DNA of 64,000 nucleotides from Lepidodermella squamata. Taxonomy: Eukaryota > Animalia > Gastrotricha. Shown here piece by piece: positions 1 to 64,000 of this stretch (position 1 is the first letter of the stretch; every line of letters starts with the position of its first letter). Below the pieces are notes generated by a model. The model was given only the letters and a program-made list of their open reading frames with translations, had not been told where the DNA came from and searched no databases. The stretch is taken from positions 2,170,001-2,234,000 of the forward strand of contig JBLDXI010000007.1 of assembly GCA_047495785.1 (NCBI GenBank). Reading direction: 5' to 3'. Both the position numbers and the translations under genes were made by a program.

Positions 1-193
1 ACACATAGGGGCGGCCTAATTACCGCGCGGCACGTACAGAAGCTACCTGTCATGACCACTGGCGCGTAATGCCGTTTCGGGCTATTAACGCATTATCATC
101 AACGTTTTTTTACAGAGTCATCGCCGCATATTATTAGGTTTATTCCTATCGGGCGGGCAGACAATAAATACAGGTGCAAAAGCGGCTGAGCAT

Positions 194-942
194 CTAAATA
201 TAGGTCATAACAATGGCGTCGATGACAGGCGGCGAATCTGAGATGCCCACGCTGCCGGGCCGGGCCGTTCCTCTGTGCGAAAACCATAAACACGCGCCAC
301 TGTTTACCCGGAACCGACTTGCCCATATAAGGCGCGTTCCCTCAAAAACCACTCGACGTGTGTAACCGTTGTCGCGCTATACCGCTAATTATTGAGTACA
401 CAGTACACACACATACTATACGTTATACACCGGTTGTATAAACCGGGCTGTACCGAGAAATTCCGGGTTTTAACCGGCCAGGCCCGCCGCGAGCGCGAAC
501 AACGTAATAATGCGCACTTCGGAGTCCGTTTATAGAGCCCTGTCGGCATGCACACGCACACACATGGCTGCTGAAAAGGCAGGCCTATCAGCAGCCCCAT
601 CGACGCACAATATCAAGTATCATCGCCCGCGCGCCGTTGTTTTGACCGCGCACTGGAGCTAACAGACTGCCTGACTGACTGCTGGCAGTGATGCATTGTA
701 TGCTATGTAGATTTTAGCGAAACAACATCACCGGGCTTACATCGTTGAAGCGGCCAATAGATGATTGCTGCTGCTGCTGCCTGCCTAAACAACAATGGCA
801 GGCAGCAGTTTTTGGGCCGCCTGTTTTTGCCCGTGCGTCATCCTACCTACTGCAAAAATGGTGCCCGTCGGCACATGGCGATGATGTGTATATCTAGCCG
901 GCAGCGTGTATATAAGTAGCCGTTTCTTATTGCCTTATAAGG
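194..942 (+). promoter_or_regulatory. Actin upstream region with MEF2-consensus site (194-203) and two CArG boxes (323-332, 933-942)
   Basis: CTAAATATAG fits CTA(A/T)4TAG; CCATATAAGG and CCTTATAAGG fit CC(A/T)6GG. A pyrimidine tract plus CAG ending at 1232 suggests a 5'UTR intron or trans-splice acceptor. Function is inferred from motif matches only. Confidence 0.55.
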
Positions 943-1290
943 GCGGAGCAGCTTTCGGCTTTGTTATACAAGAAGTTCGCGTACAGGTACCTGGAGCATG
1001 CATATACAACGGCGCAAAAAGAGAGCGAAAGTCATCGCGTTTCTGCGCTCGCTCGTTCTTTTGTGTATATCCGCCGCGTGTTTAACAAAGGATAGTAGCC
1101 GCGCCACGTAACATCATACAGGTATCTATCGCCGTGCTGCTGCTGCTTCGTTTTGAATAATCATCATTTGTCTACATCTCAAGCCGAAAGCCGAGCAGGC
1201 AGCCGCTGCGGGTCATTGTACGTTTTTTCCAGCTGTAAAGTAACAAGCAGTTTCTCCTGCATTAACTCGCCTTTGCGCTTTGCTGTATAA

Positions 1291-3115
<1,825 letters not shown>

Positions 3116-4237
3116 ACGCCGCGCGTCTACCTAAGTAGCCGCCGTCGAAACAATGCGCAGCTTCATACCTGTTTCAAAACCCCTATAAACTGAATCTCTA
3201 CTCAGAATCAATATTCAAACTTATTGTTTTATCGATTCAATGTTATTACTGTAAGTTGTACGATGATGATTTCAAGATTAACACAACACGCTACTGCCAA
3301 AGATTCATGTGTACAAAGTCTGGACTCGAATAGAAGGGTTGCAATACACTTTTCTATTCCAGTTCACATTTATATCTCGGAACAATCAATAACGTGCTAA
3401 TCATTTCGACAAGTGGCGCCCGGTTTCGGGCAACGCTGTGGAAAACTGCTGATTCAATGGTGCTATTGTGTATATAAAATTTCTGTACGTTCGATCGTAG
3501 TCCTACAAATGCAATAGGTTCAAATCATATGAAACCGTTCGGCAAGAACCGCGAACCTTGGTTATTTTTGTCCTGAAATAAAAAACTGATACCTTACTAA
3601 GCGAGTTGACTTTTGTAACAAAAACACAGGCAGTCAATTTCAGTTGTTCGATACTTTTGATTCAATTGAAAATCTCAAGTTTACACTATATAGCCGACTT
3701 CAGGTCAGAAAACAGAAAGAAACTTCTTAAGATAATCGGCAAAAATGATGAGCCTGCGTGAGGATCAGCCTGTTGTACACATGAACCAAGGCTTGAGGCC
3801 TTGCAGGGCTGGGAATCGAACCTAAAAACTCTGTCAAGCCAGTCACAAGCTTCACAACCAATCGCCACGAGCCTGTTCATATTCGGCGCTATTGAAAAGT
3901 TGGTTTTGAAGAGCACGCGATTCATTATTTATAAGCGACTCCAAAGCAGCGTATTTAGCTAGAACCAGTGGCTAAATTGGACATGCTGTTGAAAAAAATC
4001 GATGGTTCAGCTCCCATCAAAACGATGCATTTCTTTCTCGAACAGATTGGTCAGAGGTTATGCTAGGTGAATGGTGATTTATAAATGACTGTCGTAACAC
4101 CTTCGAAGAGGTCATTTGTTCGCTGGCTAAAAGTGACAAGTGAGAAATAAAATTCAAATATTTGGCGTAATTTTTCGGGATTCTTATTTCATTTATTACT
4201 ACCGTTATTTATTGGTGCTTATTTTGCGATGATAAAG

Positions 4238-4455
4238 GGATATATCTCTAGGTATATCGCTCCTTCCGCGCCAGAACAGTGCGCCGGAAATAGAAACAAA
4301 TGGTGTAATGCATTTGATGCGCAGAAAAAACTGGCGTTAACTTTTTTCTAGCGATCAGGCACGCGACTGACTTGGCGAAGATGCAAAAAGTCAGTTTTAC
4401 GCCATTTGTTTCTATTTCCGGCACACTGTTCTGGCGCGGAAGTCGCGATATATCC
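4238..4455. mobile_element. Small MITE-like hairpin element
   Basis: GGATATATC...CTTCCGCGCCAGAACAGTGCGCCGGAAATAGAAACAAATGG is mirrored at the right end (~60-bp imperfect inverted repeats). Confidence 0.6.
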
Positions 4456-4711
4456 ATTGAAATTCGGTAATATATCGGATTATGGCACTTTATCGAGAAA
4501 TGAGACGCAAAACTAGAAAAGAGGTCATATTGCTAAATGCTAAATGTCGGTGTTTTGTTGGAAAAACAGCAGCTGGCGCGTATTTATTTTATCGCACGAC
4601 TCCCCTTTTTGTTTTTCACGATTTATGTATAACATTATCGGCCTTTTTCTTCTAGTGTCTCGCGAATGAGGGCGCAGTGGCCAGTTCGAAAAAAGTTGAA
4701 TCACGCTTGAC

Positions 4712-4727
4712 GCTCGTGCCAGGAAGA
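4712..4727 (+). promoter_or_regulatory. Conserved upstream 16-mer GCTCGTGCCAGGAAGA of the pseudo-astacin genes
   Basis: Identical about 125-145 bp upstream of the ATG in copies A, B, D (29499-29514) and F and upstream of truncated E, although A/B and D/E/F upstream regions otherwise diverge. Confidence 0.45.
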
Positions 4728-4856
4728 GCGCGTGCCCTTTGCAATATCAAAACATATTTTGGTTTTGAGACCAAAAGCCTCAATAATTATACATCAATTC
4801 TCGAATTTCTCCAACCGGCTTAGAGTTATTTAACTGCGAGTATGAATAAGAATTTG

Positions 4857-7848
4857 ATGGCGCGATATTTTCGGCTCGTTTACACGTTTAGCCTGTTCCG
4901 CGTGCTGTGGGGTGCGTGGGGGGACGAGGTTACGGCAAATTTTGAATTCAATAATGCGGACCCGAATGTACCATCGATAAACATGACAATGTACAAGGGT
5001 ACTTTCGATGGCTTTTCACCGGGTCAGCCACCTGCAACACCGTGGCCCTTGCCTATCCCATATACATTCAACAATGGCACCTGGTATTATTATAGCCCCG
5101 GCTTTTTAGATGTCTGTATGTTAATCTTCGTTACCATTTCCGAAAAAATTAATGATGACCCCATCATTTTTTATTATCAGCCCCAGTTGACAGACAGGTT
5201 TACAAGCTGGCCATAGCGTATATTGAATCGGTTACTTGTTTGCGCTTTGTGGAACGATCATCCATCGGTTGGAATGAGCCTAACTCGATCTTCTTCATAG
5301 GAGGGCTTGGGTGAGTTTCGTTTTCTGAGCTGCGATTTCAAACACTCATCTGCCGTTTGTATTACGCTTATAGAGACACAAGCGGCTATCATTCAACGAC
5401 TTATCCTTTGAGGGTTATCTCAATCAATAACCACGTCGACTGGGACGATTATTATTACGCGGTGAGTTTCAGTCTTCTTCCGTCGTATTATTAGAGCGAA
5501 ATCATTCGGATTAGGTGCCTAGCGCGATTAGAAAGATTGGCTACGCCCTTGGACTTACATATGAGTACAGACGGCCCGATCGGGATCAATATGTCGTTCC
5601 TTTCCCAGGCTATGAGAACAGGTTAAAAATCTCAAATTTATTACAAAAACAAAGGAATTTTCTGTTCTATCAGTTTCCCCATCAACCCGGCGCAAACTTA
5701 CTACAATGCAACGCCGTTCGACTATGAGTCACTGTTCAATCCGGCGATGATAGGACGAGGCCAGCTATTGCTTCCGGACAGGTACCCGATCGATCGGCGT
5801 TATGTTGCATCTGTTGGCCAGTCTGCATGGATGTCGTTGCTCGACACGATTAAGCTGAACACACTGTACAAGTGCTTTGGTGAGTAAATTAAATGTCAAA
5901 TCGTTGGGACGCAAATCAAACATTTCCTTAAATATAAATCGAGCCTATAATGGTTGTAGCGCAATACATTAAAATGCAATTATTCGTGATTTATTTCGCA
6001 GATCCGGCTCCGTGCAAAAACCCGGCAATTTCATGCAAAAATGGGGGCTATCCTAATCCGAGTGTCAACTGCACAAAATGCGTGTGTCCGGCTGGCCTCA
6101 GCGGTGATTTTTGCGACATTCCATATCCGACGGATCCGGCGAACGGTTGTTCCGGCGAAATCTACGTCCCGCCTTGTACTAAAGTTGATATTGCTAGCCC
6201 TAGCAATCGAAATTCGAGCTGTTCATGGATTGTTAAAACAGTAGGAATGTTTTCCGTGTCAAACTTGCTACTATTTATTCCGCTAGGGTAATACAAGCGG
6301 ACTAGTGTTTGGTTTCCCCGAATGGCCATGGCTGGATTATTACAGTCAGTAATAGTTTTAACAACCTGGAAACTACATTCTCTCGCAAAATATTTTCAAG
6401 GTACTGTGGATTGTCTGAACTTTGTTCTCATTAGAGACCTTGGACCCGAGGGTTATCCCGGATTCAGGTAACTTTGGCTACGGCAGAGCAATTTGCGTTT
6501 ACTTGAGTTTTGGTATTGTAAAGGTTCTGCAGGATCAACGCCATTTTCGGTCGCGTTTTCGTGACAAACAAGAATCAAGCCTTACTGCTCTTCAACCTTC
6601 CTAAGCCAGGCCAGAGCGCCAAAGTCACAGTTTACGCAACGTGTCCAGGCGTGAAAGCGACCGAATTGAACCGTGAATGCGCAATCACCCAGAACTTGTT
6701 CGACTACGAAGGCTCTCTATCGAAAACCATTACGGGTGAAACATGCGCGCGCTGGAATAACACTAATTCCCTTCGTTACTTTTGGGTTCCGAGAGGCGAT
6801 TTTACTGGGGCTGGAAATGCTTGCAGAAGTTCAGCGTCCTCTGATTTGCATTGCGTGAATTCTAACGGCGGCTTTGTCCAATGCCAAGGCGCTGACAAAG
6901 TCAAAAGCTGCAGTAAGTTGAGGGCATGATTTATTTCATCAATTCATCAAGCTTTTTCTTAATGACCTTGATTTGATTTAATTTGATTTCTTCAATAAAT
7001 CACCGGTCACTTCTAATCAAATCACCAACAATGGAAAAATGGCTTAAATCACAATCATCAAATCAAATTCTCTGATTTTTCTATCACTGTAAAAGACGAG
7101 GAAACCTCCAACCTTTTTCCAAGTTACCCTCAAATTGAACGTTTTGCCCAAACGCTAACGACCAGTCGAAAATTTCGCTTTTGTTAATTCGATGATAGCG
7201 AAATTGGCTGTCCGTTGCATCAATGCTAAAACTGGACAATTCGAAGCCTGTAGGCCGTACTGCCCTGAGGGCGAAACTCCGTTCAAGGAATGGACCACTC
7301 GTTATACCGACACCTGTGAAAAAGGCGTGAGTTGATTTTCTTATTGCTTGTAAATCCTACCTAAAATTTCATGTTGCAGAACGTAAGAAAATGCGTCAGC
7401 GGCTCAACTTTCCGATGCATTGCTGGCGACCAAGGCTGCCTGGCAAATGAGACAAAAATCGTAAGGAATTACAATCTAAAATATAATTTTAACGCGTTGC
7501 TAAACTCTTTTAGTCGCCACTGTTCAATACTTTCGCGTATTTTGGTCGCAATCTCCTCGCTTGCAACCATCGAGCCGATCTCAATTGGGTACGTCTCGTT
7601 CTAAATTTCGGAAATGCCTCATTGTTAGAGTCTCGTGCTCGCAGAAATATGTTCGCTGTTATCGGAATGCTCCGAACAAGCCGTTTGCCGACTGTCGACG
7701 TGCCGATATCGGCTGCCGTGCACCATCCGAGGTTATTTTTTCGCCGGTGAAGGCTTGAGACTAAGACTAAAGAATTTCTCTTTTTCAGGTTTCCGATGGC
7801 AAGTCGCCACCGTACTCGGATCCCTACCAATGCTATCAAGGAGTTTAG
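4857..7848 (+). CDS. Copy A: secreted catalytically inactive astacin-like/EGF/CUB/kringle protein, 657 aa, 14 exons
   Basis: Exons 4857-5115, 5181-5310, 5374-5461, 5515-5621, 5674-5879, 6002-6240, 6287-6344, 6401-6467, 6524-6912, 7199-7326, 7380-7460, 7514-7588, 7645-7731, 7789-7848 (1974 nt, all phases consistent). Astacin landmarks WPLPIPY, AIAYIESVTCLRFVER, RKIGYALGLTYEYRRPDRDQYV, FDYESLF, LNTLYKC; EGF CKNGGYPNPSVNCTKCVCPAGLSGDFC; CUB CSGEI...CSWIV...DCLNFV...FRFC; kringle ECAITQNLFDYEGSLSKTITGETCARW...NACR. Confidence 0.88.
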
Positions 7849-8417
7849 CTGAAAAGCACGATGTTGCGCTTAATTCTACGGAGCGGACTTATTCTCAGCC
7901 TAATCAACTACATACTGATAAATCATTAGAAAATTGCGACATGATTTATTTGACCATCCATACACTATTTTGAATTAAAGCCAATCTACTGTTGAGAAAT
8001 CAGCATGCCACGTTGGTGGACTTGAAGCGAATATAGGAATTATATTGATGCATGTTATTTTTCTTTGTGGAATCAAACCATAGATAAATAAATATCTTGT
8101 AGTTGTAGTTCGTCAAGCTAGCTGCTAATATTTTTGTTGTCAACACACTTTCGAAGACAGCAGTCGGTCATCATAATGAGTGTTAAATGGGCTAGAATGA
8201 GGCGTGAATAACGCACTGACTGCAGTGGTTTCAAATCATCCATATCACTCAAATCGCGAGCCGTCGCTGCACAAATTTGAAAACCTCCCAACGCTGCCCT
8301 AAATCTGCACAAAGATCGCGAGAAACGTCAGGAGATAAGCACGTTCATCGGTCAAGAAATTTCAGCTGGAGTTCGCCAGGCGTAGCCTAAAATCGGCGAT
8401 CGGCGGTTATTTAGTCA

Positions 8418-8769
8418 GTTTTTTTTATTTACCGCGGGGCCGTGGCCCGGGTTTTCGGAGGCGCTTCTGATGGTGGGGCACTTCCTCCTAGACAGATGCC
8501 TGCTGTCCCCCATTGCTCGCCGCTGGTTTTGGGGCGGGGCGGGGGAAGTGATGATGGGTCACTGCACACGTGTAACCTACGCCCGCCCCATCGCGAGCCT
8601 CAAGCAAGTGTTTCAACTTGTACTCGAATACCGTAATTTTGTTTAATCCAGCGACTTCGGTCGGCCGCTGTCGTGATGACAAATTCTTGTGCAGACGCGG
8701 GCGTTGAACCCGTGCCTCACTAGAACCACACTAGCATACCCTATGCTAGTCGCCTAATTTATTTATTTA
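8418..8769 (-). mobile_element. tRNA-derived SINE with 12-bp TSD
   Basis: Direct repeats GTTATTTAGTCA at 8406-8417 and 8770-8781. T-run at the left end is the A-tail on the minus strand; the minus-strand head has A-box-like TAGCATAGGG and B-box GGTTCAACGCC. Confidence 0.65.
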
Positions 8770-9243
8770 GTTATTTAGTCACAATGTTCGGTCATCAACT
8801 CTAGGATTTTCGACATACTGGTCATATTCTCTTCGATTTAGAAAGTTTCGCGATCGAAATACCGCCTTGGCTTTGTCCCTTCAACAGTAGCCCTAGCGTA
8901 GACTTAGCGACTTGCCACGGTGTAGGTAAAACATGTCTTAGCCCAAGGTAAAGCCTATCGTAGGCCTATGACCCTAACGTAGCCCTAAAAATGCATGACT
9001 GACCAACCGAAGATGAATTTTTTCATCCCTGACCTCTTTGCGAGAGTTAAAAGCCCCGCATTTTAACTGCTGAAAATTGTGGAAGTGATTTTAATCTTAA
9101 TCTCATGAATATTGACAATGAACGCGACTTCAAGGGAGTCAGCTTGCTGGGACTAGAACTGAGCTATACAAAACAATAAACCGACCAGCGTCAAAAGCTT
9201 GGTCAAAAGCAATGAAAGTTTAAAAAGTTTAAAACGGAATTGA

Positions 9244-10172
9244 TAGAGGACCCCGCCCTAATTTCGGCCACTTCCTAAATTCGGCCGCTGCGTCCTAACT
9301 TCGGCCACCGGCCGAAATTTGGACACGAAGTGCTGTGCAGCAGTTTTATTTGCACGCAATTCAAGAACTTTGCATTGTTGGGCCCATCTATTTCATGATT
9401 TTCAAGCACGTGATCGCAAAAAATAATTCTAAATTCGAGCGAGCGGGCTTATGTCGCTTCTCGAGTGCTCAGTTACCGCTACTTTGCAGGTAACATTTTC
9501 CTGAAACTGGCTCTTTAAAATTTACTGCTTTCACCTCAATAATTACCAGCTAAACGCCAGCTTCATTTTGGTATAAAGTATTCTATCTAAAACCGCCAAG
9601 GTGAAGAGATCCAGAGGGCCAATTTTAGGGTTTTTGAGGGTTTGATTCCAAAAATTAGCAGTCAATAGGGGAATTGAATTCGGGAAAACAATATCAATAC
9701 TCTCATTCTACAGAAGGCAAGGCATTTTTAGATATTTTTCTAGAATTTTAGAAAGTCAACCGCAGTTGGGCTATTAGGTAGAAAACAAGTTATCAAACTT
9801 GTACCTGTCAAAACAAGTTTGAGTTTCAGGCATCACGTCGTCAAGGAAAAGCTCACAGGTGAAGCAACAAAGGCGGTTTTTATAGTCAGCTTTTTGAGAC
9901 AAATCTAACGATACCAAACTTATGGTATTAGTGTACCTGGATGAGGTGGCCGAAATTAGGGCACCCCGCTCCCTAATTTCGGCCGGGTGTCTGGGTGACT
10001 AAAAAATTAGCCATAAATCAAGGTAAAATCGTCCGGACTTGCGGAAAGCGGCATTCGATAGCCTAATAACGCCTCTTTAATTCTGCTTATGCCGAATATT
10101 TTCTGAAAATTTACCTGGCTGGCGAAGTCGGAAAAACCTGAAAAGCGGCCGAAATTAGGGCGGGGTCCTCTA
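9244..10172. mobile_element. Non-autonomous TIR element (MITE)
   Basis: Perfect 26-bp inverted ends TAGAGGACCCCGCCCTAATTTCGGCC including the TA; repeated internal AATTTCGGCC motifs. Confidence 0.8.
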
Positions 10173-10848
10173 ATGGATGTTTCAGACAAAAAACGTTTAT
10201 GAAATATCTCCATTTTATCAACTTGAAATCGGCAAAGACAAAGTGGGAAACTCGCGAGGAGAAAATCGCCAAACCTAGCAAGAAGTCTATCGATCAAATT
10301 TTGATAGTCCATAATTTCAGCAGCCCTTAAAAGGAAAAATTACGAAATTTGCCCCTTTAGATTAAGGTGGCTGGATCTATCGATTAGTCATTGTTTATAA
10401 CAAGATACAAGATTTTGGAGCCTTCTATCCCACTATAATACCAATCGATGGCCTGTTTTCAATTCGATCTTCTTTAAAGATTAGAAGAACTTAATCGCAC
10501 ACCTAGAAAAGAGGTCATATTGCTAAATGCTAAATGTCGGGGTTTTGTTGAAATAACATCATCTGGCGCGTATTTATTTTATCGCACATCGCACGACTCC
10601 CCTTTTTGTTTTTCATGATTTTAAAAAATTATCCGCCTTTTTTCTAGTGTCTCGCGAATGAGGGCGCAGTAGCCAGTTCGAAAAAAGTTGAATCACGCTT
10701 GACGCTCGTGCCAGGAAGAGCGCGTGCCCTTTGCAATATCAAAACATATTTTGGTTTTGAGACCAAAAGCCTCAATAGTTATACATCAGTTCTCGAATTT
10801 CTCCAACCGGCTTAGAGTTATTTAACTGCGAGTATGAATAAGAATTCG

Positions 10849-13800
10849 ATGGCGCGATATTTTCGGCTCGTTTACACGTTTAGCCTGTTCCGCGTGCTGT
10901 GGGGCCTGAATGGGCAAGAGACAGCAAAAATTTACTTATTCAATAATGCGGACCCGAACGTACCGCCGATAAACATAACAATGTTTCAGGATACTTTCGA
11001 TGGTTATTCACCGGGTCAGCCACCTGCAACACCGTGGCCCTTGCCTATCCCCTACACATTCAACAATGGAACCTGGTACACTTTTAGGCCCGGCGGCTTA
11101 AATGTTTGTAAGTTGATCCGTGTTATAATTCCTGGAAACTACAGATAGATTGTTTCATTAGCTCCGATTGAGAGACAGGTTTACAAGCAGGCCATAGCGT
11201 ATATTGAATCGGTTACTTGTTTGCGCTTTGTGGAACGATCATCCATCGGTCTGAACGAGCCTAACTCGATCCTCTTCATAGGAGGGTTTGGGTGAGTTTG
11301 GGTTCTATTCTTATCTTAAAAAGCTGCGATCCTCATCTCTGCCGTTCGTATTATACGATAGAGACACATATGGCTATCATTCAACTGATCTTCCTTTGAG
11401 GGTTGTCGCAAACTACAACAACGCTGGCTACAGGGATTTTGTTTACGCGGCAAGTTTCAGTCTTCATATTTCCCGCCGTATTATTCGAGCGATATCATTG
11501 TGATCAGGTGCCCAACGCAATTAGAAAGATTGGCTACGTCCTTGGCCTGACATATGAGTACAGACGGCCTGATCGGGATCAATACGTCGTTCCTCTGCGA
11601 GGCTACGAGAACAGGTTCAAATTCTCGAATTCTGGTTATCAAATAATAAGAAACAATTTTCTGTTTCCTCAGTTTCCCCATTAACCCGGCCCAAACTTAC
11701 TACAACGCAACGCCATTCGACTATGAGTCACTGTTCAATCCGGCGATGATAGGGCGATATGGGCTATTGCTTCCTGACAGGTACCCGATCGATCGGCGTT
11801 ATGTGGCCAGTGTTGGCCAGTCTGCCTGGATGTCATTGTTCGACACGATCAAGCTGAACACACTGTACAAGTGCTTTGGTGGGTGAATTAACTGTCAGAT
11901 CTTTGGGACTCGTATCAATAAGTAGCTCCTTCGATTAAAATCGAGCCTCTATAATAATCGCAGCGCAAATCTTTACTTTTAAAATGCATTTCTCCATGAA
12001 TTGTTTGCAGATTCGGCCCCCTGCAAAAGCCCGACAATCTCATGCAAAAATGGAGGCTATCCTAATCCGAGCGCCAACTGCTCGAAATGCGTGTGTCCGG
12101 CTGGCCTCAGTGGTGATTTTTGCGACATTCCATATCCGACGGATCCGGCGAACGGTTGTTCCGGCGAAATCTACGTCCCGCCTTGCACTAAAGTTGATAT
12201 TGCTAGCCCTAGCAATCGTAATTCGAGCTGTTCATGGATTGTTAAAACGGTAGAAATATTTTCCGTGTCAAATTTACTGCTACTTTTTGCCGCTAGGCTA
12301 ATACGAGCGGACTAGTGTTTGGTTTCCCGGAATGGCCAATGCTGGAGGGATACAGTAAGTGATTATACCAGTTTTACTTGAGACAACATTTACTTGCATA
12401 AAATTTTCTAGATTATTTGGATTGTCTGAACTTTATTCTCATTAGAGATCTAGGACCCGAGGGTTATCCCGGATTCAGGTAACGTTGGCTACGACAGAGC
12501 AATGGATTTGGGTTTACTTGAGTTTTGGTGTTGTGAAAATTAGGTTCTGCAGGATCAACGCAGTTTTGGGACGCGTTTTCGTGACGAACAAGAATCAAGC
12601 CTTACTGCTCTTCAACCTTCCTATGCCAGGCGAGAGCGCCACAGTCACAGTTTACGCAACGTGTCCAGGCGTGAAAGCGACCGAATTGAACCGTGAATGT
12701 GCAATCACCCAGAACTTGTTCGACTACGAAGGCTCTCTATCGAAAACCACTACGGGTGAAACATGCGCACGCTGGAATAGCACTGATTCACTTTATCACT
12801 ACTGGGTACCGAGAGGCGACTTCAATGCGGCTGGAAATGCATGCAGAAGTTCAGCGTCCACCGATTTGCATTGCTTGAATGCTAACGGCGGCTTTGTCCA
12901 ATGCCAAGGCGCTGACAAAGTCAAAAGCTGCAGTAAGTTGAGGGCTCCATTTATTTCTTCAAACGTTTTCTATCACTGCAAAAGACGGGTATAACTCTCC
13001 TCTAACTGTAATTCCAAGCTACCATCAAATTGAGAGTTTCGTGGAAATGCTATTGACCGATGGAATAGTTCACCAAGCGATTGAGCTATTCGCTTATTTA
13101 GAAGAAGTATGATAGAAATATTTCTAGAAGTTGGTCAAAATCGAAATGGAAGTCGTATTTTGTTTTTTGTTCATTCGTAAAATTAGGAAGAAATTCAAAT
13201 TTCTGAAAACCTACTTTAAATATTCGCTGAATCGATGTCGAACTATCTATTCGATTATAGCTAAATTGGCTGTCCGTTGCATCAATGCTAAAACTGGACA
13301 ATTCGAAGCCTGTAGGCCGTACTGCCCTGAGGGCGAAACTCCGTTCAAGGAATGGACCACTCGTTATACCGACACCTGTGACAAAGGCGTGAGTTAATTT
13401 TCTAATTGCTGATAGATCCTACATAGTTTTATGTTGCAGAACGTAAGAAAATGCGTCAGCGGCTCAACTTTCCGATGCATTGCTGGCGACCAAGGCTGCC
13501 TGGCAAATGAGACAAAAATCGTACGGAATTTTAATCCAAAATCAAGTTTTATCACGTTGCAAAACTCTTTTAGTCGCCACTGTTTAATACTTTCGCATAT
13601 TTTGGTCGCAATCTCCTCGCTTGCAACCATCGAGCTGATCTCAATTGGGTACGTCTCGTTCTAAATTTCGGAAATGCCTCATTGTTAGAGTCTCGTGCTC
13701 GCAGAAATATGTTCGCTGTTATCGGAATGCTCCGAACAAGCCGTTTGTCGACTGTCGACGTGCCGATTTCGGTTGCCGTGCACCATCCGAGGTTATTTTT

Positions 13801-13902
13801 TCGCCGGTGAAAGCTGGAGACTAAAACATTTCTCTTTTTCAGGTTTCCGATGGCAAGTCGCCCCCGTACTCTGATCCCTACCAATGCTATCAAGGTGTTT
13901 AG
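10849..13902 (+). CDS. Copy B: pseudo-astacin/EGF/CUB/kringle protein, 14 exons, apparently intact
   Basis: Colinear with copy A. Motif RKIGYVLGLTYEYRRPDRDQYV; intron 3 has a GC donor (GCG|gcaagt); ends CYQGV-TAG. Confidence 0.85.
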
Positions 13903-15134
13903 CTATAAAGCAGAACGTCGCTCAATTCCACGTTATGGACTTTCGCAAACTAATTTAATTATGATGAATGACTGATAAACTTTCATTATGAATTTAATTC
14001 TACACTTGTGATCACCTATATCTATATATTTTTGATCAAAGACAACTCCACTGTTTATGAACTGGTAGGCCAAATTGGTGAGCTCAAGGTGAATGCAGAG
14101 GGAATATTGTATTTTTTGTGAACGAAAACCATAGATAATTATAATAAATATCGGTAAGTAGGTTGCGTATATATTTATTATATTTGTATGGTATAACATG
14201 AGTAATGAGTTCAGATATAAACGATTTACGAGTGCTGTATCAAAAAATATTGCATGAGCACATCTACTAATACTATATTTTTGAAACGAATGCTATATTT
14301 TTTTTGAATGACCGACTTATAGTAAGCACAATTTTATTGTCAGCGCTTTTATTCTTTTATTCTTGAAATTTTGCAACGTTTCGACATTTTATCGCAACGT
14401 CATCGTCAGGCATCTATTAAGGCAAACAATTTTACGAATTTTGGAAATCTTTTTGTAGATTCGGAAAGCTCACCTCATATTATTCCGGGCGCTCATGTTT
14501 TTATTTTTGAGAAAATAGGTTCAGCTGCTATTTGGCAGTGGGCGCCTGAAAATGGGTCATTTTTGCTTGTCGTTAAATATTTTTGGCACGCAATTTTACC
14601 ATTCTTCGATGTCGTTTCCTGCAATCATTATGTGAAATTACTTGTTGAGAGATAATCCAGGCGCTAAAATGAAAGCGAAAATGCCTTATCACCGGAAAAT
14701 ATTTTGATTCGAAAAAGCTATTTCGCATGAATTTTCATCGATTGTTTTATCGTTCTCGGCAATTTGACCTTGACATTGATTTTCCTATTTCCCATCATTT
14801 CATAAAGCATAAAGCTTGCGCAGATCTTCGAACAGAAGAACATGTAGAAACTCGACGCAACCCAATTAAAATATAAATTTTTTACAGCTTAAAAAACGCA
14901 ATATAGTTTTACATTTTGAACTGGAAATCGAGGATTTGTAACAAAAATCGATTCGTGGAATCGATATTGGCTTTGAATGCTGAAGTACATACCGTAGTTA
15001 CCGATATACAGCCCCCTCGTTTATAGAAGCCTCTATTAAACATAATATTTTTTATTTGGAATTTTGTGAAAAAGCAAACGTTTTTGAATGCAGCCCAAGT
15101 TCCAGACTGCTACCGCAAAATCGAAATACAGGTA

Positions 15135-16365
15135 CAGTGCTCCCTCGATATAAGCAAGGGGGCGGGATCCACGCGATTGCTCTTATCGAGGGCTGCTCTT
15201 ATAGAGGGCTGTTAAAGAGCAAGCGATGAATCATAAGTGCGTCGCAAGGTTTTTTTCTCAGTTGCTAGGGCGACGTTGATTTTACTGCTTAGCCATATTC
15301 AAGATAATCTGGTGTTCATGTAATGATTTCCGATGTGGTAGATAGTATTTGATATGCAAAGTTTGATCATTTGAATTTCAATTATTTGAAGCTGGCTGAA
15401 ATTTTTTTAGCATTTTCTTTAACAATTTCTGAAAAATATTTCATCGAAAAATTTCCACATTTATGATCAGGACACTTCGGTTACGGTTACGTGAATGTAC
15501 CCAGCGATATTTAAGAGCCATCAATTATCTAATTTTAATTTAATTGATCCAAATTTGGAAATTTGAAGGTTAACAAAGCTTGAAAGCCTTCATTAGAATA
15601 TGTAGCAATTCCATTTGATTTAAAGGCAAACCATGGATCCACTAGCGGATAAGCGAACAGTGTTGGGTAAAATTCGGCTAGGAGCCTGTGATGCCTAAAA
15701 CCTATCCAAGGTTGAAACGCATCTTTTCTCATTAATCCGTGACCAAAACTGAAGGACTCTTGTTGGAAGTATGCTTGAATCTTGAGTCGAAGCTGCATCC
15801 AAACTTTATTTTTTCAGAATTCTATTGAATTAAAACAGATTTACGGCAATTCCTCGTGATGTGCTCTGATGGAATACAACAAGCTTGAATGCCACCTTTA
15901 TCTGTTCTCAACACTTCAGTCAAACATTAGATTATTAGCGGTTTGCTTTTTATCGCTTTTTAAATCATTTTTCCTGACCTGTAGCGTAATCACTATCATT
16001 CTCTGAAAATCTCATCAATGGCTAGTAGTAGTGTTTGTGAATGAAAAAATACGAGAGGGCAAACGCGCGCGCACGATCTCAATATTGAAGCCAATGCTGA
16101 GATAAAAAACATCGATCTGTAAAGATGGAGATCAAGAGATCACGGCGCGCCGCCGTCGAACTGAAGAATCAAAAACGCCAGGAGCAGCGTTACAATTCTG
16201 TTGCTAACGTAAACAAATTCTTCAATTAAATTAAAAATTATCATGTAAAAAATTTTAATTTGTCGAAAAATAATTGTTTAACAAATAAAATCAACGGGAT
16301 CCAAAAAAAGTTGCTAGTAGCGAGGGATTGCTCTTATCGGGGTTGCTTATATCGAGGGAGCACTG
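15135..16365. mobile_element. Tc1/pogo-type MITE, TA TSD
   Basis: TA|CAGTGCTCCCTCGATATAAGCAA ... TTGCTTATATCGAGGGAGCACTG|TA. Confidence 0.85.
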
Positions 16366-16864
16366 TAAATTGTTGGGTGTTATTGAAATTTCCTCGAGCT
16401 TGATTGCCCAAGGTGAAACATAATAACGCACGAATATTTCCTGGCTTTTCCGATACTTCCGAATACTTGATCGAAAAAATTCATATGGTTACGAGTTACG
16501 ACAATATAAAACTAAAAAAAACTTACCGCCTTTGATACTTAATAATATAAGAAGAAAATAGAAGCTCGATCACTACTTCGTCACGCTTGACTGATTGCAA
16601 GGCTTGTGATATTCCGGATTTTGACCCTTGCATCCAGCCTCGCTGTTTTGAGATTAAACTACGGCAATACTCAGCGGCGTTAAAATTCTCAATTTGTTTA
16701 GCAATGAGATAACCAGGCCACCAACAATTTCATCGAGGAAAGTAACCGACATTGTCCGTGAAATTCGCTGCCGAGGTCATCGAAGCATTGAATGAGTAAT
16801 AAACTTGAAACTTGACTATTTTTAGCAACTAAAAGAACCGCGACCCTACAAATCTCGCGTTATA

Positions 16865-18296
16865 CCGTAACGGGTCCTAACTTTGGACAAAACACCTTTT
16901 TTAATTTTAAAAAATTCGGATTTCGTCTAAAAAAATGGAAAAAAATAGCCAAACCTCCGCCCAAGGAATCTGCGTGGACAGGTGAAGTTTGGAAAATTTA
17001 GAAGCTCACCTTGATTTTAAAAAAATAGGTAAAGAAACCTCTAAATTTGGACACTCGTTCCCAAATTTGGACACCTCATTTGCATATGCTAATTCGACCT
17101 TACACACATTTTATTCCTTGTTGCGCAATTTTTCTCGTGTTTTTAAAGGCGACTTTTGTAGCCGCTTGAGACTAAAATAATGCTACCGATAGGATTCACT
17201 CATCGTCAGATTTAATGCAGATGTACGCAATACCAATTATACACCAGGCTCTTAATACCGTTAGGGTAAGGTAACCTAAATCTGCTTAAAATTTTTCCAC
17301 TTTTTTCAAACGCCTTCCTTTCCATAACTATGAGGTATTAAGAGCCTGGTTCTCCGGGCTCAAACATTGACCATAAACAGTCAGAACCCATTCCAGTAAG
17401 CTCACAAAATCTCATGAGCAAATTCCTCACCGTTAGGGAGCCATCGTTGGTGTAAGTCAAAAAAGGCAGAAATTTAAAATCGCTCGAGAGTGCAATAAAT
17501 CTGCATAAAACATAAAAACACGAATCTTCTCTAATGAACCATGAATCTTCTCAAAACTATGACAAACCAGGTGAAAATGTATCTGAAGCACCGAGTCTCA
17601 TTTAGAAAGTAGACGGAGGGATATCAGTTTGAGGTTAAACCATGGATTTATCGCTGAACTATTTGACATCATTTTTTACCGAAAGTGAACTGTCATTTGT
17701 CCCATGGTACCTGCTGTTCACCTGTCCAATTAAAGCTTGGGCGCCGTCGGATTTCTATGATTATTCTCTATGCTCTCTAGCCAAAATCATGAAAGCATAG
17801 CCTAGGCCGGGAGTCATTAAGCTAATTCCAAGGTTCTATCAATGCGTTGCCATTCTTTTCAAAAACTGTCAAAAAGCATACATTTCGTTTGCATATGCAT
17901 AGAGATAAAAATATCATTAAAAGTGTCCAAATTTAGAGGCTAAATTCAAAGTCACCTGTATCAAAATTGGCTTGTCCTTCTGCCGAGATTTTTTTTACAG
18001 AATTTAGTTTAGGTAAATCCCTATGTGCAAAAAAAATTTCAGCCCCAACCGTTCACAGGTGAGCATTTGGCAAGGGGGGTCCCAAAACACCTTTCTGAGT
18101 GATCGAGCTTCGGCAATTTTTCGCAAATCGATAGTACATGAAAGTATTGGCAAATTTGGTACCGTTGGAAAGCCCATGAAGGGAGCAATTTTTCAGTGAA
18201 ATTCTTAAATTTTTATCAGTTATGCACAAATTGATATTTGGGGCTAAAGCTCAAAGTGTCCAAATTTGGGGTGTCCAAATTTAGGGCGCGTTACGG
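16865..18296. mobile_element. CCGTA-terminated (Tc2-like) non-autonomous element, TA TSD
   Basis: TA|CCGTAACGGGTCCTAACTTTGGACA ... TGTCCAAATTTAGGGCGCGTTACGG|TA; internal AAATTTGGACA repeats. Confidence 0.75.
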
Positions 18297-18699
18297 TATT
18301 ATTAGTGGCAAATTATTTTTTCCCATCATTCGTTTATTAAATCGCGCCTGATATTCAGCTAATTTGATGAATAAAAATAAAAATAGTCGATTGCCGATTG
18401 TAGATCTGTTTTTTTTATTTACCAAGAATATTCGGCCACATCACAATTTGTAATATTTAAAGACTTAGGCCTAGAGCGTTCATTTTCCGTTTGAAGTAAG
18501 AAATGTCGAATTTCGCAGGGAAGCAGGTTAATTAATGGTAAGTTGTTCCATGTTATGATGACGGTGTTTTGTAGTCTTGAGAAGATTTCAGTTCCGCGGC
18601 CGGTTAATTTACACAACTTCAGTTGACCTGAAAAAGGACGCGGCACTGAGAAACTTCACTGAGAAAACAGAAGGAACACGAAGGACAACTACGAACGCT

Positions 18700-19145
18700 T
18701 CAACTTGTCACCCTAGCAACGACCCTAGCAACAGGGCTTTGGTTTACGCAGCGAGTTTCAGTCTTCTTATTATAACTGTCGTATTTTGGGCGAAATCATT
18801 TGGGTTATCGGTGCCTGGCGCGATCAGAATGACCTTGGCCTTAACATATTATGAGCTCAGACGGCCAGATCGGGGTAAATACCTCGTTCCTTTCCCTGGC
18901 TACGAGAACAGGTCCAAATTCTCGAATTCTGGATCTCAAGTGATTTTAAACAAGTAATTGTTATGTTTCCCCGCTCAAAACAAGCCGTTTTTCGACTGTC
19001 GAAGGACCGATTTCGGCTGCCGCGCGCCATCCGAAGTTTGTTTGCTCGCGTATAACTTGAGATGTAAAAATTCCTCTTCTCAGGTCTCCGATGGCCGCAG
19101 TCGCCACCGTAATCAGATCCTAACCAATGCTATCAAGGTGTTTAG
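18700..19145 (+). pseudogene. Copy C1: internally deleted pseudo-astacin fragment (end of exon 3, exon 4 and intron 4 fused to exons 13-14)
   Basis: ...SNDPSNRALVYA, VPGAIR...YELRRPDRGKYLVPFPGYEN, then a direct jump to NKPFFDCRRTDFGCRAPSE and the last exon. Mutated acceptor (ttatcg) and indels. Confidence 0.85.
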
Positions 19146-19771
19146 CTAAAAAGCAGAACTTTTGATGAATAATTGATAAACTTTAATTATGAATTTAATT
19201 TTTTATCCCATATCAATACAGCGTGTCCCATAAGTAACGCAAGCGAAGAAAATACACGGGAAAGGGTTCAGAAACCCTAAAATGAGACGCGAAGTCACCT
19301 ATATCATCACCAGAAAAATTTACGAAAATTCAAAAATCACGAGAATAGTGATCAAGTATGTCATTTGATACTTGGGATTAAAAAAGTCCGGGGAAAATTG
19401 TTCCAACCGGATATAATACTGAAAATTACCGAACCAGTTACCATCGGGTTTTTCCGGGTTTTCTCCTGTAAAATTGTCATTTTTTTCGGTTAAATCGCGG
19501 TTAAAAGATGGAATATTCCCTCGATTGGTTTAATTTAAAAAAAATATTCGAATTTCTAACAAAAGTGGCCTCAAAATATTAATCAATCAAAGAATCCCGC
19601 TGAAATTATTCTTTTCTCCAGTGAAATCCTAGATTATAAACATTGGAGAACGCTTCAGGTAATTTCCATTGGTGTTTATTCAGTGACGTATAGATAATTT
19701 TAGATGATGGGTCTATATGGCAATATTAGGCTGATAAAATTCTATTTGAAATCTTGGGAATAATCAACCTC

Positions 19772-22700
19772 AAATGTTTGTGCCCGCCTGGCATTGGCGG
19801 CGATTTTTGTGACATTCCATTCCCGACGGATCCGGCAAACGGCTGTTCCGGCAAAATCTACGTTCCGCCTTGTGCAAAACGTGACATTTCCAGCCCTAGC
19901 AATCAAAATTCGAGTTGTTCATGGATTGTTAAAACGGTAGAAATATGTTCACTTGCTGTCAAACTTGCTATTATTCTTTGCCACTAGGGTAATACGAGCG
20001 GACTGGTGTTTGGTTTCCCTGACTGGCCAGTATTGGAAAAGTACAGTCAGTTATTATACCAGATTTACTGAAAGCAACATTTCCACACATAATACTCTCC
20101 AGATCAGTTGGATTGTCTGAACTTTATTCTCATCAGAGATCTAGGACCCGAGGGTTATCCTGGATTCAGGTAACGTTGGCTGCGACAGAGTAATGTGCGT
20201 TCACTGATGGCATGTTTAAAATTAGGTTCTGCAAGTCCAGTCCCTTTTTCGGACGCGCTTTCGTGACAAACAAGAATCAAGCCCTGGTGTACTTCAACCT
20301 TCCTAAGCCAGGCGAGAGCGCCACAGTCACAGTTTACGCAACTTGTCCAGGCGTGAAAGCGACCGAATTGAGCCGGGAATGCGCAATCACGAAGAACTTG
20401 TACGACTACGAAGGCTCTCTTTCGAAAACCGTAGAGGGTGAAACTTGTTCGCTCTGGAATAGCACCAATAGCACTAAAATGGTTGGACTTAGTTACGTTT
20501 GGGTGCCGAGAGGCGATTTCAATGCGGCTGGAAATGAGTGCAGAGCTTCGAGCTTTAATAATTTGCATTGCGTTAATTCTTATGGCCTGTTTTCCCTATG
20601 CGAAGGCGATGACAAAGTCAGAAGCTGCAGTAAGTCAAAAACACGATTTGTTTCGCTGGAAATCACCGCTCTCGCCTTTCGGCATAAGTCTCATTTAACC
20701 ATAGGTCGAAGTTACCGTCAAATCTAGAGTTATTCCGAAAATTTGACCAAACTTGAATTATTCGTTAACGAAAGTTTTACGCGACCGACATTGTCATTTC
20801 CAGTGAAGTCACCCCCCGCTTTTCAGATATCAAGCTTTGGGTGAATAAGTAATTCTAAAAGGTCCAAGAAAAGGTCCAAAGAAGTTTGGTGCGGCCGCCG
20901 AAATTAACGGTATTTTTGTCGATTGTGGCAGAAAATAGTCCTAAATTGCTCCAAATAGCTTTTCTACCTCGATGCTTGTCAACATTAATGATTTCGCGCC
21001 GTGACTCTCGTGACCCTAAAGGCCTGTTCATAATCATTCGTGGCCCTAAAAAGGGTCACTACCCCGTTTTCAAGAATGGAAGAATGACTGCGCTAGAAAA
21101 GGTTTCCCCTTAAACATAACGAGACCAAAAGGATTTTTCGATCATCGCAAGATTGTCATACTTCGCACTTCGCATTTTGAAGAAGTATGATAGGAATTTT
21201 TCTCTCGGCCATAGTTGTTTGAAACCAAAATCTACTTCCATCTGCTGATATTAATTTATTTATTCGTTAGCTAAATTGGCTTATCGATGCATCAATACGA
21301 AAACTGGGCAATTCGAAGCCTGCAGGCCGTACTGCCGTGAAGGCGAAACTCCGTTCAAGGAATGGAAACCTCGTTATACGGACACCTGTGACAAAGGCGT
21401 GAGTTCATTTTCTGATTGCTAGTAAAGCCTACCTAGTTTCATTTTGCAGAACGTAAGAAAATGCGTCAGCGGCTCCACTTTCCGATGCATTGCTGGCGAC
21501 CAAGGTTGCCTTGCAAATGAGACAAAAATTGTAAGGAATTTTAATCTTAAAATCAAATTTATCGCTTGTAGCAACAATTTCTTAGTCGCCGCTGTTGAAG
21601 TAATATCAAATCATCGGAACATTAAATACTTTTATCGTGCTAGTTTTGTCTTAAACCATCGGAACCATCGGAATATTTATTTTACCCATTGAAACCAATT
21701 AATTCATCGGAATAACACATTTATTCATCGGAAAAACACATTTTCTCATCGGAAACACAGTGATACGTTATTCTACGTTGCGGCTGTTGCCACGGCCTCG
21801 ACAACTTGAGGATTCGTCAACCGAAAAAGATGTAGCCACAAGTCCGCGACTGCGGCCACGCCTCGGCTCAATACTAGCTACAACAGTGGCCGGTTCGTTA
21901 GATTGAGAAGAAGCAGGTTCCTCCGACTGAACTCGAGCAATAGCAGCACCGCCCCTACCCCGCTTGCCACGAGTAGCTACAACAGCTGCTGGTTCTTGAA
22001 CGGGGGCCACAGCTAAGCCACGTCCGCGGCCACCACGGGCTACAGCAACACCCGAAGCCGGCTGAACAGGAGCTACAACAGCTGCTGGTTCTTGAACGGG
22101 AGCCACAGCTAAGCCACGTCCGCGGCCACCACGGGCTACAGCAACACCCGAAGCCGGCTGAACAGGAGCTACAACAGCACCACGGCCACCTTTACCCCGG
22201 CCTCCACGGCTTGGAGCTGGTGCCAACTGAGCAGCAGCAACTGAGGCACCTCGACCCCGACCACGCCCGGTACAACGAGCTCCAGAGCGGCCATCCCGCC
22301 CACGACTAGAAGAGCCACGGCCACGGTTAACACCGCCTGCTTGATCAACTGGCTCGGCTAAAGCAAGAGCTGGACCATGTCGAGGGGGTCGACCCGGGTT
22401 ACCTCTCAGAACAAGAGGTATCGACTGAAGATTGTCAGGAATCAGCTTCAGCTCCAACTCATAAATTCAGCGAAGACTTCGGCGTGAGGAGTAGCCAATA
22501 GCTCGGCTCTGGCCAACAGCCACAGAGCAATAAACTAGAAAATTTGAAATTGTCTTAACACGTCGGAATTGAATGAAACCGTCGGAAATTACCTCGTCGT
22601 AATCTCCCGCAAGTTGTACGAGAGTGAGCGCTTCGTGGACGATGTACCACGCTCGCAGTTCGGCTGTCGTACGAAATTTTAATCCAAAATCCAGTTTTAT

Positions 22701-23049
22701 CACGTTGCAAAACTCTTTTAGTCGCCGCTGTTTAATACTTTCGCGTATTTCGGTCGCAATCTCCTCGCCTGCAACCATCGAGCTGATCTCAATTGGGTAT
22801 GCCTCGCACTAAATTTCGGAAATGCCTCAATGTTAGACTTTCTTACTTGCAGAAATACGTTCGCTGTTATCGAAATGCTCCGAACAAGCCGTTTGCCGAT
22901 TGTCGACGTGCCGATTTCGGCTGCCGCTCGCCATCCGAGGTTGTTTTTGCCGCGGTGAAGTCTAAGACTTGAACATTTCTCTTTTTCAGGTCTCCGATGG
23001 CCAGTCGCCGCCGTACTCGGATCCTAACCAATGCTACCAAGGTGTTTAG
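19772..23049 (+). pseudogene. Copy C2: 5'-deleted copy (mid exon 6 to exon 14) with a 1.07-kb insertion in exon 12
   Basis: D-type upstream sequence (~19600-19765) is joined directly to KCLCPPGIGGDFC. CUB, kringle and tail exons are present; insertion at 21597-22666. Confidence 0.85.
21597..22666 (-). mobile_element. Inserted fragment with RGG/Ala-Val-rich ORF (21768-22457) and 96-bp tandem repeat; probable transposon gene 3' end
   Basis: 32-aa unit AVVAPVQPASGVAVARGGRGRGLAVAPVQEPA repeated about twice. IPLVLRGNPGRPPRHGPAL resembles the basic RGRP tail after the SWIM finger of MULE-type proteins; in-frame stop upstream. Confidence 0.4.
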
Positions 23050-23685
23050 CTAAAAAAGCAGAACCTTCGATGAAAAATTGATGAACTTTCATGATTAATT
23101 TAAGTTTTGATCCCATATCAATATTTTTGATCCAGGACAATGCCACTGTTCATAAATCGGTTGGCAACATTGGTAGGCTCAAAGTGAACAATGATACATG
23201 TGATTTTTTGTGTGATGGAATACCATAGATACCTAAATAATAAATATTAGTAGGTTGCGTAGATATTTCATTTATTTTATTTTATTGAAATTTGTTTATG
23301 GCTTGACAATACTTTTTATTGACCCTGTTGATGTTCATAGCGCAGCCGGGCTTTTACCGAAAACCTTGGATTTTTGGCGAATTTTCAAGTCAATTTTCAC
23401 GAACAACTATTAAAATACTATACGGATAGCAACGCATTATGAACGGATAAAAAACGGATAAAAACGGCTAATCGACGGATAGAAGCGAGAAAGACGGTCG
23501 CGGCTGAACACGATTACGTAATCGGGCATGATTAACAATATGAAAACTCCATTTGAAATATTTTAGTGCCAAATAAATAAACGACATGCAATTCGCAATT
23601 CATTTAAGGTGGGCTTCTTACTCTGCCCGATGAGCTATTGCTCGCAGAGTTGTGATCAATTTTTCGTGGAGCTCCGCAATACATA

Positions 23686-24738
23686 CACCTTTTTTACTTT
23701 GCAATTTCATTATTTTTATTAAAGAAACACGCGTTTATTTTTCATGATTATCAGCGTATTCATTTTATTCATTTTCTTACTTTTTTCTACCTAAGGATTT
23801 ACTCGATCTTCGAGGGTTCGCTGTATGCGAATACGAAACCCGAATGGGATGAACTCTGAACCGTATAGCGGGTAATGTAATGATATAAAACAGCTTTGAA
23901 GAGGGAGAATGTAGTTTTGAAGAGCATGAAGTAGTAAAATTAGTTAGTAAGAGTGCAGTGTTTAGAAAAATCAAGTTTACGTATTTTTTATTTACAATAT
24001 GTCAAATTAGTATCAAAATTGTCAGAAGAAGGAAAAATATGAGACGGTAATTCGTTCCAAATGGGAAGAACGCGATTAAGAAAAAAATTTGCGAAAAGAG
24101 GCGAGGTAGCATTGCGATAACGGTCATCAGGTCGACGATATCTAAGACGATGACAATAACCGCGAGTTTTAGTAGATAAAGGTTTGATGTAAGAAGAAAT
24201 AGACGAATCAACTGCATTGTAGTAAATTTTGTACAGAAGAGACAGATCTAAAAGAATTCGGCGCTTTTCTAAAGAGTCCAGTTGGAGGATTAAAAGCCTT
24301 TGTTTATGAGATGTTTATAAGATTAAAGCTAAATTTTTTGAGGTTCTATCGCTTCTACTCGAGATATCACCTTCGCCTGATTGTTCTAATCATTTTTGGG
24401 GAGGAGGGAGGGGCCTTATACCTATAAAATATAAAAACTACCCAAGGAAAACATCTTTGCAGTTCATTCTACTTACTCCTTAGCTTCTGCGAAAGAAATA
24501 ATGATTTGTCGATCTGATCGCACATATTTGAAAAGATTATATATCTAGCTTCAATAATTTGATATATAATTCATCCCATTCGGGTTTCGTATTCGCATAC
24601 AGTGAACCTTCGAAGATCGAGTAAATCATTAGGTAGAAAAAAGTAAGAAAATGAATAAAATGAATACGCTGATAATCATGAAAAAATAAACGCGTTTTTC
24701 TTTAATAAAAATAATGAAATTGCAAAGTAAAAAAGGTG
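23686..24738. mobile_element. Non-autonomous element with ~170-bp TIRs, TA TSD
   Basis: 23686-23853 is the near-perfect reverse complement of 24570-24738 (TA|CACCTTTTTTACTTTGC ... GCAAAGTAAAAAAGGTG|TA). Confidence 0.8.
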
Positions 24739-27700
24739 TAGAAACCAAATTGCTGATTTTATCTCGAGCCTTGAGCTGACCTAAATAATTCTTATATAAT
24801 TAATTCTTAAATTTTTACGAAGTAAAATTCAAACAAAGCCTTCCCATTTTGTGTCAATTTCTGTTCGAATCGAAATTGCAATTCTTGCTAGAATGCTTCA
24901 TCATCGGTTTTTTTCTATAAATTTAGAGGAAGCTGTATAATCATGCGAATGAACCTTCAACGGCAGCCAGATGAAAGGGCCGATGGCAGTTCAGCCTGCG
25001 CAGTTCGGCAACCCATAATTTTTCGATTTAATTTGATAATTTTTCGAGCAATCTCAAGGGAAAATAAGCTGCCCAAGAGAGGCGTAAGTACCACATGTTC
25101 TGCGATGAGGATATTCAGACTTGTGCGGCCTTGGGATCGAGTTAGTCCCAAGTCTACGCTTGCTAAAATTGTAAAAATGCTTAGTGAAAATTCAAGATTA
25201 ATAATTAAGAAAAATTAAGATGAATGACAAAATAATACCCGCAAAGCGAATTGGAAATAAATTTATTATTACTGGGCGTGGGTGTCATATATTAATTTAA
25301 TAAAATTTCGATAACATTTAATTATAGAAATTTCTCGAATTATTTTAATATTACTACTGAAAAATCAAGGGGCTCCAATAAATTTCCGATTTCCGATACT
25401 CGCAGCGACGTGACTCGAAGTTCCAAAATGCCAGGAAAAGCTTGCAAGTTAAGAATCGAATTAACCTGATTTTTGGCTATCATCAAGTAATTTATCTTTA
25501 TTTTCATTTAATTTCAGCCGCATGCGCAGTCACAGTGGCAAATGGCAACAAACACGATGGGCCATGTCCGAAAATTTGCAACCGAAATTCTCGAAAATTC
25601 TGTCTGCGATTCTTTTGCGATTTGACCCGTGACTAAATGTCTCGTTCTCTCGTTGGAAATTACGCGAAAGTTTGGCGAATTTCGGCTGCAAAACTTACAA
25701 CGGCCACGTCTACATCGGCTTAATTCTCGTCAACCCTTTGGCTCAAGGAACGAACAAATAAGTTATGAATCACGCATATCTTGAACTTGGCATTTTTCGC
25801 GACTTTTTTGCCCTTAAAATTATGTTCGTGAATTCCTCAATTTACTTATTACTAATGTTAAGTCATGCCAGGATTCAAAGTTATGATGGCCCTAAATCCC
25901 AGCTGGTTATGCTGGCATCTATAAACAGGATGCCGAGTGACATCATTGCAAGCTAATAGGTTCCATCTTCCATCTATCTCGACGTGATAAAAATGAACGT
26001 GTCTATTAGTGCGCAAACTCGGTTTATTTTCCGGCATTTTTGGCGGCCGGCTGGACTTTGAGCTTTAGTATTACGTGCGGCTGGTTTGTGCAGTCGACGA
26101 TTTGGTTTCAAATAAAGGGTGAAATAGAATAGGGAGAGAAAGCACCAGCTTCAACATCTATTTGTAATTGATAGATGATGCAGTCACCTTAATTTTATGG
26201 GGTAATTTGGGTAATTATTGCTTGCACTCGTGTGACCGTTCGATCTCGGACTTAAGCTCATAATAAATAAATAAAAAAATGTAAAATAATGGCAATAATA
26301 AAATAGTCATTTTACCGTTACCGAGCGTTAAAATCGGCGACACACCCTTCTACGAAGAAATTCGTTGAAAATGGCATATTTTCGCCACATTTTTAGCTGA
26401 ACATGTTTTCAGCTTCAGACGGGTGCCAAAGCCAGGCCGAGATTTGATTCGAGTGATTTTCAGCGCTGCCAGTGGGTGCCAAATTGGCTATTTGCTGTTT
26501 GAAAATCTTGACGACTTGGGTTGATTTTTTAGTTGAGTTAAAAATGGAAGCAGATCAACTCAATTCGAGACAGGAAAATAAAGTATGCGAACTATTTTTC
26601 AATAACTTTATAGTCGTGAGGAATTTTTTAAGCGGATTTCACTAGTCGATAGATCTAGTCTGCGGTAAACTTTCTTTAAATTTTCATTAGAAGGGGCTCC
26701 GAGAGAAAGAATTGATGATGAAAATGCAGTCCGCAATTTTTATCTGAAATTCACATTTTTGATAAATGCTATTTTTGCATCCAATGTGGCCTGAGTTAAT
26801 TGTCTCTCTTGCCAGACAATTGCCAGAGGCTTCAAGTTTTTTTGAGAGATGGTCTGCGATGGATCCGAATCGCCGATTCCTGAAAAAGCACTGTACGACT
26901 ATCCAAAACTGAAGGCTTCACAGTTACAAAAAAAATAATTTTCATGATCATTTAAATTGAAATTGAAGCAGTTTTTTAATGTTCCAGGTAGCCCGCGTCA
27001 TGGTCAACATGTCGATACTTGGAGCTTGGAGCTAACTTCGATGATTTTTTACTGATTTTCTAGGAATTTTAGAGAAGAAATCTCAACCTCCAGCTATTCA
27101 AAAACTGGAGGTTTCGAGTTGGAATCTTTGTTGACTGCACGTGCACCACGCCCACATGGCGTATCTGGAAAAAGATTGTAATTGGGCTTTCCTTTCAATG
27201 TAATGCCGATTCCGCTTGGTGATATTTTGGAAATTCGTAGAAAATAAGTAAAAAATCATCGCAGTTCGCTCCAAGTATCGACATGTGGACCATGACGCGG
27301 GCTACCTGGAACATTAAAAAACTGCTTCAGTTTCAATTTAAATGATCATGAAAATGAATTTTATTTGTAACTGCGAAACCAGTTTTTGTCAATGACACGA
27401 GTTAAAATTTGTTTGAAAATTTCGAAAAGATAATCAGCGGGTTCCTCGTGATTTCCTCTGTCTGGATCCATCAACCAAACCCTTGGGAAAATCGAAACCG
27501 TCATGTAACCAGTTAAAAACCAATCGAATATTTTGTTTACTTTGCCTCCAAGCGCTGATTACGCGAATCACATGAATGACTATTACGTGATTACGACTAT
27601 TACGCTGATCACGTTCGATTCCAAGTTCGCTCCAAGTATCAAATTATAGAGCTCGATCTGTGCTAAACGGACCACTGAAAAATTGCTTAAATTTCGACTC

Positions 27701-28345
27701 AATTAGAGGTGTAAATTTAATTTTATTGCATCAGCGAAATTCAATTTCTTTAATTTCAGTGGTTCATATTGCTTCTAAAAATTTGGAAATATAACCAGCA
27801 TGATCGTTGTGATTACACCTACCTGGAACAATCACAAAATATTGGGAAAATTTCAAACCGTGATCGGAACCAGCAGTAAAGAATCGAATATTTTGTCTAC
27901 TTGGCCTTCAAGCCTCTGATGAATCAGCTGACCATCTGGCGCCCATGGTGTACACCTTTTTTCACGCGAGTGGGCGATCTCTACTGAATTACATCTGCAT
28001 CATCATAGAAAATGGTTAATACGTTTCAATGTTGAATTTTCTCATCGTTGATCATAATACAGCAGCCCCTCTAACTTCAATTTCAATCTCTAAATTTTGA
28101 GAAATTTGAAAATTAATTCTGAATCGTTCGGTGAATCGTTCAATTTTATGTTTTCGAACCAACTTATTGGTAAGCAGCAAGCTCAGATGAAATTGCTGAG
28201 AATTGGCCCATAAATCAGCTGTAATTATTGCCTGGTGCTAATTTCGATTTTAGTGGCCATTCAGCAAAATTCAGTTTTTAATTTCTATTAATTTTATTAT
28301 CCAAAGGCATAAAGAATTCAGACGTTGAACTTTGTCATTTTTACG

Positions 28346-28905
28346 GGCAATACTCTGGCGAGGACAAGATGAGTCTGCCGATTCGAATCGCGCAGTTACG
28401 AAGTACAAGTCCGACGTGAAACAACAAGCCCTACTAACAAATACCAAGCCTGCTACGCGCAAATCCTCGATTTCAACCGCAAATCCATCGAAAAATCAGC
28501 CAACGTTACATCGAATTATCATTCCGCCCTATCGTTTCTGAGAGAATCGACGTGTTACAACGGGCTATAGTCTTCTCAGCCATCACCCCGGCCTTAGCGT
28601 CGCTGGTTAAGGACGTTTCTAGTTAAGAGCCCATCGAATGGCTGTTCACATGTTATTGCAATCCATTTACCTCGAATGGCTCCTCCGCCCGGCTGATTTA
28701 GCCCCGTTAGACGCGTTTTTGCTACTGCCTAGAAGTCCCGGTCCCACGACGTGTCGATGGGCGGCCGGTCGGTCAGCCTGGGCGAACGGGCCGTTATCGA
28801 GCATAACCTGCTAGCAGTCAGCCGAATCTACCAAAGCATTAGTTTCGCGCAACTCGGCATCGTGTTACGCGAGGTTTCGCCTGATTTAGCTAAAAACGTG
28901 GCTGT
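28346..28905 (+). pseudogene. COPS4: Decayed COP9 signalosome subunit 4 fragment
   Basis: Frames give KYQACYAQILDFNRK and [25 protein letters not shown], matching recalled CSN4 motifs HYKVCYARVLDYRRK and [25 protein letters not shown]. Frameshifts and deletions present. Confidence 0.8.
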
Positions 28906-29636
28906 TATAAAATCTAAAATCTAAAATCTCTAAATTCTGGGATCTCGGAGTTTTCGCACACAGATTTTTCTCTGATTTTTTGGTCTCGGAATTTTGTAGG
29001 ATTTCAAGCAGCATGACAATATTAATCAATTGATTATTGACAATAATGAAATAATATACGTAAAATATTGATTATATCCGAACCATTGTTTACCGTCGGG
29101 TCTTTTGGATTTTTCCCGCTGAAATTATCCTTTTCTCCGGTGAAATCCTAGATTATAGACATTAGAGAACGCTGCAGTTAATTCAATTGGTGTTTCATTG
29201 GTGTTTATTCAGCAACGTTTAAACGTATACATTATTTTAGATGGCTCTCTGCCGAAATTAGGATGAGAAAATTCGATTTAATTTTCGGGAATAAAATCAA
29301 ATTTTGTCACTTTCTCTACTTGCAACAGCCGCCCTCTCGAGTAATGTTAAGCTGATTTGGATTATCGGTCAATTCTTAAACTATTTCTCTTTCAATGACT
29401 GATTTGAGAGTTTTTTTTAAGAGATTGAAAACAGGTTCGCGAGAAATAATGGCGGCGTAGTTGAGGCGATTCGAATACAAAATTAAATCACGTGGGATGC
29501 TCGTGCCAGGAAGATCGCGCGCCCTTTGTAACATCAAAACATTTTGTTGATACCGAAAATCTCAATAATAATCTCAATTATTTCACAAATTTCTCCTACC
29601 GGCTTAAATTTATTTTTACTGATTTACAAGAATTCG

Positions 29637-32600
29637 ATGTCGCGATATTTTGCGCTTGTTTACACGTTCAGCATGTTCCGCGTGATGTGGAGCATTTTCC
29701 TCCAAAGCGAAGTTACACAAATTTTATTATTCCAAAATACGGACCCGAACGTACCATCGGTTAATTTGACAATGCACGCGAGTACTTTTGATGGCTTTTC
29801 ACCGGGTCAGCCACCTGCAACACCGTGGCCCTTGCCTATCCCATATACATTCAACAATGGGACCTGGTATATTGATCCGCCCGGCAATTCTGACGTCTGT
29901 AAGTTAATCTGTGTTACCATAAATGTATGAAAAAATTGATGTATTGTATGATTGATTAGCTCCGCTTGAGAGACAGGTTTACAAGCAGGCCATAGCTTAC
30001 ATTGAATCAGTTACCTGTTTGCGCTTTGTGGAAAGATCGTCCATCGGTTTGAATGAGCCCAACTCGATCCTCTTCATAGGAAATCTTGGGTGAGTTTTGT
30101 TTCCTAACCTGCGATTCAAAAAAAACCTATCTGCCATTTGTATTGCGCGTATATAGAGATTCAAGCGGCTATCATTCAACTTCTTATCCTTTGAGAGTTG
30201 TCGCAATTAACAGCAAGCCGAAAAGTACGGATTTTATTTACGCAGCAAGTTTCAATCTTTTATTATAACCGTGGTATTATTTGAGTAAAATCATTTGGAT
30301 TATAGGTCCCTGCCGCGATCAGGAAGATTGGCTATGCCCTTGGACTTACATATGAGCTCAGACGGCCAGATCGTGGTCAATACCTCGTTCCTTCTCCTGG
30401 TTACGAGGACATGTTAAAATTCTCAAAGCAAGGAATTTTCTGTTTTATCAGTTTCCCAACCAACCCGGCGCAAACTTACTACAACGCAACGCCCTTCGAC
30501 CATGAGTCGCTCTTCAACCCGGCGATGGGAGGAGTAGATGGGATAAGGCTTCCCAGGATGTACCCGATTGATCGGCGCTACGTGGCTTCTGTGGGTCAGT
30601 CTGCCTGGCTGTCGTTGTTCGACACGATCAAGCTGAACACGCTATACAAGTGCTTTGGTGAGCAAACTATTTTCTCAATATCATAAATCGATATTGTAGC
30701 CTGTAATTTCTAATTTCTAAAATCGTAGAGCACAATACTTACAGCTTGTCCCAAAGAAGTTGTACAGCCATTTGACCGTTAACAATGAAAAATGGGGTTT
30801 GGCGACATTTTTTGTCATTGTAAGATTTTTAGCGCTAAAATCTTAGGTGAGGAATCTTGCTAGATGTTCGAAAATTCCAAAATATTCGGCCACCTCATCC
30901 AGGTACACTATTAGCATAAGTTTGGTATCGTTTGATTCGTCTTAAAAAGTTCAATTTAAAAACCGCCTTTTCTGCTTCACCTGTGAGCTTTTCCTTGGCG
31001 ACGTGATGCTTGAAACTCTGGTGTTTATAGTACCGGAGAGGGGTACAATTTTGAGAGTTAAAGTCGCTCTAGGGTGCCATAAATCTGCATAGAAACTCCC
31101 TAATACAACTCCCTGGTTTGCTTGGCGTGAACAAAATCTACGTCACGCTCGGCGAATCGGGTAATCAGAGATTTTTATTTTATCATTTTTCTTCGTCTCT
31201 GTACACGTACTCAATTTTTATTTTTATGTTTTTGTTGATTAATGAATGGAAAGATAAAATAAAGAAAATACTATGATATGCTAATAACTGAGCCAACCTC
31301 ATAATTTAAAAATAAATGCGCAAGTGATACAAAATTTATCTAAATTTAATGCTCAAATGGGATGTGCGCAAGTGGGGGTAGTTCTCATTGTTTGCGTTAC
31401 TTATAATTATGGGACACGCTGTATTATACGCAAAATGAATGTCTCGGTGTATTATTTTGACAGACTCAGCTCCGTGCAAAAACCCGACAATCACATGCAA
31501 AAATGGGGGTTATCCTAATCCGAGCGTCAACTGCACAAAATGCTTGTGCCCGCCTGGCCTTGGCGGCGATTTTTGCGACATTTCATACCCGACGGATCCG
31601 GCAAACGGCTGTGTCGGCGAAATTTACGTCCCGCCTTGTACTACAATTGATATTGCTAGCCCTAGCAATCAAAATTCGAGCTGTTCATGGATTGTTAAAA
31701 CAGTAGGAATATTTTCCGTGTCAAACTTACTGCTACTTTTCGCTGCTAGGGTAACACAAGCGGACTAGTGTTTGGTCTCCCCGAACGGCCAGGAGGACTG
31801 GAATATTTATGTCAGTGATTGTACCTGCTTTACTTGAAACAACCACGCATAATATTTTCTAGATGGTTTAGATTGTCTGAACTTTATTCTCATCCGAGAT
31901 CTAGGACCCGAGGGTTATCCTGGATTCAGGTAACGTTGGCTGCGACAGAGCGACGTGCAGTTGAAGCTTTGCATTGCCAAATTTAGGTTCTGCGTGGTCA
32001 CCCCATTTTCCGGACGCGCTTTCATGACAAACAAGAATCAAGTCCTGGTGTACTTCAACCTCCCTAAACCAGGCGGGAGCGCCACAGTCACAGTTTACGC
32101 AACTTGTCCAGGCGTAAAAGCGACCGAACTGAACCGGGAATGCGCAATCACGAAGAACTTGGTCGACTACGAAGGCTCGCTTTCGAAAACAACAACGGGC
32201 GAAACTTGTTCACGGTGGAATACCACGAATTCAGTTCAATTCTTTATGGTACCGAGAGGCGATTTCGATGCTGCTGGAAATGCGTGCAGAAGTTCAGGTT
32301 ACACTGGTTTGCAGTGCCTGGATTCTAGTGGCGCCTTTGCCGAATGCCAAGGCGTTGACAGCGTCAAAAGCTGTAGTAAGTTGAGGACACGATTTCTTTC
32401 TTTCAACTTTTGCTGTAAGACCTGCAACGCAGACGCGGCATTCTTCCGCAGCAAATCGGCTTCATATAGCAACATAATTCAATAATCACTAAAGTTTCGG
32501 TACAAATCTCTTTTTTGCGGTAATTATTTTACCGCGGAGCGCTACAATAATTCGCGTGGGTTTGTACCAGCGAATCGAGAGTTATTCCGCATTCGCAAAA

Positions 32601-33803
32601 TGTTTGAAAATATCAGAAAAACGATTTTTCTATCAAAATTGAGCCAGAAAATGTGTTGTTTCCAAAATTAGAAAGGCAATTCAAAGTTGAGTTATGTATT
32701 AAGTTAAGTTCTAATTAAGTTATGTATAAAACATTATTAAAATTTAAAACTAAAATTATTTAAAAATTATTATGGGAAAATCGTACGGCAATACCAAATT
32801 TCGTTTAATTAAATACCTAACCAATTTTTATTCGGTTATTAAACGGGTTAGGGTTAGGGATTTTACCAAGTTCGAAATTAGGGCCCTTCCTATTCACATA
32901 TGATCATTTTCAAGTGGCTTTTTGTTTTCAATCCAAAATCTAGTCCGCTGGGATTTCTTCAACGTTTCTAGCTCGAATTGTTTCGGTTGCTTGATCAAGA
33001 GGTTCAGTTCGCATTTCGAAAAGTATGACAGGAATTTTTCTTCAGGCAATTGTTGTTCGAAACCGAGGGCTTGTCTGTTCTTTACACAAGTATATCTATT
33101 CCAATTCGAAAAATCTACTTTCATCTGCTGATATGAATATATTTATTCGCTAGCTAAATTGGTTTATCGATGCATCAATACGAAAACTGGGCAATTCGAA
33201 GCTTGTAGGCCGTACTGCCGTGAAGGCGAAACTCCGTTCAAGGAATGGAAAGCTCGTTACACGGACACCTGTGACAAAGGCGTGAGTTCTTTTTCTAATT
33301 GCTAGCAAAGCCTACCTAGTTTCATTTTGCAGAACGTGAGAAAATGCGTCAGCGGCTCAACTTTCCGATGCATTGCTGGCGACCAAGGCTGCCTGGCAAA
33401 TGAGACAAAAATCGTAAGGAAATTTTATCTGAAAATCAAACTTTATCGCTTTGCAACAATTTCTTAGTCGCCGCTGTACAATGGTTTCGCGTATTTTGGT
33501 CGCAATCTCCTCGCCTGCAACCATCGAGCTGACCTTAATTGGGTATGTCACGTACTAAATTTCGGAATTGCCCTAATATTTTACGGTTTCGCGCTTGCAG
33601 AAATACGTTCGCTGCTATCGGAATGCTCCAAACAAGCCGTTTGTCGATTGCCGACGCGCCGATTTCGGCTGCCGCGCGCCATCCGAGGTTGTTTTTGCCG
33701 CGGTGAAGGCTGAAGACTAAACTAGAAACTTTTATAATTTCAGGTCTCCGATGGCCAGTCACCGCCGTACTCGGATCCTAACCAATGCTACCAAGGTGTT
33801 TAG
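29637..33803 (+). CDS. Copy D: pseudo-astacin/EGF/CUB/kringle protein, 14 exons, apparently intact
   Basis: Colinear with A. Motif RKIGYALGLTYELRRPDRGQY; GC donor at intron 3; 39-nt intron 4 (30413-30451); introns 5 and 9 enlarged by repeat insertions. Confidence 0.83.
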
Positions 33804-35020
33804 CTAAAACGCGGAACTTTGCTTAAATCCAAGTCGCGGACCTGCTCATCCTAATTTACTTTGATGAAAATGTTTGAGAAACTTGCATTATAAATAATAT
33901 AATTCTCAAGTTTTGATCGCCTGTTATTATCTATATTTTTGCTCAAAGACTATTCCACTATTTAGAAATTGGTAGGCCATATGTATTGGTATAAGCTTAA
34001 AAAGTGAATTTTGATGCATGCGATTTTTTTCTTCCCGGACTTAAACCATAAATAAATTAATACAAGGAGGTTGCATACAGCCCAGACAAATTTCAATCGG
34101 AAATAGTTTTCTTTCTCGCTATAGCATACCGACTAGCGATTGAGACGATCACGCGCTTTGAGCGTAAAAATTCCTGATATTTTTTCAACGCTTTAGATTT
34201 GTAGCGGAAGGCTTTTAATTTTACAGTTTGCTTTTCGGAAAACCGAATTTTAAACAGATTCAAATTCCGCATTCAAATAATTATTATATAAAAAAACAGC
34301 TAATTTGCCTTACTTTTGAGATCCAGGAGTGACTGGCAATATGTCCATGACTGTCGGTTATTTATCTGCATTGACTGGAATTTCCTGAATTAATAATTTT
34401 CGTTGTTGTATTCGTTTATTCATGCAAATCCATCTATTTTCATTCATTTTGGGGATGAATTCATGAGACACCCTGAGTCTCGATAAGGATTTATTCCCGT
34501 GCCCCCGAAAAACTTTCCCCGAAAACGGATTAGCTGAAACATTTTCCTCGAAAACAGTTAACCCGAAAATCGACTGAAATGTGTTGAAACAGCGATGACA
34601 CACGGCTTGTCCTTACAGACTATCGGTTTAAATCTTAAATGTTAACAGAAGGCGCGACAGACACACTTTAACTCGCCACTTACTACTACATCGCCATTTG
34701 AGATCAGTTAATAATTTGATACTACCTATGCAAGTTTTTGACCAAGAAATGAGGCCGAACGTCATTTTGGAAAGCGGAAGGATTTTATGAAAAGCCATGG
34801 ATGGATGGTGGCGGGTAGTCGTAGAAAGCCGTGGAAAGCGATGGAAACCCGCGGGCGGTTTCAATGGAAAGTCGTGCAATCGCGTGCGCGAGCGGTTGCG
34901 AAACCAAATCGCGACCGAAAGCCGTGTAAAGCGCGAGTGAGTGCGTGGAATTGTGTGAGCTATACTTAACCACGAGCAGGAGAAAAGTCGATTTCAACGG
35001 TTTCCGCGTCGATTTAAATA

Positions 35021-35480
35021 CAGGGTGTTCAAGAAATAATAGCCAGGCTATTTTTAGCGTTGGACTTTAGCCAGACACCACGCGAGCAAGTTGTCAAGCT
35101 GGACCCTGAACCATCTAGCCCAACTCAACCCACCGATTTCAGTTTTCAGTATCGCGTGTCTAAATAGACGGAAAATAGAATAAATGAAAAAATATCTCTC
35201 AATTCGGTTTTTGAATATATTTTAATCTGATGAAATTCATTCATTCAAATCCAACTTTCATTTGGTGCTTTGCTATTTTACTCAGCACTCAGCTCAATAC
35301 CTCGTTTTACTTTTCTGGATGACATTAATTAAAACCTTCTGGATGACATTAATTAAATTAAATTAAATTACATTAAATTCTGACTTAATCCGCGAACAAT
35401 GGTGAACACAGTGGCTGAGTAATTTCAGAACTCGGGCGGAAATAACTACAAGTGGGTAATAATATTTCTTGAACACCCTG
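35021..35480. mobile_element. Tc1/mariner-type MITE, TA TSD
   Basis: TA|CAGGGTGTTCAAGAAATA ... TATTTCTTGAACACCCTG|TA. Confidence 0.8.
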
Positions 35481-35519
35481 TACAATGGCGCACTGAGAAC
35501 AATAGCGGGTCATTGTTGT

Positions 35520-36252
35520 GGTTTACGCATCATTTTTATTCCCGTTTCCGCCCATTCGTGATTTCCCAAAATATTTTACGAATTAAACAACATTTTCATC
35601 GAATGCGCCGCTTTATTACGAATCTACCAGTATATTATTTGTTATCCGATTTCCGATTTTTTCAATACAATATAAACGTATTTTCAGGAAAAACACCGGC
35701 CGCTTACAAATGCTCAACTTGAACAAACAGTAAATTAATCGGCGGTGAGAAGACGATTATTGTGGCGCGCTCGGTCGGCGTCGCTCAAAAACGAGTAACT
35801 GCGACACATTTTGCAGCGACCAAATTGAGGAGGACAAGGATTTGTTGCCTCAACTGACGCCCGCCGTGCCGTCTTTTCGCGCAGCTGCTCGAATTTCTGG
35901 TAGTGGCCGGGTCGTGCTCCGGATCAGGCAAGCCTTGACTGACCAGGTGCTGATGCAACTCCGACGTGTGCTGATGCAACTCCGTTGTTTGCTCGGCTTT
36001 TTTTCATTCACGAAGTCGAGCTCTTCCTGGGTGACGAGAAATTCGTCGAGACATACGGGCGTTTTTCAGTTAGGTGTTTGATGGTGACTTGTGTCGTTTT
36101 GAGGTTGCTGAGCGTGGTTACCGTGTCAAGCGCGGCATTCGCAGCCATTTCGCGCCTTTTCCGCTCATCATTGGGATAGATCTCGCGCCAGATGTCTGGA
36201 TGAACAGTTGTCTGGCCGATGTAGCCCTCGTTGACTCGCGACCACACGCGCT
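35520..36252 (-). mobile_element. Degenerate transposon fragment, related to 54660-55420
   Basis: Shares long stretches with 54660-55420; minus-strand exon-like RVWSRVNEGYIGQTT after a TTTTAG acceptor. Confidence 0.4.
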
Positions 36253-36366
36253 AAAAAGATCAAAAATATATTTATTACTTATTTAACACACTCGGTTATA
36301 TTTTGGTCTCGGTTGTCGGGTCTCAGTTGTCGTAGAACCAATAACCAATTCGAAAAACTGGTTTTA

Positions 36367-36925
36367 CGACAACTGAGACCCGACAACCGAGAAAACGACA
36401 ACTGAGACCGGACAACCGAGACCAAAATATAAATAAATAATTTTATTTTCGCTAACCGAGACACCGACAACCGAGACCAAATAATTCGATTTAATAATTA
36501 ATTAAATCTCGGACAACCGAGACTCCGACAACCGAGACACCGACAACTGAGACCAAATAATTATAATAAATTAAATTTTTAATAAAAGCCTAAATTGAAG
36601 CCGAATATTGAGCATATTCAGCATATTGAGACCCCAATCCAGCCCTAACCCTAACCCTAACCCTAACCCTAACCCTAAAACGTAAAGTATATGTGAGTAA
36701 GCCATTCCTTTGTAAATTTAATTTATTATAATTATTTGGTCTCAGTTGTCGGTGTCTCGGTTGTCGGAGTCTCGGTTGTCCGAGATTTAATTAATTATTA
36801 AATCGAATTATTTGGTCTCGGTTGTCGGTGTCTCGGTTAGCGAAAATAAAATTATTTATTTATATTTTGGTCTCGGTTGTCCGGTCTCAGTTGTCGTTTT
36901 CTCGGTTGTCGGGTCTCAGTTGTCG
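36367..36925. repeat. Foldback element: 212-bp inverted arms around (CCCTAA)6
   Basis: 36367-36578 is the reverse complement of 36714-36925; arms are built of CGACAAC(C/T)GAGAC subrepeats; (CCCTAA)6 at 36643-36678. Confidence 0.85.
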
Positions 36926-37246
36926 GAGTACGTTCGAGGTTCATACGAGAAGCGAGAAAAAAATCAGGCTCGAACTGCACTTAAATCACATATTTAAAAG
37001 TTTGCATCTGCAAACACGATAAAATTTAGAAATAAAATTATTTTATTTTTTTTTTTTTAATTGTGACGAAAATTTAACAGCTAAAATTTGATAAAAAATC
37101 AAGTTAAATTTAAAAAAACGTGTCAGGTTTTCGATTTGTTACTGTTGCGTCACAATATGTGAACTTTGGACTCATTTTGAATTTTAAAGAGGACTTTCAA
37201 TCGAGTTATTCATTTTCGAAAAGCAAGCGAAAATGAAGCTCTTTAA

Positions 37247-37877
37247 CCCTTTAGCTACCATCACGTCGTAACACGTGATCCGGGTATCTGTTACCGGTCC
37301 GGTCAAACATGCACTTCTTTGCACAACATGAACAAACACGTTACACTTGGCCTGTGTTCACCCTAAAGGTCATCTGTTAACCCCGTTATTTATTCGAAAA
37401 ATGGGTCCAAAGGTCACTCGCAAAACATGTGTCAAGTTTAGGCCTCTTTTACAAAATTTATAGAAAATCAAGGTGAGCTCATAAATTGATGAAAAAATAC
37501 AGGTAGCCGCGGGATACTGATATATAGCCCCAAGATTTTCCCCGGAATTTTCAGAGTTCACCTTGATTTTTGAAAAAATTCTGAAAATCGGCCTCGATTA
37601 CTCACGGTTGACAAACAAGTGATTTGTGGTAGCTACCAAGGTGTTGGAAACCCATTTATCACTTGATAAGCAATAAGTATAACGTGTTCATATTTTGCAC
37701 GATTTTACGCGTTAACACGGGTTGGTTGGCAATATTCTCGAGCTTTTGGTTTTCAAAACTTTTCACCGCCAAAAGTGAGTAAACTCGGATCTAGAGACGT
37801 GTTTATACATTTTTTGGAAACAAATATCACGAGTTAATACATTCGGTCTAACACGAGTCGGTCCGTTAGCTAAAGGG
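37247..37877. mobile_element. piggyBac-type MITE, TTAA TSD
   Basis: TTAA|CCCTTTAGCTA ... TAGCTAAAGGG|TTAA; an extra inverted copy of its left end lies at ~38080-38135. Confidence 0.75.
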
Positions 37878-38360
37878 TTAAGGCTATTAAATATTTCACC
37901 TGTGGGAGAAGTATCGATTATCGATTTATCAATTTCCTACCATCAATTTTGGGATTTTCACCATCAAGATTGAGCTTTCTCGAGCGAAACGGAAACCGCC
38001 ATTTGGCAGAGATGCTCTTCAAGACAGTGGCATCAACCAGTAACCACCGGACACCCAGGTTGAAGCGTCCCAGGGCCGAACCGGTAACAGATACCCGGAT
38101 CACGTGTGTTACGACGTGATGGTAGCTAAAAGGTTAGGGTAAAGTGTGCCGTCGAAAATTCACGTCACAATGCTGGTCGAACCTGAAAGCCTTTATTACA
38201 TCATACGCAGATTTTGAAATAATGGCTAAGTTGAGATAATATGAATTTTTTCTTAAGGAATTACGCTAAATAAATTAAAATCTTGGACCAAAATTATTTC
38301 TATCTTTAAGGAGAAAATTATTTTTAAGGTCTTAAATAGCTTCGATCACTACACCCATCA

Positions 38361-40267
38361 GGGTCTATTTCATCTGCTCTCAGAAAAAGGATTATGAATT
38401 ATTTTTGAGTGAAATACGATTTTGTAATTATTTTTATTCACTCAAAAATAAAAACAGATGCCAGCCCGCATTGTACTCCCTAATCAACTCGCCAGTTTGC
38501 GCATCTAAGTGTTCAAAGTCCGCGTCTCTTTTGCGTCCGACTGCTATTTTAGGAGACGAGCTGAGAGAAAGACGACGCTTCCACCCGACCACTACGCGTC
38601 GTTTGGGCGCTTATCGTCTCTTTCTCGTCTCCAGCGAACATAGAGTGAACGGTTCTAACTTCGGACAGTGCCTCAAATTCGGACAGGGTAGTGTGCCTAA
38701 CTTCGGACGTCCGAAATTAGAGCTCTCGCGCTGCCAAGTTTGCGGCGATTGAAAAAACCAAAGTTTAACTGTTTACGCGCTCAATTTTGTGACGCAACAA
38801 TGGTTGATGAATCAAAACTGAAAAATTGAAATTTATATTTTTAATTTTTATTGATGTTCATTCTAGCTATTGCTTTTAGCTTTGAAAATTCACCTGAAAT
38901 CAAGATACTAATGATGCAAAATGATAGGTACAAAGGGGATTACTTAATTCAGTGATTCTCAAGCCACGATTTTCCCGTCGCTTTTTCGCGGTTAGCCTCG
39001 TTCTTTGCGGTTAGCAGAGGTCCGCGTGTTTATCACTTGCATTTCGCGCGCGTTTTGACTTCAAGAAGCATTTGAATATGAAAATCGCTATATTACCTAT
39101 TTCATATTTCATATAGTTCATATTTTATTATTCATATTTTATAATTTCATAATTCTAAAGCTTTTTTTGGTCATTTTTCACTCGGCCGCTCGAACAAACA
39201 TTCTTAATGCGATTTCGGCGTTTTCAGTTTGATCGATACTGATGCCCTCCCTGAACCTAGGATTTGTTATTTTAGCTACCTGGTGCCCTAAGCTGCGTAG
39301 AAAACTATCGATGTTGGGTTCCACAACGGGTGATATCGGTAAAATCACTGATTTTTTAAATCGATACTTGGAATCGATATCAGCTCTGCAGGCTTAAGTA
39401 TAACTCGTAAACGGACCGCTTATAGCGCAAAATACTCGTAATATGACGATCTATCGGTTAGGCATGATAAGAGGAAAATTTAGATTCTAGTGAAGACTTG
39501 AAACCCGAAAACCCATATTTAGTGGAAATCTAGGGCCGGAGTCTCAAAATTAGTGCTGGAACCCTAATTTAAGGTGCACACTTGCCACTCCCATTGTTAT
39601 CTAGTTCTTTGTCTCAAGGAAATCTAGTCAAAATACGCTAAATTGTTCATGAATTTTTTCAAATTTAAATATTTTTTATCGATGCTATGTGATCTTTTTT
39701 AAAGCTGCAAACCAGATATTCCTCATCGCCTAGTAGAGGGCTTTCGAATGACTCCAAATTCAAGGTGAATGTGATTTACCTTGATGTGTCCGAAATTAGG
39801 GCACTTAGGGCCCTAACTTCGGACAGCGCCATGATGGCTGAACAATTAACAGGAAATCAAGGTAAATAGATGGAAAAATTTGGAAAATTGCTACAGGTAG
39901 CCAGATAGCCAGGCCACAGGTTTGCCACTTGGCACTTTCCCCCATTTCATTCCCACAGAAGCCGAGAATTCTTTGACTGTTTCGTGTCCGAAGTTAGAAC
40001 CGTTCACTCTACCAGATGACGTTTCCAGCATTTTTCTTTTTTTCGTAGCGTGCGGCATGCGAGAACCGTTACTGCGAAAAAATGAAATATTCTAATCCCT
40101 GGATTGTTCAACAATTTTTAAGTGCTTCTTATCCTCCTTAGCCACCAGCTGAAATAACAAATTGTTTATTTTTGAGATCATCCTTTTCTCCGTTATACGC
40201 TGAAAATAAAATAAAATGGAATTTCACAATGAGAAATCATTTTTCCGAGAGCAGATGAAATAGACCC
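38361..40267. mobile_element. TIR element (possibly PIF/Harbinger-like) with nested MITE, at the duplication breakpoint
   Basis: GGGTCTATTTCATCTGCTCTCAGAAAA ... TTTTCCGAGAGCAGATGAAATAGACCC; flanks TCA and TTA. Confidence 0.65.
38641..40011. mobile_element. Nested MITE with 27-bp perfect inverted ends
   Basis: TAGAGTGAACGGTTCTAACTTCGGACA ... TGTCCGAAGTTAGAACCGTTCACTCTA. Confidence 0.8.
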
Positions 40268-40615
40268 TTAGTGAAAATTCAAGATTAATAATTAAGAAAA
40301 ATTAAGATGAATGACAAAATAATACCCGCAAAGCGAATTGGAAATAAATTTATTATTACTGGGCGTGGGTGTCATATATTAATTTAATAAAATTTCGACA
40401 AAATTTAATTAAAAATTATAGAAATTTCTCGAATTATTTTAATATTAACTACTGAAAAATCAAGGGGCTCCAATAAATTTCCGATTTCCGATACTCGCAG
40501 CGACGTGACTCGAAGTTCCAAAATGCCAAGAAAACTTGCAAGTTAAGAATCGAATCAACCTGATTTTTTCCTATCATCAAGTAATTGATCTTTATTTTTA
40601 TGCAATTTCAGCCGC

Positions 40616-40913
40616 TGCTTGGGTGGTTTGCACCCAGAGGTAGACCTCGAACCAGGTGGATCAACAGAGTGCATAATAGAAGCCTAATTAAAGCAGGTCC
40701 TACGAAGGAAATTTGCCGGAAAAGAAAACCAATATTAAAAAAAGTGTCAAGGATAAGAAAAATAAAACCAATAAAAAACAAGAAAATAGGAAAAATCCCG
40801 GCGAAAAGGATTTTGAGAACAAATTATTTCCACTTTCCAACTAGCGGAATCGGTTTCATTTGAAAAAAGATGAATGGCGCATGGTTGTCATCTCGATTGG
40901 AAATTAAGAATTA
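40616..40913 (+). mobile_element. 5'-truncated RTE-clade non-LTR retrotransposon 3' end
   Basis: 9-bp TSD TTCAGCCGC (40607-40615, 40914-40922); empty site in the duplicated segment at ~25513; encodes LLGWFAPRGRPRTRWINRV, the RGRPxxRW motif of RTE ORF2 C-termini. Confidence 0.7.
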
Positions 40914-43819
40914 TTCAGCCGCATGTTCAGTCACGGCAAATGACAACAAACACGACCGGCCATGTCCGAAACTTTGCAACCAAAATTCCGAAAAATTCTT
41001 GTCTGCGATTCTTGAAATGGGCAATGGGCACGATTTGACCCGTGACTAAATGTCTCGTTCTCTCGTTAGAAATAACGCGAAAGTTTGGCGAATTTCGGCT
41101 GCAAAATTTACACGTCTAGGTACATCGGCTTAATTCTCGTCAACCCTTTGGCTCAAGGTTCGAACAAATAAGTTATGAATCACGCATATCTTGAACTTGG
41201 CATTTTTCGCGACTTTGTTGCCCTTAAAATTATGTTGGTGAATTTCTCAATTTACTTATTACTAATGTTAAGTCATGCCAGGATTCAAAGTTGTGATGGT
41301 CCCAAATCCCAGCTGGTTATGTTGGCATCTATAAACAGGATGCCGAGTGACATCATTGCAAGCTAATAGGTTCCATCTTCCATCTATCTCGACGTGATAA
41401 AAATGAACGTGCCAATTAGTGCGCCCACTCGGTATTTCCGGCTTTTTTGGCGGCCGGCTGGACTTTGAGCTTTAGTATTACGTGCGGCTGGTCGCGAGGC
41501 TTATGCAGTCGACGATTTGGTTTCAAATCGAGGGTGAAATAGAATAGGGAGAGAAGGCACCCAGCTTCAACATCTTTTTGTAATTGATAGATGATCCAGC
41601 CACCTTAATTTCATGGGGTAATTTTGGTAATTATTGCTTGCACTCGTGTGACCGTTCGATCTCGGACTTAACTCTTAATAAATAGATAAATGTAAAATAA
41701 TGGCTATAATAAAATAGCCATTTTACCGTTACCGATAGCGTTAAAATTGGCGACACACCCTTCGACGACAAAATTCGTTGAAAATAGTATATTTTTGCGA
41801 TGTGTTCGCTGAATATTATGTTTTCAGCTTCAGACGGGTGCCAAAAAGTCAGGCCGAGATTTGATTCGAGTGATTTTCAGTTGCCAGTTTGTACGAAATT
41901 GGCTGTTTGCGCAAGCGCCAATAAAATCCTGACGAGTTGAGTTGATTTTTTAGTTGAGTTAAAAATGGAAGCAGATCAACTCAATTCGAGACTGGAAAAT
42001 AAAGTATGCGAAATCTTTTTTTTTGCATCGCATTTTTCAATAACTTTATAGTCGCGAGGAATTTTTTGAAGCGGATTTCACCAGTCGATAGATCTAGTCT
42101 GCGGTAAACTTTCTTTAAATTTTCATTAGAAGGGGCTCCGAGAGAAAGAATTGATGACGAAAATGCAGTCCGCGATTTTTATCTGAAATCCTCATTTTTG
42201 ATAAATGCTATTTTTGCATCCGATGTGGCCTGAGTTAGTTGTCTCTCTTGCCAGACAATTGCCAGAGGCTTCAAGTTTTTTTGAGATAGATGGTCTGCGA
42301 TGGATCCAAATCGCCGATTCCTGAAAAAGCACTGTACGACTATCCAAAACTGAAGTAAAAAATCATCGAAGTTCGCTCCAAGTATCGACATGTGGACCAT
42401 GACGCGGGCTACCTGGACCATTAAAAAACTGCTTCAATTTCAATTTAAATGATCATGAAAATTATTTTTATTTGTAACTGCGAAGCCATTTTTTGTCAAT
42501 AACACCAGTTACAATTTGTTTGAAAATTTCAAAAAGATAATCAGCGGGTTCCTCGTGATTTCCTCTGTCTGGATCCATCAACCAAACCCTTGGGAAAATC
42601 GAAACCGTCATGGAACCAGCTAAAAACCAATCGAATATTTTGTTTACCTTGCCTCCGAGCGCTGATGAATCAGCTGACCATCTGGCGCCCATGGCGTAGC
42701 GCCCTTTTTCTCGTGAGTAAGCCGTCTATCTTAAATTATGTCTATGACTCTTTCCAACCACAAGATGTGCATGCGGCACACGCGCGTCAACAAAGGTTCT
42801 GAATTGAATCCGCTACCAACTACTCCAGATTTTTATAGTGGATGAATTCACCTTCGATTTTCAAAAATGTCCAGAAAATCGATAAAAATTCATCCAAGTT
42901 CGCTCCAAGTATCGAATTATAGAGCTCGATCTGTGCTACACGGACCACTAAAAAATTGCTTCAATTTCGGTTCAATTAGAGGTGTAAATTTATTCTAATT
43001 GCATCAGCGAAATTTAATTTCTTTAATTTCAGTGGTTCATATTGCTTCTAAAAATTTGGAAAAATAACCAGCGTGTTCGTTGTGATTTGGAACCATCACA
43101 AAATATTGGGAAATTTTTAAACCGTGATCGGAACCAGCAAAAAAAGAATCGAATATTTTATTTACTTGGCCTCCAAGCCTCTGATGAATCAGCTGACCAT
43201 CTGGCGCCCATGGTGTACACCTTTTTCCACGCTAGTGGGCGATCTCTACTGAATTATACATATCTATGGTTCTGCATCATCCACCATAGAAAATTGTTAA
43301 TACGTTTCAATGTTGAATTTTCTCATCGAAACGTTGATTTAGAGAAAATGTTTACAAAGAAAATCAGTTGCTTTGGCCGATGACACGCACAAATAAAATC
43401 CGGCAGTGCGGTCAGTTGGAGATGCCGAGAGTGTTGCGGGACATTTCCGGTTAGGGACATATATCCGGCCGCCAAAATCACCGGTAGTTACAAAAGTTTG
43501 CGCATCACTGATTTATTAGGAGATATTTCAGAATTACCTTACTTGATCCTACAGCAGCCCGGGCTAGCTACAATTTCAATCTCTAAATTTTGAGAAATTT
43601 GAAAATTAATTTTGAATCGTTCAATTTTAAGTTTTCGAACCAACTTATTGGAAAGCTGAGATGAAATTGCTGAGAATTGGCCCATAAATTAGCTGAAATT
43701 ATTGCCTGGTGCCAATTTAGATTTTACGGGCCATTCAGCAATATTCAGGATTATTTTTCATTTTTTTTAAATTTTATTATCCGAAGACATAGAGAATTCA
43801 GACTTTCTCAGTTTTACAG

Positions 43820-44336
43820 GAAATACTCTGGCGAGGAAAAGATGAGTCTATGCTGATTCGGATCGCACGGTTACCAAGTACAACGAGCCCTACTAACAAA
43901 TACCAAGCCTGCTCCGATTTCAATCGCAAATTCTTCGAAGAATCAGCCAACTTTACATCGAATTATCACTCCGCCCTATCGTTTCTGAATCGACGTGTTA
44001 CAACGGGCTATTCGCAGCCAGCGCCCCGGCCTTGGCGTCGCTGATTAAGGACGATAGAACCCATCGAATGGCTGTTCACATGTTGTTGCAATCCATTTAC
44101 CTCGAGCGACTCCTCGCCCGGCTGATTTGGCCCTGTTAGACGCGTTATTGCTACTACCTAGACTTCCCCGTACCAGGACGTGTGGATGGGCGGCCGGTCG
44201 GTCAGCCTGGTCGAACGGGCCGTTATCGAGCATAACCTGCTAGCAGTCATCTGAATCTATCAAAACATATCAGTTTCGCGCAATTCGGCATCGTGTTCGG
44301 CGGGGTTTCGCCAGAGTTGGCTAAAAAATGTGGCCG
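43820..44336 (+). pseudogene. COPS4: Second decayed COP9 signalosome subunit 4 fragment
   Basis: ALASLIKDDRTHRMAVHMLLQSIYLERLL and [12 protein letters not shown] match CSN4 [29 protein letters not shown] and [10 protein letters not shown]; duplicate of 28346-28905. Confidence 0.78.
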
Positions 44337-45190
44337 TTCAAATAAATTTGGAATATTTGGCATAATTTTTCGAAATTATTTTATTTTCTTCTGTAGCGGC
44401 GTAACTTGGCCGAATTTACATCAAAAAATTGATTTTTTTCCGAATTTTTTTTCGTAGGAACACTCCTGGCCTAATTCGAAAAGTAGTCTTCATTTTACAT
44501 TTTACATCGATTAGCAGAACCATCAGATAAAATTCGAGATTTTTAGCGTTAGCTATAAAATCTCTAAATTCTGGGATCTCGGAGTTTTCGCACACCGATT
44601 TTTCTCTTTTTGTATTTTGTAGGATTTCAAGCAGCATGACAATATTAATCAATCAACGAATTGATTATTGACAATAATGAAATAGTATACGCAAAATATT
44701 AATTATTTCGGAACCATTTTTTACCGTCGGGTCTATTGGATTTTTCCCGCTGAAATTATTCTTTTATCCGGTGAAATCCTAGATTATAGACATTGGAGAA
44801 CGCGTCAGGTAATTTCAATTGGTGTTTCATTGGTGTTTATTCAGCAACGTTTAAACGTATAGATTATTTTAGATAGCTCTCTGCCGAAATTAGGACGATG
44901 AAATTCGATTTAATTTTCGGGAAATAATCAAATTTTGTCACTTTTTTGCATTGCAGCAGCCGCCCTCTCGAGTAATGTTTAGCTGATTTGGATTATCGGT
45001 CAATTCTTAAACTATTTCTCTTTCAATGACTGATTTGAGATAATTTTTTGATGATAATAAAAAAATGTTGAAATGTTTTTTTCTAAAAGATTGAATTGAA
45101 AACAGGTTCGCGAGAAAAAATGGCGGCGTAGTTGAGGCGGTTCGAATAAAAAATTAAATCACGTGGGATGCTCGTGCCAGGAAGATCGCG

Positions 45191-46783
45191 AGTTTTTTCA
45201 CATTCCCTAGCCGAGCACATGGAGAGCTTATTAGGGAAGGAAGAAATAGCCAGTTAATATGGAGGTCATCCACGGCTTTTCAGTCTTTTCCCTCCCGGCT
45301 TGAAAACCGAGGAAAAAGCGAAAATTGTGTGTTTTTAGTCACTCTTATCTTGAAAAAACCCATGGCTGCACCATAGCTTTTTGTAGTCAAATAGGAGAAG
45401 GCACTGGGAGGAAGGTTTTAACAGGGAAAACAGCAGGAACCACCCCAACTTATCCACGACTTTTTCGTCCTGATTAGCACTCACTACGTCACACCCAACA
45501 CCTGGAAAATGCATGGCCTGGCGTCTTTTGGGGCATTGCTGCAAGAAAAAGCATGGGTTCAACCACAGTTTTTTCGCGTCCTTTAGTAGAGCACAACAAG
45601 ATCTTACTCAGGAAGTAAGAAATTGCCAGTAAATGCGGTGTTTATCCACGGTTTAAGAGTCTTTTCTCTCCACATCCGATTCAAGTCCGAATCGAAGAGA
45701 ACGTGAGGATTTTTCATCTTTCATGGCACTTATCTTGAAAAAACCCATGGCTGCACCATAAGTTTTTAAATTCAAACAGGAGAGGAGATTGAGAAGAAGG
45801 TTTTAAAAGAGAAAACAGCATGAACCACGACAACTTATCCACGACTTCTTCGCCCTGATGGGCAATCACATTTCAAGCTCAAAATCGAGTTTCAAAGCTG
45901 GGCAATTCCGAGACCTTACACAGCAGAGCCCTTATTTCACCTGTAACAAGTTGAATGAAGCGCATACTTCTTATAAAATAGCAAATATGCGGGTGCTACC
46001 ATGATTTGCGCTATCATTCGGTCCCAGACCGCGGTTACAAGACGGTAATTACTTCCTAGTATCTGGAATGTTGTTCGTATTCACAAAAACATTCATTTCA
46101 AGTTAATAAATTGATTTTGCTCATTCCTTTTGCGAATGCTCCTCATGGGGCGCTAATTGCTGGGCTCAAATTAGCTTCTTCTCAATCTCCTCTCCTGTTT
46201 GAATTTAAAAACTTATGGTGCAGCCATGGGTTTTTTCAAGATAAGTGCCATGAAAGATGAAAAATCCTCACGTTCTCTTCGATTCGGACTTGAATCGGAT
46301 GTGGAGAGAAAAGACTCTTAAACCATGGATAAACACCGCATTTACTGGCAATTTCTTACTTCCTGAGTAAGATCTTGTTGTGCTCTACTAAAGGACGCGA
46401 AAAAACTGTGGTTGAACCCATGCTTTTTCTTGCAGCAATGCCCCAAAAGACGCCAGGCCATGCATTTTCCAGGTGTTGGGTGTGACGTAGTGAGTGCTAA
46501 TCAGGACGAAAAAGTCGTGGATAAGTTGGGGTGGTTCCTGCTGTTTTCCCTGTTAAAACCTTCCTCCCAGTGCCTTCTCCTATTTGACTACAAAAAGCTA
46601 TGGTGCAGCCATGGGTTTTTTCAAGATAAGAGTGACTAAAAACACACAATTTTCGCTTTTTCCTCGGTTTTCAAGCCGGGAGGGAAAAGACTGAAAAGCC
46701 GTGGATGACCTCCATATTAACTGGCTATTTCTTCCTTCCCTAATAAGCTCTCCATGTGCTCGGCTAGGGAATGTGAAAAAACT
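45191..46783. repeat. Long inverted repeat: 609-bp near-identical arms with a 375-bp spacer
   Basis: 45191-45799 is the reverse complement of 46175-46783 (identical 75-aa ORFs on opposite strands); internal ~390-bp periodicity. Confidence 0.85.
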
Positions 46784-47808
46784 GTGGGTGAACCCATTTT
46801 ATTCCTCGCAGAAACGCCGCTAAAGTCGCCAGTGGGTGCATTTTTCCAAGGTTTTTACGCTTTCAGATCGCTTTCGGGTCGCCTAGCGGTGAAAAACCCA
46901 CGGTTACACATGCTTTTCTATCGATATCTTGATACTTTCGACAGTTCTCTACCAGGTAAGCAGAAGATTTCATGGTAACATCCACAAAAACGCATTATAT
47001 TTGTTGGTCATTTGTCCAGTACATTCATTTTTTTCACACAGAATGCGGGCTATAAGTATATCTTATAATATTATGCGCGCGTAGTACTTCTTATTGTGCG
47101 CAGTACTCTGTATAGGAATTTTTTTCTCGCTGGTCGCCTTTAGCGCAAAATCATCGACATGTATGCGCGCTTTTCAAAAAGATCCGCCATTATGACATTT
47201 TACGAAAATCGGCAAAAGAATTAAAACTTCAAGTTTCCAATAGGAGTTTCATCTCTGGTAACTCTATTCTCTATGATGATATCTTTTCAAGGATTGCAAT
47301 AAATATCAAGTTGAAACGGCATTATTTCAACCTCGATTTCTATATTTCCTATATTTAATAGACCCATATCATGATGTCCTGGTAGGAGTGTTCCATCACT
47401 AGGCGCTAAAAATTCCTCGGAGTTGATACTTACTAGCAAAAATGAACTCCAGCAGTCAAGTTTGTAGGGAGTTACTCCTCACTATTACACCGGCGAATTG
47501 GGTACGCCGGAGTGATTTTTATTTTATCATTTTTCCTTTTCATTTTGTCTTCGTCTCTGTACACGTACTCAATTGTTATTGTTGATTAATGAAGGAAAAG
47601 ATAAAATAAGAAAATGCACTATGCTATGCTAATAACTGAGCCAACCTCATAATTTGAAAATAAATGCGCAAGTGATACAAAATTTAACAAATGGGAAATG
47701 CGCAAGTAGGAAATGCGCAAGTGGGGTAGTTCTCTTTGTTTGCGTTACTTATTATGGGACACGCTGTATTATACGCAAAATGAATGTCTCGGTGTATTAT
47801 TTTGACAG

Positions 47809-49762
47809 ACTCAGCTCCGTGCAAAAACCCGGCAATCACATGCAAAAATGGGGGTTATCCTAATCCCAGCGTCAACTGCACAAAATGTTTGTGTCCGCCT
47901 GGCCTCGGCGGCGATTTTTGCGACATTTCATACCCGACGGATCCGGCAAACGGCTGTGTCGGCGAAATCTACGTCCCGCCTTGTACTACCGTTGATATCG
48001 CTAGCCCTAGCAATCAAAATTCGAGCTGTTCATGGATTGTTAAGACAGTAGGAATATTTTCCGTGTAAAACTTACTGCTACTTTTAGCTGCTAGGGTAAC
48101 ACAAGCGGACTAGTGTTTGGTTTCCTCGAACGGCCAGGACGACTGGAATATTACTGTCAGTGATTATACCAGATTTACTGAAAGCAAAATTTCCACACAT
48201 AATATTCTCCAGATCAGTTGGATTGTCTGAACTTTATTCTCATCAGAGATCTAGGACCCGAGGGTTATCCTGGATTCAGGTAACGTTGGCTGCGACAGAG
48301 CAACGTGCAGTTGAAGCTTTGCATTGTCAAATTTAGGTTCTGCCTGGTCACCCCATTTTCCGGACGCGCTTTCGTGACAAACAAGAATCAAGCCTTGGTG
48401 TTCTTCAACCTCCCTAAACCAGGCGGAAGCGCCACAGTCACAGTTTACGCAACGTGTCCAGGCGTAAAAGCGACCGAATTGAACCGGGAATGCGCAATCA
48501 CGAAGAACTTGGTCGACTATGAAGGCTCTCTTTCGAAAACAACTACTGGCGAATCTTGTTCGCGGTGGAATACCACGAATTCAGTTCGATACTATATGGT
48601 ACCTAGAGGCGATTTCGATGCTGCTGGAAATGCGTGCAGAAGTTCAGGTTACACTGGTTTGCAGTGCCTGGATTCTAGTGGCGCCTATGCCGAGTGCCAA
48701 GGCGTTGACAGCGTCAAAAGCTGTAGTAAGTTGAGGACACTATTTATTGTTTCTAACTTTTGCTATAATATCTGCAACGCAGACTGCAAGGCTGGGGTTT
48801 TTACCAAGTTCGAAATTAGTGCTCTTGCTATTCGCGAATGAACATTTCCAAGCAAAAAAAATTGGCTACGTTTTCAGAACCCCGTTTTCTTGTTTTTAAA
48901 TCCAAAATCTAGTCAGCTGGCATTTCCCTAACGTTTCTAGCTCGAATTATTTCGGTTGCTTGATCAAGAGTTCGCATTTCGGAAAAGTATGACAGACATT
49001 TTCCTTCAGGCAATGGTTGTTCGAATCCGAGGGCTTGACTGTTCTTAACACTAGAAATTCCAACTTGGAAAATCTACTTTCATCTGCTGATATGAGTTTA
49101 TTTATTCGCTAGCTAAATTGGTTTATCGATGCATCAATACGAAAACTGGGCAATTCGAAGCCTGCAGGCCGTACTGCCGTGAAGGCGAAACTCCGTTCAA
49201 GGAATGGAAAGCTCGTTATACGGACACCTGTGACAAAGGCGTGAGTTGATTTTCTTATTGCTAACAATCCCACCTAAAATGTCGTGTTTCAGAACGTAAG
49301 AAAATGCGTCAGCGGCTCAACTTTCCGATGCATTGCCGGCGATCAAGGCTGCCTGGCTAATGAGACAAAAATCGTAAGGAATTTTTATCTGAAAATCAAA
49401 CTTTATCGCTTAGCAACAATTTCTTAGTCGCCGCTGTTCAATGGTTTCGCGTATTTCGGTCGCAATCTCCTCGCCTGCAACCATCGAGCTGACCTTAATT
49501 GGGTACGTCTCGTACTAAATTTCGGAATTGCCTAAATAATTTTACGGTTTCGCGCTTGCAGAAATACGTTCGCTGTTATCGAAATGCTCCAAACAAGCCG
49601 TTTGTCGATTGTCGACGCGCCGATTTCGGCTGCCGCGCGCCATCCGAGGTTTTTTAGCCGTTGAAGGCTGAAGACTAAGCTAGAAACTTTTGTATTTTTC
49701 AGGTTTCCGATGGCCAGTCGCCGCCGTACTCGGATCCTAACCAATGCTACCAAGGTGTTTAG
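47809..49762 (+). pseudogene. Copy E: exons 6-14 only; promoter present but exons 1-5 replaced by repeat DNA
   Basis: D-like upstream sequence stops at 45190 and D-like intron 5 resumes at ~47490. The remaining EGF, CUB, kringle and tail exons have open frames and splice sites. Confidence 0.8.
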
Positions 49763-50489
49763 CTAAAACGCGGAACTTTGCTCAACTCCAAGTCGCGGAC
49801 CTGCTCATCCTAATTTACTTTGATGAAAATGTTTGAGAAACTTGCATTATAAATAATATCTTTCTCAAGTTTTGATCGCCTGTTATCTATATTTTTGCTC
49901 GAAGACTATTCCACTATTTAGAAATTGGTAGAACATAGTGGTATAAGCTTAAAAAGTTAATGTTGATGCATGTGATTTTTTCTTCGCGGACTAAAACCAT
50001 AAATAAATAAGGTTGCATATACAGCTCAGACAAATTTCAATCGGAAATAGTTTTCTTTCTCGCTATAGCATACCGACTAGCGATTGAGACGATCACGCGC
50101 TTTGAGCGTAAAAATTCCTGTTATTTTTTCAACGCTTTAGATTTGTTGCGGCAAGCTTTGGCTCATAATTGTACAGTTTGCTTTTCTGAAAATCGAATTT
50201 TAAATAGATTTTCCACAATCAAATAATTATTATAAAGTGTGCGCAAGCATTTTTTGCCTCGCACTTTTCAACCTTAAGTGATGCGCTGTTTTGACGCAGT
50301 TTTGAGCGAATTGAAGACCAGGTGTGGTCTGATTATTCCCTAAGAGCTTGTTTCAAAAAGATGTACCTCAAATAAGTTGTGCAAGAAATGCGTTTCGCCA
50401 TTTTTCATACTTTTTTCATTTTTGAAAAATGGAATTTTTGCATCCGATGTGGCCTGAGTTGATTGTATCTCTCGCCAGGTTTTGTTGAC

Positions 50490-53400
50490 GCACATTTCCG
50501 GGCCCGCCTATGTTTCGTCCGGGCGCGCGCACTGGTTGGCCGGCTGTTTCGACCAATGAGAGCGCGTAATCAGACCGCAGGCGCGCTGTTACGCCCTGCT
50601 CGATTGCGCGCGAGTATAATTACACACTTCACGGCCGCGCAGGCGAGGCCGCGCGGCAGTCGCGGTCGCAGTCTCGGCTGAATTTTTGGCGCAAAATTCA
50701 AATTCAAATTTTGGCGCCAATTTTGAGGTGAAAGAAAATTCAAAAGGAAAATTCGTCATTACTCGTGAATCGTGCTATAATATTGTTCAATAATGACTAA
50801 ACGCATTGCTGATCTGCCGCCTGACGTCGAGGCTATCTTGCCTGACGATGAACACCGTCTTCTTCACATCGTCACTAAATTCGAGCGGAAGAATGAGTCA
50901 TCGTGGATTCTGCATTTTCGAGCGCCTTTCAAGTCAAACGAATGGGGCAGGTTTTTGGCCGGTGTACAGCGTCGCAGTCGAGTTGATTTCAAAGCTAAGC
51001 CACACGGAACGACGAAACCTAAAGGCATCAAATTCATCGCGAAGGAAGAGCTTGTGTGTAATCACGCTGACCACGAGAGCGGTGTACACGACTCGCGCAG
51101 AAAATGCGCCGCGCCCGGCGAAAAGGCGAAAAAACGGCAAGTCACCTCAAGCGGCGCTGCTCCGAAAAGCAAAATAACCGATTGTACCGCATCGATCTCG
51201 CTTTCAGAAGTCGCACCACTGATCGACGACGGCACGCCAAAAAGTCGCGACGCAGCTCGAAAACGGCTGAGACGCGACCCGCTGATTACTTCGCACCCTA
51301 CCATCGTCCAAATCGAGTGGCAGCATGACCATAATATTGGAGTCTTGGCTGCGTTAAGGTGGCGAAATCACGCCGAGGGCGTTGATACGGCAATGTTTCG
51401 CCATCTACAAGCCGAAGGTACAGCATCTGCAGCAATGCAAGCTTATAATAATGAGCTGGAGGAGCTGTATCCGGAAATACCCTGGTTGCAGCTGTCGGCT
51501 GATCGCTCGCTCTGCCCAACGCGCAAAGATTGGTACCACTTCGCCGATAAATTACAAGTAAGCACACACGGCGATCGTAATGGAGAGTTAATGCGGTCGA
51601 AATTGAAGGAGTTAGCTGCGCAGCACTCGGAAACGTTTAGTTATCGCGAGACACTGGCGAAAAACGGCGAGCGGGTCTGGTGCTTGTTAGTTCGAACCCC
51701 GATGATGCGCCGTGTTTACGACACCGTTTCTGAAGCTCGGGACATCCTTTTTACCGATTCAACCGCCAGCTGCGATCTTGTAAACAGCTCTCTGACTTTG
51801 ATAGTCAGCGCGTCATCAGCAGGCGCCTTGCCAGTAGCCGCCGCAATTCATTCATCGCAGACCGTCGATTGTTACAAGTAAGTTGAATGAATTTTATTTT
51901 ATTTTTTATATTATATTTTTAGACATTTTTTTTTTAAATTTTATCCGAATTTTTTAATTTTAAATTATATCAAATTAAATTTTAAATTAATCTGCTAAAA
52001 AAACTGAATTTTACGGCGGAACTATTGTGCATTTTGACGTAGGGGGGAAATTTGCCGATGTGAAAATTTCTCAACCATTTTTTTAACTTGGGGCAATAAT
52101 AAATTGATTTTTGTTATTTAATTCAATTTATTGTTTTTTTTTTAACAGACTGGCGTTTGGCATGTTCAAACAAACCTTGAACGGTGTTGAGCCAAAGCTG
52201 TTCTTAACAGACGACAGCGATGCAGAGCGGGAGGCTTTACGCCTTGTCTTTGTCAATTCCACTGTGTTGCTATGCGCATTTCATATTCTCCAAGCCCTGT
52301 GGCGGTGGCTGACGAATAAAAAGCACAACATCGCTGCCGAAGACGCGCCGCTTTTGCTTCAACGTAAGTTCGGGAAATATTTAACGCGATTGAATTTTAA
52401 TTAGTTTTTTTCGCAGTGTTCCAAAATGTTGTTTTTGCACAAACCGAAAAAGAGTACGAAGCTGCACGTGGCGCTTTGCTCTATTCGCCGCTTACTCGAA
52501 AATACATCAATTGGCGACTACACATCCTTGCCCACCTACAGCGTTCTCGCCTTTTCGTGGCTGCGTTTCGCAATTCCTACTCGCATGGTCACATGACCAA
52601 CAACATCGTCGAAAGGTGAGCCCTTTATTTCTATTTTATATGCAACAATTTTCAATTATTTTTGCTTCATTTCAGATGCGTTGGCATTTTAAAAGACGTG
52701 GTGTTATGCCGTGTTCGCGCCTTTAACCCTGTCGCGCTTGCGCAATTTTTGAGCGAAAAATTTGATAATTTTTTTGCGAAAAAACTTCTTGACTTTGCGA
52801 ACGGTCGCAATGATTTGAAAACGGAATGGCTGCGCTACAAAGACGCGGCAATCGTCGAAATCGCCCAGAAAAACAGCGAAATCCAAGCATTCGATGTCAC
52901 GACTGCGAAGGGTGATAATTATGTTGTAAATTTGGCGGCGTGGCTGTGCAGTTGTCCTTATGGTCGAAATGGCCGGTTTTGTAAACATTTGGTAAGTAAA
53001 AATTTGGTTATTTTAATTTATAAATTTTAATTTTATTTTGAAAATTTTCGGAATTTTTTTATATTTTTATTAAATTTTTCTACGCTCGAATTTGTATAAA
53101 TTTATGAGATTAATTTTAATTTTTTAATTTTTTTAATATTCGCTCAGGTTCATGTCGCTGCTGCTAACAATGTTGCGCTGCCTACAAGCCGCATGGTCGT
53201 TGGAACTCCCGACGTTAAGAAACTCTTGGCGTATATTGCTGTCGGAATTTATTACGACGATGAACTTTTTCTCGGCCTGACTGAGGTCAACACCAGCGCG
53301 AACGAGAACGCTGCATCGTGTTCAGCTTTTGTTAACGTACCACCGTCCAGTGGCCTCGAAATCGCCGATAATAGCGAAACCAATGCTATTACTATTGAGC

Positions 53401-54188
53401 AAGAAACCGACGAGAATGCGGGAGAAGAAAACGACGACGGAACGAAATTCGCCGAAGAGTCACTCGTTAATTTCAGGTCCATGTGCGCTAAAGTGGAACG
53501 TCTCATCGCTGAAAACAAGTCGAATGGCGGGCTTTTGAAGCAAATGAATAAATTCAGCCATCGGCTATCAACCCTCGCAGATACCGGTGTCATGGCGATT
53601 GAGTCTTGGCTCGCCAGGGCCTTGATGAAGTCAGGCGGACATAATCGCGGGGCGCTTATTCATGTGCAGAGTACCGCGGTCGGCCGGCGGATGTTTAACG
53701 TCGGTGGCTCCAGGCCACATCGCGCCGGAAGGAAACCAAATGGGTATCGAGCGCCGAAAAACTACGCCATTCGCCCAAGAAATTTTCGTGAGAGAAACGG
53801 CATTCCGCCCACTCAGTGACTTGAGATTATCTCGTTGTGAGCAATAATTTAAAATAATTTGAATTCTGATTCAGTCGTTTCATAATTTTTAAATCGATGT
53901 ATTTAATCGTTACTTGTTTATAGCGCTTTCCATGACATTTGTTGTAAGCACTCAGCTCTGAAAGTATTTGAAATTTAGTTCTGATGATTGTTGAAATGAA
54001 ATAATTGGAATAAAGTCCTGTTCTGTCTCGTTTATTTGAGTGTCGCGCGCGGCGTTATGCAATGCAAAATGCGAGTGTGCGAGCGAGCGGCGGGCGGCGG
54101 CGGCGTAATAACGCGGTCTCATTGGTCGAAACAGCCGGCCAACCAGTGCGCGCGCCCGGACGAAACATAGGCGGGCCCGGAAATGTGC
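50490..54188 (+). mobile_element. Autonomous Mutator-like (MULE) DNA transposon
   Basis: Identical 72-bp TIRs (50490-50561, 54117-54188) beginning GCACATTTCCGGGCCCGCC; perfect 9-bp TSD TTTGTTGAC (50481-50489, 54189-54197). Confidence 0.95.
50793..53819 (+). CDS. MULE transposase with SWIM zinc finger, 828 aa, 5 exons
   Basis: Exons 50793-51877, 52149-52363, 52417-52615, 52676-52991, 53148-53819 (2487 nt, open). DDE residues in LFTDST, LTDDSDAE and TNNIVER; CAFH (CxxH); SWIM CSCPYGRNGRFCKH. Confidence 0.92.
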
Positions 54189-54889
54189 TTTGTTGACAGA
54201 TGGTCTGTGATGGATCCAAATCACCGATTCCCGAAGCAAAAATTGCACGACTCTCCGAAACTCGAGGTTTCATTAAATTGGCACGGATCAATCAAAAATT
54301 CTGCAAAATCATTCCCGATCTCGGTTGGTGGATAAGACCTTTTCTGAGGGCGCTAATTCAAATTTCCCTGTTGACGGCGCGTTATTGACCCAATTCCCAA
54401 CTAAGAAAATTTTCCAATATAAAGCCGTTTCACAGGAGGATGCCAATCAACCTCAAATCCTGTAAAATGTCATTTTTTAAAAATAGGAATTTTCGAAAAA
54501 GTCGCGGATTGCATTTTGGTCATCAATGTTCTCTCTCGAATCCCATTATACCGAAAATTTGAGGGAAGATTACCCCACACTAGATCTATCGACGGGCGAA
54601 ACCCGCATTGAAAAATTCCTCATGGTTATGGAGTTATTCAAAAAATCGGGGCAAAAAAGTTTTACGCATCATTTTTATTCCCGTTTCCGCCCATTCTTGA
54701 TTTCCCAAAATATGTTACGAATTAAACAACATTTTCATCGAATGCGCCTCTTTATTACGAATCTACCAGTATAAAATTTGTTATCCGATTTCCGATTTTT
54801 TCAATACAATATAAACCTCGGAAAAACAGGAAAAACACCGGCCGCTTAATGCTCAACTTGAAACAGTAAATTAATCGGCGGTGTGAAGA

Positions 54890-57800
54890 CGATTATTGTG
54901 GCGCGCCCGGTCGGCGTCGCTCAAAAAACGAGTAACTGCGACAAATTTTGCAGCGGCCAATTTGAGGAGGAGGACGAGGATTTGTTGCCTCAACTGACGC
55001 CCGCCGTGCCGCCCTTTCGCTGCTCGAATTTCTGGTAGTGGCCGGGTGGTGCTCCGGATCAGGCAAGCCTTGACTGGCCAGGTACTGATGCAACTCCGTC
55101 GTGGGACTCGGCAACGACGAGCATGCGGGGCAGTCGGACTTTCGGCACCGGTTGAAGATGAGCAAACCGGAGCGGCTGAAAATTTGTAATATATTTCAAT
55201 TATTTCAAATATTAAAAATTTTAATATAGTTGAATGAAAAAAAATAACACGATAATAAATGCAGAAAACTTACTAATCAACGTGTTTATCGGCTAGAACG
55301 AGCTGTCGTAGAAGCCGCTTGTTAGTTTTCCGCCGTTGTTTGCTCGGCTTCTTTTCATTCACGAAGTCGGGCTCTTCCTGGGTGACGAGAAATTTGTCGA
55401 GACACGGGCGTTTTTCAGGCGTTTTTATTGGTGGTCTGCGTTACATAATTCATAGTAACATTGCCTTTAAGACACAGAGATATGAATAAATTAATTTCAG
55501 TATAGGTGATATTTCTTAATAATAAGTATTGGTTATTTATCGTTGGTTGGAATATAGATGGTGGTGAAGAATTCGAATTACTTATTTAACACACTAGTTT
55601 TTCGAATTTTATACGAGAAGCGAGAAAAAATCAGGCTCGAATTGCGCTCAAATCACGTATTTAAAAAATGAGGTGATAAGCTGTACCTTATTGCGGCAGC
55701 TGAAACCAGGTGCATAACGGCCCACCACCAGCGATTCCAGTTTGAGCTCCCTGAACAGCAGCCAGTAGAAATGCCGGTTGTTTGCATATTCGATGCGCCA
55801 ATCAGGCCCGGCGTCAACAAAGAGGACGAGGCATTGCGGGTGTTTGTTTTCAGCATTACATAAGTATAAAACATGCCGTAATATGTCGGACATGTGTTCT
55901 GCCATGCCGCAGTCATTGAAAAGTTTGCATCTGCAAACACGATAAAATTTAGAATTTTGTTTAATTGTGACGAATAAAATTGGTTTCCTATGGTACTATG
56001 AGCCATGTTATCGAAAATAATGTTTTTATAAAATCTTATTCTCAGTAAATTTATTAAATTAATATTTTTTCGGGTGTGATCGAAAGGAAAATTGCCCTAA
56101 TTTTTATTAAATTTATCTAATTTTGAGAAAACCTGAAAATTATTGCTGTTGCGTAACAAGTGAAATTACAGCGATGTATATGTGTCATTCTCAATTTCAT
56201 TCTCAATATTGAAAAATGAAGGCGAGACTTCAAGTTCCTTGACGAAACTTGAATTTCTCAGCGGCCTTCTTATTCAACATTTCGAAAAAAATTTAATTTC
56301 AAGGTTCTCCAAGTTATAGCCTTATTTCGTGCTCTAGAGCTTGAAACTATAATCGTAGTCTCAATTTTCGCTTCGCGTTGATCGGTTGATCGGTTCGCGA
56401 TGGGAAACAGAATGATAATAACGAGAAGAAGGGCAAGAGAGAAAGTGGCAAGAATTACACAAGAAATTCAAATTGTAATTCGATATCCTGGTATGAACCT
56501 CATCGCGGCGACTCCGGGAATCCATGTTTGGTGTCCCTCTTAACGCCTCTGAGTGATCCTTTGAGCTTTGAGCGAAGCTCATCGACGATTCCAGGCCGCG
56601 ATCATTAGCATTCGAATTGTCATCGAAGGCTTTTGGTATACTCAAAGGCTGCTTCGGAGTCATTCGCTACACATCTATTCTGCGTGCTTCATAATATTGC
56701 AACATCGCGAAACGAGCGTCTTGATAAAAACTTGATGAAAACCCAAGAGAAAGAAGGCTCGCATCGTTTTTCCCACTGATCAAGCGCGCTTAAGGGTAGT
56801 GCTTAGGTGATAGACAGGCTTTGCCCGTCGGCGTCAACTCGTCGAGTTTTTCGATGGAATTTTGACGAAATTGATTAGAATCAAGCTCGACTTCAATAAA
56901 CTTGATATGAATGCGTACATCACAAGTGCCTGATCAAACTTAGCGCGGTCCAAACCAGAAACTGTCTGGACCATGAGACGTAGTACGACAAGTACGATGT
57001 AGTACGTCTCATGGTCTGGACGAAAAATCAAATAAAATCGATGACCTGCCACGAGCAGCAGACATAGATTTAATTTGATTTTCGCCAGATTTTTGCCAGA
57101 TTTTGTCGTTTTCAGCCAAATTTTATTAAAATTTGACAAAAAATTGTCCTAAATGAGGTCAAACAGGAAATCTAAATAAATTTTAATAAATTGGACGCCG
57201 GTTTTGTTCAAACGTTATCGAATCTTAAATATTAAATGAAAATTTACCGAAAAACGGTGAAATTTTATTATTTTTTAGCTCAAAACGACAGAATGGTTCT
57301 ATATCAATTGAGCAAACGAAAATTGGGCAACGAAAATGGAGCAAAGGCTTTTGAGCAACGATATTAGAGCAAAACGACTTTTCGGCAAAATGAGATTACT
57401 GTAACGTGGTCTTATTTCGGACAAAAACCTGTTTTTCGGGCTTTGTTTTTTAAGATGAGCGAATTTTTTTACGCGATTTACGCCAAAAGATGCGCCTTGA
57501 AAAACAGCATATCCTAGCGTTAATCGCGGCAAAAATGTACCTAAACTGACGCAGGTATTCACAGGTAACTGACTCGGCTAATTTCGGACACAACTGGGGT
57601 AATTTCGGACAGCTCAGCGTGAATATTTAGATTAGGGTCAAAGTTCACATTAAAGCGAGATAATATTTGTGAGCAGATTTTAAAAGAAAAAAATAAATTG
57701 CATGTTGAGGGATTTGAACCCCCGATAGTGAATTGAGCTCTCAACGCAGCTCAGTGCTATTCTCACTAAAATATTAAAGTTTAAAAAATGTCAAGGTCGA

Positions 57801-59650
57801 TTGAATTCTCTGTAGTTTGTGGCTGTCCGAAATAAGCCGGGGCATTTCGTTTTTTCTGGCTGAATTTCAGGACAAATGAGCAATTTAAATTTGTTCTAAA
57901 CATGCCTATCTAACTGAAGTCGATGCGCTCTTTCTTTTGCGCTTCTTTCCGGCAAAAAATACTGCCAAATAAAAAAGTTGGCAATTTTTTACCTCGGCGC
58001 ACACCTGCGAAGAAGTGCAACCATTATTCGTAAAAAAATCCGTTTCTCATATTTCAGATGTCATTTGAAAGACAGGACTCTGGACTATCTTCTACATTTT
58101 TAACGGTATTTTTACCCATCAGGGTTGAGGAGAAACGCGTGCTCAAAGTCAAAATAGTGTCCGAAATTTCCCCGTCCGGAAAAGGACCGCGTTACAGTAG
58201 AGCAAAACGACACGAGAGCAAATTTAATAATTAATTGCAGCTGTTATTTATTGTCCTGTCGTTTTGCTCTAAATTCGTTTGCTCTAATATCCTTGCTCAA
58301 AAGCCCTTGCTCTATTTTCGTTGCCCAATTTTCGTTTGCTCAATTGACATAGAACCGACAGAATTTATTTAATTTCGGCTTTTAATAACAACATTTACTT
58401 CGATCACATGGCTCTTTGAAAATTTAAAATACATTTTTTATTTTCCAATATAATAAAAAAAAGTAAAAAAACTTGAAATTTTAAAAATTATCTGTTTACG
58501 ACTATTACTTTTCTTGCCTTCAAGAGCAAGCGGCCCCCGGCGCTGTGGAACGGCTCCTCAAAAATTTTATAGCCAGCTAGAATGATTTTCAGGTCATCAG
58601 CGGGATAATCATGGTCGTTGTGATCTGCACGATTCTCAGGCATGTAGTAATACCGCGGTCGGTAACTAGTTTCGATACAATACTTCCTCCAATGACAATC
58701 GAATGCTTATTATCGCATGACATGTAAACAACACCGCGAGGCATAGCCGCCATAGCTTCTTCCAGCATGGCCATACGTGAATTTCGGTGATGATCATCGC
58801 TGATCATCGCCATTTCTTATGTTGCACTGTTTCGGCCGCCGCTTCAAATCGATAACCACGCGGTATTGCTTTGCGAGTAATTGTGACCGGCGTGCGGGGC
58901 AGGAAACATCCGTTTTATCGACGAACTGCTAACCTTGTAGCCATTCAACTGTAATACAGATATAATAATTATAGGAAATTATTGCGGCTCGTGTAATAAA
59001 ATCAGTAATTTTGGTAAACTTTTAATAAAAAAAGGAGAAAAGCAAGTAGTAATTTATATGATTTACCTGACACTCCTCCACCAGTTCAGGAACACGTACG
59101 CCAACAGCTTCATTCTTTCCGTGGCGCTTAGCTGCAGCTATTATATACGGCGTGTTTCTTATCGATACAGGCGTGAAAACATTAAACGATGCCTGGATAT
59201 AATTCCTCCGTCGCCTGTCGGCCCGGCTTCGAGATTTTAATCTCCGGGCTCGGAAACCGCATCAGCGTCATCATCATCGTCAAACAAGCACACGACTTTA
59301 TTCATCTTCCGGAAGGCGTCCCAATTTTGCGGCGGCGAGGGCTCAGGCCTTTGATATTCGGCCAGGCGGTATTTCGGACGCTCGAAAGCCTTGACTACGT
59401 ACGCCGGGCGGTCAATTGTTACGCACTCTAATTTCGGCCGCTCATAAACAGCCAACTCATACTTCGGTCGCGTTTAAATGAAGCCTGGGTGATGGTTCTG
59501 TCGTAAATTACCGGTTCAGGTAGCGACGGCCTTTGAAATGGTGTCGCAGTCATTGATGGGCGCTCAAATTCCTTCAGACCATACTTGGGACGATCATACA
59601 CAGCCAGGCTTGTAGGTAACTGGCATTTTAATCCAACGCCGCCACCCGAC
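54890..59650 (-). mobile_element. Fragmented Zator-like DDE transposase remnant interrupted by MITEs
   Basis: YMSCDNKHSIVIG and DHNDHDY (58600-58740) and LFVDAGPDWR...FRELKLESLVVGRYAPGFSCRNKV (55680-55830) resemble recalled Zator/TP36 motifs SxDDK...DHD and DGGPD...LD...APGxSxxNxVE. Stops and frameshifts present. Confidence 0.5.
57295..58356. mobile_element. MITE with 8-bp TSD containing a nested TA-flanked MITE (~57397-58199)
   Basis: TSD GACAGAAT (57287-57294, 58357-58364); ends GGTTCTATATCAATTGAGCAAACG and CGTTTGCTCAATTGACATAGAACC; inner element TACTGTAACG...CGTTACAGTA. Confidence 0.8.
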
Positions 59651-59889
59651 ATTACGTAAAATGGCTATAATACGAAAGACAGCAGAAATTTAAAAGATGC
59701 GTTTGAAATAAATCTGATCACTAGCGAATTGAACATTCGGCAATAAACGCGGTGGAAATAAAAATATGACGACTAGTAGCAAATAAAAATAATTTAACAT
59801 GAAAATGTGGCGTTGTGACATGAACCAGTAGATTATAGACGAAGAAGAATTGAAACGAAAAGAAATTGGCTATATAGCCAAAACGTTAA

Positions 59890-60401
59890 AACTTTAACTG
59901 CCAAAAATAGACTGCGAGATCCGATATTTGGATCCAAATTCTGGGTCTGTCGAAAAGTCCTTTTTCCGTGTCAACGATGCGTCGTAGAGCAGAATGCCTG
60001 ACAGCAAAGGCAAAATGTAGGCCATGACCCGGCGGTTCTTTTGACACCAAATTTGTGGCCAAAGACTTCAAGAAACGCACTTCAGAAATCAACTTGTAAA
60101 AAAGGTGAAATTTCGATTGTTGCGCCATAATCTGGGTCGAATAATTAGGTCCAATTCTTGGGTCTGATTTTGGCTCTAATCCAAATTTCGACGTTATTTC
60201 ACTGCCATTTTCAATGACTCGCTCAGACCTTGTGGCCCTACTGAATTCGCTGTCAAAAGAACCGCCGGGTCATGGTCTACATTTTGCTGTCAGGCATTCT
60301 GCTCTACGATGCATCGTTGACCCGAAAAAAGGACTTTTCGACAGACTCAGGATTTGGATCCAAATATATCTGATTTCACAGTTTTTTTGGCAGTTAAAGT
60401 G
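59890..60401. mobile_element. piggyBac-type MITE with ~150-bp TIRs
   Basis: TTAA-flanked; 59890-60046 is the imperfect reverse complement of 60251-60401. Confidence 0.7.
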
Positions 60402-61135
60402 TTAATCATCAGAAGAATCAATTAACTAGAAATATCAGAAGAATAATGGCAAAAAAGAATAATGCCAGGGTTGACACTGTCATTCCGTGTTTCCTGGTGA
60501 TCCTGGTGATTAAAATTATTCAAGCGTCGTCCGCGTTGTCCATGTCTTCGGACAGTACAATTTTTCATTTTCTTATTATTTTTAAAAATGATTGAAATAA
60601 TTTCCCGCGTCTTTTCAGCCCGCTGGGCGGAAGGTTCAATTCTGAAAATGATCTGAAAAATTATTCGGCGTAAATGTCATTTTGCTAACTTGTCGGGGCG
60701 AAAATGTCGAGGCGTTAACCGGGCGATCATGTCATAGGACCGAAAATGTCGATAGCTCGTCGAAACATTCAAGATTATGGTCAATAATTAAAGCAATTAC
60801 TCCAAAATTTGTTAAAAATCAAGGTGAGCTCGGAAAATTCCAGGTAAAATCCTGGGGCTTCAAATTTGTATCACACGGCTGCCTGTATTTTTTCATTAAT
60901 TTATGAGCCCACCTTGGTTTTCTAGAAATTACTTGAAATTCCTGAACTTGACGCATGTTTTGCGGGTGACCTTTGAACCCATAATTTGAGCTAATAACAA
61001 GGGTAAATAACATCCCTTAATAATTTCGTTATTTTAACGATGTTTTGAGCTTGAATTTAATGAAAAAATAATATGTATGAATGTTAATTTTGTCATAAAT
61101 AAATATATGAAATGTATGAAAGTTGGCACCCATTA

Positions 61136-61554
61136 CCGTATTTCATCAAATAATAGCCATGGCTACTATTTTTTCCGAAACTCCGAAAATGGTCCAAAAA
61201 AAGAGGCAATTATTCGAGGGGGCTATTATTCGAGGGGGGCTATTATTTATTGGCAATTGGCAAATTTCATCATCGCAAGTCGTTTGCGCTGTTGAATTAT
61301 CTGTTTTCTGACCCACGCTGCTAATTAATCCTCGACATCCCCTAACAACGGCTTACGGATTAAAGATTAAGGCGACGCAAGTAGGACAGCTTTTTCCCTC
61401 CTTCACCGCGCCACCTGCTTCGGACAAGGCATGACGTGGCTATTATTCGAGGGGGGCTATTATTTATTTTTAAATGCTCAAATTAGCCGAAAATTTCGGG
61501 CTATTATTCGAGGGGGCTTTTATTCGAGGGAGGCTATTAATCGATGAAATACGG
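61136..61554. mobile_element. Tc2-like MITE, TA TSD
   Basis: TA|CCGTATTTCATCAAATAATAGCC ... GGCTATTAATCGATGAAATACGG|TA; internal GGCTATTATTCGAGGG repeats. Confidence 0.8.
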
Positions 61555-62347
61555 TATTTAAATTTTTGGTCCAAAAAAGGTCCAAAGGAGTGTTTGATTG
61601 AGTGGAGAAGGGTTAATCAACACAGGCCTTAATATAAACACAGGTTAATTCCTCAGGCCTTGAAAATGTAACTTGGAAAAAATGAGCAAAAATTAACTCC
61701 CTGATATCAACTCAACTCAGTTCAAGATCACTTTTACTAGTTTTACTCAAGTCTGTCATCAATAAGTCATCAGTTGTTAGGCTCCAGCGGGCTGCGCGAC
61801 CTTTGCGACCTTTATGACATTAAATATAAACATTGGAGAACGTTTCAGGTAATATCAATTGGTGTTTCATTTGTGTTTATTCAGCGACGTTTGAAAGTAT
61901 AGATTATTTTAGATGGCTCTCTGCCGAAATTAGGACGATAAAATTCGATTTAATTTTCGGGAAAAATCAAATTTGTCACTTTTTCGACTTGCAGCAGCCG
62001 CCCTCTCGAGTAATGTTTAGCTGATTTGGATTATCGGTCAATTCTTGAACTATTGCTCTTTCAATGACTGATTTGAGATAATTTTTTTGATGATAATAAA
62101 AAAAATGTTGAAATGTTTTTTTCTAAAAGATTGAATTGAAAACAGGTTCGCGAGAAATAATGGCGGCGTAGTTGAGGCGGTTCGAATAAAAAATTAAATC
62201 ACGTGGGATGCTCGTGCCAGGAAGATCGCGCGCCCTTTACAATATCAACACATTTTTTTGATACCGAAAATCTCAATAATAATCACAATTATTTCACAAA
62301 TTTATCCTACCGGCTTAAATTTATTTTTACTGATTTACAAGAATTCG

Positions 62348-63402
62348 ATGTCGCGATATTTTGCGCTTGTTTACACGTTCAGCCTGTTCCGCGTGTTGTG
62401 GAGCGTTGACCTCTATTTCGAGAATACAAAAATTTACTTATTCCAAAATGCGGACCCGAACATTCCATCGATAAACGTGACACTGTATGAGGGTACTTTT
62501 GATGGCTTCTCACCGGGTCAGCCACCTGCAACACCGTGGCCCTTGCCTATCCCATATACATTCAACAATGGGACCTGGTATATTTATACGCCCGGCAATT
62601 CTGACGTCTGTAAGTTAATCTGTGTTACCATTAATGTATGAAACAATTGATGTATTGTATCATCATGATAAATTAGCTCCGCTTGACAGACAGGTTTACA
62701 AGCAGGCCATAGCTTATATCGAATCGGTTACCTGTTTGCGCTTTGTGGAAAGATCATCCATCGGTTTGAATGAGCCTAACTCGATCCTCTTCATAGGAAG
62801 ACTTGGGTGAGTTTTGTTTCCTAACCTGCGATATAAAAAACTTGTCTGCCATTTGTATTACGCGTATAGAGACCAAGCTGGCTATCATTCAACTTCTTAT
62901 CCTCTGAGGGTTGTCGCAATTAGCAGCGAAACTGGCAACGACAATTTCTTTTACGCAGCAAGTTTCAGGCTTCTTATTAACTCAATCATTTGAGCGAAAT
63001 CATTTGAGTTATAGGTGCCTGCCGCGATCAGGAAGATTGGCTATGCCCTTGGACTGACATATGAGCTCAGACGGCCAGATCGGGGTCAATACCTCGTTCC
63101 TTTTCCTGGCAACGAGAACATGTTCAAATTCTCAAATTATTAACAAAACAAGTAATTTTCTGTTTTTATCCGTCCCAGCCCCTTCCCCATCAACCCATTC
63201 CCCATCAACCCGGCGCAAACTTACTACAATGCAACGCCCTTCGACCATGAGTCGCTCTTCAACCCGGCGATGGGACGACTAGGTGGGATATGGCTTCCCA
63301 GGATGTACCCAATTGATCGGCGCTACGTGGCTTCTGTTGGCCAGTCTGCCTGGCTGTCATTGTTCGACACGATCAAGCTGAACACGCTATACAAGTGCTT
63401 TG
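62348..63402 (+). CDS. Copy F: pseudo-astacin exons 1-5 (3' part, if present, lies beyond the window)
   Basis: MSRYFALVYTFSLFRVLWS...RKIGYALGLTYELRRPDRGQY...LNTLYKCF with open frame; intron 5 begins GTGAGC at 63403. Confidence 0.8.
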
Positions 63403-63659
63403 GTGAGCAAACTACTTTATCAATAATAAAGTGTGCGCAAACTTTTTTGCCTCGCTTTTTTTGAATAACTTTTAAACCGTAAGTGATGCAAAGACGCGGT
63501 TTTCAGCAAATTAAAGAGCAGATGTGGTCTGATCATTCCCTAAGAGCTTGTTTCAAAAAAATGTACCGCAAGAAAGATGTGCAAGAAATGCGTTTTGCCA
63601 TTTTTCATAATTTTTCCATTTTTTAAAAATGAAATTTTTGCATCCGATGTGGCCTGAGT

Positions 63660-64000
63660 GCACATTTACGGATCCGCGGTGGTTTCCTCCGGTCACTAAA
63701 AAGCCGTGAAATGCTAGTTTTCTCTAACAATTAATTGCTCGCACGCTATTGGTCGATTCAAAAATAAGCGCGGGAGTCGCATTAATGCCGCTGCGAAACA
63801 AAATAACCGTCGACTTCACAGATTCATGGTTAATAATGCAGACCGGCGCAAATACAGGGCCTCATTATCAGATGCAGTTAAAATAGGATTTTTTGGGAGA
63901 ATAATTGGAACAAATTTCTAAAAAAAAAATCAAAAATCCAGTGAAATCAATAACTGAAAAAATGAGCAAAGGCTGTGATTTTTTCACCCAAATGTCGACA
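63660..64000. mobile_element. Probable left end of a second MULE-family element
   Basis: Host repeat breaks off and GCACATTTACGGATCCGCGGTGGTTTCCTCCGG begins, similar to the 50490 TIR GCACATTTCCGGGCCCGCCTATGTTTCGTCCGG; other end not in window. Confidence 0.55.

Follow-up and report, generated by a model that had tools for sequence, protein, structure and literature searches.

Seven copies or fragments of one gene family were identified in the window (the whole 64,000-nucleotide stretch of DNA analysed here), all on the forward (+) strand, in agreement with the first-pass annotation of this DNA. These comprise three complete genes (A, B and D), a partial copy (F) and three remnants (C1, C2 and E), and all of the peptides quoted in that annotation were recovered in place.

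Organization of the array

Copy A (4842..7848) is a complete gene of 14 exons with 1989 coding nt (662 codons, the stop codon lying at 7846-7848), in which each junction has AG at the acceptor and GT at the donor site; the exon phases agree with one another and the exon lengths add up to a multiple of 3. Copies B (10834..13902) and D (29637..33803) are likewise complete with 14 exons each, intron 5 of D being long (806 nt). Copy F (62348..63402) is visible as exons 1-5, with the window ending there and any remainder lying beyond it. All 14 exons of A, B and D were found to be open with intact splice signals, and all five visible exons of F are open. A GC donor at exon 3 is common to B, D and F. 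The astacin-like part described below spans positions 4842-5879 in A, 10834-11878 in B, 29637-30657 in D and 62348-63402 in F. Cysteines (32) and N-glycosylation sequons (8) occur in the same numbers per exon between copies.

Remnant C1 (18714..19218) is an internally deleted copy, in which part of the exon 3/4 region is fused to part of exons 13-14. In remnant C2 (19595..23277), upstream-like sequence is fused to a 5'-truncated copy that has no astacin part and carries one insertion of approximately 1 kb in its 3' half. Remnant E (47809..49762) retains exons 6-14 only, all open, with other sequence standing in place of the expected exons 1-5. An arrangement of the protocadherin type, with sharing of constant exons, was rejected, as A, B and D each possess their own exons 6-14.

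A MULE-type transposon and a 609-nt perfect inverted repeat sit between the array copies. A Pfam scan of 20 ORFs between the copies gave matches to MULE and SWIM only, and one relative of the transposase ORF (56% identical) was found in a Logan assembly, whereas looking this ORF up as an exact sequence gave no match. Upstream of the array lies an actin that is 93-97% identical to actins from many animal phyla. An Rfam search gave no match.

Domain architecture of the encoded protein

The encoded protein begins with a leader and a pro-segment, which are followed in order by the astacin-like domain, an EGF-like module, an unassigned cysteine-containing region, a kringle and a conserved cysteine-rich tail. 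The first-pass annotation correctly described the astacin-like part and overlooked its continuation into the EGF, the kringle and the near-invariant tail. The putative EGF-like module (copy A, exon 6, 6013..6114) was assigned from a six-cysteine pattern and a weak match to Pfam EGF_2 (E 0.06). Exon 9 of copy A (6675..6911), which contains six cysteines, was matched to the kringles of plasminogen/angiostatin (E 4e-8) and HGF (E 2e-4), with the Pfam Kringle profile (PF00051) giving an E value of 0.008 and 17 bits, below the profile cut-off; judged by this similarity and its six-cysteine pattern, the module is a kringle. The label "CUB-like" for exons 6-9 is a tentative one taken from position and pattern as read by eye; the CUB profile (PF00431) gave no Pfam match for exons 6 and 9 at E values up to 10. 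The cysteine-rich tail (copy A, exons 10-14, 7199..7848) is almost identical in A, B, D and E and matches no known domain. Although the leader is of only moderate hydrophobicity, the encoded protein is probably secreted, glycosylated and multidomain.

Homology to astacins and loss of the active site

Homology searches were run exon by exon. Exons 2, 4 and 5 matched astacin catalytic domains in collinear order, which bears out the earlier assignment of the family to the astacins. The Pfam Astacin profile (PF01400) was matched at positions 19-50 (13.2 bits), 84-105 (16.2 bits) and 126-188 (21.3 bits), each score being below the cut-off of 22.5 bits but the three matches being collinear. In searches of the PDB, exons 2 and 4 exclusively matched catalytic domains of the astacin family, to which the top match of exon 5 also belongs; TLL1, BMP1, crayfish astacin and a zebrafish hatching enzyme were among the proteins matched. 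No astacin match in the PDB was obtained for exon 1 or exon 3, in which four of the five variable blocks described below are located.

The position of the zinc-binding motif (copy A, 5530..5562) was aligned to the BMP1, TLL1 and astacin chains and is identical in B, D and F. At the HEXXHXXGXXH position of all four copies, the three histidines are replaced by Arg, Tyr and Tyr and the catalytic Glu by Lys, with the Gly being kept. The equivalent of the Met-turn (copy A, 5729..5743) was located by alignment to zebrafish hatching enzyme 3lqb, and compared with this SIMHY-type turn Met is replaced by Phe, His by Asn and the zinc-ligand Tyr by Pro in 4/4 copies. The dead protease proposed in the first-pass annotation was thus confirmed at the level of zinc histidines, catalytic Glu, Met-turn Met and Tyr ligand in A, B, D and F. 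The domain is predicted to neither bind zinc nor hydrolyse peptides, the protease fold being retained as a scaffold.

Some other features of the fold were found to persist. The Glu that astacins have directly behind the third ligand is kept and is followed in A and B by the stabilising XXRXDRD motif (as defined in PMC9848320), the last Asp of which is Gly in D and F. In the alignments, the C42-C198 disulfide pair of crayfish astacin falls on a cysteine of exon 2 and one at the end of exon 5. Exons 3 and 4 have no cysteine, and a second disulfide of the C64-C84 type therefore cannot exist. The domain is preceded by a conserved F-D-G-(F/Y)-S stretch, which by eye, and without an alignment match, appears to resemble the FXGDI switch motif with its Asp replaced by an aromatic residue.

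Variable blocks and their placement

Differences between the copies are concentrated in five short blocks (coordinates for copy A). Block 1 (4914..4949) lies at the start of the pro-segment directly after the hydrophobic leader; block 2 (4977..5000) is in the pro-segment directly 5' of the conserved FDG(F/Y)S; block 3 (5088..5111) lies between the first strand and the backing helix; block 4 (5417..5455), the most variable of the five, is directly before the active-site helix; and block 5 (5750..5782) is directly after the Met-turn equivalent. The positions at which A differs from B coincide with those at which D differs from F (counts 23/24/15/198, odds ratio 12.7, p 1e-10), and the sites flagged by the site model described below were adjacent in 16 pairs compared to 6.2 expected from permutations (p below 2e-4). 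The clustering of changes in the blocks is not due to chance. The abrupt difference reported earlier between D and F was also verified, with 13 of 18 nt differing in the KPKSTD/ETGNDN loop (P(13 or more)=4e-7 at a neutral divergence of 0.17), while 9 of 57 nt differ in the upstream part of the loop exon and 4 of 63 (6%) in intron 2.

Counted from aligned anchors, block 5 corresponds to approximately residues 152-162 of astacin. Block 4 corresponds to the stretch from strand 5 to the helix, a placement that is approximate because the Cys-to-helix stretch is about nine residues longer than in astacin. In crayfish astacin, an inhibitor bound in the cleft has contacts in both of these regions, among them F154-W158, Q76 and G83-C84 (PMC6400186), and the pro-segments of astacins extend along the cleft (PMC9848320). 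The claim that the blocks lie on segments lining or filling the cleft accordingly stands, on counting from anchors, for blocks 4 and 5 (cleft-lining) and for blocks 1 and 2 (pro-segment), with no such match for block 3. We infer that the five blocks would surround the former substrate cleft.

Tests for selection on scaffold and blocks

Omega was 0.32-0.47 for exons 1-5 and 0.16-0.29 for exons 6-14; by counting, it was 0.25-0.30 outside the blocks and 0.8-1.1 inside the blocks alone. The scaffold is under purifying selection. The framework, previously called almost invariant, is conserved as described, but it is not specially frozen, as young paralogues (dS 0.19-0.53) under unexceptional purifying selection (omega 0.25-0.30 outside the blocks) would look the same.

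Rates in the blocks were tested with blocks defined on the other sister pair, comparing nonsynonymous differences per site to those at neutral sites. Values of 0.330 vs 0.156 (p 3e-4) and 0.356 vs 0.258 (p 0.03) were obtained, a 1.4- to 2.1-fold excess, and a local comparison gave 0.316 vs 0.079 (4-fold, p 2e-5), with these Fisher tests being somewhat optimistic as differences inside one codon are not independent events. No local rise of clean synonymous change was found in the blocks, and a local mutation hot spot was rejected on this basis as far as the data reach.

Site models were run on four sequences (A, B, D and F). The plain model supported a class of sites under positive selection (M1a vs M2a, LRT 29.9, p 3e-7; 20% of sites at omega 3.2), with essentially one site of the class with omega>1 in the C-terminal half. 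When double and triple nucleotide changes were allowed, the test for omega>1 gave an LRT of 5.83 (p 0.054); the rate of double changes was estimated to be high, and the multi-nucleotide null model fitted better than the plain selection model. Of the diversifying selection proposed earlier, the faster-than-neutral rate of the blocks and an omega of about 3 under the plain model hold, while omega>1 is not robust once multi-nucleotide changes are admitted. The blocks were likely driven apart by diversifying selection.

Site patterns back one tree, ((A,B),(D,F)), with 85 sites in favour compared to 10 and 7 for the alternatives and no clustered conflict, and large-scale gene conversion between clades was rejected as the source of the framework since this single tree fits. 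Among non-sisters no shared tract was significant other than one short run between B and F, whose p value is uncorrected.

Origin of the block variation

On balance, we slightly favour an explanation in which the array is a young, lineage-restricted and intact gene family built on a dead-astacin scaffold, with variable blocks likely under diversifying selection. Tandem duplication produced paralogues differing chiefly in the five short blocks, and the protease fold is kept as a scaffold. With the blocks placed around the former cleft, each paralogue would present its own binding groove while the body stays constant, and kringle and tail would engage a common partner.

Among the alternatives, the most serious is relaxed constraint only, whereby the loops that shaped the cleft and the latency peptide have drifted since catalysis was lost, the copies being ordinary young duplicates with a single function and the blocks having no meaning. 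The in-block omega near 1, the multi-nucleotide null model standing at the 0.05 level, the absence of the second disulfide, by which astacins tether the pre-helix loop, and the lack of detectable astacin similarity in exon 3 are all in keeping with it. However, drift should not exceed the neutral rate, and the blocks are 1.4- to 4-fold above intron/synonymous divergence. Free loops, moreover, usually vary in length, yet the blocks are almost without indels, and the changes are radical, with the net charge of block 4 ranging from -3 to +1 across copies. We regard relaxed constraint as the sole cause as unlikely.

Replacement of short tracts, by which blocks would be rewritten in one step through micro-conversion from members outside the window or through template switching, could coexist with selection. 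The saturation of the blocks would then stem from the way in which they mutate and not from a large number of selected point changes. Codons with two or three changes make up 10/36 and 15/40 of those in the blocks compared to 5/224 and 9/220 outside, which suits such a process, as do the high double-change rate and the loop differing at 13 of 18 nt between D and F beside an intron of 6% divergence. In addition, the run shared by the non-sisters B and F covers eight polymorphic sites in block 1 (p 0.023, uncorrected), and the array does show homogenisation, with A and B differing by approximately 3% over their 5' flank and leader compared to 28% in introns. Against this, no donor was found within the window for any block, the conflict with the single tree is not clustered, and those codons in the blocks whose amino acid is unchanged have no extra synonymous change. 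As the principal explanation, short-tract replacement is considered rather improbable.

That the copies are pseudogenes decaying after a burst of duplication is very improbable: three of the seven units are truncated or rearranged, B, D and F rely on the GC donor of exon 3, and a MULE-type transposon and the 609-nt inverted repeat lie among the copies, but decay is contradicted for A, B and D by their 14 open exons and splice signals, F preserves all five of its visible exons, and omega is well below 1 in each pair and each region outside the blocks.

Returning to the intact family under likely diversifying selection, a further step can be proposed tentatively, although we hold it to be on the unlikely side: the former cleft of the dead astacin, together with an uncleaved pro-segment, may serve as the variable site of a germline-encoded family of binding proteins, with the kringle and the invariant tail as the constant part that engages a partner.

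Comparison with known systems

An exon-5 profile run against 1.84 billion representative proteins retrieved no close relative and matched one spurious bacterial repeat protein. A scan of metagenome contigs with this profile gave no match, nor did the open frame of exon 9 in a word-index search. The combination of an astacin-like domain, a kringle and a cysteine-rich tail appears to be without a relative in the protein collections searched with these exon-5 and exon-9 queries. No description of such a family was found in the literature or by a domain search; a 2024 review of metallopeptidase pseudoenzymes names no astacin-family pseudopeptidase (PMC11266112), and inactive members are not discussed in a 2023 review of astacins (PMC9848320).

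The family shares with astacin metallopeptidases (MEROPS M12A, PF01400; BMP1/tolloid-like proteins and hatching enzymes) a leader and pro-segment ahead of a homologous, collinear domain and an EGF-like module after it, as well as the Glu after the third ligand, the stabilising motif and the Cys pair of the outer disulfide. It differs in having other residues at the four zinc-ligand positions and in place of the catalytic Glu and the Met-turn Met, and in lacking the second disulfide; unlike astacins with EGF and CUB modules, it has a kringle and a cysteine-rich tail without a known domain.

[quoted passage not shown] They belong to another metzincin family, and their Met-turn is typically kept (PMC11266112), whereas it is lost here. 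ADAMs are also single conserved genes, in contrast to a tandem array with fast-changing loops. Pseudo-proteases are increasingly seen as binding or regulatory proteins, and the array would offer a natural series of variants in which the cleft-lining loops and latency peptide of a dead metzincin vary on a fixed scaffold, and hence a case for how a protease groove turns into a specific binding site.

FREPs and 185/333 are tandemly expanded, fast-evolving recognition families of invertebrates. Astacins have also expanded in parasitic worms and in spider venoms (PMC9848320); these are described as active enzymes, while the domain encoded here is predicted to be dead. The array is like such secreted families in pattern only: its genes are tandem duplicates, short blocks vary within an otherwise conserved frame, and the head of the protein is variable where its body is constant. 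Should the proposed binding role be true, it would represent a pseudo-protease counterpart of recognition or decoy molecules with a variable head and constant body.

Tandem array of an astacin-like gene

The window was found to be animal DNA with a G+C content of approximately 41% and no human-looking or viral-looking sequence, carrying a tandem array of one gene on the forward strand from 4.8 kb onward. Alignment of the array copies to one another gave a 14-exon gene model, which was complete and open throughout in copies A (4842-7848), B (10834-13902) and D (29637-33803). Copy F (62348-63402) is represented by exons 1-5, with its intron 5 entering transposon-like sequence before the window ends, and copy E (47809-49762) by exons 6-14 only. 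Together with two remnants in the C region (18714-19218 and 19595-23277), and with all on the forward strand, these make seven, in agreement with the at least seven copies or fragments counted in the first-pass annotation. The truncated units (E and both C remnants) were analysed in the form found, without repair or joining across defects.

The exons of copy A total 1989 nt (662 codons and a stop). Introns are mostly 39-65 nt in length and their phases are consistent across the model. All splice acceptors are AG. Donors are GT, apart from the intron 3 donor of B, D and F, which is GC (first base at 11450, 30245 and 62958, respectively); the rest of this donor site is consensus, and copy A has GT. 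As no alternative in-frame donor exists for exon 3 of these three copies, they rely on a GC-AG intron 3. Exon 5 of copy F starts with an in-frame 18-nt tandem duplication (63179-63197) that adds six residues, its acceptor being displaced upstream to match. Intron 4 of copy D (30413-30451) is, at 39 nt, very short as animal introns go; the other three copies have 52-58 nt here.

Domain composition and loss of the catalytic site

Domain searches were run exon by exon, with codon columns of separate exons pooled in scripts for statistics only. Matches to astacin-family proteins were found for exon 2 (TLL1 and BMP1, around the backing helix), exon 4 (BMP1, TLL1, astacin and hatching enzymes, at the active-site helix) and exon 5 (zebrafish hatching enzyme, its last 60 residues). 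Matches to Pfam Astacin were collinear (profile positions 19-50, 84-105 and 126-188), each singly below the cut-off. Exon 6 gave a weak EGF-like match in the Pfam scan, while exon 9 was identified as a kringle (plasminogen, E = 4e-8; six cysteines). The region from EGF to kringle looks CUB-like by our own reading, an identity that no tool confirmed. Exons 10-14 encode a cysteine-rich tail that is almost invariant in A, B, D and E, and in which no known domain was found. The protein has 32 cysteines and eight N-glycosylation sequons, the number per exon being conserved. As the hydrophobicity of the N-terminal leader is only moderate, the array proteins are described here as putatively secreted.

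The astacin-like domain has a dead active site, as previously proposed from the sequence. Tool alignments show R, Y and Y in place of the zinc-motif histidines, K in place of the catalytic glutamate, F for the methionine of the Met-turn, N for the histidine that follows and P for the tyrosine ligand. These replacements are the same in all four copies with this domain (A, B, D and F), and the loss of the catalytic residues is therefore older than the duplications. Retained features are the glutamate after the third ligand position, the stabilising motif behind it and two cysteines that align with those of the conserved outer astacin disulfide; the second astacin disulfide is impossible, as exons 3 and 4 lack cysteine (motif and disulfide definitions from PMC9848320 and PMC6400186). 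By eye, a conserved stretch preceding the domain resembles the switch motif of the pro-segment with F or Y where the aspartate would be.

Constraint on the scaffold and rapid change in five blocks

The copies were found to be related as ((A,B),(D,F)), with 85 informative sites in favour of this tree and 10 and 7 for the alternatives. Synonymous divergence was 0.27 for A-B, 0.19 for D-F and 0.39-0.53 between these pairs, in agreement with intron divergence (0.285 for A-B and 0.162 for D-F). The overall ratio of nonsynonymous to synonymous change (omega) was 0.32-0.47 for exons 1-5 and 0.16-0.29 for exons 6-14, so these copies are not pseudogenes. Copy E, represented by exons 6-14, still showed an omega of 0.16 against D in these exons.

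A and B differ by approximately 3% in the 5' flank and leader (4529-4895 and 10520-10887), compared to 28% in the introns, and D and F are alike from the 5' flank through intron 2 (6-7% difference). This suggests a homogenised 5' region that would end just short of the first variable block.

Amino-acid differences cluster in five short blocks within exons 1-5. Largely the same positions vary in both pairs of sister paralogues (odds ratio 12.7, p = 1e-10), and circularity was avoided by setting the blocks on one pair and measuring divergence on the other. Outside the blocks omega was 0.25-0.30, showing the scaffold to be under constraint. Nonsynonymous divergence within them was 0.44-0.48, compared to a synonymous divergence of 0.16-0.23 outside. 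Measured against all neutral sites, the blocks showed 0.330 versus 0.156 differences per site for D-F (p = 3e-4) and 0.356 versus 0.258 for A-B (p = 0.03), and, for D-F in the 5' part, where the remaining sequence is nearly homogenised, 0.316 versus 0.079 (p = 2e-5). Change in the blocks is therefore faster than neutral.

Diversifying selection, which the first-pass annotation had put forward, is the likely cause. Site models were run on four taxa using our own maximum-likelihood implementation, and comparison of M1a with M2a favoured selection (LRT 29.9, p = 3e-7), placing 20% of sites at an omega of 3.2; with the leader and pro-segment removed, the domain still gave an LRT of 19.2. Only one site was flagged in the C-terminal half. 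A possible alternative is that a one-step replacement process rewrote the blocks, which are rich in codons with two or three changes. In models where two or three nucleotides of a codon may change in one event, the null alone outperformed the plain selection model, and the selection test fell to an LRT of 5.83 (p = 0.054). For this reason selection is taken as likely, and change above the neutral rate as shown. Block codons that keep their amino acid carry no extra synonymous change, which disfavours both a mutation hot spot at the blocks and an older history for them.

Position of the blocks relative to the cleft

Blocks were placed by counting from aligned anchors, namely the motif position equivalent to H92 and the Met-turn. 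[quoted passage not shown] Contacts of astacin with fetuin-B, an inhibitor bound in the cleft, include F154-W158, Q157-V160, Q76 and G83-C84 (PMC6400186). Blocks 1 and 2 belong to the pro-segment; zymogen structures of astacins show this segment lying along the cleft (PMC9848320). The earlier proposal that the variable segments line or fill the cleft is supported for block 5 and approximately for block 4, both on inhibitor-contact regions, and agrees with blocks 1 and 2. Block 3 falls in the stretch from the first strand to the backing helix.

Neighbouring genes, repeats and transposons

Directly upstream of the array is a two-exon actin gene (1303-3112, forward strand), its intron placed after the Gly codon closing the first exon and its protein sharing 93-97% identity with actins from many phyla of animals. 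A perfect inverted repeat of 609 nt (arms 45191-45799 and 46175-46783, 100% complementary, 375-nt spacer) begins exactly where homology of E to D is lost. It could represent a foldback element, a rearrangement that produced a palindrome or an error of the assembly.

A MULE-type DNA transposon (about 50229-54188; MULE and SWIM matches) was identified with 95-nt inverted arms (50490-50584 and 54094-54188). Its transposase frame is broken into at least four separate ORFs, and its nearest relative, from a Logan assembly, is 56% identical. Sequence similar to the end of this transposon is present in intron 5 of copy F (63423-63659). The second C remnant has an insertion of approximately 1 kb (21581-22651) containing a minus-strand ORF of 229 codons, for which no Pfam match was found, and 2.1 tandem copies of a 96-nt unit with 99% matches. 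A dispersed repeat of approximately 450 nt occurs at 35522-35968 and 54661-55103 (91% identity); other repeats precede D and E (27.2-28.0 kb and 42.3-43.3 kb).

Proposed function and relation to known proteins

We infer the groove geometry and binding of the array proteins as follows. A constant body of scaffold, EGF, kringle and tail would bear a variable groove built from the walls of the former cleft, which the pro-segment, possibly no longer released, may also help to form, and this groove would give each paralogue its own ligand preference. No pointer to the specifically immune, decoy or effector role suggested in the first-pass annotation was found in this analysis.

Searches of 1.84 billion representative proteins and of metagenome contigs, and a word-index search, gave no relatives of the family, and no description of a dead-astacin array family was found in the literature searched. 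Within the astacin family, the array protein is classed as a non-catalytic homologue, with EGF- and CUB-bearing astacins as its closest homologues and the ADAM pseudopeptidases (PMC11266112) as the closest concept.
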